From NCBI GenBank assembly GCA_020053305.1, contig JAGVNJ010000006.1:13166-77165 (forward strand): 64,000 nt of DNA, in the 5' to 3' direction. Source of the stretch: Candidatus Edwardsbacteria bacterium. GTDB lineage: Bacteria; Edwardsbacteria; AC1; EtOH8. A program made the translations under genes and the position numbers. The number at the start of each line of letters is the position of its first letter. Positions within the stretch are counted from its first letter, which is position 1. The notes under the pieces are model-generated. The model saw nothing but the letters and a program-made list of their open reading frames with translations. It was not told the origin of the DNA and made no database searches. This document shows positions 1 through 64,000 of this stretch, one piece after another.

Positions 1-971
1 AGCACCGATAGCCTGTCTTGCATCAGCAGGGCTATGTCCAACAGAGCGGTCCAGGCCTCAAAAGCCTCCGACTGGTGCAGCAGATTTTTCCCGAACAGCA
101 GGACCGGGGACTTGGCCAATGAAAGGTCCTTAGCCAGTGCCTCCAGGTCGGTGTGGTTGACCCCCGATCCGTCCAGCAACTGTCCCGGCGAAAGTTTGGA
201 GAGATTCTCCTTCAGCTTGCGGAATTCAGGATCGGCTGATTGGATGTTGTATTTTTCCACCAATTGCTTTAAAAGTGCTGTCAGCACGTGACCCTCACGG
301 CCCGGACGAGACCACAGGAACAGACCGGCATGTTTTGATAGCAGGTTCCTTTGGCTGTCCAGCACCGCCAGCTTGGCCGAAGGCCCGGGAATCAAGTGGG
401 TCAGGTCGGGAGAGACATAGGGCCGGTCCTCTTCCGGCTTGCACCGGGAGAGCACCCTCTGCCCCAGGATCGGATTGTCCTCCAGCAGATTGGCCCCGAT
501 CACCACTATCAGGTCGGCCTGGTCGAGGCTCTGGGTATCAGCCTGATTGGGAAACTTTGCCGGCACGGCGCACAGCCGCGCCCCGCTGTCGTAATTCTGG
601 GTCTCCAACACCGATTGGGTAAAAGCTTTGACCGTATAAGCCTCCCGGTTGGTCAGCCGGGACGAGGTAATGATGCCGATGCTGTTCTGTCCGTATTTTC
701 CCCCGACCTCCTTTAGTTTTTTGGCCGCGGTCTCCAGGGCCTTGTCCCAGGAAGCCGCAGAAAACCCCTGACCGTTTCTGGTCATCGGTTCAGTAACCTT
801 CTTATCGGCGGTCAGTAGCTGATAACTGGTCCATCCCCTGGCGCATAACTGGCCCTGCCCGATATAATGGTTCTGGCTGGCCGTCACCCCGTTTATCATC
901 CCATCCTGCTCCACCAGGTAAAGGCCGCAGCCGCAGCCGCAATGCGGACATATGCTGAAATTATGTTTCAT
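1..971 (-). CDS. Molybdopterin (bis-MGD) oxidoreductase, FdhF/formate-dehydrogenase-alpha-like, N-terminal part (continues past window start)
   Basis: Absent from the ORF track (no stop in window). Manual reverse translation from ATG at 971-969 gives MKHNFSICPHCGCGCGLYLVEQDG...LCARGWTSYQLL (N-terminal Cys cluster of the Mo/W bis-MGD 4Fe-4S domain) and GIITSSRLTNREAYTVKAF...DQADLIVVIGANLLEDNP. The frame stays open to position 1. The + strand ORFs here look like GC-rich antisense artefacts. Confidence 0.8.
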   Translation of the reverse strand, partial: MKHNFSICPHCGCGCGLYLVEQDGMINGVTASQNHYIGQGQLCARGWTSYQLLTADKKVTEPMTRNGQGFSAASWDKALETAAKKLKEVGGKYGQNSIGIITSSRLTNREAYTVKAFTQSVLETQNYDSGARLCAVPAKFPNQADTQSLDQADLIVVIGANLLEDNPILGQRVLSRCKPEEDRPYVSPDLTHLIPGPSAKLAVLDSQRNLLSKHAGLFLWSRPGREGHVLTALLKQLVEKYNIQSADPEFRKLKENLSKLSPGQLLDGSGVNHTDLEALAKDLSLAKSPVLLFGKNLLHQSEAFEAWTALLDIALLMQDRLSV

Positions 972-1092
972 CGATCCAACTCTTGCTTGTTTTATTTTGC
1001 TTTTAACATTGATCCTTTTGCTCCGTTGCCGATGCTAGGGCAAAGTCCGTTAGTTGTCTTTATATGCCCGAGGGCGGCCAGCAGGAACTTCT

Positions 1093-2019
1093 TCAGTATG
1101 GTATCTTCATCTGGTCGGCCATTTCGGAAAATGCCCGGAAGTCAATACTGCCGGCATCAGCGAAACGGGAAAGCCCCAGTTTGGTAAGTATTTTTTGATC
1201 CTCCGGTTTGGCGGGATCCAGGGCCAAAATGGCGTCTTTAATTTTGTCGTCCATTTCGGTATGGCCACCCTGAAGGGACGCCAGCACCCAGTTGGGCACC
1301 GGCTGGCCGGTCGCCAGGATTTTGTAACATTTGGATAGGCTGTCATTCCATTGGGACTGGGGAATGAGGCCGGCCGCGAAATCGCCTTTCTCCAGGCCGG
1401 CCAGCATCCGGTCCAGCTGTCCGATGGCAACCACTCTCAGATCTCGTTCCGGATCCATCCCTTGGTCAAAAAGATATTTTGCCTGGGAGAGGTAGCCCTC
1501 TGTCGACTGCCGGGAGGCACAACAGACTGCCCGGCCCTTAAGCCGGGAGACGTCGTCTATTCCCTTGGCATATGCCGCAAAAGAGGTGATTATCAAACCG
1601 CCGGTCTCCGTGGAGCCGCTCTGATCACGGCCTATGGCCAGGGCCACTGCGTTCTTGGTCTTCTGCAGGGTCAGAAAGGTCAGGGCATCGCAGATCACCA
1701 GCTGGGCCCGGGAATTTTCTATGGCGGCTCCGAAACTGGCTATGTTCTCGGACGATATGTACTGTACGTCAAAGCCGGTCTCCCGGGAAAGCTTGTTCAG
1801 CAAAGGCAGGTATCTGGCGCTCATGACGGCCGTGGAATAAGCCGGCAACACCGCTATCTTAACCGCCTCCTGGCCGTACCTCCCCTGGGGCAGGTTCCCG
1901 CAGCTTGTAATACTAAAGACTAAAAATAAAAAATAAAAAACTGACGGGATTAGCCTGGCATTTCCGGTGGTACAGATTTTCGCTTTTTTATTTTTGATAT
2001 TTGATTTCAGCGTCGTCAT
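1093..2019 (-). CDS. PhnD-like (phosphonate-type) ABC substrate-binding lipoprotein
   Basis: Starting at internal Met MTTLKSNIKNKK gives a signal peptide plus lipobox (FSITSCG) followed by a periplasmic-binding fold. That ATG overlaps the stop of the upstream small-subunit gene (ATGA at 2016-2019). The upstream 62 aa of the 370-aa track ORF are Arg/Gly/Pro-rich and overlap that gene, so they are unlikely to be real. Confidence 0.65.
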   Translation of the reverse strand: MTTLKSNIKNKKAKICTTGNARLIPSVFYFLFLVFSITSCGNLPQGRYGQEAVKIAVLPAYSTAVMSARYLPLLNKLSRETGFDVQYISSENIASFGAAIENSRAQLVICDALTFLTLQKTKNAVALAIGRDQSGSTETGGLIITSFAAYAKGIDDVSRLKGRAVCCASRQSTEGYLSQAKYLFDQGMDPERDLRVVAIGQLDRMLAGLEKGDFAAGLIPQSQWNDSLSKCYKILATGQPVPNWVLASLQGGHTEMDDKIKDAILALDPAKPEDQKILTKLGLSRFADAGSIDFRAFSEMADQMKIPY

Positions 2020-2498
2020 TTCCACATCCCCTCCCGGATCGGCCCTTCGGCGGTTGCTTCGGCCTGGACCTTCTTGGGAGCCAGTCCCAGGGCCACCGCC
2101 ACTCCGTAGAGGATGGCCTCGGGCCGGGGCGGGCAGCCCGGTATATAGAAGTTGACCGGGATCACCTTGTCCACTCCTCCGGTGACGTTGTAGGTGTCGA
2201 ACCATAGGTTGCCCCCGCAGCCGCAGGAGCCCACCACTATCACCAGCTTGGGGTCGGGAATGGCGTCATAGGCCCGCTTGAGCGACGGCAGGGCCTGCCG
2301 GGTGACCGGACCGGAGACCAGCATGATGTCGGCGTGGCGGGGGGAGCCGGCCAGCTTGATCCCGAACCGCTCGGCGTCGTAATAGGGGGTGATGACGTCA
2401 ACGATCTCGATGTCGCAGCCGTTGCAGGACCCGGTGTTGATGTGGTAGATCCACAGCGATTTGGTGAACGCTTTGGCGCAAAGTTTTTTTAGAAACAT
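2016..2498 (-). CDS. hyfI: Group 4 [NiFe] hydrogenase small subunit (HyfI/HycG, NuoB-like)
   Basis: NuoB-type Cys motifs: TGSCNGCDIE, VVGSCGCGG, IPGCPPRPEA. 160 aa. Confidence 0.9.
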   Translation of the reverse strand: MFLKKLCAKAFTKSLWIYHINTGSCNGCDIEIVDVITPYYDAERFGIKLAGSPRHADIMLVSGPVTRQALPSLKRAYDAIPDPKLVIVVGSCGCGGNLWFDTYNVTGGVDKVIPVNFYIPGCPPRPEAILYGVAVALGLAPKKVQAEATAEGPIREGMWK

Positions 2499-2528
2499 CG
2501 TACTGCCTACTTGTATGTTATGCTTTGG

Positions 2529-2557
2529 GGATACATTAGTGATGCCATTGTGAGATA
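2529..2557. repeat. Left flanking array of four-helix-bundle element 1 (GTGATAC-like x3, ~10-11 nt period)
   Basis: GGATAC at 2529, GTGATGC at 2539, GTGAGATA at 2550. This is the reverse complement of the GTATCAC array on the other side of the gene. Confidence 0.6.
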
Positions 2558-2558
2558 T

Positions 2559-2945
2559 TTACGATAGACGATGGAGCGAAGCGATGTAATTATTCAGTTT
2601 GACGGAGAGATTCTTATGTTTCACCGAATAGGTGCCAAGCATTTCATCTGAAACGTATTTCATCCTATGGCTAAAAACCAGATGGTGCTTGGTTTCAGCC
2701 AATGAGCCACGGGCAATGATGCAAAAATGAATCCGTTCTTTATAGGTATACCTGCCCCAGCCCTCGGCAATATTGGCGCCAATCGAGTTTGATGACCTGC
2801 GCACTTGCGAAGTCAAATTATATTGCTCCTCTTTGGGAAACTCTGCCGTAACTTGATACACCCATTCCGCCAGGTCCAGCGCCAGTTGGTATATTTCTAG
2901 ATCGGTGAAATCCTGTATCGCCTTTTTTCTTTCACTACCTTCCAT
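2559..2945 (-). CDS. Four-helix-bundle protein (23S rRNA intervening-sequence protein family, Avd-like), copy 1
   Basis: Family hallmarks: DLEIYQLALDLAEWVY...FPKEEQYNLTSQVRRSSNSIGANIAEGWGR...ARGSLAETKHHL. 128 aa, ATG at 2945. Confidence 0.85.
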   Translation of the reverse strand: MEGSERKKAIQDFTDLEIYQLALDLAEWVYQVTAEFPKEEQYNLTSQVRRSSNSIGANIAEGWGRYTYKERIHFCIIARGSLAETKHHLVFSHRMKYVSDEMLGTYSVKHKNLSVKLNNYIASLHRLS

Positions 2946-2946
2946 T

Positions 2947-2996
2947 GTATCACTACCGTATCACCATTGTATCACATGTTTTTACTGGAATATCAC
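2947..2996. repeat. Right flanking array of element 1 (GTATCAC x3 at 11-nt period plus TATCAC)
   Basis: GTATCAC at 2947, 2958 and 2969; TATCAC at 2991, overlapping the stop of the upstream gene. Confidence 0.75.
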
Positions 2997-4183
2997 TCGA
3001 CTTTTTTGTCATTCTCCGCCTTGACCGGAACGAACTCCCCGCCCTTGACCCTCCAGATGACATACGGCGCGGCCTTGATGTCGCCCTTGTTATTAAAATC
3101 CACCTCTCCCATGGCCCCGTAGAACTTCTGGGAATGCAGCACGCTGACCAGCGAATCCCCGGCGGCAATCCCGGCCTTTTCGATGGCCTGCAGCAGCACC
3201 ATGGCGGCATCGTAGGAGTAGACCGAATACGGCCCGATCTCGCCGTAGCGGGCCTTGAAGGAACCGTAGAACCGTCCGGCCTCCGGCATATCCTCCACCG
3301 CCGGGCCGAAGGTGAAATATGTGCCCTCGGTGGCAATGCCCCCGGCCTTTAAATAGACCGAGTTGGCGATGGCATCGCCGGCCATGAAGGCGCTTTTGAG
3401 TTTCCGTTCCTTCATCTTCCGCACCAACACCGCCCCCTCGGGATAGCTGCCGCCGAAGTATACCAGATCCGGCTGGATGCTGATCAACGGGTCCAGTACT
3501 GCGTCATAACCGGGTGCTTGCCCGTCCTTGACCGGCTGCAGCTCGGCCTCGGCCACGATCTCAACTGCCGGAATGGCGTTTTTGCCTCTAGTACCGATCG
3601 GCAGCTGTATCGAAGCAGTGATCAATTTCGTGAACTCCTCGGTAAGCCCGCGTCCATAGGTGGTGCCGTCGTTGAAGACAGCCACCTTTTTGATCTTCAG
3701 GTTATTAAGGGCGAAATCGGCCGCCACCTGTCCCTGCTGGTCGTCGCGCCCGCAGGTGCGGAACACGTTGGCAAATCCCTGCTCGGTGTATTTAGGATTG
3801 GTGGAGGACGGGGAGATCTGGGGCAGCATCCTCTGATTGTAGATGCGGCTGCCGGCTATGGAACAATGGCTGTTGTAGTGACCTATCACTCCGCAAACGC
3901 CCTGGTTGGACAGCTTCTCGGCCACGTTATATGCTTCCTTCTCATCGGCCCGGTCGTCGCCGGCTATGATCACTATCCTTTTGCCCAGCACTCCGCCCTT
4001 GGCATTCCATTCGGAGACCGCCAGCTGGACACCGTGCAGCACATCCTGCCCGGCCTTGGCCTGCTCGCCGGTCAGCGGCCCGGCCACTCCGATCTTGATC
4101 TGCTGGCCGCCCGGCCCGCAACCGGAGAATACAAGCGATATCAGGACGCCTGCTGTTAAGAGAATTGCAGTTGATTTTTTCAT
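2993..4183 (-). CDS. Branched-chain-amino-acid-type (LivK/LivJ-like) ABC substrate-binding lipoprotein
   Basis: Signal peptide plus lipobox (LVFSGCG), then IKIGVAGPLTGEQAKAGQD...GVIGHYNSHCSIAG..., typical of type 1 periplasmic binding proteins. Confidence 0.8.
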   Translation of the reverse strand: MKKSTAILLTAGVLISLVFSGCGPGGQQIKIGVAGPLTGEQAKAGQDVLHGVQLAVSEWNAKGGVLGKRIVIIAGDDRADEKEAYNVAEKLSNQGVCGVIGHYNSHCSIAGSRIYNQRMLPQISPSSTNPKYTEQGFANVFRTCGRDDQQGQVAADFALNNLKIKKVAVFNDGTTYGRGLTEEFTKLITASIQLPIGTRGKNAIPAVEIVAEAELQPVKDGQAPGYDAVLDPLISIQPDLVYFGGSYPEGAVLVRKMKERKLKSAFMAGDAIANSVYLKAGGIATEGTYFTFGPAVEDMPEAGRFYGSFKARYGEIGPYSVYSYDAAMVLLQAIEKAGIAAGDSLVSVLHSQKFYGAMGEVDFNNKGDIKAAPYVIWRVKGGEFVPVKAENDKKVE

Positions 4184-4217
4184 TTTATGCCTACTATATG
4201 TATGTTTAAAAGGTTTA

Positions 4218-5195
4218 CTAAAATACTACGGTCTCGGACTTTTTCTTAGCCCTGAATTTATTTAAAAACCAATATTTGATACTTTCCAATTTTTGGAATA
4301 ACCCACGCGGGCCAAAAACAAGCAATTTAAAATCATCGGATTTTATATAAATATATTCCGGCGCATTTTTAAACGTTTTGGTCGGTTTTATGAATATTTT
4401 TGCTTCGCAGTTCATCTTGATATCTATTGGCCGGTTTGTAGTTATCATTTCGTGTAATCGTGGCCCCCAGAAATTAATTTCTTCATTTGGCAACAGCCAT
4501 GATTTACTTTTATCATTATAATCAATATAATCAATTAAAGAATCTGACCAAGGAGCAACGAAATCTTCGGACACCATATTTTCTTTTAATGATATTTTCG
4601 CACCACACAAGCATCCAATATCTATGGTATCTCTGCTTATATTTTTTATATGATAATACAGAGGAAGTAAATGCCCGGAGATTATTTTTATTTTTTTAGG
4701 TTCATACCCATCGGGGACCGGTATTATTTTTAAATTATTATTACTTGGAAAAGCACGTTTGCCGATCCTTAAACCACGTTTAAAAGAATATTCCTTTAAA
4801 AAAAATGCTTTGGAGGTATCATCATCCAAAATGCCTGAAATTTTTATGCTCCCTTTCGTTTCATCATCTATCATATTAATACTAGCTTGCCAAATATAAA
4901 TTGTATCCGCCCAAACTGTTGTTTTCCGCCCATTGATTTTCTTTATTATTTTCCCGCCTTGTGCATTTACTTCAAATTGCGCTTTCCTTATATTATATTT
5001 TGTTACGATTTTTACAGTTATTGTATCGCCTTTCAGTGAACCGCCTTCGATGCCAAATTTTATCCATTCCCCAGCATTAAAAAAATGCCGTTCGAACGAT
5101 GGTGTCGGTTTCGTAGCACCGCAGAGTGTAAATGGTATAATACAATAGCCAAGCAATATGGTATTTCTTGCAAATAATGCAATCCTTGATTTCAT
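4218..5195 (-). CDS. Hypothetical lipoprotein on an AT-rich island
   Basis: Long ORF. Internal ATG at 5195 gives MKSRIALFARNTILLGYCIIPFTLCG, a signal peptide with lipobox. No recognisable domain. Composition is much more AT-rich than the flanking hydrogenase genes. Confidence 0.55.
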   Translation of the reverse strand: MKSRIALFARNTILLGYCIIPFTLCGATKPTPSFERHFFNAGEWIKFGIEGGSLKGDTITVKIVTKYNIRKAQFEVNAQGGKIIKKINGRKTTVWADTIYIWQASINMIDDETKGSIKISGILDDDTSKAFFLKEYSFKRGLRIGKRAFPSNNNLKIIPVPDGYEPKKIKIISGHLLPLYYHIKNISRDTIDIGCLCGAKISLKENMVSEDFVAPWSDSLIDYIDYNDKSKSWLLPNEEINFWGPRLHEMITTNRPIDIKMNCEAKIFIKPTKTFKNAPEYIYIKSDDFKLLVFGPRGLFQKLESIKYWFLNKFRAKKKSETVVF

Positions 5196-5240
5196 TTTAT
5201 TTCTTTCCCTCATGCGCATCAGATTATTCGAAACAGTGAA

Positions 5241-5471
5241 GGTAATAATCCTTCTTTCCTTGGTAATCATCGTTCCGGCCCTGGTAATAACCTTCCTGAC
5301 CAAGGAAATATTCGTTCCAACCTGGGGGATAAGCTTGCTTACTATGGTAATATCCTTTCTCCCCTCGGTAAGAACCTTTCCAACTTAGGTAATAACCATT
5401 CTTACTAAGGTAATATTCAATCTTACCCAAGTAATCAGCGATCTTACCTGAGTAACATTTCTCACAACCTC
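5241..5471. repeat. Tandem repeat, 11 units of 21 bp (consensus about GGTAATAWCCTTYCTNACYWW)
   Basis: Units start at 5241, 5262, 5283, 5304, 5325, 5346, 5367, 5388, 5409, 5430 and 5451. On the minus strand this reads as heptad x-x-G-Y-Y-x-x repeats (ORF 5224-5430), but the array continues two units past that ORF's ATG. Confidence 0.9.
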
Positions 5472-5548
5472 AAACATTCCAAAGAATTACCGATATTAAA
5501 GAACTGCTGGCTTTTTTGACCTAAAACGTCCGTACCACGCACTAACAG

Positions 5549-5584
5549 TTTCAAACCTCTCAAACGTTTCAAACCATTTCAAAC
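5549..5584. repeat. Solo short tandem array (T/C)TTCAAAC x4, 9-10 nt period
   Basis: TTTCAAAC at 5549, TCTCAAAC at 5558, TTTCAAAC at 5567 and 5577, just downstream of the antiporter-like gene stop (5596). Same motif as the right array of four-helix-bundle element 4. Confidence 0.8.
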
Positions 5585-5595
5585 TGTTAAGGAGG

Positions 5596-7122
5596 TCAAC
5601 CCCCGATCAATATTCTCAACACGCACTTGGTGGCGCTGTCCAAAAGCGGATGCATGATCTGGGGAAACACTCCCAGCACGATGGCCGCGATGGCCAGAAG
5701 CACCATCCCCACCCACATGGCCGCCGGCACCTCGGTGGCGGTGGCGGCCTCGGCCCCCACCGCATGGACTTCCTTCTCCGACCAGAAGATCTTATACCCG
5801 GCCCGGAAAAAGCAGACCAGGGTGAACAGCGAGGTGATGATGCCGATGATGGCCGCCCACATCAGTTTGGCCTCGCCCAATGCCAGGAACAGGGTGAACT
5901 TGGAAACGAAACCGTTGAACGGCGGCATCCCCGAAAGTGCAAACACCCCCACAAAAAAGGCGAAGGCCGTTAGGGGCATTTTGAATTTTACTTTGGATAG
6001 CTCGGATATCTTGCGCTTTCCGGCGGAATAGATGATGGCTCCCACCGCCAGGAACAGCAGTCCCTTGATAATGGTGTGGTTGATCAGGTGCATCAGCCCG
6101 CCGTAGATCCCCAGGTAGGTGCCCATGCCCAGGCCCTCGATGACATAGGCAATCTGGGCCACCGATGAATAGGCCAGCATCCTTTTGAGGTCGTCCTGGA
6201 CCATGGCCATCATCATGCCCACGATCATGGAGATGGAGCAAAGGATGGCGATGAACAGGGGGATGGTGCCGTAATGCGGGGCGAAAACCGAGATGGTCCG
6301 GGCCAGGGCGTAGGCCCCCACCTTGATGACGATGCCTGACAGCAGGGCCGACACCGGGGCCGGAGCCTCGGCGTGGGCGTCGGGCAGCCAGGCATGGAAG
6401 GGCACCAGCCCGGCCTTGGTGCCGAAGCCCACCACCATGAAGGCGGCGGCCAGCAGAACGATGTTGCTGGGTATCTTGGTGGCGATGGTCCCCAGTTCGG
6501 TCAGTAGCAGCACCCGGGAGACCGGCAGAAACGGGGTGGCCGCCGAATACAGCAGCACCGATCCCAGCAGGGCGAACACCACCCCCACCGTCACCAACAG
6601 CAGATATTTATAACCCGCCTCCAGGGCCGGTTTGTTCCAGTGGAAGGTCACCAGAAAAACGGTGGCCAAAGTGGTGAATTCCAGGGAGACATACAGCATG
6701 ATGATGTTGTTGGTGGCGCAGGTCCAGTTCATCAGTCCCAGGAAAACCAGAATCTGCCCGTAGTAGGTGGTCATGCTGGTGTAGGGGTGGGCCTCCTCTA
6801 TCTCGGTCTTGGCCCCGAAATACTTCATGGAGTAGACCACCACGATCACCCCCATCACGCTGGCCGCCAGCTCCATCAGGGTGGACAGCCCGTCCACATA
6901 GAAATTATTGCCCCACCAGGTGAGCACCTCCCCGTTCAGGACCCGGACGGTCATCATTACGGCGATTAACAGGGTCAGGCTTATCCCGGTCAGCGCCAGG
7001 CCGTGGCGGAAGATCTTTCCCAGCCGGCCCAGGGCGAATATCAGCCCGCCGAACACCAGCGGGACCAGGAATACCAGTAGGGGCAGTATCGACACCGCCG
7101 TGGGATTGATAGTTACAACCAT
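5596..7122 (-). CDS. Hydrogenase-4 antiporter-like membrane subunit (HyfF/HyfD, NuoM/N-like)
   Basis: 508 aa polytopic protein with the proton-conducting transporter signature: GTKAGLVPFHAWLPDAHAEAPAPVSALLSG. Confidence 0.85.
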   Translation of the reverse strand: MVVTINPTAVSILPLLVFLVPLVFGGLIFALGRLGKIFRHGLALTGISLTLLIAVMMTVRVLNGEVLTWWGNNFYVDGLSTLMELAASVMGVIVVVYSMKYFGAKTEIEEAHPYTSMTTYYGQILVFLGLMNWTCATNNIIMLYVSLEFTTLATVFLVTFHWNKPALEAGYKYLLLVTVGVVFALLGSVLLYSAATPFLPVSRVLLLTELGTIATKIPSNIVLLAAAFMVVGFGTKAGLVPFHAWLPDAHAEAPAPVSALLSGIVIKVGAYALARTISVFAPHYGTIPLFIAILCSISMIVGMMMAMVQDDLKRMLAYSSVAQIAYVIEGLGMGTYLGIYGGLMHLINHTIIKGLLFLAVGAIIYSAGKRKISELSKVKFKMPLTAFAFFVGVFALSGMPPFNGFVSKFTLFLALGEAKLMWAAIIGIITSLFTLVCFFRAGYKIFWSEKEVHAVGAEAATATEVPAAMWVGMVLLAIAAIVLGVFPQIMHPLLDSATKCVLRILIGG

Positions 7123-7159
7123 ATACTTGCTCTACTTTATTGCTTATTAAGCTTATTAA

Positions 7160-7280
7160 ATTATCCTGTCGCTTCGTTTGGTCATTGAGACGGCTTCCCC
7201 GACTATCTGACGAAGCAATCTAAAATACCTGGATCGCGTCGTTTGCCTATCTAATGATGGTCTTCTCGCGATGACTGACT
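7160..7280. repeat. REP-like nested palindromic intergenic element (GTCATYSYGAG-arm family)
   Basis: GTCATTGAGAC ... TCTCGCGATGAC inverted arms, with CTGACGAAGCAATC inside. Related arms occur at 21255-21395, 28055-28295 and 45872-46025. Confidence 0.6.
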
Positions 7281-7282
7281 TG

Positions 7283-7759
7283 TCATTGGCACTGGGCGGC
7301 CATGCTGACCAGCTGCATCCTGGTGTCCTTGAGGCGCGAGGTCAGCACCTGCAGTATCAACTGTAGCATCTTGATCCCCGTCTGAGGTTCATCTATGCAC
7401 AGCTGGTAGACCTTCTGACCCTCGGCCACCAGCACGGTGACATCGCTGACCGCCCGGGCCGAGGCGGTGCCGCCGCTCTGCACCAGGTCGAAGGCGTTGG
7501 ACCATTCGATGATGCGTCCCGGGCTGAGCTCCATGGTCAGCACCAGCCGGTCGGCGCTTTCGGAAAGCCGGGTGGCCACCTCCACCGCCACCTTGCCCTC
7601 CACCAGGACCATCATCTCGGTGCTTTCGGCGCGTTCGGGGATCATGGCCTGATCGGCTTGGTATTTTCTTTCGCTGAACAGCGGGGCCAGTTTTTCCAGC
7701 TCGGCATCGGAGAAATCGCTGAAAAAGTTCAGCTTTTTCAAAACATTTTTGTCGGCCAT
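7283..7759 (-). CDS. Stand-alone cyclic-nucleotide-binding (cNMP) domain protein
   Basis: FFSDFSDAELEKLAPLFSERKYQADQAMIPERAESTEMMVLVEGKVAVEV...SARAVSDVTVL fits the CAP-family effector-domain pattern. At 158 aa it has no HTH or other output domain. Confidence 0.7.
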   Translation of the reverse strand: MADKNVLKKLNFFSDFSDAELEKLAPLFSERKYQADQAMIPERAESTEMMVLVEGKVAVEVATRLSESADRLVLTMELSPGRIIEWSNAFDLVQSGGTASARAVSDVTVLVAEGQKVYQLCIDEPQTGIKMLQLILQVLTSRLKDTRMQLVSMAAQCQ

Positions 7760-7774
7760 TTTATTGCTCCTTCT

Positions 7775-8437
7775 CTATCGTTTCAGGCTGGACAGCTTCA
7801 TGGTGTCGGCGCTGCCGAAGGCCTTGTAGATGCTCTCGGTGAGGAACAGCAGCATCACCGCGGCAACCACCACGTTGGAGACTATCCCCAGGATGGTGGT
7901 CACCGGAAGCTTGGGCACCAGGGTCACCAGGGCCAGGTGAACGCCGTTCTCTATCAGGTGCAGACCGATGATTATCTTGACCGCATCACGGTGGACCACC
8001 AGCACGTACAGCCCCAGCACGAAGATGGTGAAGGCCAGAGCCAGCGACGAGCGGGCCGGCTCGATGGTGGCCTCCACCGTCGGGGCAATGAAGCCCACAT
8101 AGGTGCGGATCATCTGGTAGAAGACGATCAGGAATACCGATAGGATTATGAACGACACCACGAAGCTCACCAGAGGCTTTACCTCGATGAACTCGGTGCG
8201 TTTGATGTGCCACCACAGCAGCGCCGGGATGATCACCACCTTGGTGATGAAGGTCAGGGCCGCCCACCAGTACAGGGTGTAGTTTTGGCTCTTCTCGGCG
8301 AAGGCCACGATGATGAACGACAGCAGCAGCGACTGCACCAGCAGGAACAGGGTGGCGGTCTTCAGATTACGAATCTCGGCCGCCCCCACCGAAGCGATGA
8401 AGTGGCAGGCCATTAAAGTTGTGATCAGATCACCCAT
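7775..8437 (-). CDS. hyfE: Hydrogenase-4 membrane subunit E (HyfE-like, NuoK-related)
   Basis: 220 aa, about 7 TM segments. Size and operon position match HyfE. Confidence 0.7.
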   Translation of the reverse strand: MGDLITTLMACHFIASVGAAEIRNLKTATLFLLVQSLLLSFIIVAFAEKSQNYTLYWWAALTFITKVVIIPALLWWHIKRTEFIEVKPLVSFVVSFIILSVFLIVFYQMIRTYVGFIAPTVEATIEPARSSLALAFTIFVLGLYVLVVHRDAVKIIIGLHLIENGVHLALVTLVPKLPVTTILGIVSNVVVAAVMLLFLTESIYKAFGSADTMKLSSLKR

Positions 8438-8572
8438 AATTTCTTCTTGATAAAAGCTTAAATAATGTTTGAGAAGTTAAACGATATATGACGGGCACTG
8501 TTTGAGATGCCTGCCTCTTTAAGGCAATCGATGATATTGCGTCAGAGATGTCCATCTGAAGGTCTGGCGATG

Positions 8573-8929
8573 TTATGCCCTCAGCGATCTTTCCAATGCC
8601 AGAAGTTTGAAATATAACTTGTCCAACAATGGTTCTGCGCCTTTAAACTCCGCCGGGGAAATATATTTTCGAGCGACGCCGATTTTCAGATTAGCTATTG
8701 TTTCCACCAAAGACCCGACAGCAATATTGACGTAATGGGCAAAGTCCTTTTTGGTGTGCTTGCAGCTTCCTTCAGCAATGTTCAGGGCAATTGAGGTTAC
8801 GGATCTCTTGCCTTGCTGTTTCAGGATATATTCTTCGGACTTGGGATACATCTCCAGCAAAGCGTACGCTTTATCAAAGCATTCCAGTGAAATATTCCAC
8901 ACTTCCAGTTTCTGAAACTTCAATTCCAT
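8573..8929 (-). CDS. Four-helix-bundle protein (IVS-protein family), copy 2
   Basis: MELKFQKLEVWNISLECFDKAYALLEMYPKSEEYILKQQGKRSVTSIALNIAEGSCKHTKKDFAHYVNIAVGSLVET. ATG at 8929; the track ORF starts at an upstream TTG. Confidence 0.8.
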   Translation of the reverse strand: MELKFQKLEVWNISLECFDKAYALLEMYPKSEEYILKQQGKRSVTSIALNIAEGSCKHTKKDFAHYVNIAVGSLVETIANLKIGVARKYISPAEFKGAEPLLDKLYFKLLALERSLRA

Positions 8930-9038
8930 ACTCACTCCATCCTTTCGTATACACAATTAATCGTCATCATGCCACCCTGTCTGGCATTTCAGACATCGCC
9001 AAACTTTCTAATTGCACTTCTCAAACGCCCTGCGGTCG

Positions 9039-9491
9039 TTACGCTCCCGTTCCATTGCGGAATCCCACCGTCATCATCCTGTCGATGATGGTCTGGGTCT
9101 CGAAGCACCGGCCGCAGCGCTGGCAGGTCCCCATGTAAACCTCGGCCGAGATGTGCATGTCGTTGTGGACATCGTTGGTGGCGGTTTCGAATTCCTGGGT
9201 CATAGTGATGGCCTTCTCCGGGCAGACGTCGGCGCAGCGTCCGCAGTAGGTGCAGCGCTCCAGATAGAAGTCCAGCTTGCGGACGGCCTGGCGGTCGGTT
9301 ACCACTATCAGCCGCGAGGGGCAGACATTGGCGCAGCCGGCGCAGCCGATGCATTTACTGACGTCTATGGTCAGCTTGCCCCGGAAGCCATCCACCGGAA
9401 GGGCCTCGATGTTCCTTTTTAAGGGATAGGGAAAGGTGACCCGCAGGTTTTTAAAGCAGATAAGGGCTTCTTTTAGTTTAGATAAGATCAT
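9039..9491 (-). CDS. hyfH: Hydrogenase 2x[4Fe-4S] ferredoxin-type subunit (HyfH/HycF, NuoI-like)
   Basis: CIGCAGCANVCP and CTYCGRCADVCP motifs, plus a C-terminal CQRCGRC. Confidence 0.85.
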   Translation of the reverse strand: MILSKLKEALICFKNLRVTFPYPLKRNIEALPVDGFRGKLTIDVSKCIGCAGCANVCPSRLIVVTDRQAVRKLDFYLERCTYCGRCADVCPEKAITMTQEFETATNDVHNDMHISAEVYMGTCQRCGRCFETQTIIDRMMTVGFRNGTGA

Positions 9492-9497
9492 ACTAAT

Positions 9498-9525
9498 GTT
9501 TACAATTTGTATGTTTACAGTTTAC
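9498..9525. repeat. Left flanking array of element 3 (GTTTAC x3)
   Basis: GTTTAC at 9498, 9513 and 9520, between the hyfH start and the stop of four-helix-bundle copy 3. Confidence 0.75.
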
Positions 9526-9536
9526 TGTTACCTTAA

Positions 9537-9935
9537 CTATTGGGTCGCTTTATACTTTAACCCCTTAATGTCAGTATTACCAAGGTATTTCATTAGGCTG
9601 AAAATTAAACGATTTATCTCTTCTGCTAACAGATAAACCTTGTTAAAAACATCTCCCGTAATATATTTTTGATCCAGTGCTGCATACAACTGGCTCTTGA
9701 CTTCACCCACAGATCCTTTGGCTATCGATAAATACTGTATGAACTCTTTCCTGCCACCCCTGTCAAATCCTTCTGCAATGTTAGACATAATTGAAACAGC
9801 GGCCCTTCTTATCTGATCACGCAAACCAAAGTCTTTGGAAAAATTTCCATTCTTGGTAATTTCATAAACCAATCTGGTCAATTCTCTTGCTTTTTGCCAA
9901 GCGGTGATGTCTTCAAATTTCTTAAACGTAGCCAT
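9537..9935 (-). CDS. Four-helix-bundle protein (IVS-protein family), copy 3
   Basis: [27 protein letters not shown]...[45 protein letters not shown]. Confidence 0.85.
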
Positions 9936-9958
9936 ATAAACATCTCTATATGATTACT

Positions 9959-9979
9959 GTAAACTACCGAACCGTAAAC
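9959..9979. repeat. Right flanking array of element 3 (GTAAAC x2, inverted relative to the left array)
   Basis: GTAAAC at 9959 and 9974. ACTGTAAAC (9956-9964) is the exact reverse complement of GTTTACAGT (9513-9521). Confidence 0.75.
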
Positions 9980-9991
9980 TTAAAACTCTTA

Positions 9992-10882
9992 TTACGCTCC
10001 CACCAACGCAAACACCAGTCCCACCAAAGCCGTCAACACCACTCCGAAATAATAGATCATGGCCTGGTCTATCCGCAGGCGGGGGTTGACCACGTCCACC
10101 AGACCGACCAGCAAAATGACCACCAGTATCTTGGCGATCTGGGCCAGCACCGCCCACAGTCCGGAGAGGCCGAAGGTCCATGGAAAAAATATCTGCACCA
10201 GGATCAGGGAAAATATCAGCTGCTTGATGATGAAGCCCCAGCGGTACAGGGCGAAGGTCGGCCCGGAGATCTCGATGAACGGCCCGCCCATCAGCTCGCC
10301 CTCGGCCTCGGGGATGTCAAACGGCAGTTTGGACAGCTGGGCCTGGATGCCCAACAACAGCGCGATCCCGGAGATGATCATGGAAAGCGAGGTGCCGGAG
10401 GACTGCTGGTAGAAGGCCATGTCGGAAAAGCGGAAGCTGTGGGTCTTCAGGGCCGCCGTGATCAGGGCGATGAACAGCACCGGCTCCACGGTCAGGGAGG
10501 TCATCATCTCCCGGGCAGTGCCCAGAAAGGCGTAGGGCGAGCCGGAGTCCATCCCGGCCAGCATCACGCAGACCGAGGCGAAACCGATCATATAAAGAAA
10601 CAGGATCATATCGCCCCCGGCAAAGGCCGCGCTTCCGCCCACCGGCACCAGCAGGCCGGCCAGCAGGACGGCCGCCAGGCTCAGGTAAGCCGGCACCGGC
10701 CCCAGCATGGAATGGGACGAACGGACGTTGTCCTTGCCCAGCAGTTTGAGGGTGTCCCAGTAGGGCTGCAGCAACGGCGGCCCGATCCGGGAATGCACCA
10801 GGGCCTTGAATTTGCGGAGGATGCCTTCCAGCAGCGGGGAGAGGAACAGCAGGGCCATTACCATTATTAATATTCTGAGCAT
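9992..10882 (-). CDS. hyfC: Hydrogenase membrane subunit (HyfC/HycD, NuoH-like)
   Basis: About 296 aa polytopic protein with NuoH-like features (ILRKFKALVHSRIGPP, PFDIPEAEGEL). ATG at 10882; the track ORF starts at a TTG one codon upstream. Confidence 0.85.
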   Translation of the reverse strand: MLRILIMVMALLFLSPLLEGILRKFKALVHSRIGPPLLQPYWDTLKLLGKDNVRSSHSMLGPVPAYLSLAAVLLAGLLVPVGGSAAFAGGDMILFLYMIGFASVCVMLAGMDSGSPYAFLGTAREMMTSLTVEPVLFIALITAALKTHSFRFSDMAFYQQSSGTSLSMIISGIALLLGIQAQLSKLPFDIPEAEGELMGGPFIEISGPTFALYRWGFIIKQLIFSLILVQIFFPWTFGLSGLWAVLAQIAKILVVILLVGLVDVVNPRLRIDQAMIYYFGVVLTALVGLVFALVGA

Positions 10883-10897
10883 CAAATTACCCTTATT

Positions 10898-10930
10898 GTT
10901 TGAAATGTTCCTGGTTTGAAAAAGTTTGAA
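10898..10930. repeat. Left flanking array of element 4 (GTTTGAA x3)
   Basis: GTTTGAA at 10898, 10914 and 10924. Confidence 0.8.
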
Positions 10931-10933
10931 CCG

Positions 10934-11326
10934 TTATGCTTGCTTGTGCTTTGCGCCTTTAATGGGCGAGGTTTTTAGGTACGTTATCAATTTTGCTATC
11001 ATAATTGAAAGCCCGGCAGCTTCTTCTCTTAAAGTTTTACCCTCAACCTCGGTCAGAAACATCAATTCCTGAGCGATCCATAAATGGCTCCTCAACTCCC
11101 CGCAAGACCCCTTGGCAATATAAAGATACTGAATAAACTCCTTATTGTTTTCCCTTTCGAACCCTTCGGCAATATTCGCCATAACAGAAACAGCCGCCCG
11201 TCGCGTTTGATCGACCAAGGGATAATCCTTATGATACTTTTGTACGTCAGCAGCCGCATAAATTTTTAGTGTCAACTGCTTGGCAATCTGCCATATTTTC
11301 AGATCTTCAAAATTCTTTACCGTCAT
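10934..11326 (-). CDS. Four-helix-bundle protein (IVS-protein family), copy 4
   Basis: MTVKNFEDLKIWQIAKQLTLKIY...RRAAVSVMANIAEGFERENNKEFIQYLYIAKGSCGELRSHL. ATG at 11326. Confidence 0.85.
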   Translation of the reverse strand: MTVKNFEDLKIWQIAKQLTLKIYAAADVQKYHKDYPLVDQTRRAAVSVMANIAEGFERENNKEFIQYLYIAKGSCGELRSHLWIAQELMFLTEVEGKTLREEAAGLSIMIAKLITYLKTSPIKGAKHKQA

Positions 11327-11354
11327 CACACGCCTCTTTTCCAATGCCAACCAT

Positions 11355-11390
11355 TTCAAACGCTTCCAACAGCTTCAAACCGTTTCTAAC
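11355..11390. repeat. Right flanking array of element 4 (TTCAAAC-like x4, 10-nt period, inverted relative to the left array)
   Basis: TTCAAAC at 11355, TTCCAAC at 11364, TTCAAAC at 11374, TTCTAAC at 11384. The last overlaps the large-subunit stop codon. Confidence 0.8.
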
Positions 11391-13065
11391 TATGCTTTGC
11401 CGTCCAGCTCGACAACTCTTCCTGGCCGTATATCCTGATCTTCCCGGAATCAACATCCACCACCTCCATCCGCTCGGTGCAGGAAAAACAGGGATCTATG
11501 GAACCCACGATGATCGGCACGTCGGCCACCTGCTCGCCCCGGACCATGTCCGGAATGGTCGGCAGGTTGGGATAGGTGGGGCAGCGCACCCTCCAGCGCT
11601 CCGGCCGGTTGTTGCCGCCGGTCAGCAAAAAGTGGACATCCTCGCCCCGGGGAGCCTCCACCGCCGAAATGGCGATGCGCCCGGCCGGGATGTCCTGCCG
11701 GATCTCGGTGATGATGTCGCCCTCCGGCAGTTCCATTAAAGCGTCTAAAGATTGATTGACGATCTTGAAAGACTCCAGAGTCTCCAATATCCGGACCACC
11801 GTCCGGCCCCAAACGTCGTTGCTGTCGGCGGTTATCACCTTGAAGTCCACCGCATCGTAGGCGCAGTAGGGATGGTCCTTGCGGGCGTCCATATCCAGAT
11901 CGGCCGCCCGGGCCACCGGGCCCACCGCCGCCCACTCGTGACAGCCCTCCTTGTTGAGGATCCCCACCTTCTCCAGCCGCATCCGCAGTGTGGTGTCGTC
12001 CTTGACCGCATCCAGCACCGCCAGCCATTCCTTCTCCATATTGTTCATCTTGGTGCGGATCTCGGGCACCAGGGTCCGGGGGATGTCGCGCCGCACTCCG
12101 CCGATCAGGTTCATGCCGTAGGTCTTGCGGTTGCCGGTGATCTTCTCGCACAGCCACATGATGGGCTCCCGCATCCGCCAGGTCTGCATCAGCACGGTGT
12201 CGAAGCCGATGATGTGCCCGGCCACCCCCAGCCACAGAGCGTGGGAATGGATGCGCTCCAGCTCCAGCATGATGGTCCGGATGAAGTCGGCCCGCCGCGG
12301 CACCTTGATGTCGGCGGCGTGTTCCACCAGCTTGCAGAAGGAGACGTTGTGCACGAAGCCGCAGATGCCGCAGATCCGCTCGGCCATGAACGGTATCTGA
12401 TTGTAGGTCAGGGTCTGGTCGCCCAGTTTTTCGATTCCCCGGTGGGCGTAGAACCCCCGGTAGTCGACATCCACCACCTTCTCGCCCTCCACATAGAGCC
12501 GGAAATAGGTGGCCTCCTCGAACACCGGGAAATACGGCCCCATGGCCACCACCGTGGTGCCTGGAGGATTGTCCTTGAACTTATAGGCCTGCTCGGGATG
12601 GGACTCCGGTTTTTGGCTGTAATCAAATTCTTTGCGCAGGGGGTAGACCTCGGCCGGCCAGTCGTCGGCCAGTATCAGCCGCCGGGGATCGGGATGGTTT
12701 TCGAACTGTATCCCCAGCAGGTCCCGGATCTCGCGCTCCGACCAGTTGGCCCCGGCAATGACGTTGGTGATGGAGGGTATCCTGGGGGTGTGGGGATCGG
12801 CCGTCACGTCAAGGGTGATGAAGAAATGATCCTTGTCGAAGGTGAACAGGTGGTAGACCGCAAAGCGCTTTTTGATGTCCCGCTCGTCGGAGCCCACGCT
12901 GACTAAGTATCTGGCAGGGGTCTGGCGGTGCAGTATCTCCACCGCCTGCACCACCGCCTCCGGCTTGACCTCCACCCACAACTGATCGTGGATCGGCTCG
13001 GTGGATCCCATGAACCCGGCGCCCAATTTGGCTTTCAGTAAGCTTAGAATATCCTGTTTGGTCAT
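11386..13065 (-). CDS. hyfG: Group 4 [NiFe] hydrogenase large subunit (HyfG/HycE, NuoC-NuoD fusion type)
   Basis: N-terminal Ni-binding motif RICGICGFVH and C-terminal DPCFSCTER, followed by a 27-aa tail of the kind removed by a HycI-type protease. 559 aa. Confidence 0.95.
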   Translation of the reverse strand: MTKQDILSLLKAKLGAGFMGSTEPIHDQLWVEVKPEAVVQAVEILHRQTPARYLVSVGSDERDIKKRFAVYHLFTFDKDHFFITLDVTADPHTPRIPSITNVIAGANWSEREIRDLLGIQFENHPDPRRLILADDWPAEVYPLRKEFDYSQKPESHPEQAYKFKDNPPGTTVVAMGPYFPVFEEATYFRLYVEGEKVVDVDYRGFYAHRGIEKLGDQTLTYNQIPFMAERICGICGFVHNVSFCKLVEHAADIKVPRRADFIRTIMLELERIHSHALWLGVAGHIIGFDTVLMQTWRMREPIMWLCEKITGNRKTYGMNLIGGVRRDIPRTLVPEIRTKMNNMEKEWLAVLDAVKDDTTLRMRLEKVGILNKEGCHEWAAVGPVARAADLDMDARKDHPYCAYDAVDFKVITADSNDVWGRTVVRILETLESFKIVNQSLDALMELPEGDIITEIRQDIPAGRIAISAVEAPRGEDVHFLLTGGNNRPERWRVRCPTYPNLPTIPDMVRGEQVADVPIIVGSIDPCFSCTERMEVVDVDSGKIRIYGQEELSSWTAKHS

Positions 13066-13080
13066 TGTATTCCTGATAGT

Positions 13081-13503
13081 TTAAGAGGTTGAATTGGTTG
13101 AAGCTGTTGCAGAGGTTTTTGGGCACCTCTTGCCTTTAACTTTAGTGTTTAGTAAGTATGTGATAAAGTTGTACACCATCGTGGAAATCCCTGAAGCCAT
13201 TTCTCTGGCTTGCGTATGTTGTGCCGGGGTTATGTATCCCCTTTCTTGAGCAAATATCAGGTGGCTTCTCAGTTCTCCGCACGAACCTTTTGCAATAAAC
13301 AAAAACTGAATGAATTCTTTGTTGCTGCCTCTTTCAAACCCCTCGGCAATATTGGCCATTACCGAAACTGCTGCCCGTCGCGATTGATCCATAAGGCTTT
13401 TGTCGCATTTAAAAGTATTTGTTCCCGTTAAATCGTAAATCAAGTTAGCAAGATCTTTGGCCTGCTGCCAGATTTTTAAATCTTCAAATCTCTTGACGGT
13501 CAT
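13081..13503 (-). CDS. Four-helix-bundle protein (IVS-protein family), copy 5
   Basis: MTVKRFEDLKIWQQAKDLANLIYDLT...RRAAVSVMANIAEGFERGSNKEFIQFLFIAKGSCGELRSHL. Closest paralog of copy 4. Confidence 0.85.
   Translation of the reverse strand: MTVKRFEDLKIWQQAKDLANLIYDLTGTNTFKCDKSLMDQSRRAAVSVMANIAEGFERGSNKEFIQFLFIAKGSCGELRSHLIFAQERGYITPAQHTQAREMASGISTMVYNFITYLLNTKVKGKRCPKTSATASTNSTS
13087..13102. repeat. Left flanking array of element 5 (GGTTGAA x2)
   Basis: GGTTGAA at 13087 and 13096. It lies inside a short C-terminal read-through extension of copy 5 (…TSATASTNSTS) that the paralogs lack. Confidence 0.7.
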
Positions 13504-13513
13504 AGTTTAATCC

Positions 13514-13566
13514 CTTCAACCTTTTAAACCAGTGCGTCTTTTCAACATATTCAACCTTTTAAACGG
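13514..13566. repeat. Right flanking array of element 5 (TTCAACC/TTCAACA x3; includes two copies of TTCAACCTTTTAAAC)
   Basis: TTCAACC at 13515, TTCAACA at 13541, TTCAACC at 13550. Inverted relative to the GGTTGAA array. Confidence 0.8.
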
Positions 13567-13584
13567 AGCCCAATAGCTGTCAGC

Positions 13585-14220
13585 CTAGTTAACATCTCCC
13601 CAGTTGAAACTGATCCCTCCGGTAAAGCCATATCCGGATATGTCATCCAGCGGTTTCCCGTACAAGTAGTTTGCCTCGATGGGAATGGATATCAATTTAC
13701 CGAGTTTTATTTCAAATCCTCCATTCACGCCAAAGCCCACCTCCGGATCCTCGTTATTCCCCGTTATGCTCAGTCCGACATAACTCAATTTATATTCCTC
13801 GGTGACGGAATAAACATTGGCCTGGAGATATGGGAAAAGTCTTTCTCCGATATTACCCGGGTTGTACCGCAAACCTATCCCCACACCTCCGGCGGTCACT
13901 TCCCCCTTAAGACCGTTGACTTCCTCATCGCTGGTCCAGGCCCGGATATCCACCGCCAGGTCAACATTTTTATCGAAGGAGTAGCGGTAGTTGAGATATT
14001 GGCCTGTTCCCTGGCTGAGGTCGAACCCCGGCAGCTTAAAATCCCCGCTGGTGGATTTGAAATATCCCAGAAAACCCAGGGAGATATGGTGCCGCCCCAG
14101 GTTCTCACTGAATTTTTTCTGGTTCAGGGCCGCAGTCACCACCTCATCGTCGCTTTGAAACTGGGCCTGGGCCATTCCGCAGAGACTGGCAAGAAGAATC
14201 AGAACGGATATTTTTTTCAT
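13585..14220 (-). CDS. Small outer-membrane beta-barrel protein (porin-family-like)
   Basis: MKKISVLILLASLCGMAQAQ signal peptide, alternating beta-strand pattern, aromatic-rich C-terminus (GGISFNWGDVN). Confidence 0.6.
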   Translation of the reverse strand: MKKISVLILLASLCGMAQAQFQSDDEVVTAALNQKKFSENLGRHHISLGFLGYFKSTSGDFKLPGFDLSQGTGQYLNYRYSFDKNVDLAVDIRAWTSDEEVNGLKGEVTAGGVGIGLRYNPGNIGERLFPYLQANVYSVTEEYKLSYVGLSITGNNEDPEVGFGVNGGFEIKLGKLISIPIEANYLYGKPLDDISGYGFTGGISFNWGDVN

Positions 14221-14363
14221 GTTGCCCCTTATAAACATTTTAACCTTTTCAACTTTTTAACTTTTTTCTAGATTCCCGATGGATTTAACTCCACACTTGA
14301 TGCGGAACAGGAATAACATTACCTTGCCTTTTTCATAAATCATGTTAATCCTGTCAAGGGTTT

Positions 14364-16406
14364 CTATCCCACCATGAACATGATGAACAGCGCCACCGCC
14401 GCGCCCACCACCATCCACAGCAGATACCACTGCGGGAAACCGCTGTGGGTGCCGGCGAATACTTCCAGCACCTTGTGCCCCACGTAGACCAACGGACGGT
14501 ACAGCCAATCGTCCACGTCTAAAATATGTTTAAGCTTGAAGGATTTTTTGATATTGGGCAGTTTCCAATGTGGGTAGACCCCCTCCTGGGTGTACTTGCC
14601 GAACCGGATATTGAAATGCTGTTTGAAGGTCCTGAAATAGCTGCCCGAATAATAACGCACCGCCTCCGGACTCTGCACCTCGCCGGAATACCACAGGTTG
14701 GAAACCGTCTGCTTGGCCCCACCGGATTTCCAGATGATCCAGGCCGCCAACCCCAGCACCGCCAGGGCGATCAGCACGAACAGCGGCTTGTAGAAGCCCA
14801 CCAGTCCGGCGCCGAAATTAAGGGCCAGGCCCCACTGGCTGGTGTTTATTATCGAGGAGAGCTGCGGCCAATATGAGGGTGTTTGGAAGCCAATGACCGC
14901 CCGGTAGATCGCCTTGGCGATGGGCGCCACCAGCAGCCCCTCCAGGAACATCACCGCCACCAAAAGATACTGGGCGCTTCTCATCGTCCCCGGGACATCC
15001 GACTCTACCTTGGCATTCTCCGGCAGGCGCTGGCCCAAAAAGCTCATACCCAGGTATTTGACCATCATGGAGAGTGTTATCAGGCTGGTGAACAGGGCCA
15101 CCAGGCCGCATACCAAGATAAGAGGCACGGCAAACCCGCTGTTCAGGGTGGACTGGTAGATGAACCACTTGGAGGCAAAACCGTTCAGCGGTGGGATGCC
15201 GGCCACTGCCAGCCCGGCCACCAGGGCGGCCGCCGCGGTATGCGGCATGTATTTGCCCAGGCCGCCCAGCCGGTCCAGGTCGCGATGCCCGGTCTTATAC
15301 TGCAATGAGCCGGCCGATAAAAAGAGCATGGTCTTTATGGAGGCATGGTTGATGATGTGGTAGACCCCGGCCATCAGCGCGATGGTGGCCATGGCCGGGC
15401 TGATGGGCAGCAGGGCCAGGCCGGCCCCGACCGCCAGCAGGATATAGCCGATCTGCCCGATGGAGGAAAAGGCCAACAGCCGCTTGGCGTCCCTCTGGAA
15501 CAGGGCGGTCAATGTGCCCACGAACAGCGACACCGTGCCGAAGCAGACCATGATGATGCCCCATGTGTAGGAGAAGTGCGACACCGGCAGCATCCCCAAA
15601 AAGACCCGGAGGATCCCGTAGATTCCCATTTTGATCATCACCCCGGACAATATGGCCGATATCGGGGAGGGCGCCGCCGGGTGGGCGTCGGGCAGCCAGT
15701 CACCGAAGGGAAAGACGCCGGCCTTGGTGGCGAATCCCAGGAAGAACAACAGCAATAATGTGTGCAGCAGGACCGGGTTGTCAGTCCGCAGCAGTCCCAT
15801 CACCGGACCCAGGGCGTTGAAGTCGAAGGACTGGCTGTAGTGATAAAGGGTGTTGGCGGCGATGATGATCCCGGCGGTGCCAATGTGGGTCATCAAAAAA
15901 TATTTGAACCCGGCGTTGACGTTGGTCTTGTTGCCCCATTCGTAGACCACCAGGGCATATGAGGTCAGGGTCATGAATTCCCAGAAGACGATGAAGAAGA
16001 ACAGGTCCCGCACCACCACCACCCCGTACATGCCCAGCAGGAACAACAGCAACAGCGGATAGTAGCGGGCCAGCGATTCCTTGTAATGCTTCATGTATTC
16101 TATGGAATACAGCCCGGCGGCCCAGGAGACGATGGTGATCACCAGCAGGAAGATGGCCGACAACACATCCACCTTCAGCAGGAACGAAGCCCCCAGGCCG
16201 GCCACCTGGAATACCGGCTTGTCTAAGTTAAAGGTCCCGCTGGCCAGCACCTGCAGGGCTGTGTAGAAAAAGCCCAGCGAGGCCACAGTCTGGAAGAATA
16301 GGGATATCCAGCCGATGGTCCGCCGGGAATACGGCATCAGCAGGGTTACGGCAGCGCCCAGGAACAGCGTTGCCATGGAGAACAGAATGACGGTTTGAAG
16401 ATTCAT
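14364..16406 (-). CDS. hyfB: Hydrogenase-4 antiporter-like membrane subunit B (HyfB/HycC, NuoL-like)
   Basis: 680 aa polytopic protein with ATKAGVFPFGDWLPDAHPAAPSPISAILSG and a long C-terminal extension typical of NuoL/HyfB. Confidence 0.9.
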   Translation of the reverse strand: MNLQTVILFSMATLFLGAAVTLLMPYSRRTIGWISLFFQTVASLGFFYTALQVLASGTFNLDKPVFQVAGLGASFLLKVDVLSAIFLLVITIVSWAAGLYSIEYMKHYKESLARYYPLLLLFLLGMYGVVVVRDLFFFIVFWEFMTLTSYALVVYEWGNKTNVNAGFKYFLMTHIGTAGIIIAANTLYHYSQSFDFNALGPVMGLLRTDNPVLLHTLLLLFFLGFATKAGVFPFGDWLPDAHPAAPSPISAILSGVMIKMGIYGILRVFLGMLPVSHFSYTWGIIMVCFGTVSLFVGTLTALFQRDAKRLLAFSSIGQIGYILLAVGAGLALLPISPAMATIALMAGVYHIINHASIKTMLFLSAGSLQYKTGHRDLDRLGGLGKYMPHTAAAALVAGLAVAGIPPLNGFASKWFIYQSTLNSGFAVPLILVCGLVALFTSLITLSMMVKYLGMSFLGQRLPENAKVESDVPGTMRSAQYLLVAVMFLEGLLVAPIAKAIYRAVIGFQTPSYWPQLSSIINTSQWGLALNFGAGLVGFYKPLFVLIALAVLGLAAWIIWKSGGAKQTVSNLWYSGEVQSPEAVRYYSGSYFRTFKQHFNIRFGKYTQEGVYPHWKLPNIKKSFKLKHILDVDDWLYRPLVYVGHKVLEVFAGTHSGFPQWYLLWMVVGAAVALFIMFMVG

Positions 16407-16419
16407 ATTGTACTTTATA

Positions 16420-17670
16420 TTAACTTACAATTTTTATAAATTCAGGATCAGCCAATAAGGATTTAAAATCCTCTTCTTTTTTTGCTTTTTCTTTGCATGA
16501 AGAATCTAGTTCTATTGCTTTAGCTAAATTTTCAAGTGCTTTTTCTCTTTTACCCATTAGAGAATAAACACACGCTTTGTTTAGCCAAGCATTGGCAAAA
16601 TGAGGGTTTAATTCAAGCGCCTTCTTGTGGGCCTTAAGAGCTTCGTCATATTGTTTTAGATTGTTAAGCACAACTCCTTTATTATCCCAGGCTTCAGCAT
16701 AATTTGGTTGTAATGCAATTGCTTTATCAAAAGCACTTAATGCTTCAGTAAATTGTTCTTGTTTGCTATATGCAATTCCTTTACCAACCCAGACTTCCGC
16801 AAAATCAGGCTTTATAACCAGTGCTTTATTGAAAACATCTATTGCTTCATTATATTTTTCGAGATTACATAGTGCTTGCCCCATACCCCCTAAAGCAGAT
16901 GGATCATTTGGGTTCAATTCTATTGCCTTTTTAAAAGCTTCTAAAGCTTCCCCCTTTTCGCCAAGATTACCATGTGCATCGCCCTTACCAATCCAGGCAG
17001 GCATAAAATCGGGTTTCAATTTTATCGTTTGTTCAAAAGCATTTAATGCTTCCCTAAATTTACCTTTGTAATAAAGATCTATCCCTTTGGTAAAGTAATT
17101 TTTATATGTTAGTCTAATTCCTAATGTTTCTAGGATTTCTATTTTTTTACTATGTTCATTTAATTTTTCTTTTATTTCTTTTGGCGGTTGTATGTTTAAT
17201 GGTCTTGGTTTTAACTCTTGCTCCAACGATTCTGCTTCTTCTTTTATCTTTTTAATGGCATTAGCATGTAGTTGAGCCTCAGTTAATGACTGTTTTATTT
17301 CTTCCGCACATTTTTGGGCTTCGTTTTTATATTCTATAATTTTTTGTTTTTCTCTTTCAATGTCCTCTCTCATTTCACGCCGGTCTTTCCAAAGTGTATA
17401 ACCAGCAATACCAACCGTAGCCATAAGAAAAGCAAGTAAAATAGAAAACCCACCGAGCACCAAAGAAAAAGTTTTTAAGACAAAATCATAAAACTTAACC
17501 GGGTCGCTTTGCTGTTTTTCCGGGTGGTTCGTCTGAACGCAAACCGTTTCTGGCTTGGCTATGGTGTTTTGCTTTGTGCTTGGCTGGGTTGTTTGCGCAT
17601 TAAGCGGGTACGCAAAGCAAAAAGCCAACAAAACAACAAGTATTTCAAAAACACAGTGGCGAGGATTCAT
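16420..17670 (-). CDS. TPR-repeat protein with signal peptide, TM segment and coiled coil (AT-rich)
   Basis: MNPRHCVFEILVVLLAFCFAYPLNAQ, then a Lys/Glu-rich coiled coil, then about 6 TPR units (AWxxKGxAxxxLxxYxEALxAFxKAIELxP). Confidence 0.7.
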   Translation of the reverse strand: MNPRHCVFEILVVLLAFCFAYPLNAQTTQPSTKQNTIAKPETVCVQTNHPEKQQSDPVKFYDFVLKTFSLVLGGFSILLAFLMATVGIAGYTLWKDRREMREDIEREKQKIIEYKNEAQKCAEEIKQSLTEAQLHANAIKKIKEEAESLEQELKPRPLNIQPPKEIKEKLNEHSKKIEILETLGIRLTYKNYFTKGIDLYYKGKFREALNAFEQTIKLKPDFMPAWIGKGDAHGNLGEKGEALEAFKKAIELNPNDPSALGGMGQALCNLEKYNEAIDVFNKALVIKPDFAEVWVGKGIAYSKQEQFTEALSAFDKAIALQPNYAEAWDNKGVVLNNLKQYDEALKAHKKALELNPHFANAWLNKACVYSLMGKREKALENLAKAIELDSSCKEKAKKEEDFKSLLADPEFIKIVS

Positions 17671-17747
17671 ACACTCACCTCTTTTATTTACAATAAACAT
17701 ACTACCAAAATATAAATCAGCGAAAATCAGCGTCCTATTAAATTCCT

Positions 17748-17797
17748 TTACCTTATTAATTTTATCAGCGGCAATCCCACCAGCGGGGCGATCACGC
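17748..17797. repeat. Copy A of the ~50-bp 3' end of the antiporter-like gene at 19773-21224
   Basis: TTTACCTTATTAATTTTATCAGCGGCAATCCCACCAGCGGGGCGATCACG is nearly identical to 18907-18962 and 19773-19826. Translated, it gives VIAPLVGLPLIKLIR*. Confidence 0.9.
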
Positions 17798-18187
17798 TCC
17801 GCCCAATCTTTTTTTTATTTCGTTCCTGATCCGTTCTGCGGCTTCCTGGGCGCGTTTGGCTTCCTTGCTGGATATATCGCTGGGCCAGTGCACCGGGTAC
17901 CGGGCTTCTATGTAGAAATCCGTCAGGAATTCGCATTCTTCTTTCAGCGGCAACAAGGTTTCGTCTTTGGCCGCGCATACCCGCAACAACTCGGGCAGAT
18001 TGTGAATTTTTCTGAAATCCAAATTATGGGCGATAACGAATGCTTTCAGATATTTCTCGGCAGATTGCTGAAAATGGAAACAGACTTGCGGCAAGAATTC
18101 GTCTCTTTCTTTGAGGATGAAATTGGCAAACCGGAGATCCTCATCCGCTTTACCAAGCCATTCCTTAACGATGCCCGGGTCAGCCAT
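17792..18187 (-). CDS. HEPN domain protein (toxin partner of a MNT/HEPN pair)
   Basis: MADPGIVKEWLGKADEDLRFANFIL...FHFQQSAEKYLKAF...EARYP is a HEPN pattern. It overlaps the MNT stop by 8 nt, and its own stop lies inside repeat copy A. Confidence 0.75.
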   Translation of the reverse strand: MADPGIVKEWLGKADEDLRFANFILKERDEFLPQVCFHFQQSAEKYLKAFVIAHNLDFRKIHNLPELLRVCAAKDETLLPLKEECEFLTDFYIEARYPVHWPSDISSKEAKRAQEAAERIRNEIKKRLGGA

Positions 18188-18500
18188 AAAGCACCTTCCC
18201 TTCCGCAAAAACGCACTTCAGGAACGGATCGCCCATCCGCAGCCTGTTTTCCAGTTCTTCCTTTTTGTAGATAAGATAGTCTACCGGCAAATGGCTTTCG
18301 ATCAGTTTCCGCACTTCCCGCATCCGCTCCCGGCTGTTGACTGGCACATCCTGCTTGATCACCAAAAAATCCAAATCGCTGTCCGGGCCAAAACCGCTGC
18401 CTGCGGCCGAACCGAACAAAATTACTTTTTGCGCATGGTATTTCTCAACCAGCTGACCGGCTATTGATTCTATTTCTTTTTTTAGTTCTTCGTCTGACAT
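18180..18500 (-). CDS. Minimal nucleotidyltransferase (MNT) domain protein
   Basis: KVILFGSAAGSGFGPDSDLDFLVI carries the GSxxxGxxxxxSDxD pol-beta NTase motif. ATG at 18500. Confidence 0.75.
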   Translation of the reverse strand: MSDEELKKEIESIAGQLVEKYHAQKVILFGSAAGSGFGPDSDLDFLVIKQDVPVNSRERMREVRKLIESHLPVDYLIYKKEELENRLRMGDPFLKCVFAEGKVLYG

Positions 18501-18528
18501 GATTAACAGAGCCTTTCCATTTGAATGT

Positions 18529-18846
18529 TTACCTGCAAGGCCCGCCGAACTCGATGAAAGCATCTGGGGGTTTCCGGGTGCCGCCCCAACTTGATATTCC
18601 AATTGGGAATGTCAAGTTTTTAAATTCCTCCGGCGTAAGCTGGAACATGAAATCCTCGGGGAACCGGTAGAGATTCCTTTTCACCGCTTTGTTCAGGTTG
18701 AAGGTCTCTATGCCGTATAATGCAGCCAGATCCTTGTCAAACATCACTTTCTGTCCGCGGATAATTCGGATCAGCCGTTCAACCCGCTCGTCCGGGACAA
18801 CCGCTTTCTGCCGGCCCAGGGCGTTTTCATTTCCGTCAACTTTCAA
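18529..18846 (-). pseudogene. ORF6N-domain (KilA-N-related DNA-binding) protein, apparently C-terminally truncated
   Basis: IRGQKVMFDKDLAALYGIETFNLNKAVKRNLYRFPEDFMFQLTPEEF...SSWGG is the ORF6N core. The ORF ends shortly after it (family members are usually longer). It has a TTG start and abuts the MNT/HEPN pair. Confidence 0.5.
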
Positions 18847-18906
18847 CGCGACTTCAACCTTTTAACCGCTTCCCTCACCCACCGGGGGAGGGATCAAGGG
18901 AGGGGT

Positions 18907-18962
18907 CTACCTTATTAATTTTATCAGCGGCAATCCAACCAGCGGGGCGATCACGGTCAGCG
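18907..18962. repeat. Copy B of the ~50-bp 3' end of the antiporter-like gene at 19773-21224
   Basis: CTACCTTATTAATTTTATCAGCGGCAATCCAACCAGCGGGGCGATCACGGTCAG. The stop codon of the 18957-19766 gene lies inside it. Confidence 0.9.
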
Positions 18963-19766
18963 CCTAATGCCTAGACTGATGGACACTTCATTGGTCGTTT
19001 GTTTCGGCGCCGGATAATCACCAGAATCAATGTTCCAACTGCTCCATAAGTAGGGAGAAGGAACGGAATTGTTCATCCACGAATGATCGAAACGGACCCT
19101 GGCAAAAAGGGAATTTGCCACGGTTGCTTCACCTATAAACCCGACGCCTTGGTACAAAATGCTTGGAGTATAATACCAGGGCTGATAAAATTTCTTGATG
19201 GTGTACCCGAGACAGACCATGTAATTTTGTTTCAATTTTAACACGGGACCGACGAACGCCTCCCGCATTCTGTAGCCGCTGCTGGGATAGATGTTTTCGG
19301 CAATGGAAAACGACGCCGTCAGCCCAAAATGAGACGTGGGATACAGAGTCTGCCGAAGAACCAATCCCTGCATTATAACGCTGTTGGATATCGGTCCTAC
19401 ACAAGCATTGGCCCAACTACTCTTCAGTGCCAGGCTACGGAAACCTGCTTGGATGTGCAGCAATCTACCTTTGGCCAGAGTGACGCCGAAAACCAAGTCT
19501 GATACTTTTTGCTCATAGGTTCCGGAATTTAACTGGGATCTTTTTGTCGCATACAAATATTCGCCGAAGATCCCATGCCCGCCCTCGCACGCCATGTAAT
19601 CGACGGATAGGCCTAGCCCACTGCAAATGGGAAAATCGTAAACCTGTATACTACTGTGCTTTGCGGCACATTGGAATTTTTGAGGCCATGACAATTGGGC
19701 ATCTGCACAGGTGCCGAGCAAACATATGGCAGCCGGCACATACAGGAATTTAAAACCCCTCCGCAT
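18957..19766 (-). CDS. Hypothetical secreted protein, possible beta-barrel
   Basis: MRRGFKFLYVPAAICLLGTCADAQ signal peptide, alternating hydrophobic pattern, C-terminal ...VSISLGIRR. No recognisable domain. Confidence 0.45.
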   Translation of the reverse strand: MRRGFKFLYVPAAICLLGTCADAQLSWPQKFQCAAKHSSIQVYDFPICSGLGLSVDYMACEGGHGIFGEYLYATKRSQLNSGTYEQKVSDLVFGVTLAKGRLLHIQAGFRSLALKSSWANACVGPISNSVIMQGLVLRQTLYPTSHFGLTASFSIAENIYPSSGYRMREAFVGPVLKLKQNYMVCLGYTIKKFYQPWYYTPSILYQGVGFIGEATVANSLFARVRFDHSWMNNSVPSPYLWSSWNIDSGDYPAPKQTTNEVSISLGIRR

Positions 19767-19772
19767 ATGTCC

Positions 19773-21224
19773 CTATCTTATTAATTTTATCAGCGGCAGG
19801 CCCACCAGCGGGGCGATCACGGTCAGGATCATTAATACGATCAATATAACCTTGGAGTTCATGGGAATATTTATGGCCTGGTTCACCTTGGCCGACGGCT
19901 CGCCGAAGAACACCTTGTGGGCCACGAAGAAATACCAGGCGAAGGCGATGATGATCTCGGCCACAAAGGGGATGATCAGGAACACCGCGGTCTTGCCGCC
20001 GATCTCTATGACCCCTTCCATCAGGAACAGCTTGGACCAGTAGCAGGACAGCGGGGCGATACCGGTGACGCCCAGGGTCCCGATGATGAAGGCGATGGAG
20101 GTCAGGGGCATGGCCTTGGTCAGGCCGCCCAGCTCATCCATGTTGCGGGTGCCGGTGGCGTAGGCGATGGCCCCCACGCAGATGAACAGCAGGGCCTTGG
20201 CCGGCGCGTGGCAGATGATATGCAGAATGGCCCCCTGATAGCCGTAGTGCGAGCCCATCACCCCCAGGCCGAGACCCAGGAAGATGTATCCCAAATGGGC
20301 GATGGTGGAGTAGGCCAGAAATTTCTTGATGTCGGTCTGGAAGAAGAACAGGAACAGCGAGGCCAGCATGGTCATCACCGCGAACACCGCCACCAGCAGG
20401 CCCAGCCCGTAGGAGAAGCCCACGGTGGCGATGGTGACCCGGGCCATCAGGTAGACCCCGGCCTTGACCATGGCCGCGGCGTGCAGGTAGCACGATACCG
20501 GGGTGGGGGCCGCCATGGCGTTGGGCAGCCAGGCGAAAAATACGATCTGGCTGGACTTGGCCCAGGCCGCTATCAGGAACAGGATGAAGATCACGGTCTT
20601 CATCTGGGGGGTCAGCAGGTTGATGGCGTCGAAGCCGAAACTTCCGGTGTTGACGAACAGCACGATTAGGGCGATAAGGAAGAAAATCCCTCCGAAGAAG
20701 GTCTTAATTAACGCTTCAAACCCGGCATCCAGCGATTCCTTGTTGTGATAGTATGAGATCAGGGCCCAGGAGCAGATGGTGGTCAGCTCCCAGAAGATGA
20801 ACAGCTGCAGGAAATTGGCCGACACCGAGACCCCGACCATGGCTCCCAGAAATAAAAGATGCCACAGGTAGAACCGCCTCTTGCCATCCTTAACCGGGTG
20901 GAACTTGTTCTCCGGCGAGAGATAGTCCCGGGAGTAGAAGGTGACCAACAGCCCGATGATGGTGGTCACCAGCAGCAGCACCATGGACAGCGGATCAATG
21001 AAAACCCCCATAATCCCGGAGACATCCGGCAGCCACGGCCAGTTGATCAGCGGCAGGGAGAACCTTTGGCCATAGGCCAGCAGCACCACCAGCAGGGAAA
21101 GGATGGTTACCAGCGAGGCCACCACCGCGGCGAAGATATCCTGCTTCTTTTCCGGCAGCCACTGGGTTATCAAGGCCCCCAGAAAGGGCAGTATCAGCAT
21201 TACGATAAGTATGGAACCTAGCAT
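19773..21224 (-). CDS. Hydrogenase-4 antiporter-like membrane subunit (HyfD/HyfF, NuoN/M-like)
   Basis: 483 aa polytopic protein with WAKSSQIVFFAWLPNAMAAPTPVSCYLHAA. Confidence 0.85.
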   Translation of the reverse strand: MLGSILIVMLILPFLGALITQWLPEKKQDIFAAVVASLVTILSLLVVLLAYGQRFSLPLINWPWLPDVSGIMGVFIDPLSMVLLLVTTIIGLLVTFYSRDYLSPENKFHPVKDGKRRFYLWHLLFLGAMVGVSVSANFLQLFIFWELTTICSWALISYYHNKESLDAGFEALIKTFFGGIFFLIALIVLFVNTGSFGFDAINLLTPQMKTVIFILFLIAAWAKSSQIVFFAWLPNAMAAPTPVSCYLHAAAMVKAGVYLMARVTIATVGFSYGLGLLVAVFAVMTMLASLFLFFFQTDIKKFLAYSTIAHLGYIFLGLGLGVMGSHYGYQGAILHIICHAPAKALLFICVGAIAYATGTRNMDELGGLTKAMPLTSIAFIIGTLGVTGIAPLSCYWSKLFLMEGVIEIGGKTAVFLIIPFVAEIIIAFAWYFFVAHKVFFGEPSAKVNQAINIPMNSKVILIVLMILTVIAPLVGLPLIKLIR

Positions 21225-21254
21225 AATCTTCTATAATAGTATGGGTTTATATTT

Positions 21255-21395
21255 TTTGATCGTCATTCTGAGTCTAGCAAGCCGAAGAATCTTTTTGTCA
21301 TCCTGAGAAATCTATCCGCCCGACAGGCCGAACGGGTGACACCCGTCATCCTTCAACCTGCATTGCTCCGAAGTTTACTCAGCATGACAATCGTA
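21255..21395. repeat. REP-like nested palindromic intergenic element (GTCATYSYGAG-arm family)
   Basis: CGTCATTCTGAG ... CTCAGCATGAC outer arms, with an inner TGTCATCCTGAG. Confidence 0.6.
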
Positions 21396-21475
21396 CCGGG
21401 GTAATCTCACACAACGACACCAAGCATTTTCAAACATGGTTCTTGTGAATCTCCGTGCCTTGGTGTGAAAATATC

Positions 21476-21973
21476 CTAACGGCCCACAATTATTCCCGCC
21501 AGATTGTCAATGGTCTTCCTGACCTCCGGGCTCAACCCTTTGCCAAAATCAATACTTCTGGGCTGGGCGCCCAGTATTTTGACATCCAGCTCCGGCAGTT
21601 TTTCCTTAAGATACTTGATGAACATTAGCAGCGAAAGGTTATGGGTGGACACCGCTATCCGCTTGCCCAGCTGGTCGCTCTCCAAAAGGGCCGCATCGCC
21701 CGGCATCCCGCCCAGGGCCACCGCATCGGCTATCACCAGCCTGGCCGGAGCCATCCGGACTATCTGGCCCAAAAGATCCTCCGGGGTCTCCCCTCCGTCC
21801 AGCAGATTGACTTTTGTTCTTCCCGAAAGGCTTTTGACCAGCTCGGGCCCGAACCCGTCGTCGCCCCGCAGAACATTTCCCACCCCGATGATCAGCGAGT
21901 CGCTATTCAAAGAACCAAGATATTCAATCAGGTCGGACACGATAGCTTCCTTTGTTATACAATGGTTACACAT
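21476..21973 (-). CDS. hycI: Hydrogenase maturation endopeptidase (HycI/HybD family)
   Basis: LIIGVGNVLRGDDGFGPELV and IADAV...GxPG motifs. 165 aa. Confidence 0.8.
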   Translation of the reverse strand: MCNHCITKEAIVSDLIEYLGSLNSDSLIIGVGNVLRGDDGFGPELVKSLSGRTKVNLLDGGETPEDLLGQIVRMAPARLVIADAVALGGMPGDAALLESDQLGKRIAVSTHNLSLLMFIKYLKEKLPELDVKILGAQPRSIDFGKGLSPEVRKTIDNLAGIIVGR

Positions 21974-21981
21974 TGAGACTA

Positions 21982-22036
21982 CAATTGTATCGCCATCGTA
22001 TTGCTATTGTATGACCAATCGTAATCCCGATCGTTA
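21982..22036. repeat. Solo tandem array, 5 units of 11 nt (CAATTGTATCG-like)
   Basis: Units at 21982, 21993, 22004, 22015 and 22026 fill the gap between the AsrB-like stop and the hycI start. The TGTAT core resembles the right array of element 1. Confidence 0.75.
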
Positions 22037-22870
22037 GAACGCCTCTTCGGCCAGCCCCTTGATCTCGGTGTAGTCGAACACCGGACCCTCGGTGCAGACG
22101 TACTTGTTCCCGATACAGCAGTGGCCGCACTTGCCCACCCCGCACTTCATATAACGCTCCAAAGTGGAGACGATCTGCTTCTCCGGCAAACCGAGTTTTA
22201 GAAGCTCGATGATCACGAATTTTATCATGATGGGCGGCCCGCAGGTATAGACCACGGTGTTGGGGATATCCAATTTCAATTTGGGGAACAGGGTGGTTAC
22301 CACGCCCACGTTTCCGGTCCATTCCTTGTCGGCCACGTCCACCGTCTGGACCAGCTTCAGGTCGGTTTTCTTTTCCCATTCGCTTAACTGATATTTATAG
22401 ACCCGGTCGGCCGGGGTCCGGGCTCCGTAGAGAATGGTGAAATCGCGGTGATCGGAACGGTGATTGAATATGTGGTCAATCATGGAGCGCAGCGGCGGAA
22501 GGCCGATGCCTCCCCCGATCACCAGCACGTCCCTGCCCTTGGAGTCTATCTTGTCCAAAAAGCTGTTACCCAGCGGCCCCTTGATGCCGATCTCGTCGCC
22601 GGTCTTCAGCTCGGCCAGGGCATTGGTCACCCGGCCGCAGGCCCGCACCGTAAAGGTCATCACCCCTGGTTCTTTGGGCGAGGTGGTCAACCCGAAGGGC
22701 GCCTCGCCGGCCCCGAACACCGAGGCCTCCACGAACTGCCCGGGCCGGGAGACAAACAGTTTGGCCTGGTCCTTCTTTTTTATTCTGACATCATAGGTGC
22801 GGGTATCCGGCGTCTCCTGCTTGATGTCGGTGATCTCGGAAATGTACGGTAGGTAGATATTGGGATTCAT
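22034..22870 (-). CDS. FAD/NAD(P)-binding oxidoreductase with C-terminal [2Fe-2S] (AsrB / sulfhydrogenase-gamma / PyrK-like)
   Basis: RPGQFVEASVFG...PFGL (FAD-binding), VLVIGGGIGLPPL (NAD(P)-binding), CGVGKCGHCCIG...C (2Fe-2S). Confidence 0.85.
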   Translation of the reverse strand: MNPNIYLPYISEITDIKQETPDTRTYDVRIKKKDQAKLFVSRPGQFVEASVFGAGEAPFGLTTSPKEPGVMTFTVRACGRVTNALAELKTGDEIGIKGPLGNSFLDKIDSKGRDVLVIGGGIGLPPLRSMIDHIFNHRSDHRDFTILYGARTPADRVYKYQLSEWEKKTDLKLVQTVDVADKEWTGNVGVVTTLFPKLKLDIPNTVVYTCGPPIMIKFVIIELLKLGLPEKQIVSTLERYMKCGVGKCGHCCIGNKYVCTEGPVFDYTEIKGLAEEAF

Positions 22871-22883
22871 AATTCTTCTTAAG

Positions 22884-22911
22884 CTCTAATTTCTAATTTC
22901 TAAACTCTAAA
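22884..22911. repeat. Left flanking array of element 6 (YTCTAAW x4, 7-nt period)
   Basis: CTCTAAT at 22884, TTCTAAT at 22891, TTCTAAA at 22898, CTCTAAA at 22905. Confidence 0.75.
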
Positions 22912-22936
22912 CAAATCCAAAACTAAAATGACAAAA

Positions 22937-23320
22937 TTATTGTGTTTTTTCCACTATTGATCCGAAAATTTTCATCAACTGGGTGGCTTCATCGCAAAGA
23001 ATTTGTCTTTCTTTTTCTATTTTCTCATTATCTGTTTCAATTAGATTAAGCCAGTATCTTGATTCTTTGGCTTCCTTGCGGGATATCTTGATGTGCATTA
23101 AAAAATCTTTACGGCTTAAGGCCTCATTGGCCTCTATGTAATTGGCTCCGACAGATCCGCTGGAGCGTACTAATTGTTTGATTATTTCGTTATTGACCAC
23201 ATCCTTTGGCAGTTTTCTTACAAAAGCGATAACAGCCCTAGCGAATTTTAATGTTCGTTCTTCAAGATCATACTGCCTGGATTTTTCTGTTTTTGTATTT
23301 GTATTTTGGCTTTCGGACAT
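22937..23320 (-). CDS. Four-helix-bundle protein (IVS-protein family), copy 6
   Basis: YDLEERTLKFARAVIAFVRKLPKDVVNNEIIKQLVRSSGSVGANYIEANEALSRKDFLMHIKISRKEAKESRYWL. Confidence 0.8.
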   Translation of the reverse strand: MSESQNTNTKTEKSRQYDLEERTLKFARAVIAFVRKLPKDVVNNEIIKQLVRSSGSVGANYIEANEALSRKDFLMHIKISRKEAKESRYWLNLIETDNEKIEKERQILCDEATQLMKIFGSIVEKTQ

Positions 23321-23336
23321 TGTTCAGGATTTCGTA

Positions 23337-23350
23337 TTTAGGGTTTAGGG
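23337..23350. repeat. Right flanking array of element 6 (TTTAGGG x2, roughly inverted relative to the left array)
   Basis: TTTAGGG at 23337 and 23344. It overlaps the last codons (NPKP*) of the AsrA-like gene. Confidence 0.65.
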
Positions 23351-24441
23351 TTTTCTGAGTCCGTCTTTCTCATCCAGCGGATCACCGTTGGCATGTCTAT
23401 CCCGCCGGGGCAGGCTATCACGCAGCGGCCGCAGCCCACGCATCCGATCACCGGATTCTTTTCCAGATAATCCATTGACACCTTGTGGTAGAACCAGCGT
23501 TTTCTCCGGTCGGCCCGGGTGGCTCTGGGATTATGGCCTGACACCTCGCGGGTGAACCCGGCGAAGTCACAGGTGTCCCAGCTGCGGTAGCGCATCCCTT
23601 CGTTCTCGCCCAGAGCCTTGTCGTCCACGTCAAAGCAGGAGCACATCGGACAGACATAGATGCATCCGCCGCAGCCGATGCAATAGTCGGCCACCTTCTG
23701 CCAGAACTCCGGCTTGAGATGCCCCTGATCCATCCGGCGCATGGCCTTGGCAAAAAAGCTGATGGGCTGCTGGAAGGTCTTTTCGGATTCGTTCTCCAGG
23801 GTGCGCCTGGCATGCTGGTCGCCCTCCTGGGCCGGAGTGAAATATTCCTTGAATTCATTGATAAATTCCTCGCCCTTGGGGCTGCCCACCTCGACAAAAT
23901 AGCGGTCGCCCAAGTCGGTAAGCTGAATGTCAAAACCCTGGGCCAGGAAAGGGCCGCTGTCGGTGCAAACACAGAAACACTTGGGACCGGCCACATTGCA
24001 GCCGATGGTGATGAACACCGCCCTATTGCGTCTGGCCTCATACAGCGGGTCCGGCAAAGGGTCGCCCGATTTCCAGTCCGGGCCGGATTTGGTCCCCTTC
24101 CCAAAGAAGCTGTCGAAATAATTCACCGCCGACATATCGCAGGACCGGATGCCCCAGATCACCGCCCGCGGCATCTCAACAGGCTGGGACAGTTCCAGGC
24201 CGCTCTTGCTCTTCTTGTAGTTGAACATCTCCTCGATCTGGGGAAATACAAACCGCTTGGCGCCCAGATAACCGTTGATGTAATCCCCGGCCAGCTCCTT
24301 CTCGGACGACAGCTGCCCAAAAAAATTGTCCCCGTTCTCGCCGGCCATCGGGCCCCAGACCTCGTCGCCTTTCTTTATCAGGCGAGTCAGCAGCTCCGGC
24401 ACCTTGGATTTGGCAAGTGAATAGTTCTTGTTTTGCGACAT
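23338..24441 (-). CDS. 4Fe-4S dicluster protein (AsrA / sulfhydrogenase-beta-like)
   Basis: CIGCGGCIYVCPMCSC and CVGCGRCVIACP motifs. 367 aa. First gene of the co-oriented hydrogenase operon. Confidence 0.8.
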   Translation of the reverse strand: MSQNKNYSLAKSKVPELLTRLIKKGDEVWGPMAGENGDNFFGQLSSEKELAGDYINGYLGAKRFVFPQIEEMFNYKKSKSGLELSQPVEMPRAVIWGIRSCDMSAVNYFDSFFGKGTKSGPDWKSGDPLPDPLYEARRNRAVFITIGCNVAGPKCFCVCTDSGPFLAQGFDIQLTDLGDRYFVEVGSPKGEEFINEFKEYFTPAQEGDQHARRTLENESEKTFQQPISFFAKAMRRMDQGHLKPEFWQKVADYCIGCGGCIYVCPMCSCFDVDDKALGENEGMRYRSWDTCDFAGFTREVSGHNPRATRADRRKRWFYHKVSMDYLEKNPVIGCVGCGRCVIACPGGIDMPTVIRWMRKTDSENPKP

Positions 24442-24539
24442 ATGATATGATCCGGTTTATATTGTTTTTAGCATTGCACTCAACGGGCTTAACAAAAAGA
24501 GGGCCAATGACAAAAGGGCCCTTTAATGTAAGGCCATAA

Positions 24540-24559
24540 TTTGTGAATTATTTCACAAA
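24540..24559. promoter_or_regulatory. Perfect CRP-type palindrome TTTGTGAA-TTAT-TTCACAAA (TGTGA-N6-TCACA)
   Basis: Read directly from the sequence. It lies about 100 nt upstream of the first operon gene (start 24441) in a 300-nt AT-rich intergenic region. Confidence 0.5.
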
Positions 24560-24741
24560 GACGACAAAAAGTCAAGCCCTTTTTATGTGCGCCGACAGGA
24601 CAGAAAATCTTTCTTTTGTTATCTTGAGATCTTTGTGGAACTAATGAAAATACCAAAGAAAGAGCCTTAAAAACGATCTTCTCCGGAATTATTATTTCAA
24701 AATTCAGTGTTTCCTTGGTAAAGAGTATTTAAATAGAAGTC

Positions 24742-25416
24742 TCATCTTATCTGCCAGATCTTATGCATCTGTCTGATGATGCTAACCTGAGATAACATCT
24801 CCCCGGCCAGAGCCTGGTATCTGCGCACCGTTTGCATATCCGGGGCGGATTTCCCTTCGGCCGGCTGGAGGACAAGAATGATGTCCTTATTTATTTCCGA
24901 AATCATTCTGGCGGCCCGCTCAACTTCAGCTGGAACAGTATTGTCGCATATCACCATTTTGACAAACACCTTGGTCTGGGCGGTCTCCAAAAACCTTTTC
25001 TGCTCACCCCAAAGGTCTTTTCCGCAGGCCGAGGGGGGCTTGATGTCCATAGAGATGATATCTATCCCAGAGATAATGGATGCTAATTCCCGGGGCAGGG
25101 TTCCGTTGGTCTCCAGATAGGTCCGAAACTTTTTTTCTTTTAAGGTCGGAGTGATGGCGGAAATGAATTCCGTCTGCAGCAGCGGCTCCCCGCCGGTAAA
25201 GGAGACGAACTGCCCTGATTGAGTGATGGCATTTATTTTAGCCAAGACATCAGAAGCGTCCATCTCTATTGCTTTGCCGTCGTCCTTGGCCTGCGGGGTA
25301 TCACAATAATAACAGTCCAGATTGCAACTGACCAAGCGCACAAAGGTGGTGGGATCGCCCAGATATATGCCCTCGCCCTGCAAAGAATGGAATATTTCTG
25401 TTATCTTGGCTTTCAT
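24742..25416 (-). CDS. queE: 7-carboxy-7-deazaguanine synthase (radical SAM)
   Basis: MKAKITEIFHSLQGEGIYLGDPTTFVRLVSCNLDCYYCDT. The internal ATG at 25416 overlaps the upstream stop (ATGA). Confidence 0.85.
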   Translation of the reverse strand: MKAKITEIFHSLQGEGIYLGDPTTFVRLVSCNLDCYYCDTPQAKDDGKAIEMDASDVLAKINAITQSGQFVSFTGGEPLLQTEFISAITPTLKEKKFRTYLETNGTLPRELASIISGIDIISMDIKPPSACGKDLWGEQKRFLETAQTKVFVKMVICDNTVPAEVERAARMISEINKDIILVLQPAEGKSAPDMQTVRRYQALAGEMLSQVSIIRQMHKIWQIR

Positions 25417-26057
25417 GTTTGCCGGTATATTTTGAAATCGGAATTTTGGCTCTCCACCCTGATCCTTCCCTTGCTGATCAGGGCATTCCACGCGGCCTGC
25501 ATCCGGAATTCCGAAGGGAGCAGAAATCCTTCTAAAAGCAAGAATTTCATCTCCATTTCAAATTCTTTGACCGGCCACTTCAGCTTGGGCATGGTGGCGT
25601 TTATCTGCTTCAACTCCAGACTCTGGGGATCGTACAGCAGTTCGCCGGCCAGGTCGCCCTTTTTGGCTTTTTGGGGTTTGAAGGTTATCTTTCCGGATTC
25701 CTGGTCCACCCGGAAATTGTAGGCCGGATCGGTCAACTTGGGAAGCTTTGAACTTTCTCTGCTTCCCTTTTTCCCCTCGCCCTTCTCCTCTTTTTTATCG
25801 GAGGAATACAGCAGGGAGTACTCCTGCAGTGAATCGCCCTTGAATTTCTGCCAGGTCCTGACAGTATCGGTCTTTTCTATTCCGCCCTGCTTGTCCAGCT
25901 TATGGACATAGGTAATGGTGTTAAAGCTGTAGACCAGTTCTTTTTGGGCCTTTTTCTGCTGATCCATCTTCTGCTGCAGTTTGATGAGGGTTGAATCCTG
26001 AGCAGTAACACTAATTGGCAATACTACCATTGCCAGAAAGCTATAAAAATTAAACAT
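25413..26057 (-). CDS. Hypothetical secreted protein
   Basis: N-terminal signal peptide (MFNFYSFLAMVVLPISVTAQ). No recognisable motif. Confidence 0.5.
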   Translation of the reverse strand: MFNFYSFLAMVVLPISVTAQDSTLIKLQQKMDQQKKAQKELVYSFNTITYVHKLDKQGGIEKTDTVRTWQKFKGDSLQEYSLLYSSDKKEEKGEGKKGSRESSKLPKLTDPAYNFRVDQESGKITFKPQKAKKGDLAGELLYDPQSLELKQINATMPKLKWPVKEFEMEMKFLLLEGFLLPSEFRMQAAWNALISKGRIRVESQNSDFKIYRQT

Positions 26058-26075
26058 GCTTTTCTTGATAATTTT

Positions 26076-26954
26076 TTAAGGAAATGTAATCTGTTGTTTA
26101 TTTGAACCATCGGCATTCATTATCCAAAGATACCCATTTCTGTCGTCCTCATGCGGTGCAATATAATAATCATGACGACAATATACGATTTTATCACCAC
26201 CTGGTGACCAATCAGGGTCTATACCGCCTTCCGTTGTTAATTGTTTTTTGTTAGATCCATCAATATTTATTGTATATACATTCACCTTTTCACCACCTTC
26301 GAAAGCAAATTCTCCACAACTTGGCGACCAATCAGCAGTATAAACGTGTCCTGTTTCCGGACATATTTGTTGTACATTCCCGCCATTACTATCGGCAACA
26401 TATATGTTAGTTACACTTTTTGTTGTATAAGATAATTGAAAATTTTTAGACCAATCATAATCTGCTATTGAAATTAATGGAATTCTTAGCGTATCGTCTG
26501 TTCCGTCACCATTTATAAAATGCAGGCCATTATAATTATCATGAAATGAAATTCTCTTTCCATCTGGTAGCCATTTTGAATAATAATGTGGGCCATCTGT
26601 CAGTTGCGTAAGGCTGTCTCCATTGGGTTTGATTTTAAAAACATATTCAAACGCAAAAGTTATCCAGTTCCCATCGGGCGTCCAATCCGGTGGGCCGCCA
26701 AAAGCCGACAGCATTTGTTTTTCATGTGTATTAACATCGACAATCCATAATTCATACTTATAACCATGTGATAGCAGCGTGTCCCTATGAACATACGCTA
26801 TTTTACTACCGCCTGGAGACCATGCTGGCGAAGCATCTATCCAACCGTAAGCTATTCCCCAATCGCCATCATCATCCGGGGGTGGTGTTGGTTCTTTCTT
26901 GGAGCAATTTAAGATAGATAAACCCAATATTATGATACACAATAGTTTTTTCAA
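26076..26954 (-). CDS. PD40/TolB-like beta-propeller lipoprotein (AT-rich)
   Basis: Lipobox LSILNCS. Repeated WSPxGxxIAY/F-type PD40 motifs (AWSPGGSKIAYV, DWTPDGNWITF, DWSPGGDKIVY). TTG start overlapping the queC stop. Confidence 0.7.
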   Translation of the reverse strand: MKKLLCIIILGLSILNCSKKEPTPPPDDDGDWGIAYGWIDASPAWSPGGSKIAYVHRDTLLSHGYKYELWIVDVNTHEKQMLSAFGGPPDWTPDGNWITFAFEYVFKIKPNGDSLTQLTDGPHYYSKWLPDGKRISFHDNYNGLHFINGDGTDDTLRIPLISIADYDWSKNFQLSYTTKSVTNIYVADSNGGNVQQICPETGHVYTADWSPSCGEFAFEGGEKVNVYTINIDGSNKKQLTTEGGIDPDWSPGGDKIVYCRHDYYIAPHEDDRNGYLWIMNADGSNKQQITFP

Positions 26955-27655
26955 ATTTTTGTCTTCCGTTTTTGTGAATAAAGGCCTGCTGGATCTTTCT
27001 TCTTGGTCTCACTAAACCCCTTGGCCCGCAGAAGGCAGGAATCGCAGGTCCCGCAGGGCTTTTCCCCCCCGCTGTAGCAGGACCAGGTCAGTTTATATGG
27101 TACGCCCAATTTATTTCCCAATTTTATGATCTGGGCTTTGGTCAGTTTCAGCAGTGGCGCGATGATCCTGATGGGCCTTCCCTGCCTACCTGCCCTGGTG
27201 CCCAGCCTGAAGACCTTTGCCATGGCGGCAATAAAATCCGGCCGGCAGTCGGGGTAGCCTGAGTAATCCAGAGCGTTGGCTCCGATCATCACCGCTCCGG
27301 CCCCGGCGGCCTCGGCCAACGACAGACCATAGCTGAGGAACAGGGTGTTGCGCCCCGGCACGTAGGTGGAGGGGATATGTGCGCCGATATCCTTGACCGT
27401 CTTGGCCTTGGGTAGGACGGATTTTTTGTCCAGCAGGCTGCTGCCCTGCCAGGGCAAATTTATGGAAATTGCCCGATACGGAACCCCGGCCTTTTTACAC
27501 AAAGCTTTGGCCGAACCGACCTCGCGGCGATGCCGCTGGCCGTAATCGAATATCAGGGCCTGTGCCCGGTAGCCTTTGTTGACGGCCCAGTACAGCACGG
27601 TGGCCGAATCCAGCCCGCCGGACAGCAGGATCACAGCTTTTTTATTTAGGCCCAT
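26951..27655 (-). CDS. queC: 7-cyano-7-deazaguanine synthase
   Basis: KAVILLSGGLDSATVL PP-loop motif and a C-terminal Cys cluster (CYSGGEKPCGTCDSC). Confidence 0.9.
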   Translation of the reverse strand: MGLNKKAVILLSGGLDSATVLYWAVNKGYRAQALIFDYGQRHRREVGSAKALCKKAGVPYRAISINLPWQGSSLLDKKSVLPKAKTVKDIGAHIPSTYVPGRNTLFLSYGLSLAEAAGAGAVMIGANALDYSGYPDCRPDFIAAMAKVFRLGTRAGRQGRPIRIIAPLLKLTKAQIIKLGNKLGVPYKLTWSCYSGGEKPCGTCDSCLLRAKGFSETKKKDPAGLYSQKRKTKI

Positions 27656-28013
27656 AGGTGGCCTTGCATCCTTCGCTTTCCCAAACTACAACGTGATAGA
27701 CCTTGATCTTCTTGCTGCTGAATTTCAACAGCATCTCCTCGTAGATCAGCTTGGCGATATTCTCGGCGGTGGGATTGATCTTATCGAACGGCTTGATCTC
27801 GTTGAGGTGTTTGTGGTCCATCCGGGAAAGGATCTTGTCCAGGGCCGACCGCAGGTCGGTAAAGTCCACCACCATGCCGGCCTTGGTCAGTTCCAGGCCT
27901 TTCAACTCCACCTCCACTTTGTAGTTGTGGCCGTGCAGGTTTTCGCACTTCCCCTGGTAGCCCCTTAAGCTGTGGGCTGCGGAAAAATGCTGGACGGCGG
28001 ATACGTAGTACAT
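27642..28013 (-). CDS. queD: 6-carboxy-5,6,7,8-tetrahydropterin synthase
   Basis: FSAAHSLRGYQGKCENLHGHNYKVEV. Confidence 0.9.
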   Translation of the reverse strand: MYYVSAVQHFSAAHSLRGYQGKCENLHGHNYKVEVELKGLELTKAGMVVDFTDLRSALDKILSRMDHKHLNEIKPFDKINPTAENIAKLIYEEMLLKFSSKKIKVYHVVVWESEGCKATYGPK

Positions 28014-28054
28014 AGTTTCTCCTTATGTCGTGATTTTAGTGATTAATTTCTACA

Positions 28055-28295
28055 TTTTGTCATCCCGAGCGCCTGTCCCGATAAAGACAAGAAGCTTAAC
28101 TATTGAAGGAACACGTCGAAGCAACACAGATTGAGGGATGACCCTGTCACCCTTTCGGCTTGCCAACCAATATTGATTTCTCAGAGTGACAGTGGTCTCG
28201 TCATCGCGAGAAGACCGCTTTACTTTACAACTGAAGCGAACCAAAGCCTGGATTGCTTCGCTTGTCGATTAATCAGCCGACCTCGCAATGACAGA
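28055..28295. repeat. Three consecutive REP-like palindromic modules (GTCATYSYGAG-arm family)
   Basis: Arm pairs: GTCATCCC...GGGATGAC (28059-28142), CTGTCAC...GTGACAG (28144-28191), GTCATCGCGAG...CTCGCAATGAC (28200-28293). Confidence 0.65.
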
Positions 28296-28299
28296 TCCG

Positions 28300-28701
28300 T
28301 TATTTGTCATCGCAATTATAGCTGGCGGACACGTTAATGGCAATACCCCCCCGGGCATTGAAGAATCCCGTCACCTCGCAACGGCGCGGTTTGGCGATCT
28401 TGACGATGTCGTCCAAAATTTTATTTACCGCCTCTTCGTGGAAGATCCCCATGTTACGATAGGACCACAGGTAGAGTTTTAATGATTTGGATTCTATGAT
28501 CAGCTTGCCTGGCATGTAGTTGATGGTGATGGTCCCGAAGTCCGGCTGACCGGTGATGGGGCAAACCGCGGTGAACTCGGCCGATTCCAGCACCACCTGG
28601 TAATCACGCTTGGGATACTTGTTGGGAAAGGCCTCCAGTTTGCCGCTGGGCTTGGTGATCTTTTTACCCAATAATGTCAATCCGTAGTTTTTCTTTGGCA
28701 T
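28300..28701 (-). CDS. queF: NADPH-dependent 7-cyano-7-deazaguanine reductase (unimodular type)
   Basis: EFTAVCPITGQPDFGTITINY and SLKLYLWSYRN motifs. Confidence 0.9.
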   Translation of the reverse strand: MPKKNYGLTLLGKKITKPSGKLEAFPNKYPKRDYQVVLESAEFTAVCPITGQPDFGTITINYMPGKLIIESKSLKLYLWSYRNMGIFHEEAVNKILDDIVKIAKPRRCEVTGFFNARGGIAINVSASYNCDDK

Positions 28702-28734
28702 AATGTTTCCTTCGTTTTTTATATTTATCGAATA

Positions 28735-30717
28735 TTATTTAACCACCACTAATTTCTTGATAGCGCTATTTCCCAGGGCTTTCAAGACATACAGGTAAAC
28801 GCCGTTGGAAACCTTGCGCCCGTTGTTGTCCGTGCCGTTCCAACTTACCTTATTCAAACCGGCATCGCCTTTGCCATCCAGGCTACGGATGATTTGACCG
28901 GTGATGTTGTATATCTCCAAGCTGTAATTGCCGGCCTTTGGCAGGTTAAACGCTATCTTGGTATTTCCCTTAACCGGGTTTGGCTGGTTCTGGTTCAGGC
29001 TCAGTTTGCCGCCATTAACGGCAATGGGGGTGCCGTTAATTCCCCCCGGGATGCCAATAATAACCCATACTATATTGGAGGTATCACTATAACCCTGGGC
29101 ATCCTTTGCCAACAATACATAACTGAAAGTGTCCACTGGTATATGTGGAAATGGCCAATCATCAAAACATCTGACGGTATCTTGGCCGGCCCAGTCAACT
29201 GTATCTATGACCCTAAACTGCGACCAACTGCCGGCCACGCCCTGCCTGCGCAATAGAAAGAAACTGTCCACCGTAGCATCAGTAGATGAACGCAGCCACC
29301 ATAAAGTAATCGGATCGGCGACTGGGAAGCTAACCACCGTCAGGTTTAAATCCGGCGGACTTGGTGGATTGAAAATAGTGCTGTCGGCTTTATATACTGC
29401 ATAAACATTGTTGTGGTTAGCGCCGATTGCGGCATACACACCAACCTGATCTGGGGCGGTAAAAATGGTCGAATCCCAGTTGGCGCCGCCATCGGGGGAG
29501 CAGAATGACTGGGTGCGTGTATAGTTGGTGTTGAGCACACCGCAAATAGCGATGCTATCGCTGGGAGTGGGTCCGGTGAACGCAACCGAGGGCCAGGCAT
29601 AGTAGGGTGCCGGCACAATGATTTCGAACATCCATATGCCGCCCCACAAGCCGTAGCCAATGCCGCCTTCGTCAATGTAGCCCGAAATGGTAAAAGCGTC
29701 GCTGATGATGGAATGATAGACTATCATCGGATAGCCGTCCGAGGAAACATCTATGCCCGGGAAACCTGCCCTGCGAGGGGCCAGGTTGGCTTTTACCCCG
29801 ACGCCGCTGCCGGGAAGATAGTAGTTGTAGCCGATGTTGCGGAGGGGGCCGTTATTGGCGCCGACCGGGCCATAGGTCCAGGCGCAAATAATGTTCTGGG
29901 CTGCATCCATGGCAATACCCTGGGTGTTGCCGGTGCAGGCCCAGTCATAAGCGGTGGTGCCCATGTCCTGCACACCGATGGTAGTATCCAGACCGCCGAG
30001 GTCCATGTCCACCTTGGCATATCTCAAGTGCAGGGTATCGTCAGCGCCCACTCCCTGGATGTTGGAGCCGGGTGCCCGGGAATCGTCGGCGTAAAACAAG
30101 TGGATGCCGTTGATCGCTCGTTTGGCTATCTTGGGATACACTTGGCAGGAATCGCTGGGATACAAGGCCTGGATGTAATTGGAGACGTTCACCGCTGATC
30201 CCCAGGTGGTGCCGTTGTCGGTGGAACGGGAGATGTAGATGTCGCCCTCGTAGACATTCTCCCAGCCGGGATAGCCACCCATGTAATAGTCGCCCCAGCT
30301 TACATACAGGTCCCCATTGTCGGCCACGCACATGCCGGTCCATCCGTGGAATACCAGGCCGCTGTCCACCGCCACCACCCCGGTGGCTGCGGACCAGAAC
30401 CAGGTATAGCTATAGCCGTTGAAGTCGTTGCCGCCGGCGAACGAAAACACAGGGCTTCCATCGGCCTTGATAGCAACCTGCGAAGGGTTGAACAACACCC
30501 ATTTGCCGGAGGCCGCGTAGTTGAAATTGGTAACATTGACGGGCGTGGTATAGGTCACGCCAAAATCGGTGGACGTGGCAATATACATATTGCTGGTTAA
30601 AGTGAAGGCCTTGGCGCCAGTCTTTTTTGTGTTCAGCCGGGGAGCATAGCTGTCATTAAAAGCAAAAGCCGATGCTGTCATGGCCAGGACCAATGCAACG
30701 ATTAAAACTTTTTTCAT
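28735..30717 (-). CDS. Secreted protein with C-terminal T9SS/FlgD-Ig-like sorting domain, paralog 1
   Basis: Signal peptide, BNR-like STDxGxTW motifs (SRSTDNGTTWG), C-terminal LNQNQPNPVKGNTKIAFNLPKAGNYSLEIYNITGQ...NGVYLYVLK. Confidence 0.7.
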   Translation of the reverse strand: MKKVLIVALVLAMTASAFAFNDSYAPRLNTKKTGAKAFTLTSNMYIATSTDFGVTYTTPVNVTNFNYAASGKWVLFNPSQVAIKADGSPVFSFAGGNDFNGYSYTWFWSAATGVVAVDSGLVFHGWTGMCVADNGDLYVSWGDYYMGGYPGWENVYEGDIYISRSTDNGTTWGSAVNVSNYIQALYPSDSCQVYPKIAKRAINGIHLFYADDSRAPGSNIQGVGADDTLHLRYAKVDMDLGGLDTTIGVQDMGTTAYDWACTGNTQGIAMDAAQNIICAWTYGPVGANNGPLRNIGYNYYLPGSGVGVKANLAPRRAGFPGIDVSSDGYPMIVYHSIISDAFTISGYIDEGGIGYGLWGGIWMFEIIVPAPYYAWPSVAFTGPTPSDSIAICGVLNTNYTRTQSFCSPDGGANWDSTIFTAPDQVGVYAAIGANHNNVYAVYKADSTIFNPPSPPDLNLTVVSFPVADPITLWWLRSSTDATVDSFFLLRRQGVAGSWSQFRVIDTVDWAGQDTVRCFDDWPFPHIPVDTFSYVLLAKDAQGYSDTSNIVWVIIGIPGGINGTPIAVNGGKLSLNQNQPNPVKGNTKIAFNLPKAGNYSLEIYNITGQIIRSLDGKGDAGLNKVSWNGTDNNGRKVSNGVYLYVLKALGNSAIKKLVVVK

Positions 30718-30825
30718 GAGTTGGATTCCTTTTTAAGGTTTTAAATTAGTTGCTGACCGGCATATTTGTTGCGCCGTTTTTTTTGCTTAATCAGGATTTT
30801 ACCTGTGCCGGTTTTCACCGGCTTT

Positions 30826-31020
30826 ATTCAAGATATTCTCACTTCCCCGCTGTTCCCGTCCACCGTGATCTCGTCCCCGTCCTTTATCTCCGCCGTGGCC
30901 CGTGACCCCCACCACCTGGTAATCCCGCTTGGGGTACTTGTTGGGGAAGACCTCCAGCTTGCCGCTGGACCTGGTGACCTTTTTACCCAATAATGTCAGT
31001 CCGTAGTTTTTCTTTGGCAT
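30826..31020 (-). pseudogene. Duplication junction: 5' fragment of queF (30911-31020) fused to a 3' fragment of the PEP-utilising enzyme gene (30826-30917)
   Basis: MPKKNYGLTLLGKKVTRSSGKLEVFPNKYPKRDYQVV matches the queF N-terminus. 30826-30900 matches 33166-33240. The junction falls at a shared CACCACC. Confidence 0.85.
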
Positions 31021-31053
31021 AATTGTTCCTTATTTTTAATATTTATCAAAATA

Positions 31054-33060
31054 TCATTTAACCACCACTAATCTCTTAGTAGCGCTCTTGTCCAGAGCCT
31101 TCAATGTATACAGGTAAACGCCATTGGGAACCTTGCGTCCGTTCTTATCGCAGCCGTTCCAGCTGATCTTGTTCATACCGGGGTTGCCCTGGCCTTTCAG
31201 GACGTTAGTTATCTGCCCGGTTACGTTGTAAATGGTGATGGAATATCTGCCAGCTCGTGGCAAGTTGAAAGAAAACTCTGTATTTCTGCTAACCGGGTTG
31301 GGTCGGTTCTGGTTCAGGCTCAATTTGCCGCCATTAAATGCAATGGGAGTACCCTTAATTCCCAAGATACTATCGCCAACAATAACCCATACCATATTGG
31401 AGGTATTGCTATAGCTCCAGGGACTTTTTGCTAACAATACATAATAGAAAGTGTCCACCGGGGAATATGGTAATGTCCAGCCATCAGAGCACCTGCCGGT
31501 ATCTTGACCAGCCAAGGCAACTGTATCCATGGCCATAAACTGCGCCCAACTGCCGGCCTCGCCCACCCTGCGCAATAGAAAGAAACTGTCCACGGTGGCG
31601 TCAGTGGATGAACGCAGCCACCATAAAGTAATGGAATCGGCGGTTGGCGCGCCAACCGTCAGATTCAGAGTTGGGGCATCATAAGAAGGAGGATACACGA
31701 CGCTGTCGGCATAGAAAACCCCATAAATACCCAGCTTGCTGGCGCCAATTGCCGCATATGTGCCGGATCCTTCGAACCGGGGAAACCCTCCGATGATTAC
31801 CGATATTAAAGGAGAGGTCCAGGCCGGTAAAAACGTATAATTTACATCGGCGATATTTCCTCCGCAAAATGCCACGCTATCCGATGGGTTCCCGCCCGCG
31901 TCAATGGCGCTGCCAACAAATGTCACCGATGGCCAGGCATAGGCAGACAGTAATACAGTGTCTTGGGTGGTCCACAACCCGGTGCCTACGCCGCCCGTAT
32001 CAACTATCGCGGCACCCACTAAAACGCCGTCCAATAAGGAATGGTAGGCAACGCAGACGGCTCCATTCACGTTTGATACATCTATGCCGGGGAAACCGGC
32101 CCGCTGAGGAGCCAAGTTATTTACCATTGTTCCAGCGCCGGAACCGGGTATATAATAATTATAGCCGATGTTCCTAAGGGCACCGCCGGGACTAGCAATA
32201 GGTCCATATGTCCAGGCGCAAGCCGCCTGCTCTATGCTGTCAATAGCAATACCCTGGGTATTGCCGGTAATCGCCCAGTCGTAAGCGGTCCAACCCATGT
32301 CATTGACGCCCACCGTAACGTCAAGCCCGCTTAAGTCCAAGTTAACCTTGGCATAGCGCAAAAACACGGAATCCGCAACGCCAATCCCCTGGATAAAGGA
32401 GCCGGGAGACTTGGAGTCATCGGCCCAAAGCAAATGCACGCCCGATATTGCCCGGCGGGCCAGCTTGGGATATGTCTGGCAGGAATCGTTGGGGTTTAAC
32501 GCCTGGATGTAATTGGAAACGTTTACCTTGGCGCCCCAGCTGGCTCCGTTATCGGTGGAGCGGGCGATAAAGATGTCGCCGGCTGTGGTATTCTCCCATC
32601 CCGGATAAAAGCCGCCATAATAATCGCCCCAGCTGACGTAGATATCGCCGTTATCGGCCACGGCTACGCTAGACCAAACATGCATGCTGGTGCTGCTGTC
32701 CACCACCACCAGGCCGGTGGCCGCGGACCAGAACCAGGTGTGGCTGTAGCCGTTAAAATCATTGCCTCCGTCGAAAGCCACTACCGGATTGCCGTCAGGT
32801 TTTATAGCTATTTGTGAGGGCACACCCATAAGCCATTTACCGTCCAATCCGTAGCTGATAAAGTCGGTAATTTTTGTCAAATCGCTATAGGCCTGCCCTC
32901 TATCGGTTGAATAGGCGAAATAAATGTTGCTTATGGTGTAGACTGGTTTGGCCTCGGCTTTTTTAGAGGGCGGGTGCGGAGCAAAATCATCCGTTACAGC
33001 ATGGGCCGCCATTGTAAATACTATCAGCAACCATAGGCACAAAATCAAACTTTTTTTCAT
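31054..33060 (-). CDS. Secreted protein with C-terminal T9SS/FlgD-Ig-like sorting domain, paralog 2
   Basis: Collinear with 28735-30717, with identical blocks such as ITLWWLRSSTDATVDSFFLLRR and GGNDFNGYS.TWFWSAATG, but otherwise substantially diverged. Confidence 0.7.
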   Translation of the reverse strand: MKKSLILCLWLLIVFTMAAHAVTDDFAPHPPSKKAEAKPVYTISNIYFAYSTDRGQAYSDLTKITDFISYGLDGKWLMGVPSQIAIKPDGNPVVAFDGGNDFNGYSHTWFWSAATGLVVVDSSTSMHVWSSVAVADNGDIYVSWGDYYGGFYPGWENTTAGDIFIARSTDNGASWGAKVNVSNYIQALNPNDSCQTYPKLARRAISGVHLLWADDSKSPGSFIQGIGVADSVFLRYAKVNLDLSGLDVTVGVNDMGWTAYDWAITGNTQGIAIDSIEQAACAWTYGPIASPGGALRNIGYNYYIPGSGAGTMVNNLAPQRAGFPGIDVSNVNGAVCVAYHSLLDGVLVGAAIVDTGGVGTGLWTTQDTVLLSAYAWPSVTFVGSAIDAGGNPSDSVAFCGGNIADVNYTFLPAWTSPLISVIIGGFPRFEGSGTYAAIGASKLGIYGVFYADSVVYPPSYDAPTLNLTVGAPTADSITLWWLRSSTDATVDSFFLLRRVGEAGSWAQFMAMDTVALAGQDTGRCSDGWTLPYSPVDTFYYVLLAKSPWSYSNTSNMVWVIVGDSILGIKGTPIAFNGGKLSLNQNRPNPVSRNTEFSFNLPRAGRYSITIYNVTGQITNVLKGQGNPGMNKISWNGCDKNGRKVPNGVYLYTLKALDKSATKRLVVVK

Positions 33061-33170
33061 GAGTTGGATTCCTTTTTAAGGTTTTAAATTAGTTGCTGCC
33101 CGGCATATTTGTTGCGCCGTTTTTTCTTGTTTAATCAGGATTTTACCAGTGTGATTTTCCCCGGCTTTAT

Positions 33171-35816
33171 TCAAGATATTCTCACTTCGCCGCTGTTCCC
33201 GTCCACCGTGATCTCGTCCCCGTCCCTTATCTCCTTGGTCGCAGCATTCACCCCCACCACCGCCGGAATGCCGTACTCCCTGGCCACGATGGCTCCGTGG
33301 CACAGCGCCCCGCCCACCTCCATCACCAGGGCCTTGGCCAGCAAAAACAGCGGGGCCCAGCCCGGCTCGGTATAGGGCGCTACCAGGATCTCGCCCTTTT
33401 TGAAAAGGTGGGCCTGCGAAGGATCCCGGATGATCCGGGCTCTGCCGGTGGCCCGGCCCGAAGAGGCACCGACCCCGCGCAGGACATTCCCTTCCTGGGC
33501 TTTTTTATTGGTGTCCCGCCACTGCCGACCGTCGCTGCGGATGATGAACGGCGGATCGGAATCCACCTGGCTCTGCCAATCGTCTTTTCTTTTTTTAATG
33601 AATGCTTTTATATTTTCGACGTCCGGAAACCGGCCGTTCTCGATATCTTTTATCTCGCTCACCGTCAGATAGAAAATATCCTGCCGGTCATCCAGCAGTC
33701 CCTTTTCACAATAGCGGCGGCCGATCTCCAGCACGATCCGGCGGCTGCCGGGAAAGCACCGTATCCCGTAATATTTCTCGTTCTCCCGCAGGGGCAGGCA
33801 GTCGTGAATCACATCCGCCATTTTCTGAAAAAGCCATCGCCTGACAGGAAATATTCTGTCCACTGGACTTTTAGACAGGCGTTCTTTGGCGGTTTTTATC
33901 AACTCCTGACGTTTGGCCACCGACAATTCGAACTGTTTAACCGGATCGATGTCGTCCGGGCCGAATTGCAGATAGTTCTTTATCATCTGGTAAACATAGC
34001 TGCGGTCCTCCCCCCAGCTGGGATAGCCCATGTCCAAATCCTTCATGCCCCGGTGGCCGTACCTCTCCAAAAATCCGTGGACCCTTTTCAGATACTCAAT
34101 GCCGTCTTTGGTCGGCTTCAAATTGCTTTCGATCTTTTCCACATCCTCAACATTCGACCGGCGGAAAATATCGCTGACAGTTTCCGGCATCCGCGAAAGC
34201 TTGAAGAGCTCCAGGGCCGCCTCGGTGGCCTTGTTCCCCTTGATGCCGATCATCAGGTCCTCGTATCTGAAACCGGGCCATTCGCCGGTCAGCCGCTTGA
34301 TGACATCAAATGCTATAATGGCCTTGCCGGCGATGAACAGCAGGGGGAAGGCATACCGGGCGGTGACGAACCCGAACAGCCGGGCCTCCTCCAGCAGGTC
34401 CAGGTTGGACTTTCCCTCCAAGGGAGTGGCATCATACCGGTCGGCTAAAACCCAGTATTCGTCGCATTGCCGGTAGATCTGTTTCAGGCTCATGAACCAG
34501 GGGAACCTCAGATAGCAATTTAGGGCGGTGGCCGCGACGGTCATCTTCTGCCAAGGATTTATCGGCAATACCGCCGGCTGCAGATCTCCGTTATGATAGG
34601 CCTTTTCGAAAAAGACCGTGGCCTCGTGGTCTATCCGTCCCATGATGGGCCGCATGATCCTGCGAAATAACGGGTGGCCATAGAGCAGGTTCATGTTCCA
34701 GTAGGTGCGCCCGTTCACTAGGTCGATGATGTGGCTGTAATGATATATCGGTGATCCTGGGTCCATTCCCCAGATGGCCTGGTTGATGGCCGGGACCAGA
34801 AAATCGTTGAAGAACGACCAGCTGAGTGGCTTTAAAGGATAGGGCATGTTCTCCCGGGTGTTCCAGTTGGACCAGTAGACCGGCGTATTTTTAAGGATCT
34901 CCCGGGTGGCGGTATTTCCCCAGATGACCGGGAACGGCGGTTGGCCGTTTTTTGACGCCGTGATGTTGCGCGACTGCAGGATGTAAATTTTATCTTTATA
35001 AAAAGCCCATTCTATATCCTGGGGACAACCGAACAGCTTTTCTATCTTCAGAGCAATTCCGGTTAATTCCTTTATCCTATAGTCCGGCAACAACTGCTGG
35101 TTGCCAGACAGATCCCTTTCTATTTTCAAAGAGCCTTTGTTGATGGTATATTGATCGGGGTTGATCTTTCCCGACACCAGCTTCTCTCCCAAGCCCCCGG
35201 CCGCGTTGATCTGCATAACATCATTATCACCGGTGGCCGGATCGGCCGTAAAGGCCACCCCTGAAATTTCCGCCGGCACCATCCGCTGGATGATCACTGC
35301 CATGGCGGCATTATCATGTCCAATGCCGTTCTTCTCCCGATAAATGATGGCCCTCTCCGACCATAATGAGGCCCAGCATTTTATTATTGCCGTTAAGAGA
35401 CCATCCGCACCTTTTATATTGAGATAGCTCTCGTATTGTCCGGCAAATGAAAGGCCGGGCAGGTCCTCGGCCGTGGCCGACGAGCGGACCGCCAGCAGGT
35501 CGGCATCATTGAAAAGCGATCTATATTTATTTTTTATTTCCCCGGCTATTTCATCGGGAAAGGATATTTTGTCGAATAATACGGATATGGCACAAGCAAT
35601 GTCTCGGACTTTTTCCGCATGACCCGGATCAATGTTCTTTAAAAGATCCCCCAGTTCTTTATCTTTATGTCCCGGAACCAGGGCCTGCCGGTAAGCCTCG
35701 GTGGTCAGGCAAAATCCGTCCGGGACATTGAACCCCGAAGACATCAGCCGGGCCAGGTTTGCCGCCTTGTTGCCGACCCTTGACAGGTCCTTGGCCGTAA
35801 TATTTATGATGTCCAT
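33171..35816 (-). CDS. PEP/pyruvate-binding plus PEP-utilising mobile-domain phosphotransferase (pyruvate,water dikinase family; rifampin-phosphotransferase-like architecture)
   Basis: N-terminal LSRVGNKAANLARL...FAGQYESYLN (ATP-grasp), C-terminal GGALCHGAIVAREYGIPAVVG (phospho-His swivel). Start placed at MDIINITAKDL (35816), because the upstream ATG lies inside the neighbouring GNAT coding sequence. Confidence 0.8.
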   Translation of the reverse strand: MDIINITAKDLSRVGNKAANLARLMSSGFNVPDGFCLTTEAYRQALVPGHKDKELGDLLKNIDPGHAEKVRDIACAISVLFDKISFPDEIAGEIKNKYRSLFNDADLLAVRSSATAEDLPGLSFAGQYESYLNIKGADGLLTAIIKCWASLWSERAIIYREKNGIGHDNAAMAVIIQRMVPAEISGVAFTADPATGDNDVMQINAAGGLGEKLVSGKINPDQYTINKGSLKIERDLSGNQQLLPDYRIKELTGIALKIEKLFGCPQDIEWAFYKDKIYILQSRNITASKNGQPPFPVIWGNTATREILKNTPVYWSNWNTRENMPYPLKPLSWSFFNDFLVPAINQAIWGMDPGSPIYHYSHIIDLVNGRTYWNMNLLYGHPLFRRIMRPIMGRIDHEATVFFEKAYHNGDLQPAVLPINPWQKMTVAATALNCYLRFPWFMSLKQIYRQCDEYWVLADRYDATPLEGKSNLDLLEEARLFGFVTARYAFPLLFIAGKAIIAFDVIKRLTGEWPGFRYEDLMIGIKGNKATEAALELFKLSRMPETVSDIFRRSNVEDVEKIESNLKPTKDGIEYLKRVHGFLERYGHRGMKDLDMGYPSWGEDRSYVYQMIKNYLQFGPDDIDPVKQFELSVAKRQELIKTAKERLSKSPVDRIFPVRRWLFQKMADVIHDCLPLRENEKYYGIRCFPGSRRIVLEIGRRYCEKGLLDDRQDIFYLTVSEIKDIENGRFPDVENIKAFIKKRKDDWQSQVDSDPPFIIRSDGRQWRDTNKKAQEGNVLRGVGASSGRATGRARIIRDPSQAHLFKKGEILVAPYTEPGWAPLFLLAKALVMEVGGALCHGAIVAREYGIPAVVGVNAATKEIRDGDEITVDGNSGEVRIS

Positions 35817-35836
35817 TATCAATTTATTCGCCAAAT

Positions 35837-36376
35837 CTAATTGTTCAACTTCTCCCATTCCGAACGCAGGATGCCCATCATGATCACATCATGATATTTG
35901 CCCTCACGAAACATCTCCTGCCGCCTAATACTCTCTTGCTTAAATCCGCATTTGCTGTAACTTTTAATACCCCGCTGATTGAAATCAAAAACAGATAGTC
36001 TGATTTTGTTTAGATTCATTTCTGTAAAAACAAATTGCATCAGAATCCTCATGGCATCGGTTCCGTAGCCTTTGCCGCGATAGTGTTCCGCACCGATATA
36101 TATACCGACGTCGCCAAAACGGTTCTTCCAATCAACAAAACCAATTCCGCATCCCCCGATATGTCTGGAATCAGCTATTGTCTCAATGGCAAAGGAATAA
36201 GCATCTTTACTTGCGCTGATGTTCTCGTAGAACTTTTCCTCGTCTTCCAACCTTAGAGGAAAGGGCGCTCCAGTCACTAGATTCTTTTTCACATCCGAAT
36301 CGTTTATATATTCCAAAACCCGGGGAATATCATCTTTACGGTAAGCTCTTAAACGTACTATTTTCCCGGCATACAT
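35837..36376 (-). CDS. GNAT N-acetyltransferase (RimJ/RimL-like), tandem paralog 1
   Basis: MYAGKIVRLRAYRKDDIP...YRGKGYGTDAMRILMQFVF. The track ORF's N-terminal 97 aa overlap the next gene and are rejected. Confidence 0.8.
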   Translation of the reverse strand: MYAGKIVRLRAYRKDDIPRVLEYINDSDVKKNLVTGAPFPLRLEDEEKFYENISASKDAYSFAIETIADSRHIGGCGIGFVDWKNRFGDVGIYIGAEHYRGKGYGTDAMRILMQFVFTEMNLNKIRLSVFDFNQRGIKSYSKCGFKQESIRRQEMFREGKYHDVIMMGILRSEWEKLNN

Positions 36377-36381
36377 AATAA

Positions 36382-36912
36382 TCACTTCTCCCATTCCGAA
36401 CGCAGGACGCCCATCATGATCACGTCGTGGTACCGGCCCTCCCGGAATATCTCTTGCCGCAGTGTTCCTTCCTGTTTGAATCCGCATTTCAGGTAACTTT
36501 TGATGGCCCGTTGGTTGAAGGAGAACACCTCCAGCTTGACCTTGTTCATGTTCATCTCGTCGAAGATGAAGCGTAGTAAAACCCTCACGGCATCTCTGCC
36601 ATACCCCTTGCTGCGGTACTGTTCGTCTCCGATGAATATGCCCACCATGGCGCAGCGGTTCTTCCAATCGACCTTGTTTGTCCCGCAGCCTCCGATGTAT
36701 TTCGAGCCGTCCAAAGTTTCGATGGCGAACGAATACATATCCTTGAAGGCGCTCAAGTCATTGAAGAACTTCTCCTCGTCCTCCAGCTTCAGGGGGAAGG
36801 GTATCCCGATCACCAGGTTCTTTTTCACCTCGGGATCGTTGATATATTCCAGAGCCTGCGGAATATCCTCTTTTCGATATGCCCTTAAACGCACCTTCTT
36901 CCCGTCGAACAT
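36382..36912 (-). CDS. GNAT N-acetyltransferase (RimJ/RimL-like), tandem paralog 2
   Basis: MFDGKKVRLRAYRKEDIP...YRSKGYGRDAVRVLLRFIF. Collinear with 35837-36376. Confidence 0.8.
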   Translation of the reverse strand: MFDGKKVRLRAYRKEDIPQALEYINDPEVKKNLVIGIPFPLKLEDEEKFFNDLSAFKDMYSFAIETLDGSKYIGGCGTNKVDWKNRCAMVGIFIGDEQYRSKGYGRDAVRVLLRFIFDEMNMNKVKLEVFSFNQRAIKSYLKCGFKQEGTLRQEIFREGRYHDVIMMGVLRSEWEK

Positions 36913-36933
36913 GAGCCCTCCTTCAATCGGATT

Positions 36934-37410
36934 TTATTTTTTACTTTTGGTTTTTATTTTTTTAACGAAGTGAACATCCCTTCCGGCCTCCCGGTAGCCC
37001 ATGGCCTTATGAGCCCTGTAGCTGCTCATATTACCGACCCAGGTATCCGAGCCCACATGCGAAAAGCCCCGGCTGACCGCCCAGTCCTCGGCCTCATTTA
37101 CCAGCACCCGGCCCACACCCTGCTTGCGGTACTTGGGTTTTACATACCAGCCTTCGAGATAACCAACATTCTGTCGCCCCGCCCCGTCGGCATAGTTGCG
37201 AACCGAGGCCTCAAGGAACCCCATCAAGTCCCCGTCGGGCGATTCTGCCACCCAGGCTGGTTGGTCATTCCTGTCGGCAAGAATCTCCGCTATTTCCTCC
37301 CTGTGTTTTTTAGTCGGACAATCGGGCCACAATGCCCGCCGCATTACAAGCCATTCGAGGAGATCGGCTTTTCCGACCGGCCTGATTCTAATCTTTGATT
37401 TATTATTCAT
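36934..37410 (-). CDS. GNAT acetyltransferase resembling the AAC(6')-I aminoglycoside acetyltransferase pattern
   Basis: RRALWPDCPTKKHREEIAEIL...GFLEASVRNYADG...YLEGWYVKPKYRKQGVGRVL...SDT...N..S...H.AMGY follows the layout of AAC(6')-Iy-type enzymes as recalled. Confidence 0.6.
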   Translation of the reverse strand: MNNKSKIRIRPVGKADLLEWLVMRRALWPDCPTKKHREEIAEILADRNDQPAWVAESPDGDLMGFLEASVRNYADGAGRQNVGYLEGWYVKPKYRKQGVGRVLVNEAEDWAVSRGFSHVGSDTWVGNMSSYRAHKAMGYREAGRDVHFVKKIKTKSKK

Positions 37411-37430
37411 CCCAGTTTGTTATTTAAAGA

Positions 37431-38258
37431 TTATATGCCGTCCAGAAACGATGCGATGGCCACCCAATAACCGCTATCTCCGCTGAGTGAATTATGGTCC
37501 GCCCCGGCAAATTCCCTCACCGTCACCTTCCCGCCCCATTTTTCGGCCAGCTGGTAGGATTGCTGGGGCGGGATGGTCCTGTCCCCGGCGGCAACTATCA
37601 TCAACATGGGCGCTTTTATCTGCGGAGCCCGCTCGATGGAGTTGAACTTGTATTTAAGTATCAGCCCGGCCGGTAACAGCGGGTAATGAACTTTTGCCAG
37701 GGCCTTCAGGCTGGTGTAGGGCGAAACCAGTATTACTGCGTCATATCTTTTGTTTTTTGCCAGATAGGTGGCCACACCGGTGCCGATGCTCCGGCCCATG
37801 ATCGCGATCTTGGGTTCTCTGATATCCGGCCGGCCGATAAAATGATCATATATCTCTATCGCATCGCTATAAAGCGATCTTTCGCTCACCTTCCCTCCGC
37901 TCTGTCCGTATCCCCGGTAGTTGAGCAGGACCAGCGACCAGTCTTTTAATTTTACTGCATCCTCGATCAAATAAGAAACCTCCTCGGCATTGCCGCCGAA
38001 ATAGAACAGGATCTTCGGCCGGCCGGCGGAACTGTTTTTAACGAACCAGCCCTTTAAGATTACTCCGTCTTTCGCCCTCAGACTTATTTCTTCAACATTA
38101 TTGTAGTTCTTCCTTATGCCTTCAACCTCGGCCAGGCTGATCTTCTGGGGGTAAAAGATCATGGTGTCTTGGAAAAAATAAAAGAACACCAGCAACAGGC
38201 ACAATAAAAACAAAAATAGCACCGAAATTTTCAAGACGGACAACAGGGCCGGATTCAT
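37431..38258 (-). CDS. Alpha/beta hydrolase with N-terminal membrane anchor
   Basis: GRSIGTG nucleophile elbow, C-terminal ...GADHNS. 275 aa. Confidence 0.7.
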   Translation of the reverse strand: MNPALLSVLKISVLFLFLLCLLLVFFYFFQDTMIFYPQKISLAEVEGIRKNYNNVEEISLRAKDGVILKGWFVKNSSAGRPKILFYFGGNAEEVSYLIEDAVKLKDWSLVLLNYRGYGQSGGKVSERSLYSDAIEIYDHFIGRPDIREPKIAIMGRSIGTGVATYLAKNKRYDAVILVSPYTSLKALAKVHYPLLPAGLILKYKFNSIERAPQIKAPMLMIVAAGDRTIPPQQSYQLAEKWGGKVTVREFAGADHNSLSGDSGYWVAIASFLDGI

Positions 38259-38313
38259 TATAACAACTCCTCGTCTTTCCGCGCCGGATCACCGACTTTG
38301 TATGGTTTTTAGT

Positions 38314-38859
38314 TCATGATTGGTATTCGGCGGCTAAAATGCCGTAGTGTATTATATCTTCGTACTTGTCCCATTTCTTTATATGCTGGCGCATTTGGCC
38401 TTCCTTTTTCATGCCGATATTCGACATGACTTTCCCCGAGGCCGGATTGCGGCTCAAGTAAGAAGCAAATATCCTGTTAAGCTTGGCCTGCCGGAAACCG
38501 TAAGTCAATACTTTCTTGGCGGCCTCGGTACAATAGCCTTGTCCCCAATACTCTCTGGCGATCCAATAACCCAGTTCGGCTCTTCCATTTTTACCGTCAA
38601 CACCCAAAGAAATGCACCCCATCAGCTGGCTCGAATCCTTCAAAGTAACGGCCCAGGCAACTGAACCGTTCTTTTGGTATTCATCCCGGCGCGTGTTTAT
38701 CCATTTTTCGGCGGCACCCTCTGGATAAGGGTGTGGAATATTTATGGTAGTATCGGCAATCTCGCGGGTTCCAGCCAAACGTTGTACCTCTGGAGCATCA
38801 TCCAGCGTGAAGGGCCGCAATATCAACCGTTCCGTGGTCAATGTTGGCATCAGGTTCAT
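38314..38859 (-). CDS. GNAT N-acetyltransferase (RimJ/RimL-like)
   Basis: TERLILRPFTLDDAPEV...YWGQGYCTEAAKKVLTYGF. Confidence 0.8.
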   Translation of the reverse strand: MNLMPTLTTERLILRPFTLDDAPEVQRLAGTREIADTTINIPHPYPEGAAEKWINTRRDEYQKNGSVAWAVTLKDSSQLMGCISLGVDGKNGRAELGYWIAREYWGQGYCTEAAKKVLTYGFRQAKLNRIFASYLSRNPASGKVMSNIGMKKEGQMRQHIKKWDKYEDIIHYGILAAEYQS

Positions 38860-39221
38860 AGGGCATCAAAATTGTTGGGTTTGTTTTTATCTAAATAGGT
38901 ATGCACCTTGGCGGCGTAGCCGTTCTTTAAGGGAATGGTCAGAAAGAAGAATAATTTGTCACCCATATCAAAATACCCCTTGGTGTTCCTGCGCTCTTTC
39001 TGGGAGATTTTTAACGGACATCCGGCATGGGGTTTCCCGGCGGCGGTGATGTCAAAACATCTCTTCCCGACGATCTCCCCGGACTCTTTGAACTCATCCC
39101 CGAAACGCTTATTATGCCAGACGATCTTCATGTCCTTGTCAAGTATCATCACCGCCAGGTGGGGCGAATTCAACAGAGAATCCTTCAGCTCACCGAGCAG
39201 TTCATTGATCCTGTTATCCAT
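38856..39221 (-). CDS. Small hypothetical protein, possibly a PAS-like fold
   Basis: AVMILDKDMKIVWHNKRFGDEF...GKRCFD resembles a PAS N-cap and core. Weak call. Its stop overlaps the downstream GNAT start. Confidence 0.4.
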   Translation of the reverse strand: MDNRINELLGELKDSLLNSPHLAVMILDKDMKIVWHNKRFGDEFKESGEIVGKRCFDITAAGKPHAGCPLKISQKERRNTKGYFDMGDKLFFFLTIPLKNGYAAKVHTYLDKNKPNNFDAL

Positions 39222-39335
39222 GCAACTCCTTTATTGTAAAATCGCCTCAGATATCATAGGCTATCATATTCGAAGCGCAAAAAGCAAGCCGAAATTTGGC
39301 TTGCTTTCGCTTTGGTTTAATAATCCGGGCGCAGC

Positions 39336-40109
39336 CTATCGGAACTTCCGAAAAGCCCTGTAGGCCAGGGATACCGCCATGAACCCCAGTATCAAACCGC
39401 TCAGGAATGAGACACCGTAATGCTCGAAAAACCCGATCCCCGGGCGGCCCCGTACCTGAATAGTGCGCAGGACCGTGATGGCTACCGCCAAGACCAGGCC
39501 GGAACCCCAATAAGTCCATTTAAGAATGGGAGCGATTTTCTTAACCTTCCCAGAACTGCCGGGTTTGAACTTTAAAAAATAATAGAGGATCACCCCGAAG
39601 CCGATGGCAGTGACGGTAAGATGAATGATGTTGTGAGCCGGTATGTCATGGACCGCTCCGAAAATACGGAGGGTAAAAAGATGCTTGGCCAGGAAGGGCG
39701 CCGCTTTCCGGAATAAATGCAAGGGGTGGGTAAAAGCGTCCAGGAAAAAATGGGTCAGCATGCCGACCAGGGCGGAATAGGTGAAGACTAGGAAATTCCT
39801 GGGCGTTGCTATGGACCATTTATCATCGGCCATTGAATAAAAACGGCTGCCCAGGGATTCCGGCAGACAATGTATCAGAGGTTTTTTTACCACATAATGG
39901 AACAGCACCGCCGTCAGGAACACCAGCGGCAGGTTGAAATACAGCGATCCCAGCAGGGTGTGGCCCGGCCCCCGCAGCGGATAGAAGCGAATAAAGAACT
40001 CGAAATCCGGGGCCATGCTGCCCACCACCAGGGCGGTCAGGCTGAAATATTTCGGCCATCTGGCCTTGATGGGCAGGACCAGGGCTGGATGTGCGGCGGT
40101 AAATGGCAT
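39336..40109 (-). CDS. DUF4184-like polytopic membrane protein
   Basis: N-terminus MPFTAAHPALVLPIK...GSMAPDFEFF, recalled as typical of the DUF4184 family. Confidence 0.55.
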   Translation of the reverse strand: MPFTAAHPALVLPIKARWPKYFSLTALVVGSMAPDFEFFIRFYPLRGPGHTLLGSLYFNLPLVFLTAVLFHYVVKKPLIHCLPESLGSRFYSMADDKWSIATPRNFLVFTYSALVGMLTHFFLDAFTHPLHLFRKAAPFLAKHLFTLRIFGAVHDIPAHNIIHLTVTAIGFGVILYYFLKFKPGSSGKVKKIAPILKWTYWGSGLVLAVAITVLRTIQVRGRPGIGFFEHYGVSFLSGLILGFMAVSLAYRAFRKFR

Positions 40110-40237
40110 TGATTATGCAGTTTAAAGAAAATAATAATGATGGTTGGTTACTAAGGCTTGGCCCGGATCGGAAGAAAACAACTATCTGCGATAAAAATAT
40201 CCGCTGATAACTAATAACGAACAACTATCATCTATTG

Positions 40238-41596
40238 TCATTTCCCGATACAGAATTTTTCGAATATGCGGTTCAGAACATCCTCGCCGATGGTCTGTCC
40301 GGTTATCTGGCCCAAGGCTTCAATTGCCGCTTTTAAATCGCTGGCCAACAGCTCATAGGACAGTTTCTGTTCCAGGCTGCTTTTCACGGTTTCCAAATGT
40401 TTCAGACACTCCTCCATCAACTGCACCTGTCGGGCATTGGCCGCCGCCGCGGCCCCGGGATCTATGCCCTGCCCGTCGGTCAATTTTGACACTAACGATT
40501 TTTCCAGTTCCGAAAGGCCTTCTTCGGTAACGGCCGAGATCCTCAGCCATGATTGATCGAATTTATTATTGGAATATTGAGGTCCATCGCATTTATTGAC
40601 CAGCACCAGCCGGGCGTATTTCCCTGTCTCGGCAATAAGTGTTTCATCCTCGCCCGTAATTTGCGCGGTGCCGTCCAGCACCAACAAAACCAGATCGGCC
40701 TGCTCCAGCTTGCCCCTGGCCCGGCTGATGCCGTGAGCCTCGATCTTATCGAGAGTGTCCCTGAGACCGGCGGTATCGAACAATCGGATGGGGATGCCGC
40801 GGACGTCTATCCAGCCCTCCAGCACGTCGCGGGTGGTGCCTGGCGTCTCGGTGACGATGGCTTTTTCCTCTTTGAGCAACATGTTGAACAGGCTGGATTT
40901 GCCAACGTTGGGCTTCCCGGCTATCACCACCCTGGCTCCATCTTTTAGAACCAGGGCGGCCCGACTGCCTTTTAATAATTGCTTGACCTGGCTCTCCGTC
41001 AGGTCAATTTTTTGAACGAGGGCCCTCGAATCTGCCGGGGGAATATCCTCCTCGGGAAAGTCTATCATGGATTCCACCAAGGCGGCCGCATCCAGCAGGC
41101 TCTCCCTGACGGCGGCCACCTTGCGGGAAAGCCCTCCGGAAAGCCGTTCCAGCGCGGCCCGGGCTGCGGCTCCGGTCTTGGCATTAATGATATCGCACAC
41201 CGCCTCGGCCTGGGCCAGGTCTATCCGGCCGTTAAGAAAAGCCCGTAACGAGAACTCTCCCGGCCGGGCCGGCCGGGCGCCGGACGCCAGGACCGCCTCC
41301 AGCACCGCGCCGGCCGATGCCGCACCCCCGTGGCAGGTGATCTCCACCATCTCCTCGGCGGTAAAGGAATGCGGCGGCCTTAAAACCGCCAGCATGGCCT
41401 CGTCAAGCTGAGCGCCTCCGGCATCAACAATATGTCCGTAATGTAGCATATGGCTTTCCATGGCCGATGGTCTTACCTTCCCGGAAAAAACAGCCTCGCC
41501 GATATTGATCGAATCCGGCCCTGATATCCTGACCATGGCCAGGGCGGCCGGCCCCGTGCCGGTGGCTATGGCGGCTATGGTATCGTTTATTTTCAT
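40238..41596 (-). CDS. mnmE: tRNA uridine-5-carboxymethylaminomethyl modification GTPase
   Basis: DTIAAIATGTG...VRISG, G-domain GKPNVGKSSLFN / DTAGLR / NKCD, C-terminal CIGK. Confidence 0.95.
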   Translation of the reverse strand: MKINDTIAAIATGTGPAALAMVRISGPDSINIGEAVFSGKVRPSAMESHMLHYGHIVDAGGAQLDEAMLAVLRPPHSFTAEEMVEITCHGGAASAGAVLEAVLASGARPARPGEFSLRAFLNGRIDLAQAEAVCDIINAKTGAAARAALERLSGGLSRKVAAVRESLLDAAALVESMIDFPEEDIPPADSRALVQKIDLTESQVKQLLKGSRAALVLKDGARVVIAGKPNVGKSSLFNMLLKEEKAIVTETPGTTRDVLEGWIDVRGIPIRLFDTAGLRDTLDKIEAHGISRARGKLEQADLVLLVLDGTAQITGEDETLIAETGKYARLVLVNKCDGPQYSNNKFDQSWLRISAVTEEGLSELEKSLVSKLTDGQGIDPGAAAAANARQVQLMEECLKHLETVKSSLEQKLSYELLASDLKAAIEALGQITGQTIGEDVLNRIFEKFCIGK

Positions 41597-41730
41597 AATT
41601 CTTCTTAATAGATCATAGATCCCGGTAAAGGGTAAGAATACTAAAACCTGGGCTTAAAATCAAGGAATTAATATCTGCTCCTTTAAAAACGCAAGTTCTT
41701 ATTATTAAGCAATTTATTTTATCAATAATA

Positions 41731-41760
41731 TTGACATTTATTGCCTGAATGTGCTAATCT
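41731..41760 (+). promoter_or_regulatory. Candidate sigma70-type promoter (TTGACA, 18-nt spacer, extended TGcTAATCT)
   Basis: TTGACA at 41731-41736 and TG-n-TAATCT at 41752-41760, about 90 nt upstream of the 41848 gene. Confidence 0.45.
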
Positions 41761-41847
41761 ATGATATTGGGGTTGTAGTATTTTATGTAATTTTTCCATA
41801 CAATCCAACGGAGCATTTGTCCCTCAATCCCTTCTTGGAGACGGACC

Positions 41848-43506
41848 ATGAAAAAATACCTATTGATCACAATATCCCTGTTTCTGGCGCTGCCGACCGC
41901 GCAGGCCGCCCGCTTCCCCCTGTTGGGCGGCCCGGGCCTGATCCATCTGCAGTCGGCCAAGTCCGGGCAGGGTTTTGGCTTCAGAAGCTTCAACGCCATC
42001 ACCAATTACGGCAGCCAGAAAGTGTCCTATCTGCCGGGCAGCGATAATTCGTATAACGACCTGTGGAGTTACAACCTGGTTAATTATTCGCCGATGGATA
42101 ACCTGGCCTTTATGGTGGTCGGTCTGGCCCATGCCGAGCAATGGAGCATAACCAGTCCCGGGGGAGACAGTCTGGACAACACCCTGGGCTGCCCCGGCGA
42201 TTTTACCATAGCCGCCAAATACGGCCTCCAGCTTTATGACGGACAGGTGGACCTGGCGGCCATGCCGATGATCTCCCTTCCCATGGATGAAAAGAAATTT
42301 CAGGATTCGCCCTCGCAGACCGGGAAGGTCGATTTCGGGGGAAAACTGCTGACCGACATTGCCATGGACAAGACCAGCATCCTGGTCAATGTGGGGTTTT
42401 TCACCCGGGGCGACCAGCGGCCACAGGTCCCGGCCGGGTTGGGCGTCAATTATGAAATAAACAACCGGTTCTCGGCTTTTATGGAGACATCTACCGAACT
42501 GCGGATCGGCTCTCTAAAGGATTCCCTGCCCGATTCTATGATCCTGTCAGGACGGGGCTTCGATCGCACCGAAGCCAGGATAACTCCCGGGCTTCGTTTT
42601 GTTCCGCTTCCCTTATTGGGTGTTAACCTGGCCGCCGACATCGGGCTGACCAAGGCCACCCCGGCTTGGCAGGTGGTTCTGGGGCTGGATTTTCCGGCCG
42701 CGGCCGGGCTTATCAGGTCCATCATCCTGCCCGGCACCATCTCCGGCCTGATAAAACACCGCCAGACCAACCAGTCTATCAGAGGCATGATCAGCTTCCC
42801 CGGCACCGATCTGCCGGCGGTGGTCAGCGAACCGAACGGTAGTTATCAATTAAAACTAAACCCCGGCACTTACAATATCAAGGTGATGGCCAACGGTTTT
42901 CGGACGGTTGACCGGAAGCTGGAGGTCAAATCCGGCGAATCGCAGTCCTGGGACCTGACCCTCAGCCCCCGGGAGGGCACCATCAAGGGACAGGTGGCCG
43001 ATGCCGGCACCGGCCGGCCGGTGCCAGCCGTGATCACCCTCAACGGCAACGGCGATAGATACAACAACGATCAGGCTACCGGGGGTTTCAGCTTCACCCT
43101 GGCCGCCCCCAAGAAATACGATCTAAGCGTGACCGCGGAAGGCTATCAGCCTTTTCGGGCCAGCATCAGCCTGATCGATAAGGAAGAATCCATTCAAAAC
43201 ATCGTCCTGCAGCCCATTCCCAAACCCCAGCCGGTCCAGCCGGCAGTGGTCCAAAAACCGACCCAACCGCCGGCAGCCGCGGCGGCAAAACCCAAACCGG
43301 AAAGAAAGCCTGCTCCCAGGGCGCCCGGCTTAAGCCCCGAGGAGGTGGCCTCCCTGTATAAGGCCGGAATAAAACAGTATATGAGCGAGGAATACGACCA
43401 GGCCGTGGCCACTTTCAAAAAGGTGCTGGCGGCCGATCCCGGAAATACCAAGGCCCGGGATTATCTGAAAAAGAGCCAGGAACGTCTAAAGAAAATCAGA
43501 GGATAG
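41848..43506 (+). CDS. Outer-membrane-type protein: N-terminal beta-rich domain, two CarboxypepD_reg-like domains, Pro/Ala linker, C-terminal TPR-like helix pair (paralog 1)
   Basis: Signal peptide, GTISGLIKHRQTNQSIRGMISF and GTIKGQVADAGTGRPVPAVITL (Cna-B/CarboxypepD_reg pattern), PKPQPVQPAVVQKPTQPPAAAAAKPKP linker, YKAGIKQYMSEEYDQAVATFKKVLAADPGNTKARDYL. Confidence 0.6.
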   Translation: MKKYLLITISLFLALPTAQAARFPLLGGPGLIHLQSAKSGQGFGFRSFNAITNYGSQKVSYLPGSDNSYNDLWSYNLVNYSPMDNLAFMVVGLAHAEQWSITSPGGDSLDNTLGCPGDFTIAAKYGLQLYDGQVDLAAMPMISLPMDEKKFQDSPSQTGKVDFGGKLLTDIAMDKTSILVNVGFFTRGDQRPQVPAGLGVNYEINNRFSAFMETSTELRIGSLKDSLPDSMILSGRGFDRTEARITPGLRFVPLPLLGVNLAADIGLTKATPAWQVVLGLDFPAAAGLIRSIILPGTISGLIKHRQTNQSIRGMISFPGTDLPAVVSEPNGSYQLKLNPGTYNIKVMANGFRTVDRKLEVKSGESQSWDLTLSPREGTIKGQVADAGTGRPVPAVITLNGNGDRYNNDQATGGFSFTLAAPKKYDLSVTAEGYQPFRASISLIDKEESIQNIVLQPIPKPQPVQPAVVQKPTQPPAAAAAKPKPERKPAPRAPGLSPEEVASLYKAGIKQYMSEEYDQAVATFKKVLAADPGNTKARDYLKKSQERLKKIRG

Positions 43507-43515
43507 TTTCACTTT

Positions 43516-45240
43516 ATGAAATTGTTATTCCGCTTGACCCTGGTGATGTCCCTTACGGCATCGCTCTCCTGGGCCGCCCGATTCCCGATCATCGGCGGGC
43601 CGGGGCTGGTCCATCTGCAATCGGCCAAGGCCGGCTCGATGTTCGGCTACCGCACGGTGAACTCATTCTCCAACTACGGCCAGCAGAGGGTCTCCTATCT
43701 GGCCGGTGACGCCAATTCCTATAATGATATCTGGAGCCACCAGCTTTTAAGCTTCGCCCCGATGGCCAATCTTTCGCTGATGCTGAGCGGGGTGGCCCAC
43801 GGAGAACAATGGACCATCACCAGCCCCGGCGGCGACAGCCTGGACAACACCCTGGGCTGCCCTGGCGACGTCACCATCTCCGCCAAATACAGCCTGGCCC
43901 TGGCCGATCAGATGGTGGATTTGGGAATAATGCCCATCATCTCTGTCCCCATGGACAAGGAAAAATATCAGGACTCCCCCTCTCAGACCGGCCAGCTGGA
44001 TTTCGGGGCCAAGCTCCTGGGCGATATAAATCTCAGGCAGTCCACCCTGTATGTTAACCTGGGCTTTCTTACCCGGGGCGACCAGCGTCCCCAGGTCCCG
44101 GCCGGAGTGGGATATGAATACGGCTTCAGCCAGAAAATTTCCGCCTTTGCCGAAGTCTCGGCCGAACTGCGGATGGGCTCGGCCAAGGATTCCCTGCCGG
44201 ATTCCCTGGTCCTTTCGGGCCGGGGCTTCGACCGCACCGAGGCCCGCTTCACCCCCGGCATCCATTATGTCCCGCTGGATATCCTGGGCCTCTCCCTCTC
44301 GGCCGACATCGGCCTGACCAAGGCCTCGGCTCCCTGGCAGATCACGTTGGGGCTGGATTTTCCGGCCAGCGCCGGCCGGGCCATCTCCGGTGTGATCACC
44401 GGGGCCATCGCCGGACTGATAAAGGACCGCGACACCGGGGTGCCCATGAAGGGCATGATCACCTTCCCCGGGGCCGGGATCCCGGGGTCCGTCAGCGACG
44501 ATATCGGCAAATACCTGGCCGAGCTGCCGCCGGGGGATTATAAGATCCATATCTACGCCAACGGCTACCGCTGGCTGGAGCGGAAGATCACGGTGGAACC
44601 CGGCAAGAAGGAGAAATGGGACCTGACCCTCAAGCGCAAACTGGGCACCATCAAGGGCACGGTGGTCGATGCCGCCACCGGACAGCCGATTGCGGCCAGC
44701 TTCAGTTTCGTGGGCAAAGACCTGCCGGAGTTCAGCTCCAATCCCCAGAACGGGGAGTATAATACCCAGGCGCCCCCGGGGAAGTACAGTCTTTCGATCA
44801 CTGCCGACGGGTACCAGTCACAAAGCATAGAGGTATCCGCCAGGGACCGAAAGGATGCCGTCAACGATCTGGCCCTGCAGCCGACAGCCTCCGCCCCGGT
44901 GGCATACAATACCGCCTCTAGCCGGACCTACCAACCCCCTGCGGTCTCCGCCCCGGCCGCGCCTCCGCCGGCCAAACCGGCCGTCACCCGGGAAACCGCC
45001 CCCAAGCCGGCCGCCGTCGAAAAACCCAAAGCCGTAGCCCCCAAGCCGGCTGCCTCGGCCAAACTTTCGGCCGACGAAATAAACGATCTTTACAAGACCG
45101 GCGTCAAGCAGTATATGAACGAGGAATACGACCAGGCCGTCAAGACCTTCCAGAAACTTTTGAAATCCGATCCCGGCCACGCCAAGGCCAAGGACTATCT
45201 GGCCAAGGCCAAGGACCGTCTGAAGAAGATCAAGGGTTAA
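43516..45240 (+). CDS. Tandem paralog of 41848-43506 (same domain order)
   Basis: Collinear, with blocks such as ITSPGGDSLDNTLGCPGD, FLTRGDQRPQVPAG and SGRGFDRTEAR shared exactly or nearly so. Confidence 0.6.
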   Translation: MKLLFRLTLVMSLTASLSWAARFPIIGGPGLVHLQSAKAGSMFGYRTVNSFSNYGQQRVSYLAGDANSYNDIWSHQLLSFAPMANLSLMLSGVAHGEQWTITSPGGDSLDNTLGCPGDVTISAKYSLALADQMVDLGIMPIISVPMDKEKYQDSPSQTGQLDFGAKLLGDINLRQSTLYVNLGFLTRGDQRPQVPAGVGYEYGFSQKISAFAEVSAELRMGSAKDSLPDSLVLSGRGFDRTEARFTPGIHYVPLDILGLSLSADIGLTKASAPWQITLGLDFPASAGRAISGVITGAIAGLIKDRDTGVPMKGMITFPGAGIPGSVSDDIGKYLAELPPGDYKIHIYANGYRWLERKITVEPGKKEKWDLTLKRKLGTIKGTVVDAATGQPIAASFSFVGKDLPEFSSNPQNGEYNTQAPPGKYSLSITADGYQSQSIEVSARDRKDAVNDLALQPTASAPVAYNTASSRTYQPPAVSAPAAPPPAKPAVTRETAPKPAAVEKPKAVAPKPAASAKLSADEINDLYKTGVKQYMNEEYDQAVKTFQKLLKSDPGHAKAKDYLAKAKDRLKKIKG

Positions 45241-45338
45241 CAGTACAGACATCGGTTATTTCAATTCACCGCAGGGATCCGATAATATCTGCATCGGTTC
45301 TTTGCGGTGAAATATATTTGAAACTCAAGCGGGGTTTA

Positions 45339-45827
45339 ATGGATATGAAACTGTCAAACAAGATCCGCCTGGCGGCCCTTCCGCTGGCCTTATTGATCCT
45401 GGGGTCTTCATTTATGATGGCCCAGGACGCCCCCTCCTTCAAAAAGGAGGAGTTCTACATGGACGCCGGCCAGCGCCTGCTGATAGAGGTTCACGTCTGG
45501 GGCGAGGTCAACAGTCCCGGCATGTACCGGGTGCCGGACGGCTCGACAGTGCTGGAGCTGATATCCAAGGCCGGCGGCCCCACCCAGTATGCCGCCCTCT
45601 CCCGGGTGCGCCTGTCGAGCAACGATGGGGTCAAACGGCTCAACCAGAAGATAGATATCGACAAATATCTCAACAGCACCAAGGAAGTGGATATCCCGAT
45701 CCTTAAACCCGGCGACACCGTGATGATCCCCCGTAACGCCCGGTTCTTCTGGAAGGACGCCATCGGTTTTATCGCCGATCTGGCGGTGATCGCCAATGTC
45801 TATTACCTGATATCGCGGAATAGATAA
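45339..45827 (+). CDS. Polysaccharide-export/SLBB-domain protein with C-terminal TM helix
   Basis: VWGEVNSPGMYRVPDGSTVLELISKAGGPTQYA (Wza-like Poly_export/SLBB pattern). Signal peptide follows the ATG at 45339. Confidence 0.6.
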   Translation: MDMKLSNKIRLAALPLALLILGSSFMMAQDAPSFKKEEFYMDAGQRLLIEVHVWGEVNSPGMYRVPDGSTVLELISKAGGPTQYAALSRVRLSSNDGVKRLNQKIDIDKYLNSTKEVDIPILKPGDTVMIPRNARFFWKDAIGFIADLAVIANVYYLISRNR

Positions 45828-45871
45828 CCCAGCCGATCTGGTCCTTCCTCTCTATAGGCGCATTTCTTTTA

Positions 45872-46025
45872 TATTGTCATTCCCGCCCCCTGTCATGCCT
45901 GCGCAGGCAGGCATCCAGGAGTAGATTCTGGCGGGAATCCAGAAAAAAGTGGATTCCTGCTTTCCCACGGCCCCGATGAAATCGGAGCCTCGACTTTGTC
46001 GGGGCGCGGCGCAGGAATGACGAAA
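45872..46025. repeat. REP-like nested palindromic intergenic element (GTCATTCCCGC...GCAGGAATGAC)
   Basis: Outer arms TGTCATTCCCGC / GCGCAGGAATGACG, inner palindrome ATGCCTGCGCAGGCAGGCAT, and GGCGGGAATCC / GGATTCCTGC. Confidence 0.65.
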
Positions 46026-46114
46026 ACGGCTGTTGACAATTGATCGTTCGGGTCGTGTTTATCAGCTATAAACCAAAATATATTATCAGATAAATAAGAA
46101 AGAGTTTCCCTTTT

Positions 46115-47581
46115 ATGCCAGGACCAGTACGAACCCGCTTCGCCCCCAGCCCCACCGGCTACATGCATATCGGCGGACTTCGCACCGCCCTCTATGCCTA
46201 TCTGCTGGCCAAGCAGAACAACGGTAAATTCATTTTACGTATCGAGGACACCGACCAGGAGCGTTACGTTGACGGCGCAGTGGAGGTTATCTATCGCACA
46301 TTGAAAATGGCAGGTCTTAATTATGACGAGGGACCCGATATCGGCGGATCTTTTGGGCCTTATATTCAAAGCCAGCGCCAATCATTATATCAGGAGCATG
46401 CGGCAAAACTGGTTGAATTGGGTGGGGCATACTATTGTTTTTGCTCGGCTGAACGGTTGGATAATTTACGAAAGGAAGCCGAGGAACGTAAGGAGATTTT
46501 TCAATATGACGGATTGTGCAATAAATTGTCAACGGAAGAGATCAAAAGCAGACTAGCCAATGGCGATCCATATATAATCAGGCAGAATATACCAACCGGC
46601 GGCCAGACCAGTTACAACGATGAGGTATATGGAGCCATTACTGTTGAAAACAGCCAGCTTGATGAAAATGTACTGCTTAAATCAGACGGATTGCCTACCT
46701 ATAATTTTGCCAACGTGATTGACGATCACCTTATGGACATCACTCATGTTATCAGAGGTAATGAGTATCTTTCGCAAACTCCTAAATATTGCCTGTTATA
46801 CCGTTCGTTTGGCTGGGAAGAGCCCAAATATGTTCATGTTTCGCAGATCATTCGGCCGGATGGCAAAAAACTTTCCAAGCGCACCGGCGATGCTTCCTTC
46901 GATGATTTTTATAACAAAGGATTTTTAACCGAGGCCATCGTCAATTATATTGCTCTGCTGGGATGGAATTCAAAAGACGATCGGGAACTGTTTGCTTTAA
47001 GCGAACTGACCGAAGCTTTCTCCATCGCCGGCTTAAGCAAATCCCCGGCCATCTTCGATCCCGACAAACTGAAGTGGATGAACGGCGAGTATATCCGCAA
47101 GCTGGCTCTGGAGCAGTTCAATGATCTGGCAAAGCCCTATTACCAGAAAGCCATTAAACGGACGGATATCGACTTTATAAAGCTCAGCAAGCTGGTCCAG
47201 CTGCGCACCGAGATACTGAGCGACATTCCGGCCATTGTGGATTTTATAGACGCCCTGCCGGAATACGATGTTTCGCTTTATGTGAACAAGAAGATGAAGA
47301 CCGACTTGGCCGTTTCTTTGGAGTCTTTAAAACCGGCCCTGGCCGAACTGGAGAAACTGGGAAGCTGGGAGCACCAGGACATTCATGATACACTTTTTAA
47401 ATTGATAGAACAAAAGGGCCTTAAGACCGGGCAGATGCTGTGGCCCATCCGCACCGCCCTGTCCGGCAAGGAAAGCTCGCCCGGCGGAGCCATTGACCTG
47501 GCCGAGGTGCTGGGGAAAGAAGAGACTTTGAGACGGATCCGATTAGGTGTTGTTTTTATAGAATCAAAGACAATAGTTTAA
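46115..47581 (+). CDS. gltX: Glutamyl-tRNA synthetase
   Basis: RTRFAPSPTGYMHIGGLRTAL (HIGH) and KLSKR (KMSKS). 488 aa. The last ~12 codons are AT-rich. Confidence 0.95.
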   Translation: MPGPVRTRFAPSPTGYMHIGGLRTALYAYLLAKQNNGKFILRIEDTDQERYVDGAVEVIYRTLKMAGLNYDEGPDIGGSFGPYIQSQRQSLYQEHAAKLVELGGAYYCFCSAERLDNLRKEAEERKEIFQYDGLCNKLSTEEIKSRLANGDPYIIRQNIPTGGQTSYNDEVYGAITVENSQLDENVLLKSDGLPTYNFANVIDDHLMDITHVIRGNEYLSQTPKYCLLYRSFGWEEPKYVHVSQIIRPDGKKLSKRTGDASFDDFYNKGFLTEAIVNYIALLGWNSKDDRELFALSELTEAFSIAGLSKSPAIFDPDKLKWMNGEYIRKLALEQFNDLAKPYYQKAIKRTDIDFIKLSKLVQLRTEILSDIPAIVDFIDALPEYDVSLYVNKKMKTDLAVSLESLKPALAELEKLGSWEHQDIHDTLFKLIEQKGLKTGQMLWPIRTALSGKESSPGGAIDLAEVLGKEETLRRIRLGVVFIESKTIV

Positions 47582-47583
47582 TA

Positions 47584-47612
47584 TTGACTTTATCCTCTAT
47601 TTTTATTAAAAT
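47584..47612 (+). promoter_or_regulatory. Sigma70-type promoter of the retron ncRNA (TTGACT-17 nt-TAAAAT)
   Basis: TTGACT at 47584-47589, 17-nt spacer, TAAAAT at 47607-47612. It ends 7 nt before the a1 repeat. Confidence 0.65.
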
Positions 47613-47618
47613 GACAGT

Positions 47619-47771
47619 TGCTATATTCTAGTATTTCCACAAGTGGAATGGATGGTGTTTAGCCGTCCTCTAAAGGGTATCTTACCTTTCTTGGCGAGAG
47701 AAAAGCTCTCGCTTATGAGATACCTCCTAACCGAGAGCTTTTCTCTCGCCCGCTTAAAGTAGAATATAGCA
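47619..47771 (+). ncRNA. Retron msr-msd non-coding RNA
   Basis: 12-nt a1/a2 inverted repeats: TGCTATATTCTA (47619-47630) and TAGAATATAGCA (47760-47771). A G at 47631 directly after a1 is the candidate branching G. msr hairpins: TTCCAC-AA-GTGGAA, GGATGG..CCGTCC, AAGGGTA..TACCTTT. msd has a perfect 19-bp stem: GGCGAGAGAAAAGCTCTCG (47693-47711) pairing with CGAGAGCTTTTCTCTCGCC (47732-47750), with a 20-nt loop. Confidence 0.8.
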
Positions 47772-47797
47772 TTTTTTATTATTTAAGATTTACATAA

Positions 47798-48694
47798 ATG
47801 AATAAGAACGACATACATAAAAAAGTATTAGCTAACTATAAACATTGCGTTACGACTGGCGGGACTTTACTTAGGTCCGATGCTGTACTGGTTTTTTTGT
47901 GTGGGAAAAAACCCGATATCCATAACCCCGGCGGTCGCGATCAAATATTAGATTATGTAAAAAGGCATGAAAAAAGTTTTCGCTTTTTTATTGCGGAAAA
48001 ATTTTTTGAGCATTACAAGTCATCAACTAATTTAAATTTATTAGACATAGAAGATAGTTTAGCAAAATATTCCGATTGTATAATTATAATACTTGAGAGT
48101 GAGGGTACCTTTACTGAACTGGGTGCTTTTTCCTTAAAAAAGGAATTGGTTAAAAATATAATGCTAGTAAACAGCGATAAATTTAAAAACAATGATGATT
48201 CTTTTATAACTCTCGGTCCAATAGCTAAAATAAATAAGGAGTCTGATTTTAAGCCCACCATTTATACAGACTATAAGAGCATATTGAAAGTCACCTCAGA
48301 TATACATGCAAGACTTGAACGAATAAAGCGAGAAAAAATCAAACACTATCCAATTAAAGATCATCTTGCTTTTCAAGAGCTTAAACCCAAAATAAAGCTT
48401 CTTTTTATAAGTGATATAATATCAATTTTTCAGCCGATAACTTATGGAGAAATAATTAATGTTTTGACTGATTTATACGGCAACAATAAATATGATATTA
48501 ATTTTGAAATAAGCTTCTTGCAATCTATCGATTTAATAAAGAATATACAGAAAAAATATTATATTTCCACCATGAGTGAAAAAAGTTTATTTTTTATGTA
48601 TGCGGGAATAAATATTATCAAATATAGATCAAACCTACTTAACCTATACTGTAAGTATGATAATGAACGAATCAACGCTTTTACATATAGATGA
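47798..48694 (+). CDS. Retron accessory/effector protein, probably nucleoside-deoxyribosyltransferase-like N-domain plus C-terminal DNA-binding-like domain (St85/Sen2 RcaT-type position)
   Basis: Sits between the ncRNA and the RT, as in St85-type retrons. The N-domain (VLVFLCGKK...IIIILESEGTFTELGAF) fits a Rossmann-like NDT/TIR-like fold with an acidic catalytic candidate. 298 aa. Overlaps the RT start (ATGA). Confidence 0.6.
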   Translation: MNKNDIHKKVLANYKHCVTTGGTLLRSDAVLVFLCGKKPDIHNPGGRDQILDYVKRHEKSFRFFIAEKFFEHYKSSTNLNLLDIEDSLAKYSDCIIIILESEGTFTELGAFSLKKELVKNIMLVNSDKFKNNDDSFITLGPIAKINKESDFKPTIYTDYKSILKVTSDIHARLERIKREKIKHYPIKDHLAFQELKPKIKLLFISDIISIFQPITYGEIINVLTDLYGNNKYDINFEISFLQSIDLIKNIQKKYYISTMSEKSLFFMYAGINIIKYRSNLLNLYCKYDNERINAFTYR

Positions 48695-49650
48695 TGTTTA
48701 ACTTGATTGATATATTATCAAGATATACGGGGTTTAACGAAGATGAGGTGAACAGCATCATCGCTAAAGCACCAACTACTTATAAGAAATATAGTATTAA
48801 GAAACGAAGGGGCGGAACAAGAACTATATACCATCCTTCAAAAGAAACTAAAACACTACAGTATGTTTTATTAAATTACTACCTCAACGCTTTCCCTGTT
48901 CATAAATGTGCTTATGCATACATAAAGGGAAATAAATCACCCCTTCTGAATAATGCTTTAAAACATAAGGATTATAAATATTCGATATGCTTAGATATAA
49001 AAGACTTTTTTCCATCTATTAAACCAGATGATTTGTTAAATATTCTCACAGAGAAAAATTCGTTTACAAAAGAAGAAAAACAACACTTGATCAATTTATT
49101 GTTTATATCACAGAAAAACGGAATGCCTTCTTTACCTATCGGTGCGCCTACATCTCCAATGATAAGCAATATAATAATGTATGATTTGGATAATAAAATA
49201 AACGGTTTGGCACACAAAATAAACAAACGTTCTGTATATACAAGATACGCAGATGATCTTGTCTTTTCAACAAATACTAAAGGTGCTTGCTTAAACTTTT
49301 ATAAAAACCTTGAATCATTGCTCACAAAAACAAAAAGTCCCAAATTAACCATTAATAAATTGAAAACAAACTTATGCTCACGAAAAAACAGACGCATTGT
49401 TACAGGTTTGGTGATTTGCCCAACAGCTACAATATCGGTGGGTCGTAAAAATAAAAGATATATAAGAAAACTATTACTGGATTATAAATATAATAAGTTG
49501 GATATAAAAATGAAACATCATCTTAGTGGTTATCTTGCGTATATTTTAGATGTAGAACCTGAGTTCTATAACAGATTGATACTTAAATATGGTGGAGAAA
49601 TTGTTAATGCTGCACTACAGCAAACGCGTTCAATAATATCAAGTAGGTAA
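48691..49650 (+). CDS. Retron-type reverse transcriptase
   Basis: [21 protein letters not shown] (retron NAxxH motif), [29 protein letters not shown] (YADD catalytic box), RIVTGLVI (retron VTG motif). 319 aa. Confidence 0.9.
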
Positions 49651-49655
49651 TTAAT

Positions 49656-51356
49656 ATGAACAACACCGAAAACACCAAGACACCCATCGAGGGCGCGGCC
49701 GCCACCAACTTCATCCGCGAGGCCGTGGCCGAGGACCTCAAGAGCGGCCGCTTCAAATCGGTCCACACCCGCTTCCCGCCGGAGCCCAACGCCTACCTCC
49801 ATATCGGCCACGCCAAGGCCATCTGGATAGACTACGGCATAGCTTTGGAATTCGGCGGGTTGTTCAACCTGCGGTTCGACGACACCAATCCCGCCAGGGA
49901 GGAGCAGGAATTCGTGGACGCCATCATCCAGGACGTCAAATGGCTGGGGGCCGATTTCGGCGACCGGCTGCTGTTCGCCTCGGACTACTTCGAGCAGATG
50001 TATCAGTGGGCCGAGGAGCTCATTAAAAAAGGCCAGGCCTACGTCTGCGACCTGGCGGCCGAAGAGGTCAGCAAGACCAGGGGAACCCTGACCGAGCCGG
50101 GGAAGAACAGCCCCAACCGTGAGCGCAGTGTTGACGAGAATCTGGACCTGTTCCGCCGGATGAGGGCCGGGGAGTTTCCCGACGGCTCAAAGACCCTGCG
50201 GGCCAAGATGGACATGACCCATGCTAATCTGAACCTGCGCGACCCGGTGATGTACCGCATCCTGCACACCCCTCACCACCGCCAGGGCGACAAGTGGTGC
50301 CTCTATCCCATGTACGACTGGGCCCACGGCCTGGAGGATTCCATCGAGGGCATCACCCACTCACTGTGCTCGCTGGAATACGAGGATCACCGCCCGCTGT
50401 ACGACTGGTTTTTGGATCAGCTGGGCATCTATCATCCCCGGCAGATCGAGTTCGCCCGGCTGAACCTGACCTATACCGTGATGAGCAAGAGAAAATTCAT
50501 CGACCTGGTAAAGGCCAAAAAAGTGACCGGATATGACGATCCCCGGCTTTCCACTCTGGCCGGGATGCGCCGCCGGGGTTTCTCCCCGCTGGCCATCAAG
50601 AATTTCTGCGAGCGGATCGGGGTGGCCAAGCGCGACAGCCTGGTGGATTACGCCCTGCTGGAGCATTATGTCCGGGAGGACCTTAACAAACGGGCCCCCC
50701 GCTACATGGGGATACTGAATCCGGTCAAGGTGGTGCTGACCAATTACCCCGAGGGCCAAAGCGAGGAGCTGGAGGCGGTCAACAACCCCGAGGATCCCTC
50801 GGCCGGCACCAGGAAGGTCCCCTTCTCCCGCGAGCTTTACCTGGAACGGGAGGATTTCATGGAGGAGCCGCACAAGAAGTTCTACCGCCTGTCGCCGGGC
50901 CGCGAGGTGCGCCTGCGCTGGGCCTATTTCATCACCTGCCAGGAAGCCATTAAGGACGCTTCGGGCAACATCACCGAGCTGCGCTGCACCTACGACCCGG
51001 CCACCAAGGGCGGCGACGCCCCGGACGGCCGCAAGGTCAAAGCCACCCTGCACTGGGTGTCGGCCAGGCATGCCATCAAGGCCGAGGCCCGGCTGTATGA
51101 CAAGCTGTTCACCAAAGAGAATCCGGACGACGCCCCGGAGGGGCAGGATTTTACCGCCAATTTGAATCCCGATTCGCTGAAAGTGATACCAGATTGCAAA
51201 TGCGAACCGGCCCTGGCCAAGGTAAAGCCGGGGGAGGCCATCCAATTGGAGCGACTGGCCTATTTCTGCGTGGACCCGGATTCAAAGAACGGCAAACTGG
51301 TGCTCAACCGGACGGTGCCGTTGAAGGAGTCCTGGGGCAAGACAGTGAAGGAGTAA
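49656..51356 (+). CDS. glnS: Glutaminyl-tRNA synthetase
   Basis: [17 protein letters not shown] (HIGH) and VMSKRK (KMSKS). 566 aa. Its ATG is only 5 nt after the RT stop. Confidence 0.95.
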
Positions 51357-51371
51357 TTGACCCCACCCCTG

Positions 51372-51405
51372 CCCCTCCCCCAAAGCATTGGGAGAGGGGT
51401 TTTCA
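51372..51405 (+). terminator. Candidate intrinsic terminator after glnS
   Basis: CCCCTCCCC (51372-51380) and GGAGAGGGG (51391-51399) form an 8/9 stem, followed by TTTTC. Confidence 0.5.
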
Positions 51406-51445
51406 ATTATTGAACTTATTTTACATCTATGGTAAAATTACATTC

Positions 51446-52336
51446 ATGAAGGACATCAAGCTAAAAAAAGTAGAGTGGCTGTACCTGTGGTTCATCTTGG
51501 GGCTTTCCTTGCTGACGGTGATCTTCCTGCGCAAATTAGACGGCTGGCCCCAGATCTTCTACATCTACGGGCTGACCCTGGCGGTCTATGCTCTGGTGAT
51601 ATTCCTCAACACCCGCTGGCCCAACAAACTCACCAAGACCCTGCGCCATCTGGCGCCCTACGCCGGGATCCTGCCCGTCTTCCAGAGTCTGGGCTTCATC
51701 ACCCATTATATAAGGCCCGATCTGGACAGCTATCTGATAAAAATCGATTATGCCCTGTTCGGGGTCCACCCCACCGTCTGGCTGGAAAATGTAACATTCC
51801 CCTGGATGGTGGATGTGCTGGCTTTGGCCTATTCCAGTTATTATTTTCTGCCGGTGATGTTGGCCCTCTTTTTGCATTTCGACAAGAAACACCATGAGCT
51901 GGAACACATGTTCCTGGCGGTGACTATCGGATTTTTCATCTCCTATGTGGGATACCTGCTGGTGCCGGCCGTCGGGCCCCGTTTTACCCTGACCGGCCAT
52001 CAGGCCGCCCCGGTCAAGGGCCTGCTCTGGGGCAATCAGATATTGAATTTCCTGACCGCCCACGAGTTCAACAAAAGGGACTGCTTCCCCTCCGGCCACA
52101 CCGGCATAACCCTGATCGTGCTGTACTACGCCCATGCCCACCACAAAAAGCTTTTCGCCTTCATGCTGCCGGTGGGGATATTGCTGATCATGGCCACGGT
52201 GTTCCTCCGGCTGCATTATGTGATCGACGTCATCGCCGGGTTCGTGCTGGCCGCGCTGGCTATTTTTATCACCGAGCTATGGAACCCGCATTTTTTACCG
52301 GTGAAAGAAAAAGATAAAGGGGCCGCCCAGAATTAG
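51446..52336 (+). CDS. PAP2-superfamily membrane phosphatase/transferase
   Basis: CFPSGHTG and LRLHYVIDVIAG (PAP2 C2/C3 motifs). Start placed at MKDIKLKK (51446); the track ORF's N-terminal extension overlaps glnS. Confidence 0.7.
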   Translation: MKDIKLKKVEWLYLWFILGLSLLTVIFLRKLDGWPQIFYIYGLTLAVYALVIFLNTRWPNKLTKTLRHLAPYAGILPVFQSLGFITHYIRPDLDSYLIKIDYALFGVHPTVWLENVTFPWMVDVLALAYSSYYFLPVMLALFLHFDKKHHELEHMFLAVTIGFFISYVGYLLVPAVGPRFTLTGHQAAPVKGLLWGNQILNFLTAHEFNKRDCFPSGHTGITLIVLYYAHAHHKKLFAFMLPVGILLIMATVFLRLHYVIDVIAGFVLAALAIFITELWNPHFLPVKEKDKGAAQN

Positions 52337-52359
52337 GGCGGCCCCTTTCTTGTTTCCGG

Positions 52360-53496
52360 CTACGCCAACTCCCCGCTAAAAGCCCTTTGCATAAGCGAAT
52401 TGAACAGGTTGTTCAGTTCTTGCTCAGAGGCTTTTTGCTTGTTTTTTAGTTGTTTGACTTTAATATAAATATTTGAAAATATTTTTTGATCCTCTATGTT
52501 GGGTATTGATATTACCACGTTAGATAAAAAAGACGTTGGCACCCTTTTTTGACCTGCCGTGCCAGTCATATTTCTTGCTGCAATATCTCTAACCGGTTTA
52601 TAGGACAAAACAAAATGTAACCATTCGCTTGTCAACTGCTTAAGCGGTCTTAAAACATGAAATTCTGTTGACCCAAAGCCTACACCGTTTTTCAAATTTT
52701 GTGCTATTGCACCTTTCCCATTTTCCATACAAGGTGTTATTTTAGCAAAAAGTACATCGCCATTTTTGAAATATGTATAGCCCTTGCTTACTTCTTCATA
52801 TGTTTTTGTAATACCTATATCGATGTAGCCTTCTTCTGAAACAGATCTCATTGGAACAAAAGAAACGAAGCTGCCTTTTTTTAATTTTACGCCAATTTTA
52901 GGATTGATAATGCAAACATCCGATAATTTTTTTCTGTTATTTGTTTGCCGCAAAGGATCACCAAACATATCCAAAAACACCGACCTTAAAAACTCATCGG
53001 TCAGTTCATTGGCTTCTTTGCGTTTTTGCATGGCGGCCTCGGCTTTTTCAAGTATGGCGGCTATCTTGCGCTGGGTGGGCAAGGGTGGGTATAAAATATT
53101 GAGGCCATCGAATCTACCTTTGGTAATGTGTTTCATTGTTGCCCCATGCACCTGACTTTCCATAACAATCAATATATTTTTCATAGCATAATAAAAATAC
53201 ATTTTATCAATATTATTATGCAGTTTAACTTTAAAAGTATGCTGATTAAGGACAGCTTTCCCACCCTTCCAGATATAGATTCCTAACGATGCCGACCATG
53301 ATATTAAAAGATCATCGTCCTGTATAATGTATTTGTTTTCAATAGGGCCATCATAGTAGTTATACGCCTGACTTGTATTTGTTAAGTTCTGAATTCTAAT
53401 TATTGGCAGACCCTTTTGTTTCCATTCGCTGGGTTTAAACGCTCTGCCATTAATAAACTCACCTACTTCTTTAAGCTTTACTGTTGGATATTTCAT
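52360..53496 (-). CDS. hsdS: Type I restriction-modification specificity subunit
   Basis: Two target-recognition halves separated by conserved coiled regions (LPTQRKIAAILEKAEAAMQKRKEA...; C-terminal ELNNLFNSLMQRAFSGEL). Overlaps the hsdM stop. Confidence 0.85.
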   Translation of the reverse strand: MKYPTVKLKEVGEFINGRAFKPSEWKQKGLPIIRIQNLTNTSQAYNYYDGPIENKYIIQDDDLLISWSASLGIYIWKGGKAVLNQHTFKVKLHNNIDKMYFYYAMKNILIVMESQVHGATMKHITKGRFDGLNILYPPLPTQRKIAAILEKAEAAMQKRKEANELTDEFLRSVFLDMFGDPLRQTNNRKKLSDVCIINPKIGVKLKKGSFVSFVPMRSVSEEGYIDIGITKTYEEVSKGYTYFKNGDVLFAKITPCMENGKGAIAQNLKNGVGFGSTEFHVLRPLKQLTSEWLHFVLSYKPVRDIAARNMTGTAGQKRVPTSFLSNVVISIPNIEDQKIFSNIYIKVKQLKNKQKASEQELNNLFNSLMQRAFSGELA

Positions 53497-55004
53497 AAAT
53501 ATTTTTTCAAAACATTCACTTGTTTCAAAATGTCTTGTTCTATGGTTGTAATTTTCTTTACTATACTCAAAGGCTTCTCGCTCTTCACTTCCTCATACTC
53601 CACCGGCTTATATCGCGAGAGTGAAAGATCGTAATCGTTCTTCTTTATCTCCGCATAATCCACCCACAGCCACTTTTCACCCTTCTTCGGCTGTTTCTTC
53701 TTGTCCCGCCTGGCCCACTTCTCCAAAATATCCGGGATATCGCTGCCTTCTATCTTGGTCCTTTTATCATCCAGGGCATAGCCGTCGTTCTGCATGTCAT
53801 AAAACCAGACCTTGTCCGTCTTTTCGCCCTTGGTAAACAGCATCACCGCCGCCGAGACCCCGGCGTAGGGCTTGAACACCCCGGAGGGCATGGAGATTAT
53901 GCCGTCCAGCCGGCACTGCTCCAATATCATCTTCCTGGCGTCCTGGTGGGCGTTGGAGGAGCCGAACAGCACGCCGTCCGGCACTATCACGGCGCAGCGG
54001 CCGCCCGGAACCAGCATGTTCACGAAAAGATTAAGAAACAACAGCTCGGTCTTGGGAGTCTGGCTTTTGCCGGTTACCGTCAGGTCCCCGGCTATGTCGC
54101 TCTTGTCCACGTTGCCCTTAAAGGGCGGGTTGGCCAGTATCACCTCGTATTTATTGCGCTGGGTAAAACTCTTGGAAAGGGTGTCGGCATAACTGATGTT
54201 GGGGCTTTCCAGCCCGTGCAGCACCATGTTCATCAGGGAGATCCGCACCATGGTGGTGTCGAAATCGTATCCGTAAAAGGTCTTGTTATGGAGCCGGTCC
54301 CAGTCCGTTTTGTTCACCAATTTGTCGGCGCTCAAATGGTGGGGCGCGCCGTCTTCGTCGTATTCTATGTTTTTGGGATCGGTGTATTTGAGCAATATGT
54401 GGTTAAAAGCATTGCATAAGAACCCGGCGGTGCCGCAGGCCGGATCGCAGACCCTCTCGCCCAGCTGGGGGTCGGCCAGACTGACCATCATCCGGATTAT
54501 ATGGCGGGGGGTGCGGAACTGCCCGTTCTTGCCGGACTGGGAGATCTCGGACAGCAGGTATTCGTAAATGTCTCCCTGAACGTCTATTCCCTGGCCGGTG
54601 ATGTCTATGTCGTCCAGCACTTTTACCGCCTCCTTTATCAGGGACGGCTTGGGAATCATGAACACCGCATCCCGCATGGACTGGGCGTAAAAGTTTTCCT
54701 GTCCCTGAAACTCCTTGATAAAAGGAAACACCGAATCGCGCACATGCTTGAGCATGGTTTCGGCCTCGTAGTGCATCCAGTGCGACCAGCGGCAGTTTTC
54801 TTTGCCCTTGAAAATGCTGGCGTATTTCTGCCCCTTGCGTTCGGCCTGGCGGCGTTTTTGCTCATCCAGGTCTTCCAAACGCTTGATGAAGATCAAGTAA
54901 GATATCTGTTCTATGGAGGTAAGCGGGTTGGCCATGCCGCCGGCAAAAAACAAGTTCCACAACTTGTCTATTTTGGCCTTAATCTCGGGATGCGACTTCA
55001 GCAT
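53493..55004 (-). CDS. hsdM: Type I restriction-modification N6-adenine DNA methyltransferase
   Basis: GQFRTPRHI, DPACGTAGFL (SAM binding), ILANPPFKG (NPPF catalytic motif). Confidence 0.95.
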   Translation of the reverse strand: MLKSHPEIKAKIDKLWNLFFAGGMANPLTSIEQISYLIFIKRLEDLDEQKRRQAERKGQKYASIFKGKENCRWSHWMHYEAETMLKHVRDSVFPFIKEFQGQENFYAQSMRDAVFMIPKPSLIKEAVKVLDDIDITGQGIDVQGDIYEYLLSEISQSGKNGQFRTPRHIIRMMVSLADPQLGERVCDPACGTAGFLCNAFNHILLKYTDPKNIEYDEDGAPHHLSADKLVNKTDWDRLHNKTFYGYDFDTTMVRISLMNMVLHGLESPNISYADTLSKSFTQRNKYEVILANPPFKGNVDKSDIAGDLTVTGKSQTPKTELLFLNLFVNMLVPGGRCAVIVPDGVLFGSSNAHQDARKMILEQCRLDGIISMPSGVFKPYAGVSAAVMLFTKGEKTDKVWFYDMQNDGYALDDKRTKIEGSDIPDILEKWARRDKKKQPKKGEKWLWVDYAEIKKNDYDLSLSRYKPVEYEEVKSEKPLSIVKKITTIEQDILKQVNVLKKYL

Positions 55005-55027
55005 TTTATCCTTTTGGGTTAAATATT

Positions 55028-55118
55028 AATGGGGTAAATATTTTTCAATATTACCCCATTATAGGTAAATTTACCTCATTTTGTCAATAGGGTAATAAGA
55101 TTCTCATATTACCCTATT
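55028..55118. promoter_or_regulatory. Cluster of three palindromes sharing GGTAA/TTACC half-sites between fic and hsdM
   Basis: AATGGGGTAAATAT (55028-55041) pairs with ATATTACCCCATT (55048-55060). AGGTAAATTTACCT (55063-55076) is a perfect palindrome. ATAGGGTAATA (55087-55097) pairs perfectly with TATTACCCTAT (55108-55118). Confidence 0.55.
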
Positions 55119-55129
55119 TGTTTTATCCC

Positions 55130-56173
55130 TTACCCTATTTTCTTCCACTGAGCGCTCCGGCCCTTTCCGGTGGTTTTTATCTTTCCTTCGTCCCGAAGCT
55201 GCCTCAAAACCAGCCGGATCATGTCCCGGGTAACATTGGGGCAGGCGCTCTCCACCTCGGAGATGGAAAACGGCTTGATGAATTTATCAACGGCGGCTTT
55301 CACCTGGTCGGTCTTGGAGCCCTTGCCCTGATAGGTGCCCACCCGTTCCTCGAATTCCTTGTAGGCCGCCAACAGGGTGCCGTAAAAATACCTCAGCCAG
55401 GGGAACACATCGTGCTTCCCTTGATGCCAGCCTTGGGAGGACTGGTAAAGCACTTCGTAATAGGTTTTTTTGCTGTCTTCAATGATCCGCTCCAGGCTTA
55501 TGTATTTGCCCACCTGGTAGCCCGACTGGTACAAAAGCAAAAGAGTCAACAATCTGGCCATCCTCCCGTTTCCGTCGGAGAAAGGATGGATGCAAAGAAA
55601 ATCCAAGACAAACAGGGGTATGGCCACCAGCGGCTCGGTATGATCTTTATTGAGTTGATGGTTGTAATTGGCTATCAACTTTTTTACGTAGTCCGGCGTT
55701 TCAAAGGGGGAAACCGGCTTGAATCGTAATTTTGTTTTACCGTCTTTAAGCACGTCAACAATTTCATTCTCACCCAGCTTCCAATTGCCCGCCCCGATTC
55801 CGGTGTAACGGTATAGCATGGAGTGGAATTGCAGTATCACGTTTTCCGAAAGAGGGATGTCCTTGTGCGACTGATGAATTTGGTTCAAAACATCCCGATA
55901 CCCGGCTATCTCCTGCTCCGGCCGGTTCCGGGGGGCAACGTTATCTTTGACGATCTTCTTCACCCGATGGGGAGCGGCCAATATTCCTTCGATCCGGTTT
56001 GAAGACTCGGCGCTTTGCACGATGGCGCTTTCCAGCAACTGCTCCAAAGCTTCTGGCGATTGACGGCGGCATAATTCCTCTTTGCCCTTATACTCGCCGA
56101 TCGTCCTTACCTGCGAAGCCTCGTCCACGCCAAATTTAAGCTTACCGATAAATTTGTTTTCAAACGACTTCAT
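55130..56173 (-). CDS. Fic/DOC family protein with C-terminal winged-helix-like domain
   Basis: Fic motif HPFSDGNGRMARLL. The C-terminal ~70 aa (ISEVESACPNVTRDMIRLVLRQLRDEGKIKTTGKGRSAQW) look like a wHTH. The ATGA at 56170-56173 overlaps the hsdR stop. Confidence 0.9.
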   Translation of the reverse strand: MKSFENKFIGKLKFGVDEASQVRTIGEYKGKEELCRRQSPEALEQLLESAIVQSAESSNRIEGILAAPHRVKKIVKDNVAPRNRPEQEIAGYRDVLNQIHQSHKDIPLSENVILQFHSMLYRYTGIGAGNWKLGENEIVDVLKDGKTKLRFKPVSPFETPDYVKKLIANYNHQLNKDHTEPLVAIPLFVLDFLCIHPFSDGNGRMARLLTLLLLYQSGYQVGKYISLERIIEDSKKTYYEVLYQSSQGWHQGKHDVFPWLRYFYGTLLAAYKEFEERVGTYQGKGSKTDQVKAAVDKFIKPFSISEVESACPNVTRDMIRLVLRQLRDEGKIKTTGKGRSAQWKKIG

Positions 56174-58977
56174 TTGCTTTTTCCCGTATAATTTCCGGGA
56201 ACCCCGGTTTTATTGAATATGTTGACAATATCCTTCAGCTCGTTTTCGGTGAAAAGGCGGAGGGCGGCTTCGGAACCGAACATGGTAAAAGGCGGCTCGA
56301 ACAAGTCGGAATACTCGATATGTTTCTTTTCGGCAAAAACATTCTTGATGGTTCTCAGGAATCTGACCTGATCGGCCGATAGCGGGTTTTGGGCATCCCG
56401 TTCCTTAACATAGGTATCAAAGGATTGCTGTACCAGTTCCAATGAATTCGGGAAACGGTAATGCCCCAAAATGCTTTTTACAAATTGTACCAGCGTGCCG
56501 TTGGGCTGTTCGAAAGCCTTGCGCAGGTTTTCCTCGGTTATGTATAACTCCGGCCCGTTTAGGGTTTTCTCAAGTTTTTCTATGTCCCGGTCATTGACCG
56601 GCAGCCCGGCTTTGATCTTTTTGATGACCGGGTGTTGCCAGGCTAATTCCGTTATTTTTTCTTCAACCTTTTTCCGGTAATTGGCTACATAATCCCCCTG
56701 CCCTTCCGGCCCAAATTCGATCCACTTGCGGTTAACCACCAAATCGCTCAGGTCCAGCCGCAGAATGTTGCGTTCCTCAATCTGCCAAAACCGCATGATA
56801 TCCCAAAGCGAGTCGCGCACAAAAAGGCTCTTTTCATAATTCAGATTAGCCCAAAAGGCGGCGGAGGTTATTTGCCGAATAACCGGCTCTTTAGCTTTTA
56901 CCGCCTCCAGGTTCATCGGCAAATGACTTATATCGCTTAATATTTCTTCCCTTAACCGCTCGATTTGCGGCCGGTTATTTCCCAATATTGCCAGGCCAAG
57001 TTTCTCGGTTTTATATATAAAACCTTCCTGATGGTAGTCCACCTGGTTTTTAAATCTAAAAAGCGGCGCTATCGATAAATCCAGAAAGTCACAATTCTTC
57101 TTGCTATAATTACGCCAAAGGTCATCGCCTATGGCTTTTTCAATATTTCTGCGGTTTTCCTTTATAGTTACCGAGTTTTCGGGCAACAGCTTTATGTCTT
57201 GTATCAACTCCTCTTTTAAAGCCTTTGCCTTGTCTTCTTCGCCATTATTTAAGAGCCAATTGAGTTTTTGCAGACGGATCCTGAATATCTTAACCGGAAG
57301 GGCTTCCTGCTGGTTCGGGGGCTCGCCTTGGGGGTTCATCCCAAAATATTCAAAATTGTTCCAGTGATCAATTATCAGAAACCTGTTTTTGTAGGTGCAC
57401 CAGGGCTTTCGCAGGTTTTCGTCTTTTTCCAATATTCTTGTGCCCCGGCCTATCATCTGCCAGAATTTTATCTTGCTGAAAATAGGTTTGGCAAAGACCA
57501 GATTGACGATTTCCCTTACGTCTATGCCGGTATCCAGCATATCGACCGAAATAGCCACCCGAAGATTGCTATTGTTTTTAAATTTATCGATCAGGGAAAG
57601 CGGCCGTTCCATTTTGGAATCAATGATTTCCGCCAGCTTCCCCTTATATTCCGGATATAAGCGGTTAAATATTTCCCACAGCCTTTTGGCATGCTGATGA
57701 GAGATGGCAAATATTATAGACTTCCCCGGCATAACCCCGGCATCATCCTTGATGCAAACATCCATGAATTCGCGGATCAACGCTTCATTTGTTCCGGCGT
57801 TGGTTACTTTCCGTTCTAGGTCAGTTCCCTCAAAATCGATCTGATCCGGCTCCAAACCAGCCTCTATCAAAATATTTCTAATTGCTTCCGGCAATTCCCG
57901 GCCTTTAATGCCTTGTATCTGAAAATTAGTCCGGGCGGAATAAGGCGGGTTAAAGTCAACCAGATGCCCGTCTTTTACGGCCTGCTCATAATCGTAATGA
58001 AAGGTCGGCGCATCATCAAAGCACTCAAAATATTTAAAGGTGTCCCGGTCAATAAAGTCTGATGGCGTAGCGGTAAGGCCTATTTGAATGCCATGAAAAT
58101 AGCTTAAAACATCCTTCCATTTATTGTATATGGAACGGTGGCATTCGTCCGAGACAATAAGATCAAAATAACCGGGAGAAACGTTATTGAAACAACCATT
58201 CATTGTCTGGATGGTAGTCACATACAAACTGGCGGCGGGATCAATTTCGCCAGAACGAATATATTGACGCGGTTGTTCCGGCAGATATTTCTTATAGGCG
58301 TCGCTGGCTTGCACCGCCAGAGCCTCCCGGTCGGTTAAGAACAATACTTTTTGCACATTATTGGATCTTAACAATATATCAATTAAACCCATTGCCGTCC
58401 GGGTTTTCCCGGTTCCCGTTGCCATAACCAAAAGAAATTTACGCCTGTTGTTTTTAAAACCTTCGGCCACTCTTTTAACGGCTTCTAGTTGGTAATCCCT
58501 GTCAATAATTGACGGATTTATTGATGTAGTTAAAAGGGGTTGGTTGTTCTGGTTTTGAAACCTTATTCTCTCTAAATCATCACGGGAAAAGAGGCCGTAA
58601 ACCATTAACGGCCCGGCCTTCTCCTTGTTCCAAAACCATATCTCATAACCGTTGGTTAAAAATATAAAGGGCGCTGTTCCGTATTTGTTCTTAATGCCCG
58701 TAGCATATTCTTCAGCTTGTTGTTTCCCCGCAATAGGATCACGCGAAGTTCTTTTAGCCTCAATGATAGCTAATGGTTTCTGATGCCGGTCAAACAACAT
58801 ATAATCCACAAAACCATCAGAATCTGCAGGTTGTTGTTCGCTAACCATGTTAGGCTCGGCAGTTATTTTATATTCGGTAACAACTTCGCTGCGGTTGTCA
58901 ATGTTCCAACCCGCCTTAACAAGCAAACCGTCTATGTAATTTTTACGGGTCTGTGCCTCTGAAATGTTTTGTGGCAT
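56170..58977 (-). CDS. hsdR: Type I restriction enzyme R subunit (helicase-nuclease)
   Basis: N-terminal SEAQTRKNYIDGLL...EAKR nuclease region, helicase motifs LLVMATGTGKTRTA (I), DECHRS (II), GLTATP (III). 935 aa. Confidence 0.9.
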   Translation of the reverse strand: MPQNISEAQTRKNYIDGLLVKAGWNIDNRSEVVTEYKITAEPNMVSEQQPADSDGFVDYMLFDRHQKPLAIIEAKRTSRDPIAGKQQAEEYATGIKNKYGTAPFIFLTNGYEIWFWNKEKAGPLMVYGLFSRDDLERIRFQNQNNQPLLTTSINPSIIDRDYQLEAVKRVAEGFKNNRRKFLLVMATGTGKTRTAMGLIDILLRSNNVQKVLFLTDREALAVQASDAYKKYLPEQPRQYIRSGEIDPAASLYVTTIQTMNGCFNNVSPGYFDLIVSDECHRSIYNKWKDVLSYFHGIQIGLTATPSDFIDRDTFKYFECFDDAPTFHYDYEQAVKDGHLVDFNPPYSARTNFQIQGIKGRELPEAIRNILIEAGLEPDQIDFEGTDLERKVTNAGTNEALIREFMDVCIKDDAGVMPGKSIIFAISHQHAKRLWEIFNRLYPEYKGKLAEIIDSKMERPLSLIDKFKNNSNLRVAISVDMLDTGIDVREIVNLVFAKPIFSKIKFWQMIGRGTRILEKDENLRKPWCTYKNRFLIIDHWNNFEYFGMNPQGEPPNQQEALPVKIFRIRLQKLNWLLNNGEEDKAKALKEELIQDIKLLPENSVTIKENRRNIEKAIGDDLWRNYSKKNCDFLDLSIAPLFRFKNQVDYHQEGFIYKTEKLGLAILGNNRPQIERLREEILSDISHLPMNLEAVKAKEPVIRQITSAAFWANLNYEKSLFVRDSLWDIMRFWQIEERNILRLDLSDLVVNRKWIEFGPEGQGDYVANYRKKVEEKITELAWQHPVIKKIKAGLPVNDRDIEKLEKTLNGPELYITEENLRKAFEQPNGTLVQFVKSILGHYRFPNSLELVQQSFDTYVKERDAQNPLSADQVRFLRTIKNVFAEKKHIEYSDLFEPPFTMFGSEAALRLFTENELKDIVNIFNKTGVPGNYTGKSK

Positions 58978-58983
58978 GATAGG

Positions 58984-60102
58984 TTAAATCCTCTTCTCGT
59001 ATACCCGGTAGGTCTTGTAGATCTTCGATCCCACCGCTTCGGCCAGGCGGTTCATCATGACATTATTCTCCAGCACCCAGGACAGCTCTCCCGTCCGGTA
59101 GCCCTTCTTCAGGCCGTTCTCGAATACCCGGCTGATCAGCCCGGCCTCTATCCCCCGATGCTGATAATCGCGCACCACCCCGGCGGTCATCACCCTGGCA
59201 TGGGTGATCTTTCTTTTATGCCACAGGAATTTTATCATCTCCAGCGGGCCCATCTTCCCATTGAGTTTTTTGATGACATAGTTATAATCCGGCAGGGCCC
59301 ACAGCGAGCCCACCGGCTTTTCCCCGTCGAAGGCGAAGATCACGAAATCGGCATCAACTATGTCCTTGAAATTTTCGGCGTAATGGTCTATCTCATGTTC
59401 GGTCAGGGGAACAAAGCCCCAGTTATGGCTCCAGGCCTGGTTGTAGACCTCCTTGAATATCTTCACCTCCTGGGCGAACTTACTTTTATCGATGCTCCGG
59501 AAGGTGATCCCCTTCCTCTCCACCCTCTCCGCCAGCAGCCTTACCCGCCGGCCATCCATTTTCTCCACGTCGAAGAAATAGGCATAAAAATCTATGGCTT
59601 TTACCAGGCCGCATCCCTCGATAAGTTTTGGATAATAGGGCGGGTTGTAGGTCATTTCTATCACCGGCGGGGAGTCGAAGGCGTCTATCAGCAGGCCGGC
59701 GGTGTCGTTGGTGGTGAAGTTGAACGGGCCCCGAATGGTGTCCATGCCCTGTTCTTTCAGCCAGTTCCCGGCAGCAGTAAACTGGGCCTGAGCGGCATTC
59801 TGGTCATCTATACATTCAAAGAAACCGAAGAAGCCACACTTCTCTTTATGAAATTCGTTGCTGTTGTCGTCAATGTGAGCAGTAATGCGGCCGATATTTT
59901 GGCCGTTCCGCTGGGCCAGAAAGTAGGCCGCCCGGGCATGCTCGAAGAAGGCGTTCTTCCCGATATCCAGCATCTTGCGCTGCTCGGCGATCAGAGGCGG
60001 CACCCAGCAGGGATCATTTCGATAGATAGCCCAGGGAAGTTTTATGAAATCGTTAATATCCGTCTGGCTGACCGCCTGTTTTATAATGATATCATCAGAC
60101 AT
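58984..60102 (-). CDS. Hypothetical protein, probable GNAT-fold acyltransferase family
   Basis: FIKLPWAIYRNDPCWVPPLIAEQRKMLD and VVRDYQHRGIEAGL resemble a ~370-aa GNAT-like family. From memory only. Confidence 0.45.
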   Translation of the reverse strand: MSDDIIIKQAVSQTDINDFIKLPWAIYRNDPCWVPPLIAEQRKMLDIGKNAFFEHARAAYFLAQRNGQNIGRITAHIDDNSNEFHKEKCGFFGFFECIDDQNAAQAQFTAAGNWLKEQGMDTIRGPFNFTTNDTAGLLIDAFDSPPVIEMTYNPPYYPKLIEGCGLVKAIDFYAYFFDVEKMDGRRVRLLAERVERKGITFRSIDKSKFAQEVKIFKEVYNQAWSHNWGFVPLTEHEIDHYAENFKDIVDADFVIFAFDGEKPVGSLWALPDYNYVIKKLNGKMGPLEMIKFLWHKRKITHARVMTAGVVRDYQHRGIEAGLISRVFENGLKKGYRTGELSWVLENNVMMNRLAEAVGSKIYKTYRVYEKRI

Positions 60103-60229
60103 GATAACCTTTCTTTAAAACTCGGTCATAGATAATGATTGCCGCTAAACGCTAGCTCCTTTTTAAACAGCATGGGATTCCGGTTTTATTTTTGTGTGTT
60201 TAGTGGGCAAAAAAGCGTATTAGCGGCCG

Positions 60230-60949
60230 CTACTTGATCAGATCTCCCAGCCGCTGGAAGCGGATGTTCTTCCAGAACATCCAGAACGGCTCGCCGTTCT
60301 CCGAATCCCAGGACCAGTAGATGAACAGCGCCCGGCCCCTCAGCATATTTTTTGGCAGGGGGCCCCAGAAGCGGGAATCCAGCGAGTTGTCCCGGTTGTC
60401 GCCCATGGCGAAGATGTTCCCCGGCGGAACCACCACCGGCCCGAAGTTGTCCCGCATCCACCCCAGTTGGACGAATTTGCGCTCCTCCCAGGCCTCCTGG
60501 TAATCACTTTTCCAGGTATTCTTGACTGTGTCCTTGTTCTGGCTGCTGTCCCAGGCCTTGTGGACGGCATAGGGCTCGTCGGGTCTTTTTCCGTTGACAT
60601 AAAGGTCCCGGCCGATCACCTCCACGGTGTCGCCCTCCACCGCCACGCAGCGCTTGATGAAATCACGCCCGTCCAGCGGGTATTTGAACACCACGATATC
60701 GCCCGGCACCGGCGGCCGGATTCCCGGCAGGACCACCCGGTCGGTGAAGGGGATCTTGGTGCCGTAGATGAACTTGTTGACCATCAGAAAATCCCCCACC
60801 AGCAAAGTGTCTTCCATCGAGCCGGATGGTATTTTGAAGGCCTGGATCAGCAGACTGCGGATGATCAGGGCCATCACCGCCGCCCAGATGATGGATTCCG
60901 TCCAGTCCCGGTACCAGGGTTTCTTGCGATTATCGTGAGCTTTCAGCAT
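60230..60949 (-). CDS. lepB: Signal peptidase I
   Basis: IPSGSMEDTLLVGD (catalytic Ser box), KRCVAVEGD, GDNRDNSLDSRFWG. Confidence 0.9.
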   Translation of the reverse strand: MLKAHDNRKKPWYRDWTESIIWAAVMALIIRSLLIQAFKIPSGSMEDTLLVGDFLMVNKFIYGTKIPFTDRVVLPGIRPPVPGDIVVFKYPLDGRDFIKRCVAVEGDTVEVIGRDLYVNGKRPDEPYAVHKAWDSSQNKDTVKNTWKSDYQEAWEERKFVQLGWMRDNFGPVVVPPGNIFAMGDNRDNSLDSRFWGPLPKNMLRGRALFIYWSWDSENGEPFWMFWKNIRFQRLGDLIK

Positions 60950-60980
60950 TTTTTATTTATTGTTTTGGTTTTTAAATATT

Positions 60981-61685
60981 TTAAGCCAATATCTTGCCTA
61001 TCCGCTTCACCCGGAACCGCTGCCAGAATTTACCTAGCGGGATGTCGGACTGCTTGTCCCACGACCAGTAGATAAACATCACCCGGCCCCGGATGTTCTT
61101 TTTGGGCAGCGGCCCCCAGTAGCGGGAGTCGAAGGATTCGTCCCGGTTGTCGCCCATCATGAAGTAGCAGTCCGGCGGCACCACCACCGGGCCGAAATTA
61201 TCGCGCACCCAGTAGCGGTCGGCGTTGCGGCCGCTCTCCCAGTCTCCCTGGACAGCTTTGGGATTGACCGCCGCCTGCGGGAAGGGATATTCCTCAAGGT
61301 CGGTATGCTGGATGAACTTTTGTTCCACCTTCCGGCCGTTCAAGTAAAGATCTTTATGCTTCACCTCGATGGTGTCGCCGGGCAGGCCGATGCAGCGCTT
61401 GACCAGGGTCAGGCCGTCGTAGGGACTGCGGAAGATCACCATCTGTCCCGGCCGGGGCGAGGCCATGGAAAGCACCGTCTTGTCGGTGAAGGGGATGTGG
61501 ATGCCGTAGGTGAATTTCTCGGCGAACAGCCGGTCGCCCGGCAGAATGGTCTTCTCCATGGAGCCGGTCGGCACCTCGTAGGCCTCCAGCAGGAAGGGGT
61601 TGATGATGAACTTGACCACGATCACGGCAAACAGCAGCGGCCACAGCCAATCGTGCCAGAATTTTTTAAATGTTTTGTTACTCAT
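60981..61685 (-). CDS. lepB: Signal peptidase I (second copy)
   Basis: VPTGSMEKTILPGD, KRCIGLPGD, GDNRDESFDSRYWG. ATG at 61685. Confidence 0.85.
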   Translation of the reverse strand: MSNKTFKKFWHDWLWPLLFAVIVVKFIINPFLLEAYEVPTGSMEKTILPGDRLFAEKFTYGIHIPFTDKTVLSMASPRPGQMVIFRSPYDGLTLVKRCIGLPGDTIEVKHKDLYLNGRKVEQKFIQHTDLEEYPFPQAAVNPKAVQGDWESGRNADRYWVRDNFGPVVVPPDCYFMMGDNRDESFDSRYWGPLPKKNIRGRVMFIYWSWDKQSDIPLGKFWQRFRVKRIGKILA

Positions 61686-61798
61686 ATAATCCAAAATATT
61701 ATGGTTTGTTTTTATTTTGCCACAAAAAGCACAGAACACACAAAGATATTAATCGCCACTAAAACACCAAGTATCGATTCCTTATAATCCATTCCCTA

Positions 61799-63598
61799 TC
61801 AATCTCCCACCTTCAGCACCGCCAGAAAGGCCTCCTGGGGTATCTCCACGTTGCCCACTTGCTTCATCCGCTTCTTGCCCTCCTTCTGCTTCTCCAGCAG
61901 TTTCCGCTTGCGGGTGATGTCGCCGCCGTAGCACTTGGCGGTGACGTTCTTACGGTAGGCCTTGACCGACTCCCGGGCGATGATCCGGCTGCCGATGGCC
62001 GCCTGGATGGCGATCTCGTACTGCTGTCTCGGTATCAGCTTGCGCAGCTTCCCCACCAGGGTCTTGCCCCATTCGAAGGAGTGCTGCTTGTGGACGATGG
62101 AGGACAGGGCGTCCAGCGGGTCGCCGTTGATCAGGATGTCCAGCTTGACCAGCTCCGATTCGCGGTATTCCAGCATCTCGTAGTCCAGCGAGGCGTAGCC
62201 CTTGGACAGGCTCTTCAGCTTGTCGTAGAAATCAAAGATGATCTCGGCCAGCGGGAATTCGTAGAACAGTATCCCCCGGGTGGGGTCCAGGTACTCCAGC
62301 TTTTTGTAGATGCCCCGGCGATCCTGTCCCAGCTTCATGATGTTGCCGATGAACTCGGCCGGCACCACGATCTCGGCCGCCACGTAGGGTTCCTCCACCT
62401 TCTCGATGCTGACCTCGGATGGCATCTCGGCCGGGTTGTCCACCTGCAGGACGGTTCCGTCGGTCTTGTAGACCCTGTACTCCACGTTGGGCACGGTGTT
62501 GATCAGGGAAAGGTTGTATTCCCGCTCCAGCCGCTCCTGGACGATCTCCATGTGCAGCATGCCCAGGAACCCGCAGCGGAAGCCGAAGCCCAAAGCCCCC
62601 GAGGTCTCCGGGATGTAGGACAGGGCCGAGTCGTTGAGCACCAGCTTGTCCAAGGCCTCCCGCAGCTCGGGGTACTGCTGGTTCTCGGTGGGGTACAGCC
62701 CGGCGTAGACCATGGGCTTGACCTGCTTGTAGCCCGGCAGGGGTCTTTCGGCCGGATGCTCGGCGTCGGTGATGGTGTCGCCCACCCGGGCGTCGGAGAC
62801 GGTCCGGATGCCGGCCACCACATAGCCCACTTCGCCGGTCAGCAGTTCATCCTTGGGATACAGGCCCAGCTTGAGGGTCCCCACCTCGGTGACCTCGAAG
62901 ATCTTTTCGTTGGAGAACAGTTTTATCTTCATGCCTTTTTTCAGGCTGCCCTCCACCATTCTGATATACGGCACCGCCCCGCGGTAGACATCGAAGATGC
63001 AATCGAAGATCATGGCCCGGGGCGGCCCCCCGGTCTTCCCGGAAGGTGCCGGTATCTTTTCGATGATCACCTGCAGCAACCTGTCGATGCCCAGGCCGGT
63101 CTTGGCGCTGACCAGCAGGATATCCTCGTCGTCGCATCCCAGCAGTTCGATGATCTGCTGTTTGCTGCGCTCCAGCTCGGCCGAGGGCAGGTCGATCTTG
63201 TTGAGGACCGGAATGATGGTCAGGTTGTGGTTGACCGCCTGGTAGAGGTTGGCCACCGTCTGGGCCTCCACCCCCTGGGTGGCGTCCACCACTAAGATGG
63301 CGCCCTCGCAGGCCGCCAGGGAGCGGGAGACCTCGTAGCCGAAATCCACGTGGCCCGGGGTGTCTATCAGGTTGAAGATGTAATCCTGCCCCTCCGGGGA
63401 GCGGTAGTTCATCTTGACCGGATGCATCTTGATGGTGATGCCCCGCTCCCGCTCCAGGTCCATGCTGTCCAGCACCTGCTCCTGCATGTCCTTCTTCATG
63501 ATGGACCCGGTGGTCTCCAGCAGGCGGTCGGCCAGGGTGGACTTCCCGTGGTCTATATGGGCGATGATGCAGAAATTACGGATGTGTGATTGAGACAA
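61799..63598 (-). CDS. lepA: Translation elongation factor 4
   Basis: [35 protein letters not shown], and a C-terminal LepA-specific domain. 599 aa. Confidence 0.97.
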
Positions 63599-63645
63599 TT
63601 ATTGATGCTCCTATACTTATACTGATTTAAACCGATTCATAAATA

Positions 63646-64000
63646 TCAATCGGGTAGCTTTTGTTTATTCAAGATTGTTTTAGCGACATTTTTATCAACT
63701 CTTCCATGATCTGCCATTTCTATTAATTCATGTTTTGCCAGTAATTCCGCAGGGTTGACGGTTGTTTCCGATATTAGTACCAATTCAAACTCGCGTCGGG
63801 TGTTCCATTCGTCGCCTTCGGACATTGTCGAGTTTGGAACCGCTTCAATGTCATCTTCATTGACGGGCCCTACTAGACGATAGACAAAGCCTTTTGTAAA
63901 CGGACCGGTATGTTTCCAACCTTTAGCAGAACCATTTCCGATCACTACAGACGGTTTATGGGAAAATATTCGGGCAATATCGAATCGCTGGGTTATGGTA
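63646..64000 (-). CDS. Hypothetical protein, C-terminal part (frame remains open to the window end), AT-rich
   Basis: The track ORF starts at a GTG, but manual reading shows no stop upstream to position 64000 (…TITQRFDIARIFSHKPSVVIGNGSAKGW…). No recognisable motif. Confidence 0.4.
   Translation of the reverse strand, partial: TITQRFDIARIFSHKPSVVIGNGSAKGWKHTGPFTKGFVYRLVGPVNEDDIEAVPNSTMSEGDEWNTRREFELVLISETTVNPAELLAKHELIEMADHGRVDKNVAKTILNKQKLPD

Follow-up and report, generated by a model that had tools for sequence, protein, structure and literature searches.

Six four-helix-bundle genes at the junctions of a hydrogenase operon are the cargo of hairpin-bounded cassettes

In the window, a 64-kb stretch of DNA from a Candidatus Edwardsbacteria bacterium, six small four-helix-bundle (FHB) genes are found between the genes of a group-4 hydrogenase operon, and each is carried as cargo by a discrete, hairpin-bounded cassette about 0.45-0.6 kb long. 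On its 5' side every FHB ORF has an arm built from 3-6 tandem units of 7-11 nt, and on its 3' side an arm in which the units are reverse-complemented, giving the order 5' arm, Shine-Dalgarno region, FHB ORF, 3' arm. The 5' arm starts within a few nucleotides of the upstream stop codon, the 3' arm starts at or within the last codons of the FHB ORF, and a short host spacer carrying the ribosome-binding site of the next gene follows. These cassettes are very probably discrete, mobile, hairpin-bounded units. By analogy with the intervening sequences (IVSs) of 23S rRNA, they may be IVS-type cassettes that sit in mRNA spacers and whose arms act at the RNA level, a composite reading to which a probability of roughly 0.55 is given. 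The six cassettes are as follows (MFE, minimum free energy).

2515-2977, minus strand: cassette 1, LivK-like/hyfI junction; ORF FHB1 2559-2945; 5' arm 2943-2977 (GTGATAC units, period 11), 3' arm 2515-2550; PF05635 2e-34; inverted repeat 34 nt, 74% complementary; 24 MFE arm pairs.
8467-9026, minus strand: cassette 2, hyfH/hyfE junction; ORF FHB2 8573-8929; 5' arm 8993-9026, 3' arm split into 8558-8573 and 8467-8477; PF05635 2e-24; inverted repeats 16 nt (88% complementary), 20 nt (80%) and 11 nt (100%); 26 MFE arm pairs.
9498-9986, minus strand: cassette 3, hyfC/hyfH junction; ORF FHB3 9537-9935; 5' arm 9956-9986 (GTTTAC units), 3' arm 9498-9529 (GTAAAC units); PF05635 9e-37; inverted repeats 24 and 17 nt; 22 MFE arm pairs.
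10898-11385, minus strand: cassette 4, hyfG/hyfC junction; ORF FHB4 10934-11326; 5' arm 11327-11385 (GTTTGAA/GTTGGAA units, period 9-10), 3' arm 10898-10938 (TTCAAAC units); PF05635 1e-32; inverted repeats 25 and 23 nt; 31 MFE arm pairs, extending to the Shine-Dalgarno and start region.
13063-13575, minus strand: cassette 5, hyfB/OMP-hyfG junction; ORF FHB5 13081-13503; 5' arm 13514-13575 (TTTAAAAGGTTGAA units), 3' arm 13063-13114, overlapping the last codons of FHB5; PF05635 2e-33; inverted repeat 24 nt, 88% complementary; 31 MFE arm pairs.
22886-23348, minus strand: cassette 6, asrA-like/asrB-like junction; ORF FHB6 22937-23320; 5' arm 23316-23348 (CCTAAAC units), overlapping the last codons of asrA, 3' arm 22886-22936 (TTTAGA units); PF05635 2e-15, TIGR02436 5e-21; inverted repeats 24 nt (71%) and 12 nt (92%), the weakest among the six; 23 MFE arm pairs.

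The coordinates given for the six ORFs in the initial annotation were confirmed, all on the minus strand and co-oriented with the operon, and the family check that it had proposed was passed by all six: they score above the curated cut-offs of both PF05635 (57-126 bits vs 33.8) and TIGR02436 (75-118 bits vs 24), the Avd-like, four-helix-bundle family of S23p/IVS proteins. The ORFs are 118-140 aa long, and alternative TTG starts are present for FHB2 (at 8956) and FHB4 (at 11359). All six copies lie within 21 kb, with none in the other 41 kb, and a search of all frames of the 64 kb with a local HMM trained on these six sequences turned up no further copy. Pairwise amino acid identity is 14-57%, so the genes are not recent duplicates. 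The AF2 model of FHB4 has four helices (pLDDT 92) and matches 2GSC and 2RLD in Foldseek with TM 0.87-0.89 (0.88 to 2GSC), and both entries contain five chains. Values of dN/dS between 0.065 and 0.15 show purifying selection on the ORFs and point to a functional protein. Their GC is below that of the host genes. All of the 120 homologues listed are 124-159 aa long with PF05635 as their sole domain, a few having an overlapping bAvd match, and no recognizable catalytic domain was found among them.

The names given earlier to the neighboring genes agree with their Pfam identification. In the order of transcription these are AsrA-like Fer4_22, FHB6 and AsrB-like; the antiporter-like HyfB, an outer-membrane protein (OMP) beta-barrel, FHB5 and the large subunit HyfG; HyfG, FHB4 and HyfC (NADHdh); HyfC, FHB3 and HyfH (2x4Fe-4S); HyfH, FHB2 and HyfE; and LivK-like, FHB1 and HyfI (Oxidored_q6). 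The flanking genes are intact, co-oriented with the FHB ORFs, and align full-length to their orthologues, so none is interrupted, as had been noted from the sequence at first. Neither a sigma-70-type promoter match nor a terminator signal was found at the cassette boundaries. The sole reverse transcriptase in the window belongs to a type II-A retron 25 kb from the FHB ORFs.

The strongest evidence, overlooked in the initial annotation, is provided by the cognate inverted arms and by the recurrence of arm, ORF, and arm together at unrelated sites. Inverted repeats surround 6/6 ORFs, and in the MFE fold of the whole element the 5' arm pairs with the 3' arm in each case (22-31 bp), which makes the FHB ORF the loop. 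Among 27 elements of related genomes in the clade, cognate arms share 6.6 6-mers compared with 2.0-2.3 for non-cognate arms, a level reached by 0/20,000 permutations; in 74 metagenomic elements the values are 8.8 and 2.9. The median arm is 39 nt long, the 5' arm ending 19 nt upstream of the ATG and the 3' arm starting at the stop codon. An RNAalifold consensus of four related elements predicts arm-arm pairing over ~38 bp, and equivalent arms surround FHB genes in Nostoc and Riemerella records (Cyanobacteria and Bacteroidota).

Arm, ORF, and arm are gained, lost, and replaced as a single unit among close relatives. Related operons have 2-5 FHB copies each and occupancy varies among relatives whose HyfG is 83-95% identical, while ~70 distant hyf loci have zero; the initial annotation had proposed looking for empty junctions in orthologous operons, and several of the window's FHB junctions hold no FHB gene, or a different one, in close relatives. 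This pattern, variable nearby and nil in distant lineages, argues against an ancient fixed architecture. Cassette 1 is missing from the LivK-like/hyfI junction of L027, L004, and L005, and an FHB1-type copy is present there in L003, L072, L069, and L160. Outside the window, cassette 2 occurs in L004 only (77% aa identity, dN/dS 0.09). Cassette 4 is absent in L027, L005, and L069, with orthologues in L160 (91%), L004, L002, and L068. FHB5 has an orthologue in L005 (88%, dN/dS 0.15), is frameshifted in L027, and is absent in L001 and L068. At hyfC/hyfH, FHB3 shares only 64% identity (pS 0.97) with the copy of L027, the closest relative, against 94-97% for hyfC and hyfH, and this points to replacement of FHB3. 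The L003 copy of cassette 6 has clearer arms, CGAAATCCTAAACA.

Copies at unrelated sites have also been found. The L082 element is 85-86% identical, arms included, to those of L089, L099, and L102, with unrelated flanks; homology stops at the outer arm edges, and no target-site duplication was seen at these copies. Cassettes are present in unrelated operons of many phyla, and insertions separate true operon partners such as aroA/aroC, ABC transporter genes, and the two halves of a transketolase. Across 73 independent metagenomic family members, upstream neighbors are co-oriented in 55/61 cases (90%) against a background of 71% at the same loci, and neighbor pairs in 37/45 (82%) against 54% (Fisher p ~0.002), which favors the enrichment at co-oriented intergenic sites that the initial annotation had suggested counting. 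Its suspicion that the FHB genes represent an intergenic element and not ordinary operon content is thus supported by variable occupancy, co-orientation, and hairpin arms.

Among the closest known systems is the ORF-bearing 23S rRNA IVS, known from Coxiella and Leptospira, and the proposed RNA-level action of the arms rests on this experimentally studied element. The Coxiella burnetii IVS in helix-45 has a 28-bp terminal stem and, before the S23p ATG, three tandem heptamers (GACAGAT) of variable copy number; RNase III cleaves at the first repeat, and GC is below that of the genome (PMC4990558). Like the cassettes, rRNA IVSs encode a PF05635 protein in sense with the host transcript, have terminal inverted repeats whose pairing into a stem encloses the ORF, carry tandem repeats directly upstream of it, and are low in GC, sporadic among relatives, and found in short ORF-less versions (PMC4990558). 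Unlike rRNA IVSs, the cassettes are hosted by a protein-coding operon, lie in intercistronic spacers rather than at a helix tip, and are present as several diverged copies per transcript. RNase III excision, shown for rRNA IVSs, is proposed for the cassettes by analogy.

A cassette would be transcribed within the operon transcript, and its arms would pair into an imperfect stem of ~25-40 bp closing the ORF into a loop. This stem is probably an RNase III substrate if the rRNA analogy holds, although the chance that the arms are an RNA stem so processed is put at slightly under even. By cutting the polycistron at the junction, the enzyme would free the FHB message, the two host fragments still being joined via the residual stem. 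Ribosomes ending the upstream gene or the FHB ORF would collide with this structure, so translation and processing should compete. More tentatively, the FHB protein may bind its own arms, most likely through their iterated units. Avd provides a parallel, as it is a positively charged pentamer for which a defined binding RNA element exists in the transcript of diversity-generating retroelements (DGRs) (bioRxiv 10.1101/2023.10.23.563531). It shares the four-helix-bundle fold with FHB (TM ~0.8 between the FHB4 model and 4DWL or 8UBE) and forms a pentameric ring, as do FHB relatives with solved structures. However, the six ORFs failed the Avd-specific models (NF033474, 22.8 bits vs 80; PF22296, at most 19.6 vs 40), and no DGR reverse transcriptase adjoins them. 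If the cassettes are IVS-like, the PF05635 family may mark an overlooked class of mobile elements inside bacterial operons.

Several observations speak against this composite, IVS-type reading. Arm mismatches are compatible with G:U pairing in 70 cases and are A:C in 60 (p = 0.43), half of all being transversions; no RNA-specific wobble signature is seen, and complementarity could therefore be maintained in the DNA itself. In RNAduplex, cognate arms surpass shuffles by only 0.4-2.6 SD in energy, some non-cognate arms match within the window (the 5' arm of FHB4 and the 3' arm of FHB5, for example), and the FHB6 arms are weak. The Coxiella ORF, moreover, seems untranslated and decaying, unlike the cassette ORFs with their purifying selection and Shine-Dalgarno-like sequences.

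The missing wobble bias is what would be expected of a DNA transposon-like element with arms that are terminal inverted repeats of reiterated binding sites, a reading less likely than the IVS-type one. The FHB pentamer would then be an end-binding or synaptic protein, with catalysis in trans and the RNA stem as a by-product. Reiterated end-binding sites are known from the ends of Tn7 and Mu and from the subterminal repeats of plant Ac/Ds. In the cassette arms, unit cores are conserved, spacers are variable, and runs of 4-6 units are common; the cores can face either way with respect to the ORF, and repeated protein-binding sites on a duplex would explain this as well as an RNA stem. The sharp limit of homology at the outer arm edges and the MITE-like, ORF-less derivatives with similar arms in neighboring spacers also fit. 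MITEs and foldback elements similarly have terminal inverted repeats of reiterated subrepeats, short non-coding derivatives, and variable presence among relatives, but the cassettes differ from them in having no known transposase, no target-site duplication seen, and a strict sense-orientation bias within transcription units. No transposase or integrase adjoins the cassettes, none of the 120 homologues listed has a recognized catalytic domain, and RNA is bound by the sole characterized homologue. Co-orientation and the codon-tight placement at stops and starts are not required of a DNA transposon, though selection for expression could yield both.

Some related arrays and hairpins in the window have no FHB gene.

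4184-5584, minus strand: slot with a 5' array of GTTTGAAAC x4 at 5548-5584 (TRF), a remnant 3' arm at 4184-4217, and a low-GC ORF at 4218-5303.
14234-14266, minus strand: GTTAAAA/GTTGAAAA array (TRF period 8, 4 copies), directly upstream of the OMP gene (13585-14238).
21406-21467, minus strand: ORF-less 'mini' hairpin of iterated CACMAAG units in the hycI/hyfD spacer, read from the sequence.
21984-22012, minus strand: solo ATACRAT array with no ORF in the asrB/hycI spacer (TRF period 11).
24554-24637, no strand assigned: a second inverted pair without an ORF, made of CACAAAG-type units and located upstream of asrA; its two halves, at 24554-24569 and 24622-24637, match the pattern on opposite strands.

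The first of these is probably a former FHB slot now occupied by another gene, as judged from its arms and composition: the equivalent junction of L160 holds an uncalled FHB ORF whose 3' arm (TAAACCTTTTGAACATATTAAAC...ATATAGATAGGCA) is homologous to 4184-4217, and GC3 of the resident ORF is 0.33 vs 0.84 for hyfF. Such a replacement would suit an unlikely alternative in which the arms are the essential part, as sites for a trans-acting enzyme (cf. integron attC or REP/RAYT), and FHB is only the commonest small cargo. Equivalent slots in relatives hold a methyltransferase, ProRS, T9SS-tail proteins, or HEPN, L004 has a PDDEXK_3 ORF between inverted repeats of its own, and ORF-less hairpins of a single family occur at several junctions. 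RAYTs are HUH/Y1 transposases. REP/REPIN-RAYT systems likewise place a gene between inverted copies of a short repeat, with ORF-less hairpins of similar build and different units in intergenic or intra-operon spacers, but FHB has no HUH/Y1 domain and the cassette arms are tandem arrays of 7-11-nt units that differ per cassette. Integron cassettes (an ORF plus attC) are also promoterless, small, and co-oriented, with imperfect inverted repeats foldable as hairpins and cargo varying by position; in contrast, FHB cassettes have no integrase, attI, or dedicated array, are flanked by inverted repeats on both sides instead of a single downstream attC, and are dispersed between essential operon genes. 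That the arms co-vary and travel with the FHB protein lineage, that FHB is under purifying selection within the cassettes, that the two cargos tested (methyltransferase and HEPN) lack matching arms, and that no integrase or RAYT-like gene is present in the 64 kb all count against such sites.

Less probable still is a domesticated operon punctuation, in which the cassettes are not selfish elements but a host regulatory module, kept for its effect on hydrogenase subunit mRNAs, whose relative stability and stoichiometry would be set by stem-directed processing. FHB6 is co-inherited with its host genes (94% identical in L027, with an equal dS of 0.38), an FHB gene occupies hyfC/hyfH in the window and in all eight genome-scan relatives covering the junction, and conserved ORFs are inserted exactly between unharmed cistrons. 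However, 5/6 junctions are cassette-free in at least one close relative that keeps the same hydrogenase genes, L160 has a methyltransferase at hyfC/hyfH, and the unrelated host operons, the foreign-like low GC, and the ~70 other lineages with a cassette-free operon point the other way. Finally, the notion of ordinary paralogous small genes in spacers, with chance or generic low-complexity arms, draws on the AT-rich, repeat-rich intergenic DNA of the window and on RNAduplex z-scores that are unimpressive on their own, but is effectively refuted by cognate-specific matching in two independent data sets, the copies at unrelated sites, the same design in Nostoc and Riemerella, and unit runs that are longer than in shuffles.

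The 'mini' hairpin families could not be tied to any particular FHB gene; the CACMAAG family fills FHB-less junctions in L027, L005, and L002 and is also found in L116. The array at 14234-14266 is similar to the FHB5 5' arm, and that at 21984-22012, kept in L004 and L005, to FHB1-type 5' arm units.

Six ORFs of the window, here called FHB1 to FHB6 for their predicted four-helix bundle, lie where the initial annotation had placed them (2559-2945, 8573-8929, 9537-9935, 10934-11326, 13081-13503 and 22937-23320), and these coordinates are confirmed. Their assignment to the protein family first met in intervening sequences (IVS) of rRNA genes also stands: all six score above the curated cut-offs of PF05635 (57-126 bits, cut-off 33.8) and TIGR02436 (75-118 bits, cut-off 24). 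A local HMM built from the six ORFs and run over all frames of the 64 kb detected no seventh copy. By Pfam, the surrounding operon is of the group-4 (Hyf/Hyc/complex-I-like) [NiFe] hydrogenase type and forms a long minus-strand cluster.

Hydrogenase operon of the window
24441-23338, minus strand, AsrA-like Fer4_22 protein (Pfam), first in transcription order
22870-22034, minus strand, AsrB-like protein (Pfam), second in transcription order
after AsrB-like, minus strand, HycI protease, then three antiporter-like subunits (Pfam)
13065-11386, minus strand, fused 30K/49K large subunit, HyfG (Pfam)
10885-9992, minus strand, NADHdh-type HyfC (Pfam)
9491-9039, minus strand, 2x[4Fe-4S] HyfH (Pfam)
between HyfH and HyfI, minus strand, HyfE, then a cNMP-binding protein, then a LivK-like binding protein
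2498-2016, minus strand, small subunit HyfI (Pfam), last in listed order

It had further been claimed that the ORFs sit at gene boundaries, co-oriented with the operon, and interrupt no gene; this is borne out by the flanking genes, which align full-length to their orthologues. Amino-acid identity among the six is only 14-57%, so that recent local duplication is ruled out as their origin. GC3 is 0.35-0.51 in the FHB ORFs vs 0.77-0.86 in the hydrogenase genes, and the operon (window 1-26000) is a compositional mosaic whose inserted genes lie far below the hydrogenase genes, among them a TPR protein at 16420-17700 (0.26), the ORF at 4218-5303 (0.33) and the OMP gene (0.60). The FHB proteins have the single domain of ~120-140 aa and the up-down four-helix bundle of PF05635/TIGR02436, the fold being modelled for FHB4: the AF2 model of this protein, the sole one made (pLDDT 91.9), has helices at residues 10-25, 35-56, 61-87 and 93-119. 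Foldseek places the model nearest to 2GSC and 2RLD (TM 0.87-0.89), then to Avd (~0.8), the accessory protein of diversity-generating retroelements (DGR), and a profile search matched 2GSC at 1e-27. Both 2GSC and 2RLD contain five chains per entry, and in the literature the family is described as a homopentameric toroid. A word-indexed protein search returned 6,202 homologues of FHB4; among the 120 listed, all are 124-159 aa long and carry PF05635 only, a few with an overlapping bAvd match.

Each FHB ORF is bracketed by two arms, a 5' array of short units and a 3' array of the same units reverse-complemented. In the window cassettes, three to six tandem units of 7-11 nt lie 5' of the ORF and their reverse complements lie 3' of it, the unit being specific to the cassette.

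Arm units of the window cassettes
FHB1: 5' units GTGATAC; 3' units of GTATCAC type
FHB2: a more conventional long-range complement in place of iterated units
FHB3: 5' units GTTTAC; 3' units GTAAAC
FHB4: 5' units GTTTGAA; 3' units TTCAAAC
FHB5: 5' units AAAGGTTGAA; 3' units the reverse complement
FHB6: 5' units CCTAAAC; 3' units TTTAGA

In minimum-free-energy folds of the whole element, the 5' arm is paired with the 3' arm in six of six cases (22-31 bp), with the ORF as the loop. When the 5' arm was compared with the reverse complement of the 3' arm in 27 elements of the hydrogenase operon from ten related genomes, cognate arms, i.e. those of one element, were found to share 6.6 hexamers vs 2.0-2.3 in mismatched pairings, a mean attained in 0 of 20,000 permutations. 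RNAduplex energies of cognate vs non-cognate arms gave a weak signal (z -0.4 to -2.6) because the long flanks pair promiscuously, and k-mer and permutation tests were used in their place. No promoters or terminators of their own rose above shuffles at the cassette boundaries, and an Rfam scan of the window returned neither rRNA nor any other known RNA family. Arm units are translated at 23338-23352 as the end codons of asrA (…NPKP, then stop), and at 13081-13120 the repeats encode the C-terminal tail of FHB5 (…TSATASTNSTS, then stop); cassette arms therefore extend the ORF of a neighbour or of the cassette itself. The 5' arm of FHB4 (11327-11385) and the 3' arm of FHB5 (13063-13114), which flank hyfG, have 11 hexamers in common in complementary sense, making possible an alternative stem that would loop out hyfG itself.

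The nearest described match to these cassettes is the IVS of Coxiella 23S rRNA, which has a 28-bp terminal stem, a GC content below that of the genome, a sense-strand S23p ORF of the PF05635 family and, directly before the ATG, three tandem GACAGAT heptamers whose number is strain-variable; RNase III cuts where the first repeat begins (PMC4990558). The window cassettes share this anatomy, with terminal inverted repeats enclosing a sense-oriented ORF in all six and, immediately before the ORF, short repeats in tandem. Unlike in Coxiella, the host transcript is an mRNA: none of the six ORFs is inserted in a 23S or 16S rRNA helix, and all lie between protein-coding genes. Avd forms a pentamer with positive charge, and its ligand in the DGR transcript is a defined, structured RNA element. 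Membership of a DGR is not supported, in view of the failed Avd-specific models (NF033474, 22.8 bits vs 80, FHB1 only; PF22296, 19-19.6 vs 40) and of the lack of a DGR-type reverse transcriptase (RT) next to the FHB genes in the operon, the sole RT of the window (48691-49650) being that of a type II-A retron. Defence-system membership is not supported by PADLOC, whose models left five of the six ORFs without a match at E <= 0.01 and gave FHB6 a marginal one (0.008, 13 bits). An integron cassette is not supported either, as no tyrosine recombinase was present among the 64-kb ORFs scanned and the repeats stand on both sides of the ORF, not as a single 3' attC.

Junction content among relatives was compared through a HyfG scan with one genome per species, giving 79 loci (L-numbers denote loci from relatives' genomes or metagenomes). 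Family members occur in the operon of close relatives only, at 83-95% HyfG identity, in MAGs that bear the label UBP2 or, wrongly, Latescibacterota or Edwardsbacteria; they are found in none of ~70 loci at <=57% identity.

FHB occupancy of operon junctions
hyfG-hyfC: FHB in the window, L160, L004, L002, L068, L072 and L003; none in L027 (closest relative), L005 and L069
hyfH-hyfE: FHB in the window and L004; absent or other content in the remaining seven loci covering the junction
LivK-hyfI: FHB in the window, L160, L003, L072 and L069; none or other content in L027, L004, L005 and L002
hyfB-hyfG: FHB in the window, L005 and L002, with a frameshifted copy in L027; short spacers in L001 and L068; other content in L003, L004, L072 and L160
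hyfC-hyfH: FHB in the window and the eight genome-scan relatives covering it; a methyltransferase in L160

Presence is sporadic, as in IVS elements: five of the six junctions vary, and L160 is without FHB at the sixth. This variation among close relatives, together with the ~70 distant loci devoid of FHB, indicates that the six occupancies are not an ancient fixed architecture. At hyfC-hyfH, the L027 FHB is 64% identical to the window copy (pS 0.97, pN 0.24) while identity in hyfC and hyfH on either side is 94-97% (pS ~0.3), a disparity that indicates replacement, not descent. The dS of FHB6 (0.38) equals that of its neighbours, which indicates vertical inheritance of this copy. Spacers of L027 and the window with and without a cassette had no alignable flank in common. 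Among the relatives, the FHB5 orthologue of L027 (9539-9975) is frameshifted into two fragments, and L004 carries a partial hyfG duplicate (8688-10004) directly upstream of intact hyfG. In L160, a complete FHB ORF with arms (15539-16023) is uncalled in the public record's gene table; for annotation, cassettes can thus escape calling and can also add codons to adjoining genes, as in the asrA and FHB5 tails.

Beyond the operon, a metagenome profile scan with an FHB3/4/5-type alignment gave at least 577 confirmed relatives, with 80 loci among the matches listed. Cognate arms have 8.8 hexamers in common vs 2.9 for non-cognate arms in the 74 metagenomic elements with both flanks, and at least three in 88% of them; the units include GTTCAAACC, GTTCCAATC, GTTTCAA, GATTAAAC and GGTCCAAA. 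In this sample the arms have a median length of 39 nt; the 5' arm stops ~19 nt short of the ATG, and the 3' arm begins at the stop codon, overlapping the ORF in 52% of cases. Run length has a mode of 5 units in 99 elements vs 3 in shuffles (range 3-9, with a noisy heuristic), and the commonest repeat periods are 7 and 9 nt; a match of five units per arm to the pentamer is suggestive only. The anticipated preference for co-oriented sites is present in the metagenomic sample, where the upstream neighbour runs in the same direction as the FHB gene in 55 of 61 cases and both neighbours do so in 37 of 45, vs backgrounds of 71% and 54% taken from the same loci (p ~0.002). FHB GC3 lies below that of the neighbours in 61 of 72 cases. 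These neighbours are genuine operon partners, such as aroA and aroC, a transketolase split into two halves, a sugar-binding protein with its ABC ATPase, cas6 and a large ORF without Pfam matches, or a PDDEXK nuclease paired with a DNA methylase. The complete records of Nostoc sp. ATCC 53789 (pNsp_c at 96.4-96.9 kb, GGGAAAA units) and of Riemerella anatipestifer (FHB next to an erpA-like gene, GGTTCAAG units) contain the same arm-ORF-arm design. With such cultured carriers, N. punctiforme PCC 73102 being a further candidate, the element is open to direct experiment. The family is essentially absent from phages, with 0 INPHARED matches and one IMG/VR locus.

The limits of the element are visible in four metagenomic copies. 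The L082 protein is 85-86% identical to those of L089, L099 and L102, and five GTTCAA units per arm are common to them; the genes flanking L082 are unrelated to the others' (LexA upstream in L082, ImuB-like upstream in L099). Aligned similarity sets in 2-6 nt past the upstream stop codon, where the 5' arm begins, and stops where the 3' arm ends. Being confined in this way at unrelated loci, arm, ORF and arm therefore constitute a mobile unit, and the cassette becomes a definable element with clear boundaries instead of an oddity. In the consensus fold of L082-type elements, the arms pair over ~38 bp as 6-8-bp helices, with small internal loops at the variable spacers. FHB-less junctions in relatives are often filled by ORF-less hairpins of the same build, whose main family, CCACAAAGACACCAAG...CTTGGTGTCTTTGTGG, also occurs in the window (21406-21467 and 24554-24637). 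For ORF-less 'mini' hairpins with CACMAAG units, no link to an FHB master copy was found in the loci examined.

Anatomy, movement as one unit, biased orientation and selection on the ORF are established by the data. Beyond these, by homology and analogy with Avd and with rRNA IVS elements, which RNase III excises from the transcript without religation, a mechanism can be proposed. The cassettes would be IVS-type elements transcribed together with the operon, their arms would form an RNase III-sensitive stem through which the FHB message is excised and the polycistron segmented, and the ring-shaped FHB protein would bind the repeated units in the arms of its own cassette. A more far-reaching reading, to which a probability of roughly one in four is given, is that the PF05635 family (at least 6,200 homologues of one member alone) marks widespread, unrecognised autonomous mobile elements: hairpin-bounded cassettes that colonise intercistronic operon spacers and occasionally rRNA helices, where alone they have been noticed to date. 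The Avd-like pentamer would recognise its own arm units and mediate RNA processing and spread, possibly via an RNA or single-stranded intermediate; the cassettes would be free-living relatives from which the Avd of DGRs was recruited, and the ORF-less hairpins non-autonomous derivatives. Arm mismatches have no asymmetry (70 G:U-compatible vs 60 A:C), unit cores are conserved with variable spacers, and the orientation of a TTCAA-type core with respect to the ORF differs between elements (19 vs 9). These features fit a protein-bound duplex or DNA terminal repeats as well as an RNA stem. A DNA-transposon-like element, whose DNA-level terminal repeats would suit the lack of G:U excess, the variable spacers and the two-way core orientation, is possible though doubtful; copies at unrelated sites show no target-site duplication where they meet their flanks.

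Slots in relatives are also occupied by ProRS, T9SS-tail proteins, HEPN and a PDDEXK_3 ORF. At hyfF-LivK in L160, the outer 3'-arm part of an uncalled FHB is homologous to window sequence after the low-GC ORF 4218-5303, and in the window a GTTTGAAAC x4 array lies upstream of this ORF (5548-5584); with both traces around it, the case is a probable exchange of one ORF inside a pair of arms. At asrA-asrB in L004 (1052-1683), a 126-aa PDDEXK_3 (PF13366) ORF has three GGTTGCCCACTAAAACCCACGAAAA copies upstream and one inverted copy downstream, and, bracketed in this way, it is a second small-ORF family with the hairpin-bounded cassette design. That the arms are themselves the element, with FHB as mere cargo, is improbable; orthologous FHB pairs have dN/dS of 0.065-0.15, similar to host genes, and the FHB proteins are therefore functional. 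In L003 (13541-14998), with equivalents in L072 and L069, a complete prolyl-tRNA synthetase gene stands between an FHB cassette and hyfH, an essential gene inside the hydrogenase operon.

The literature searched under family accessions, names and IVS-like terms, a body that left out most subscription journals, comprised only rRNA-IVS papers, DGR papers and incidental annotations, and held no description of hairpin-bounded cassettes in operons. The PF05635 family is still termed functionally uncharacterised in 2024 papers. Within this literature, an IVS element outside rRNA and generally built with iterated arms is a probably new form of a known element. The role and origin of the rRNA IVS and its conserved ORF, a question open since the early 1990s, is now testable; the data point to the rRNA IVS as a possible special case of the arm-ORF-arm design, which lies mostly between genes of ordinary operons, and the cassettes suggest a source for Avd. 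If the stems are processed, polycistronic mRNAs would be cut at defined points, and six cuts in one hydrogenase transcript would, if true, represent unrecognised operon regulation or parasitism.

Other features of the window
47582-49650, plus strand, type II-A retron between gltX (46115-47581) and glnS (49656-51356); GC ~0.35
47582-47797, likely msr/msd region of the retron, with a long hairpin
47798-48694, NDT-like effector of the retron (PADLOC 5e-52)
48691-49650, RT of the retron (PADLOC 1e-101)
52360-58977, minus strand, type I restriction-modification operon: hsdS 52360-53496, hsdM 53493-55004, hsdR 56170-58977
55130-56173, Fic/SoFic-like gene between hsdM and hsdR
18602-18180 and 18208-17792, minus strand, nucleotidyltransferase/HEPN pair inside the hydrogenase operon
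17749-17802 and 18908-18961, 54-nt direct repeat (94% identical) bracketing this pair and including the 3' end of the upstream ORF
5338-5455, minus strand, spacer between hyfF and the unknown ORF: tandem array whose 21-nt units are small hairpins of TTACC...GGTAA type

The retron, again low in GC, is a further insert between housekeeping genes that share one orientation. The nucleotidyltransferase/HEPN pair looks like a separate kind of insertion, in which the target would have been duplicated. A ATATTACC...ATAGTAAGCAA motif related to the 5338-5455 array fills the FHB-less hyfG-hyfC spacer of L027.

Follow-up and report, generated by a model that had tools for sequence, protein, structure and literature searches.

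Inverted arrays of short repeats around four-helix-bundle genes in bacterial operons: possible relatives of rRNA intervening sequences

Why would a small gene between the cistrons of an operon be bracketed by inverted copies of one short repeat? The question is raised by a 64-kb stretch of DNA from a Candidatus Edwardsbacteria bacterium (the window), in which profile searches identify six PF05635/TIGR02436 four-helix-bundle (4HB) genes, every ORF well above the curated cut-offs. The initial annotation, made for three of these genes between positions 9492 and 13584, had described inverted arrays of short tandem repeats around each gene, with a repeat sequence that differs per element, and had suggested that the arrays either pair in the transcript, as in the rRNA intervening sequences (IVS) that RNase III excises, or serve as binding sites for the encoded protein. 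We put at roughly one half the probability that the 4HB genes are IVS-type cassettes in operon mRNA, related to the S23p-ORF elements of 23S rRNA.

The coordinates are collected in Table 1. All six 4HB genes lie in intercistronic spacers, and only there, each in the orientation of its own operon; a group-4 [NiFe]-hydrogenase operon hosts e1 to e5 and a second operon hosts e6. Three of the genes (e1, e2 and e6) fall outside 9492-13584 and have arms equivalent to those of e3 to e5. The genes are all low in GC (for e3, 37.6% vs 57-61% in the adjoining genes), and their GC3 is 35-61% vs 84-93% in the host gene. The cassette is probably promoterless and transcribed with the rest of its operon. The PDB relatives 2GSC and 2RLD have five chains apiece, and members of the family form toroidal pentamers (Lin et al. 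2006, as cited in PMC4990558). The spacers of this lineage also contain other hairpin repeats.

Table 1. Genes, arms and related arrays of the 4HB elements in the window (positions counted from its first nucleotide)
Feature	Position	Strand	Description
e1 arms	2515-2553 and 2944-2977	-	GTGATAC, 11-nt period
4HB gene e1	2559..2945	-	between substrate-binding-protein gene and HycG small-subunit gene; PF05635
Relic upstream-type array	5548..5584	-	(GGUUUGAAA)x4 in RNA sense; TRF period 9, 3.9 copies
e2 nested arms	8467-8477/9016-9026 (exact 11 nt) and 8558-8603/8980-9008	-	inverted-repeat search
4HB gene e2	8573..8929	-	between HycF and HyfE; PF05635
e3 downstream arm	9498..9529	-	+ strand GTTTAC x3
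4HB gene e3	9537..9935	-	132 aa; between HycD/NuoH-like and HycF/4Fe-4S subunit genes; PF05635 E=8.6e-37, TIGR02436 E=3.1e-34
e3 upstream arm (transcript sense)	9949..9986	-	+ strand GTAAAC x2 = GUUUAC in RNA; 22 pairs with 9498-9529 in MFE fold
e4 downstream arm	10898..10935	-	RNA-sense UUCAAAC x3
4HB gene e4	10934..11326	-	130 aa; between HycE/NuoCD-like large subunit and HycD genes; PF05635 E=1.4e-32
e4 upstream arm	11337..11390	-	RNA-sense GUUNGAA units, 4-5 copies, 9-10-nt period
e5 downstream arm	13079..13114	-	+ strand GTTTAAGAGGTTGAATTGGTTGAA
4HB gene e5	13081..13503	-	140 aa; just upstream of HycE; PF05635 E=1.9e-33
e5 upstream arm	13506..13564	-	+ strand TTCAACCTTTTAAAC x2 plus TTCAACA
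GUUAAAAGUUGAAAAGG array	14234..14266	-	upstream of intercalated OMP gene
e6 arms	22880-22936 and 23290-23353	-	7-nt units
4HB gene e6	22937..23320	-	second operon, Fer4_22 / FAD-binding oxidoreductase; PF05635

We find inverted short-repeat arrays around all six genes. The 100 nt upstream of each gene were locally aligned to the reverse complement of its downstream flank, and the score was compared with those of 100 dinucleotide shuffles. All 100 shuffles are exceeded by e1, e2, e4, e5 and e6, and 96 of 100 by e3, while direct (non-inverted) flank scores stay at the null level both in the window and in the wider locus set. Four of the 25 longest inverted repeats in the window (at most 900 nt apart) are 4HB arms. 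Ordinary operon genes have z close to 0, as does the intercalated cargo (methyltransferase, MNT/HEPN, OMP, SBP and ProRS genes); HycE reaches z 3.1 because the e5 downstream arm and the e4 upstream arm flank it. The repeat does differ per element: in a 6x6 matrix every upstream arm aligns best with its own downstream arm, and in the wider set 37 of 80 upstream arms have the cognate downstream arm as their best match and 57 have it among the best three. The window 'arrays' consist of 2-5 degenerate units in short, imperfect arms, far weaker than the long arrays of other phyla; the units follow one another at about 7-15 nt, compared with 7-9 nt in 26 clear arrays elsewhere.

The individual motifs noted earlier for e3, e4 and e5 were all recovered at the positions given. 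Around e3, GTTTAC occurs at 9498, 9513 and 9520 and GTAAAC at 9959 and 9974; the exact 9-nt complement is formed by GTTTACAGT at 9513 and ACTGTAAAC at 9956, either one unique in the 64-kb window, and the inverted-repeat search places 24-nt arms, 75% complementary, at 9498-9521 / 9956-9979. On the left of e4, GTTTGAA stands at 10898, 10914 and 10924. On its right we recover the four units as TTC[ACT]AAC (11355, 11364, 11374 and 11384), but the claimed 10-nt period was slightly idealised, the spacing being 9-10 nt; the inverted arms of this element are 10898-10922 / 11337-11361 (25 nt, 72%) and 10913-10935 / 11359-11381 (23 nt, 78%). For e5, GGTTGAA is present at 13087 and 13096 and TTCAAC[CA] at 13515, 13541 and 13550; the arms 13079-13102 / 13541-13564 match over 24 nt at 88%, the flank alignment has z=7.4, and the 3' end of the gene overlaps the downstream arm. 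The most similar proteins are indeed e4 and e5 (59% identity), which also give the second-best arm pairing.

Is this layout a peculiarity of one genome? The expectation that other 4HB copies carry inverted arrays holds in many phyla, where 62 of 75 genes have z>3 (median z 7) vs 4% of 272 neighbouring control genes (median z 0.0; Mann-Whitney p=7e-31). Across phyla the units are 7-9 nt long, with a period mostly equal between the two arms. Of 72 4HB loci, 67 have an upstream neighbour in the same orientation (baseline 73%, p=1.6e-5), at a median gap of about 75 nt, and the unit has a polarity, GTT exceeding AAC in 40 loci and AAC exceeding GTT in 8. An unrelated small protein family, GxxExxY/PDDEXK_3, has the layout of the 4HB loci with a different unit. 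Within 80 nt before the start codon, GTT[CTG][ACG]A is counted 131 times in 4HB loci and 5 times in GxxExxY loci, and C[AG]C[GT][AG]A 6 and 159 times. Across phyla, each of the two protein families has its own type of unit.

Comparison of positional orthologues shows how the elements evolve. 4HB genes at the same junction are mutual best matches: homologues of e4 at 65-91% identity all lie at the HycE/HycD junction, and the e5 orthologue in locus L002, at the corresponding site, is 88% identical. Covariation of the left and right arrays, proposed earlier as a check, is found at the level of whole arms, with GTTTGAA/TTCAAAC becoming GTTyGAT/ATCAAAC in an architecture that is kept, and GTTTAC/GTAAAC becoming ATTTACCATTTGGAA with an exact 15-nt complement; permuting the units, by contrast, reveals no register-specific covariation. 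The proteins are under purifying selection (dN/dS 0.03-0.16), and their dS is 3-5x that of the host gene. Presence of 4HB genes is patchy among close relatives. In one clean allelic swap, 793 nt with a 4HB element correspond to a 104-nt ORF-less hairpin between flanks that are 99.6-99.8% identical, and such ORF-less hairpins, made of similar arrays, occupy 'empty' sites. In the window, the relic array directly follows the HyfF stop codon with no 4HB gene behind it; in locus L001 this junction is occupied by a 4HB gene that is intact, though uncalled. The array upstream of the OMP gene looks like a split-off portion of the e5 upstream array, and in L002 a 4HB gene with GGTTGAA arrays lies directly after HyfB.

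We now ask whether the arms would pair in RNA. MFE folds of all six whole elements end in an imperfect terminal stem of 19-31 pairs, with 28-31 upstream-to-downstream arm pairs in the folds of e4. When the ORF is swapped for a GAAA linker and the arms are shuffled 300 times as a control, the predicted stems are, as anticipated, stabler than shuffled ones for e3 (z -3.6), e4 (-2.8) and e5 (-2.8), where 1, 3 and 0 of 300 shuffles are as stable; e2 gives z=-3.4, and the e1 and e6 constructs show no significant stability gain over arm-shuffled controls. RNAduplex gains in the window are small (z -0.3 to -2.4). Pairing of the arms in RNA is predicted, and modestly better than for shuffles in the window. 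We see no direct signature of selection for RNA pairing: among arm mismatches G·U is not more frequent than A·C (67 vs 74 in 4HB, 41 vs 41 in GxxExxY loci), and permuting the order of the units leaves complementarity undiminished (Wilcoxon p=0.76). The earlier suggestion of an IVS-like stem therefore stands in part, with the homologous family, the anatomy and the stable predicted stems on its side and the absent selection signatures against it. The other earlier suggestion, cognate protein sites, gains indirect support from the family-specific units. Because there is neither G·U excess nor register covariation, and because the units are family-specific, cognate protein binding or a DNA-level role keeps some probability.

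How do the elements compare with known systems? In the IVS of Coxiella burnetii, terminal inverted repeats form a stem of 28 bp around an S23p ORF whose start codon is closely preceded by tandem heptamers; RNase III cleaves at the first repeat in vitro, and the ORF is decaying and probably untranslated (PMC4990558). Such rRNA IVS, found also in Leptospira (PMC4990558), share with the 4HB elements a homologous PF05635 ORF (the Pfam family is named after IVS proteins), stem-forming terminal inverted repeats around it, heptamer-type direct repeats in the 5' arm and transcription as part of the host gene's transcript. The 4HB cassettes differ in sitting between protein-coding cistrons rather than in helix 25 or 45 of 23S (the window contains no rRNA, no Rfam family reaching threshold anywhere in it, and the flanking genes encode hydrogenase subunits), in proteins that are under purifying selection whereas the Coxiella ORF decays, and in the shorter, less perfect arms of the window, for which RNase III cleavage is a prediction. 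RNase III stems also bracket 16S and 23S rRNA in their precursors, where long-range flank pairing likewise encloses a functional RNA, and T7 early mRNA has intercistronic RNase III sites that are, similarly, cut between cistrons; unlike these, the 4HB arms, built as tandem-repeat arrays, would enclose a small protein-coding cassette within a bacterial operon.

Other arrangements resemble the 4HB elements in part. In REPIN-RAYT systems the gene codes for a Y1 transposase, and identical REP hairpins are dispersed in large numbers. REPIN-RAYT units, of which L069 and L021 hold genuine examples with different repeats, also place a single small gene in a spacer between inverted repeats, and the flank statistic picks up both; the 4HB protein, however, is not a transposase, and its arms are element-specific arrays of 7-9-nt units. 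We reject this identity for the 4HB ORFs, which have no PF01797 match (Y1/IS200-like transposase). Avd, the accessory protein of diversity-generating retroelements (DGRs), belongs to the four-helix-bundle superfamily of the 4HB ORFs, which give weak NF033474 and PF22296 matches, but their best scores of 22.6 bits vs a cut-off of 80 and 19.6 vs 40, respectively, lead us to reject Avd identity; a DGR is likewise rejected, with no adjacent reverse transcriptase or template/variable repeat pair and no long direct repeats in the element regions. Integron cassettes carry a single local attC hairpin, at their 3' end, and depend on an integrase and an attI platform. They too are small promoterless ORFs with read-through transcription and a structured repeat, but the ORF of a 4HB element stands between its two arms, which in the predicted folds pair with each other, the downstream arm not folding on itself, and the operon genes include no integrase, so we set this candidate aside. 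Comparable short spacer repeats are the cyanobacterial STRR repeats. Intergenic heptamer direct repeats, such as the TAACTGA sets in Beggiatoaceae, cyanobacteria and Bacteroidetes, are similar in that their roughly 7-nt tandem units lie in spacers, frequently close before a start codon, and vary in copy number by steps of 7 nt, but they are described as direct-repeat sets and not as paired inverted arrays around one gene family (PMC4679880).

As IVS-type cassettes, the elements can be described as an upstream arm, an ORF of about 130 codons and a downstream arm, the arms being inverted copies of one short unit repeated 2-5 times. In polycistronic RNA the arms would pair as an imperfect stem of about 20-30 bp with the ORF looped out, leaving a few tens of nt between the stop codon and the start codon of the host genes. 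By analogy with the homologous Coxiella IVS this stem may be an RNase III substrate, in which case the insert would be cut out, or at the least insulated by the fold, with partial masking of its ribosome-binding site. Because the GTT-type core and fixed polarity are conserved across phyla and each ORF family has its own units, the arrays probably double as sites of sequence-specific recognition, and the simplest recogniser would be the encoded pentameric protein. The same conserved core, fixed polarity and family-specific unit count against the IVS reading, being superfluous for pure pairing; moreover, cleavage of operon mRNA has no obvious benefit, whereas rRNA excision differs in this respect.

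Recognition might be the whole story, with the arrays acting as iteron-like sites where the 4HB pentamer binds DNA or the transcript, in autoregulation or cassette maintenance. The inverted layout would then reflect a symmetric protein-nucleic-acid complex, and RNA pairing and RNase III would be inessential. Such a role would fit the way unit type follows protein family across phyla, the core and polarity kept despite rapid array turnover, arms without G·U bias or register covariation, the e4/e5 case in which unit similarity follows protein similarity, the purifying selection on the proteins, the toroidal pentamers of the family and the nucleic-acid binding of the 4HB homologue Avd. We nevertheless hold it to be rather unlikely: a protein that binds GUUCAA in single-stranded RNA would miss the complementary array downstream, and another reason would have to be given for the inverted copy; head-to-tail units of 7-9 bp are short for recognition in double-stranded DNA; the e2 and L002 site-c arms are complementary across 15-16 nt of non-repetitive sequence; each of the six paralogues in one genome would require a separate specificity; and co-inheritance instead of binding could explain why unit type goes with protein family.

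The arms could instead be DNA-level ends of a mobile or once-mobile element (TIRs or hairpin recombination sites) served by a trans-acting enzyme, where slippage and templated repair between the arms (concerted evolution) would maintain complementarity and the RNA stem would be a by-product. The patchy presence among close relatives, the allelic swap, the array-built hairpins at 'empty' sites, the multiple copies with low GC and GC3, the excess of dS over the host gene's, the strand-symmetric mismatch spectrum and the layout common to a PD-(D/E)XK nuclease family all suit this picture, which we consider improbable, since near-identical copies are absent, the e4 homologues all share one junction, the cassette encodes neither transposase nor recombinase, target-site duplication was not recognised by eye, arms that vary between copies in one genome disfavour a shared enzyme, and the strong co-orientation with upstream genes suggests dependence on transcription. 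A conventional TIR transposon or MITE was rejected: the window paralogues are at most 59% identical, close homologues lie at one junction, and inspection by eye found no duplication. The least probable account by far is that the repeats are generic AT-rich spacer features (REP-like hairpins, terminators or low complexity) that lie beside 4HB genes by chance. It could point to the other hairpin repeats of this lineage's spacers and to the heptamers already known from bacterial spacers (PMC4679880), but the controls already contradict it: z is near null for neighbouring genes and close to 0 both for host operon genes and for the rest of the intercalated cargo, flanks aligned in direct orientation score no better than the null, the cognate arm is often the best or among the three best matches of an upstream arm, and an Rfam search gives no matches.

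In the papers covered by a full-text literature search we found no description of a paired-stem or cognate-site arrangement in protein-coding operons. The IVS-like layout around small genes inside such operons recurs in many bacterial phyla.

From 2.0 to 16.4 kb, the minus strand of the window carries a Hyf/Hyc-type group-4 [NiFe]-hydrogenase operon that has a GC content of ~57-62% and encodes HyfB, HycE/NuoCD, HycD/NuoH, HycF, HyfE, HyfF and HycG. Six four-helix-bundle (4HB) genes, e1 to e6 (see table), occupy operon spacers; they have 118-140 codons and 36-45% GC, and all are co-oriented with their operons. The matches of all six ORFs to PF05635 ('23S rRNA-intervening sequence protein') and to TIGR02436 ('four helix bundle protein') greatly exceed the curated cut-offs, and the fold is fixed by sequence matches to 2GSC and 2RLD. 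PADLOC gives no defence-system match for the 4HB proteins or for the GxxExxY proteins discussed below, and an Rfam search of the window finds no family, nor does one of 8300-14400 that admits hits with E as high as 1.

Positions of the six 4HB genes in the window
Element	Position	Strand	Feature
e1	2559-2945	minus	4HB gene, hydrogenase operon
e2	8573-8929	minus	4HB gene, hydrogenase operon
e3	9537-9935	minus	4HB gene, hydrogenase operon
e4	10934-11326	minus	4HB gene, hydrogenase operon
e5	13081-13503	minus	4HB gene, hydrogenase operon
e6	22937-23320	minus	4HB gene, spacer of a second operon

The initial annotation, which concerned e3, e4 and e5, described each gene as bracketed by inverted arrays of short tandem repeats whose sequence differs per element. 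All the motifs it listed are present where it placed them; the array upstream of e4 is likewise real, but its period is not exactly 10 nt, the spacing being 9-10 nt. A repeat search finds inverted arms of 16-34 nt and 72-100% complementarity around all six 4HB genes, although the 'arrays' in the window consist of only 2-5 degenerate units. Each upstream arm matches its own downstream arm best when compared with all six downstream arms, and the sole notable cross-match is between e4 and e5, which are also the most similar pair of proteins (59% identity). We score inverted complementarity by local alignment of the 100 nt upstream against the reverse complement of the downstream flank: this score exceeds 100 of 100 dinucleotide shuffles for e1, e2, e4, e5 and e6, and 96 of 100 for e3. 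In direct orientation, the same alignment in the window stays at the null level. Expressed as z relative to shuffles, the score is ~0 for host operon genes and other intercalated genes, and the methyltransferase, MNT/HEPN, OMP, SBP, ProRS and Por_Secre_tail cargo has no flanking inverted repeats; HycE reaches z 3.1 because the e5 downstream arm and the e4 upstream arm lie on either side of it. The inverted-array observation stands.

Several further features of these spacers deserve description. The e4 upstream arm (11359-11381) and the e5 downstream arm (13088-13114) share an exact 12-nt complement (CAACAGCTTCAA / TTGAAGCTGTTG), so a transcript of both cassettes could also cross-pair over HycE. 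Between HyfB and e5, in the stretch 13585-14266, lies an outer-membrane beta-barrel gene (PF13505) that has GTTGAA-type units on either side and appears to split the e5 upstream array. Directly 3' of the HyfF stop codon, at 5548-5584, (GGTTTGAAA)x4 in transcript sense has no 4HB gene behind it; a weak complement lies ~1.3 kb downstream (4200-4225), past a low-GC 361-codon ORF, and the corresponding HyfF junction of L001, a relative's contig with the same operon, holds an intact uncalled 4HB gene with exact 15-nt arms. Numerous unrelated genes are intercalated in the operon (window 2000-16400; relatives' contigs L001-L009), and close relatives differ in which of them they have; genes for cNMP-binding, substrate-binding and Por_Secre_tail proteins, for prolyl-tRNA synthetase and for a methyltransferase, MNT/HEPN pairs and the 361-codon ORF are among them. 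Upstream of the 361-codon gene, 21-nt tandem repeats (5241-5455; 2.7-4.2 copies) overlap a short ORF rich in Tyr and Gly. A long hairpin, GTCATCGCGAG ... CTCGCAATGAC, is conserved in the spacer that separates the cNMP-binding gene from HyfF (window 7140-7283; L001:15592-15751; L002:15049-15215), and similar hairpins, 'GGATTCCCGC...GCGGGAATGAC', recur in other L001 spacers.

Comparison with close relatives, whose HycE homologues are 83-97% identical and whose contigs have the same operon, reveals 4HB genes at shared junctions in differing combinations. Genes at the same junction are mutual best matches at 58-91% identity and are positional orthologues. Their flanks keep the architecture while the unit is altered on both sides together: between HycE and HycD the arms are GTTTGAA/TTCAAAC in the window's clade versus GTT(C/G/T)GAT/ATCAAAC in the other, and between HycD and HycF they are GTTTAC/GTAAAC versus ATTTACCATTTGGAA, with an exact 15-nt complement. 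These comparisons establish that the arms are conserved and co-vary. The dN/dS values of the 4HB proteins, 0.03-0.16, show that purifying selection acts on them. Synonymous divergence (dS) of the 4HB genes is 3-5 times that of HycE for the same genome pairs, an excess that may in part reflect the extreme GC3 of the host gene(s), which is 84-93% versus 35-61% for most 4HB genes and 72% for one (window e1-e6; L001-L009). Low GC3 combined with high dS in positional orthologues suggests that either alleles have been replaced from outside or AT-richness is selected for.

Homologues of e4 with 65-91% identity all lie at the HycE|HycD junction, and we see no sign of recent transposition among these close homologues. 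A clean replacement distinguishes two near-identical strains (contigs L003 and L002), where flanks 99.6-99.8% identical enclose 793 nt with a 4HB element in one and, in the other, an ORF-less hairpin of 104 nt that consists of inverted arrays of 8-mers. Alignment of filled against empty sites yields no insertion junctions; in this pair the whole spacer is replaced and the ends are not shared. ORF-less hairpins of inverted 8-mer arrays (CACAAAGR / YCTTAGTG) occupy 'empty' junctions at L002:13754-13839 and L002:19223-19339; with units resembling the GxxExxY type, they may be cassette deletion derivatives. Truncated or uncalled 4HB genes at several junctions in relatives (L170:5489-5689, L176:4388-4600, L009:9510-10000 and 13069-13546) show decay beside conserved copies. 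A ~65-nt tandem repeat of ~3.5 copies, partly complementary to the downstream flank, precedes the 4HB gene at HycF|HyfE (L003:13760-14020).

Beyond these relatives, a pattern scan built from a 7-sequence alignment, with one genome per GTDB species and gene starts assigned by a simple rule (as in the GxxExxY survey below), returned 80 loci, all relatives of the e3/e4/e5 subgroup, in phyla including Acidobacteriota, Planctomycetota, Verrucomicrobiota, Bacteroidota, Nitrospirota, Desulfobacterota and Omnitrophota. As the initial annotation had anticipated, other 4HB copies have inverted arrays: z exceeds 3 in 62 of 75 usable loci (median 7.1, and -0.3 in direct orientation), where E-values and z-scores derive from shuffles and not from a phylogenetic null. 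Neighbouring control genes of at least 150 codons (n=272) have a median z of 0.0, with 4% above 3 (Mann-Whitney p=7e-31). The top-scoring controls belong to a known system of flanked genes, Y1-transposase genes with REP hairpins, whose repeats differ from the 4HB arrays; in two Ignavibacteria genomes such an IS200-like (RAYT-like) gene, with hairpins GTAGCGGAAACC...GGCTGAAGCCTTCC that are unrelated to the 4HB arrays, is found at a distance of 1.4-2 kb from a 4HB gene (L069:2136-2609, L021:1980-2453). The surveyed arms are tandem arrays with a period of 7, 8 or 9 nt, mostly equal on both sides; the usual upstream units are GTTCAAR, GTTTAAAC, GTTGAAR, GTTCCAA and GTTTCNG, with the reverse complement downstream. 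The units keep their polarity with respect to the ORF: in upstream arms, GTT is commoner than AAC at 40 loci and rarer at 8. Cognate arms score 35.6 on average versus 16.4 for non-cognate ones, and 37 of 80 upstream arms rank their own downstream arm first. A co-oriented gene precedes the cassette in 67 of 72 loci versus a 73% baseline (p=1.6e-5), with a median gap of ~75 nt on either side.

The same architecture recurs in a second protein family. At the junction equivalent to that of e6, relatives carry a GxxExxY/PDDEXK_3 gene (TIGR04256) that also has inverted arrays (e.g. L002:3001-3381), and among GxxExxY loci from metagenomes (L090-L169) z exceeds 3 in 56 of 70, with a median of 8.6. The GxxExxY arrays repeat a CACGAAA or CGCGAAA core extended by 1-2 nt, in tandem units of 8-9 nt, and unit type separates GxxExxY from 4HB loci almost completely. 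The cassette anatomy and its specificity to the gene family are demonstrated.

How might the arms behave in RNA? The initial annotation proposed that they pair into a long imperfect stem enclosing the ORF, and whole-element folds of all six window cassettes predict an arm-to-arm terminal stem of 19-31 pairs, which begins no more than ~25 nt from the upstream stop codon and, in all but e2, ends no more than ~20 nt from the downstream start codon. When the ORF is replaced by a linker and the arms are shuffled as a control (n=300), the predicted stems of the three elements first noted are more stable than shuffles (e3, z -3.6, 1/300 as stable; e4, -2.8, 3/300; e5, -2.8, 0/300), as is that of e2 (z -3.4, 0/300); those of e1 and e6 are not convincing. 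RNAduplex medians at loci elsewhere are -38 versus -27 kcal/mol (4HB) and -45 versus -31 (GxxExxY), and gains in the window are small, this being a poor discriminator with 70-80-nt flanks because large loops are allowed and shuffled flanks score well too. Left and right arrays co-vary in the joint change of unit in positional orthologues. Two tests able to reveal selection for pairing of the sense RNA are null: permuting the downstream units does not lower complementarity, and among arm mismatches G·U shows no excess over A·C (67 vs 74 for 4HB, 41 vs 41 for GxxExxY). The arms therefore share a unit and are element-specific, and these tests give no evidence that individual base pairs are kept.

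The element type itself is already known from rRNA. [quoted passage not shown] A Xanthomonas homologue has a pentameric toroid structure (cited in PMC4990558), and in CPR bacteria 23S_rRNA_IVP ORFs occur in 16S and 23S insertions alike (PMC11270868). Intergenic heptamer direct repeats have been catalogued with no tie to 4HB/GxxExxY genes (PMC4679880), and a full-text, non-exhaustive literature search found no account of inverted arrays around genes of either family in protein-coding operons. What appears to be new is the protein-coding operon setting, the breadth across phyla and the matching layout of a second protein family.

The best-supported explanation is that the 4HB cassettes are IVS-type cassettes resident in mRNA, probably with no promoter of their own and co-transcribed with the operon. 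The arms can pair across the ORF, and we infer that they do so in vivo. By homology with the Coxiella element the stem is a likely RNase III substrate; in this way the insert would be cut out or insulated, with its ribosome-binding site partly masked. Pairing alone does not explain why the unit is conserved, polar and family-specific, features that point to sequence-specific recognition and favour the main rival, the alternative raised in the initial annotation, in which the arrays are candidate recognition sites read most simply by the encoded protein. A third option gives the arms a role in DNA, as recombination or transposition ends; the patchy distribution, allelic swap, ORF-less hairpins and foreign base composition speak for it, while the lack of recent copies and of an encoded recombinase speaks against it. 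Three further ideas, an integron attC site, a tRNA T-loop (which GGTTCRAAT units resemble) and a relic of a DGR, were dropped, as no feature supports them.

The mRNA-resident IVS reading can be extended, tentatively and with a probability of roughly one in three, to a widespread and hitherto undescribed class of bacterial cassettes. In such a class, a small ORF (4HB/S23p pentamer or GxxExxY PD-(D/E)XK) would sit within family-specific inverted arrays of 7-9-nt tandem repeats in transcribed spacers and be neutralised in RNA by long-range pairing and RNase III; the ORF-bearing rRNA IVS would be the special case that landed in rRNA, the arrays would double as cognate recognition sites of the encoded protein, and ORF-less array hairpins would be deletion derivatives. 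A family-typical unit in inverted arrays around a ~130-codon ORF offers a simple detector for cassettes and their ORF-less remnants. Few unexplained small genes in bacterial genomes are commoner than those of the 4HB (TIGR02436) and GxxExxY families, with many copies in some genomes and six 4HB copies in the window. If both share a fixed cis-architecture, this would provide a handle on function, with the arrays as candidate substrates or binding sites, and would tie the origin of the ORF-bearing rRNA IVS to a far larger population of mRNA-resident elements. Operon transcripts may then be routinely interrupted by, and processed around, such inserts, which would matter for the annotation of operons, for polarity and for the biology of RNase III.

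Follow-up and report, generated by a model that had tools for sequence, protein, structure and literature searches.

The locus described here raises the question of how the 3' end of one gene, hyfD, came to stand three times within a single operon with small genes packed between the copies, and whether an integrase put them there. The original prediction had read it as two successive site-specific insertions in tandem at one attachment site. Our analysis of the window, i.e., the whole 64-kb stretch of DNA, retains tandem additions to the 3' end of a single operon gene, each of which left a displaced gene end, and gives up the site-specificity, given that the boundaries vary, no inverted-repeat core and no recombinase are found in the window, and other genes are affected as well. 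The best explanation is an array of recombination scars at a hotspot of gene gain and not the product of a dedicated integrase.

The hyfD tails and the genes between them

The anchor gene hyfD encodes a 483-aa Proton_antipo_M protein, an antiporter-like subunit (hydrogenase-4 component D homologue), and the nearest named lineage among HyfD homologues is candidate division TA06. As predicted, its end recurs twice, giving three direct copies (17748-17796, 18907-18960 and 19773-19826; plus coordinates, stop codon counted), of which copy 3 is the genuine 3' end of the gene, with the C-terminus VIAPLVGLPLIKLIR before the stop. A 45-mer of this tail with up to 3 mismatches matches the window only at these three positions (0 matches expected by chance, 100 shuffles), and the pairwise identities are 97.9% over 48 nt, 94% over 50 nt and 95.6% over 45 nt. 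The features are as follows.

19773-21224, minus strand: hyfD, the conserved anchor gene (Pfam Proton_antipo_M/N; homologues named hydrogenase-4 component D)
19773-19826, minus strand: tail3, the functional last 54 nt of hyfD including its TAG stop (repeat search and codon comparison)
18957-19766, minus strand: cassette A, a 269-aa ORFan with a signal-peptide-like N-terminus (no Pfam match)
18907-18960, minus strand: tail2, a displaced 54-nt hyfD end (4 differences from tail3, all synonymous)
18860-18906, minus strand: spacer after tail2 with ACCCCTCCC, the hairpin CCCTCCCCCGGTGGGTGAGGG (18872-18892) and GGTTAAAAGGTTGAAG (sequence comparison)
18529-18846, minus strand: ORF6N', a cut-down N-terminal fragment of an ORF6N/PDC-S05-type gene (Pfam, PADLOC)
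18180-18500, minus strand: MNT nucleotidyltransferase, 106 aa, an antitoxin-type partner (Pfam; true start at 18500)
17792-18187, minus strand: HEPN protein, 131 aa (Pfam; stop codon in tail1)
17748-17796, minus strand: tail1, a displaced 49-nt hyfD end with a TAA stop (HEPN joint common to L005, L022 and L024)
17701-17747, minus strand: ancestral-type post-hyfD spacer GGACGCTGATTTTCGCTGATTTATATTTTGG (resembles the native spacer 3' of hyfD in L006, L013 and L022)
16420-17700, minus strand: TPR protein with an N-terminal signal/TM segment, GC 0.33 (Pfam), the third cassette, with no tail behind it
14364-16406, minus strand: hyfF-like antiporter subunit, 680 aa, the conserved neighbour downstream of hyfD in empty loci
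30828-30916, minus strand: displaced last ~89 nt of the PPDK gene (33171-35858), a second example in the window

The joints are tight. The ATG of cassette A lies 6 nt past the hyfD stop, and the stop codons of both cassettes fall inside the repeats, as had been claimed: the TGA of the 269-aa ORF (18957-18959) within CTGACC of copy 2 and that of HEPN (17792-17794) within GTGATC of copy 1. The notion that cassette A encodes a secreted beta-barrel agrees in its first half with the signal-peptide-like N-terminus; the barrel found no confirmation, as the ORF lacks a Pfam match and its AlphaFold model is uninformative (pLDDT 31). No credible homologue was retrieved from 5.8e9 or 1.8e9 proteins beyond the window's own 212-aa call (100% identical), and the sole other match was a weak one to a 1768-aa repeat protein. 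As judged from these searches, cassette A is strain-specific.

Between tail2 and tail1 lies cassette B, consisting of the truncated ORF6N, MNT and HEPN, and a TPR gene follows the last copy; Pfam and PADLOC agree with the original prediction here. The Pfam match of ORF6N' covers positions 3-79 of 86, and the fragment aligns only with the first ~100 positions of PADLOC models that are 177-306 aa long. This truncation is further evidence of illegitimate joints at the locus. MNT belongs to the NTP_transf_2/Polbeta families and is overlapped by HEPN over 8 nt, an adjacency that fits a predicted MNT-HEPN toxin-antitoxin pair. Cassette A bears no relation to cassette B, and the units of the array measure 0.9-1.2 kb. 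All inserted genes share the orientation of the operon and no terminators lie in between, so that they are probably expressed by read-through.

The operon is also dotted with many small selfish-looking genes (23S_rRNA_IVP, PDDEXK_3, MNT/HEPN), and the window contains a retron reverse transcriptase, the retron being a standard type II-A defence system.

No integrase, transposase or recombinase domain was found by Pfam in the about 60 ORFs of the 64-kb window, which upholds the corresponding claim, nor was an IntI integrase with adjacent attI and promoter. DNA folding revealed no hairpin or inverted-repeat core in the tails; with flanks, their folding z-scores range from -1.1 to +2.1, and only the separate spacer hairpin folds. 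An Rfam search gave no match. An integron was rejected on these grounds, as the window holds no IntI/attI and the tails do not fold like attC.

Polymorphism, age and concerted evolution of the array

Comparison of the hyfD|hyfF junction among relatives, the check that had been proposed, yielded states with 0, 1, 2 and 3 cassettes. The junction is empty in L002, L004, L007 and L015-19; it holds SBBP/T9SS genes in L001, L009-12 and L020, a 214-aa gene in L013, a lipoprotein in L006, MNT-HEPN in L005, L022 and L024, two lipoproteins with two tails in L008, and three cassettes with three tails in the window. HyfD is 98-99% identical among the window, L001, L008 and L020, yet their cassettes differ. 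These polymorphic relatives rule out a general intergenic repeat devoid of cassette polymorphism. The gene itself is mosaic among close relatives, its last 102 nt containing 6 informative sites at which the window groups with L020.

A search for the 50-mer elsewhere, carried out as a degenerate 42-mer pattern and thus prone to miss diverged copies, found it in JGI metagenomes at one locus, the hyfD end of L008, and gave 0 matches in IMG/VR. BLAST detected a second, non-exact tail copy in L008. The upstream boundaries of the repeats differ from event to event, being -49 and -54 in the window and -61/-70 in L008 for hyfD, and -30 and -49 for hyfF. All visible joints lie 30-90 nt from the gene end, which may reflect survivorship, long repeats being unstable, and 4 of the 7 repeats end at most 3 nt from the stop codon.

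The array cannot be reduced to just two successive insertions, an account that is too simple given that one joint is old and cassette A strain-specific. The joint between the HEPN end and tail1 is colinear in the window, L024, L005 and L022, which span both major HyfD clades. The nearest MNT homologues are those of L022, L024 and L005, each directly 3' of hyfD, and MNT identities (82, 77 and 64%) roughly track those of HyfD (83, 76 and 76%). Since this joint is common to four diverged lineages and the MNT identities run roughly parallel to those of HyfD, it is old by sequence comparison, and tail1 would be the oldest copy of the hyfD end.

Despite that age, displaced tails match the functional tail of their own genome. 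The displaced tail of L024 is identical to its native tail at 30/30 positions, including the lineage-specific CTT TTG, and that of the window bears ATA AAA TTA ATA of its own genome. This agreement points to concerted evolution. In L005, beside a HEPN pseudogene, the displaced tail has decayed and carries a frameshift. All nine variable codons among 7 tails are synonymous, as are all four changes private to displaced copies (p about 0.007), which indicates that the copies either gathered their changes while serving as functional gene ends or arose by recent conversion from such an end.

The flanks of the tails have been swapped between genomes: in the window the hairpin spacer stands behind tail2 and CGCTGATTTATATTT behind tail1, while L022 has the reverse. 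The same hairpin spacer stands 3' of hyfD tails in L008 (twice), L020 and L022. The ancestral-type downstream spacer sits at the most distal tail copy, as is expected if new units enter beside the gene.

The same arrangement recurs at two other genes, PPDK in the window and hyfF in relatives, with tail sequences unrelated to that of hyfD. The displaced PPDK tail is fused to the first 111 nt of QueF (30910-31020) via a 7-nt microhomology, GGTGGTG, between two T9SS-secreted paralogues, and in L001 and L002 QueF lies directly 3' of PPDK. Tail plus spacer are 95% identical at this locus vs 80-87% for the gene bodies. A displaced hyfF tail is present in L009 (50 nt, 98%) and in L005 (33 nt), where it flanks another HEPN+MNT pair. 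The hyfD joints show no more than a possible overlap of CTGA/GTGA with the stop codons of the cassettes.

Possible routes of cassette gain

The reading that we favor, and whose chances of being right or wrong we hold to be about equal, is that recombination between related genomes, anchored by homology, places a new hyfD end and a cassette beside the gene. DNA from a related genome, bearing a hyfD end followed by a different downstream cassette, would enter and recombine with the resident hyfD by ordinary homology. The other joint could arise in two ways. A re-circularised fragment that keeps only the last 50-70 nt of hyfD may integrate by a single (Campbell-type) crossover; in 56 of 60 events in E. 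coli, the single crossover of such fragments, partly degraded and re-circularised, left the homologous end duplicated (PMC3240628). Alternatively, an illegitimate, microhomology-type join may form within the last 50-70 nt of the resident gene by homology-facilitated illegitimate recombination, a process that uses 3-10 bp of microhomology (PMC3240628). By either route a fresh intact hyfD end and a new cassette would adjoin the gene and the old end with all behind it would shift downstream, so that repetition would yield (tail + spacer + cassette)n. For the T6SS immunity arrays of V. cholerae and for Rhs orphans, a model of sequential displacement has been put forward (PMC5361080).

Once in place, the tails would serve as short patches of homology for gene conversion against the functional tail and for swaps of flanks between genomes. 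Recombination between tails would probably delete units and could re-insert cassettes, and such deletion, re-insertion and swapping would account for the patchy distribution among relatives. Several points weigh against the recombination reading. Repeat ends lie close to the stop codon in 4 of the 7 cases, and the last ORF of cassette A and that of the HEPN cassette each end in the joint, which is not obviously expected from random illegitimate joints, though homology ending at the stop codon together with microhomology at TGA could be the source. The restriction of the visible joints to 30-90 nt from the gene end is a further difficulty unless it reflects survivorship. In model bacteria, RecA-type recombination works inefficiently on stretches of 49-54 nt, and a recombinase may be encoded in the genome beyond the 64 kb. 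Lastly, an anchored mechanism leaves the first arrival of a foreign cassette beside hyfD unaccounted for.

A bolder form of the idea, which we consider rather improbable, makes the displaced tails the working part of an integrase-independent cassette system, in which a cassette loops out as a circle by tail-by-tail recombination and re-inserts additively behind the same gene in any relative; in a stronger version, an unknown enzyme makes long target duplications bounded by stop codons. If this were true, capture of 30-90 nt from the end of a conserved host gene would enable a cassette to re-insert whatever its new downstream context, which would amount to a recombination-handle analogue of integron cassettes inside operons.

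Among the competing explanations, the one first proposed survives best, although we regard it as unlikely. It holds that cargo-only, cis-mobilisable cassettes are moved by a tyrosine or serine recombinase encoded elsewhere in the genome, which recognises a site within the final ~50 nt of hyfD, and that each cassette brings a replacement gene end. Repeats that run from inside a gene to its stop codon are the classic sign of elements restoring the 3' end of their target, and direct repeats of this kind do flank each unit (3 copies in the window, 2 in L008). The newest unit adjoins the gene, the oldest tail bears the ancestral spacer, all cassettes share one orientation, their last ORFs stop at the joint in the manner of compact cassette systems, and CIME/ICE elements and tycheposons offer documented cases of tandem accretion with three att copies. 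Against this, neither a constant att core nor a constant crossover point was found, the shifting repeat boundaries and the lack of an inverted-repeat core or hairpin do not suit a recombinase site, and the 64-kb window encodes no tyrosine or serine recombinase in the element or in a neighbouring helper. The 50-mer pattern, confined to the L008 hyfD end in JGI metagenomes and absent from IMG/VR, the codon choices of displaced tails, which follow their own lineage, and the recurrence of the architecture at hyfF and PPDK with unrelated tails speak against it as well. Insertion at a specific attachment site found no support, given the variable boundaries, the missing core and recombinase in the window, and the PPDK joint, a plain microhomology fusion with the head of the downstream gene.

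Small-scale tandem duplication across the gene end in place, by slippage or unequal crossing-over at microhomologies, which would open neutral space between two tails, with foreign genes inserted or exchanged there later, gene conversion keeping the tails alike and no incoming hyfD allele, is a quite doubtful alternative. The PPDK locus has exactly the appearance of [PPDK tail - T9SS gene - QueF head] duplicated in tandem through microhomology, a 33-nt spacer repeat flanks the OMP gene of L001 on either side, and the tails evolve in concert. The repeats in the window nevertheless stop at the stop codon and leave no spacer for later insertion, the unrelated cassettes A and B are not duplicates, and the higher identity of the PPDK tail and spacer than of the gene bodies fits stacked diverged alleles or later conversion better.

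Very improbable, in our view, is a dedicated mechanism of an unrecognised kind, perhaps linked to a reverse transcriptase or to a nuclease with widely staggered cuts, that inserts cassettes right after the stop codons of transcribed genes and duplicates 30-90 nt of the target. It would suit the clustering of repeat ends at stop codons of three different genes, the strict co-orientation, tight packing and lack of promoters, the abundance of small selfish-looking genes, and the retron reverse transcriptase in the window; but none of the cassettes is linked to a candidate enzyme, the duplications differ greatly in length, the IVP, OMP, SBBP and TPR insertions came without tail duplication, the retron is a standard defence system, and the PPDK microhomology joint needs no special enzyme. 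An assembly artefact that joined strain variants with different post-hyfD genes through the shared 50-mer, conceivable for a metagenome in which close strains with different cassettes exist, can be dismissed with near certainty, as a path from cassette A or the HEPN end back into a tail needs real reads over the joints, SNPs distinguish the three copies, independent assemblies (L008, L005, L022/L023, L024, L009) have the same architecture, and another JGI contig (L021, 1120 nt) matches 18625-19744 at 100% identity, across the A end, tail2, hairpin and ORF6N', which also speaks against a chimeric assembly.

Comparison with known systems

[quoted passage not shown] The hyfD locus likewise has an upstream anchor, displaced units that each follow a piece of the anchor's 3' end, and content that varies among close anchor-sharing relatives. 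In the T6SS/Rhs arrays, however, the cargo, toxin tip plus immunity, has a functional link to the anchor, whereas the genes behind hyfD (an ORFan, a predicted toxin-antitoxin pair and a TPR protein) have no relation to it. Moreover, the piece displaced here is just 49-70 nt of the unchanged end of a housekeeping gene, and the array lies amid the genes of a respiratory or hydrogenase operon.

Single-crossover integration in E. coli resembles the present case in combining insertion with direct duplication of a leftover homologous end, of variable length and with no site-specific enzyme (PMC3240628). That was a laboratory case with 109-950 bp duplications on a plasmid-borne lacZ end, whereas the repeats here are 30-90 nt, natural and recurrent, and those of hyfD then underwent long-term concerted evolution. 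CIME/ICE accretion (the ICESt1 family at fda) and tycheposons (PMC5704250; bioRxiv 10.1101/2020.12.28.424599) share with the locus three direct repeats of the target 3' end and cargo-only units devoid of their own integrase, with newcomers pushing old ones further in. They need a tyrosine recombinase and a constant att core, while the window holds no recombinase and its boundaries vary; their units reach kilobases to tens of kilobases, compared with 0.9-1.2 kb here, where the pattern recurs at three different genes.

Integron arrays are alike in their short, promoterless, co-oriented and packed cassettes with ~50-110 nt repeats between them, in ORF stops within or beside the repeat and in the proximal position of the newest cassette, but the window lacks IntI, attI and Pc, and the repeats are a coding gene end without attC-like hairpins. 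The hyfD array is a previously undescribed variant of the known displacement and accretion arrays.

The hyfD array and its operon

The last ~50 nt of hyfD, which encodes a homologue of hydrogenase-4 component D, occur in the window as three direct copies (45-mer search with ≤3 mismatches; chance expectation none) that are 94-98% identical according to a self-BLAST of the window. These copies, here called tails, lie where the original prediction had placed them, as do the genes between the copies, the TPR gene behind the last copy and the two stop codons that fall inside repeat copies.

Features of the array, in order from hyfD
19773-21224, minus strand: hyfD (Proton_antipo_M; homologues named hydrogenase-4 component D)
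19773-19826, minus strand: tail3, part of hyfD itself
between tail3 and tail2: cassette A, a 269-aa ORF starting 6 nt past the hyfD stop, with its TGA within tail2
18907-18960, minus strand: tail2
between tail2 and tail1: cassette B, a truncated ORF6N fragment (ORF6N'), a 106-aa MNT gene and a 131-aa HEPN gene, the latter with its TGA within tail1
17748-17796, minus strand: tail1
3' of tail1: a short spacer, then a low-GC TPR gene (third cassette)
14364-16406, minus strand: hyfF-like antiporter subunit

The plan of the array is (tail + spacer + cassette)n, with no tail behind the last cassette. The nearest named organisms by hyfD homologues belong to candidate division TA06, and exact-sequence look-ups of the window HyfD, ORF A (269 aa) and ORF6N' gave no match. 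No credible homologue of ORF A was found except the window's own shorter call, the other match being weak and to a repeat protein; its structure model was uninformative, so that the beta-barrel-like character given to it in the original prediction is putative, and cassette A is known from this strain only. An assembly chimera, which the original prediction had named as a possible source of error, is very unlikely to have produced the array, as window 18625-19744 recurs at 100% identity in a separate contig of 1120 nt (L021), and this stretch takes in the end of cassette A together with tail2, the hairpin spacer and the beginning of ORF6N'. A general intergenic repeat was likewise rejected, because window copies number just three for the tail and one for the spacer hairpin. 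The CGCKGAT motif has one intergenic occurrence.

The array sits in a minus-strand group-4 [NiFe]-hydrogenase (Hyf-type) operon (2 to 24.4 kb), whose core genes are interspersed with small low-GC genes, namely six 23S_rRNA_IVP genes, one OMP beta-barrel gene and the array units; all of these inserts share the orientation of the operon. No terminator-like sites were found between inserts on the coding strand, and searches of the array for known RNA families, promoters and terminators gave nothing above chance. The 23S_rRNA_IVP (four-helix-bundle) genes (2559-2945, 8573-8956, 9537-9935, 10934-11359, 13081-13503 and 22937-23320) are all co-oriented, stand between hydrogenase core genes and show no tail duplication; the operon of the relative L002 lacks them, and the slot of one of them is taken by a PDDEXK_3 gene in L009. 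Upstream of hyfD (21250-21400) are short intergenic repeats of hairpin type (gtcattctgag..., gtcatcctgag..., ctcagcatgac), which are duplicated in L008 too (3458-3707). The motif GTTTAAAAGGTTGAA(G) recurs a short distance upstream of a number of cassette genes that are unrelated to one another (IVP, OMP, ORF6N', lipoproteins) and may either act as a signal for expression or be left over from a shared cassette end; its sites are at 13513-13560, 14240-14270 and 18860-18875 in the window, 15111-15143 in L001, 5285-5300 in L008 and after 4705 in L022.

Cassette states and tails among relatives

The original prediction had proposed that relatives be compared for cassette number, and empty, single-cassette, two-cassette and three-cassette states were indeed found.

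Content of the junction between hyfD and the hyfF-like gene
Empty: L002, L004, L007, L015-19
One SBBP/T9SS gene: L001, L009-12, L020
A 214-aa gene: L013/14
A lipoprotein: L006
MNT-HEPN: L005, L022/23, L024
Two lipoproteins and two tails: L008
Three cassettes and three tails: the window

The same operon is present in L002 (HyfD 91% identical) without any of the window's inserts. HyfD is 98-99% identical (nucleotide 92-94%) among the window, L001, L008 and L020, and the cassettes nonetheless differ. In L008, an independent JGI contig, the first lipoprotein gene is followed by another hyfD tail (61-70 nt); behind the single cassettes of L001, L006, L009 and L013 no decayed tail scored above shuffles.

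Every tail has its own downstream flank. Directly 3' of tail2 are ACCCCTCCC and a hairpin, and the same element also follows the hyfD tails of L008 (both), L020 and L022, preceding four different cassettes; directly 3' of tail1 is GGACGCTGATTTTCGCTGATTTATATTTTGG, which is similar to the native post-hyfD spacer of L006, L013 and L022. The flanks are exchanged between genomes, with the hairpin spacer gene-proximal and the CGCTGAT spacer behind tail1 in the window, whereas L022 has the opposite arrangement. A comparison of seven tails (the three window copies, both L008 copies and the native tails of L001 and L020) gave nine variable codons with synonymous changes only; the four changes confined to displaced copies are synonymous as well (chance probability ~0.007).

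In a search of 5.8e9 proteins, the closest MNT homologues were likewise located directly behind hyfD, in L022 (82%), L024 (77%) and L005 (64%), and their identities run roughly parallel to those of HyfD (83, 76 and 76%). The HEPN end adjoins a displaced hyfD tail in all four genomes (window, L022, L024 and L005; a GGTTGG remnant in L022), which are spread over both major HyfD clades, and one single old joint is the most economical reading. Displaced tails resemble the functional tail of their own genome: that of L024 is identical to its own functional tail at 30/30 positions, including the lineage-specific CTT TTG, and tail1 of the window has the own-genome ATA AAA TTA ATA. Such resemblance despite an old joint indicates concerted evolution of the tails, by gene conversion or repeated recombination within them. 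The displaced tail of L005 is decayed (frameshift, non-synonymous changes), and the HEPN gene that it adjoins is interrupted by an in-frame stop. An early idea took the purely synonymous differences as proof of recent import from other strains; it lost strength when the HEPN joint turned out to be old, since gene conversion from the functional tail fits the synonymous pattern equally well. At 5330-6200 of L022, a TA06 genome, tandem ~20-nt repeats (GGTTAGNAAGGNTRTAACCAR) stand in place of most of HEPN, with MNT and the displaced tail still present beside them.

Possible routes of array formation

The same architecture is seen at other genes. The last 50 nt of hyfF are repeated (98%) behind a 242-aa OMP-like gene in L009 (11072-11120 / 11954-12003), its last 33 nt are repeated behind another HEPN+MNT pair in L005 (14447-14479 / 15235-15267), and the OMP gene of L001 is bordered on both sides by a 33-nt spacer repeat (15111-15143 / 15815-15847). 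Tail duplication was found at none of the IVP, OMP, SBBP and TPR insertions. Within the window, the last ~89 nt of PPDK recur between two diverged T9SS-secreted paralogues.

Second displaced-tail locus, window 28300-35858
33171-35858: PPDK
31054-33060 and 28735-30717: T9SS-secreted paralogues behind PPDK
30910-31020: copy of the QueF head (first 111 nt)
30828-30916: copy of the PPDK tail

Here the QueF head is joined to the PPDK tail through a 7-nt microhomology, GGTGGTG, and identity between the units is 95% for tail plus spacer but only 80-87% for the gene bodies. L001 and L002 are without this insert and have QueF directly behind PPDK. Four GNAT acetyltransferase genes in a row (35837-38859) include a ~536-nt tandem duplication (36384-36423 versus 35848-35887, 97.5%).

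The reading that we favour, at about even confidence, is that homology-anchored recombination between related genomes built the array. Two routes known from earlier work lead to such a layout. A re-circularised, partly degraded fragment that kept part of a homologous end could integrate by a single crossover, and the insert would then be bordered by a duplicate of the remaining homology; 56/60 events studied in E. coli were of this kind (PMC3240628). Homology-facilitated illegitimate recombination, which involves 3-10 bp of microhomology (PMC3240628), could be a second route, and it has been proposed for the sequential displacement of effector-immunity modules in V. cholerae and for strings of orphan Rhs ends (PMC5361080). 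By either route, an intact hyfD end and the new cassette would adjoin the gene, and older tails and cassettes would shift downstream. This model accounts for tails of different length, for the occurrence at several genes, for the microhomology joint and the truncation of ORF6N', and for the mosaic sequence of hyfD; under it, similarity ends at the stop codon because donor and recipient begin to differ there. Once in place, the tails would act as short homology patches, allowing conversion, flank swapping and probably deletion.

The arrival of a first foreign cassette beside the anchor gene needs a further step. Together with repeat ends ≤3 nt from a stop codon in four of the seven repeats, two events in which the last ORF of the cassette stops in the joint itself, and visible joints whose distance from the gene end is always 30-90 nt, this keeps three alternatives alive. 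The strongest, although unlikely, is a recombinase acting in trans. As originally predicted, no integrase or transposase is visible, nor any other recombinase domain, in about 60 ORFs of the window; repeat boundaries vary from event to event, and inspection of the tail revealed no Xer/dif-like or other inverted-repeat core. The tails gave no single-strand folding, which removes an integron-type attC reading, and matched no Rfam family. The tail was sought elsewhere, as originally proposed, with a degenerate pattern, which had 0 matches in IMG/VR and one JGI locus, L008, again at a hyfD end. Cassette DNA had no match to plasmids and one weak match to phages, limited to the ORF6N domain. The sole reverse transcriptase of the window belongs to a type II-A retron (47600-49650, between gltX and glnS; NDT-like effector 47798-48694, reverse transcriptase 48691-49650), preceded by a 58-nt near-palindrome (47693-47750) that may be part of the retron non-coding RNA. 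In a type I restriction-modification operon (HsdS, HsdM, HsdR; 52360-58977), hsdM and hsdR are separated by a Fic/SoFic-like gene (55130-56173).

Duplication of the gene end in place, followed by insertion, is slightly less probable still. A dedicated mechanism of a new kind is improbable.

Relation to known systems

The array gives a base-pair view of an uncultured lineage stacking accessory genes, such as surface proteins and toxin-antitoxin pairs, in an energy-metabolism operon; the conserved operon stays unbroken during gene gain, with no mobile-element machinery visible. Displaced gene tails are an easy search target, and a genome-wide census could gauge the shares of general recombination and integrases in the gene gain of poorly known phyla; it could also serve to test if cassettes become transferable through short captured patches of homology. 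As a caution for annotation, a directly repeated gene 3' end is not by itself evidence of an integrase-borne element.

In outward look the array is like CIME/ICE accretion, tycheposon arrays and integron arrays, but it fails those defining tests of the integrase-based families that were run here, as the window contains no recombinase and the tails have neither a constant core nor an attC-like fold. In its mode of working it is closer to sequential-displacement arrays, such as T6SS immunity arrays and Rhs/CDI orphans, from which it differs in that its cargo is unrelated to the anchor, its displaced pieces are very short and it sits within a hydrogenase operon.
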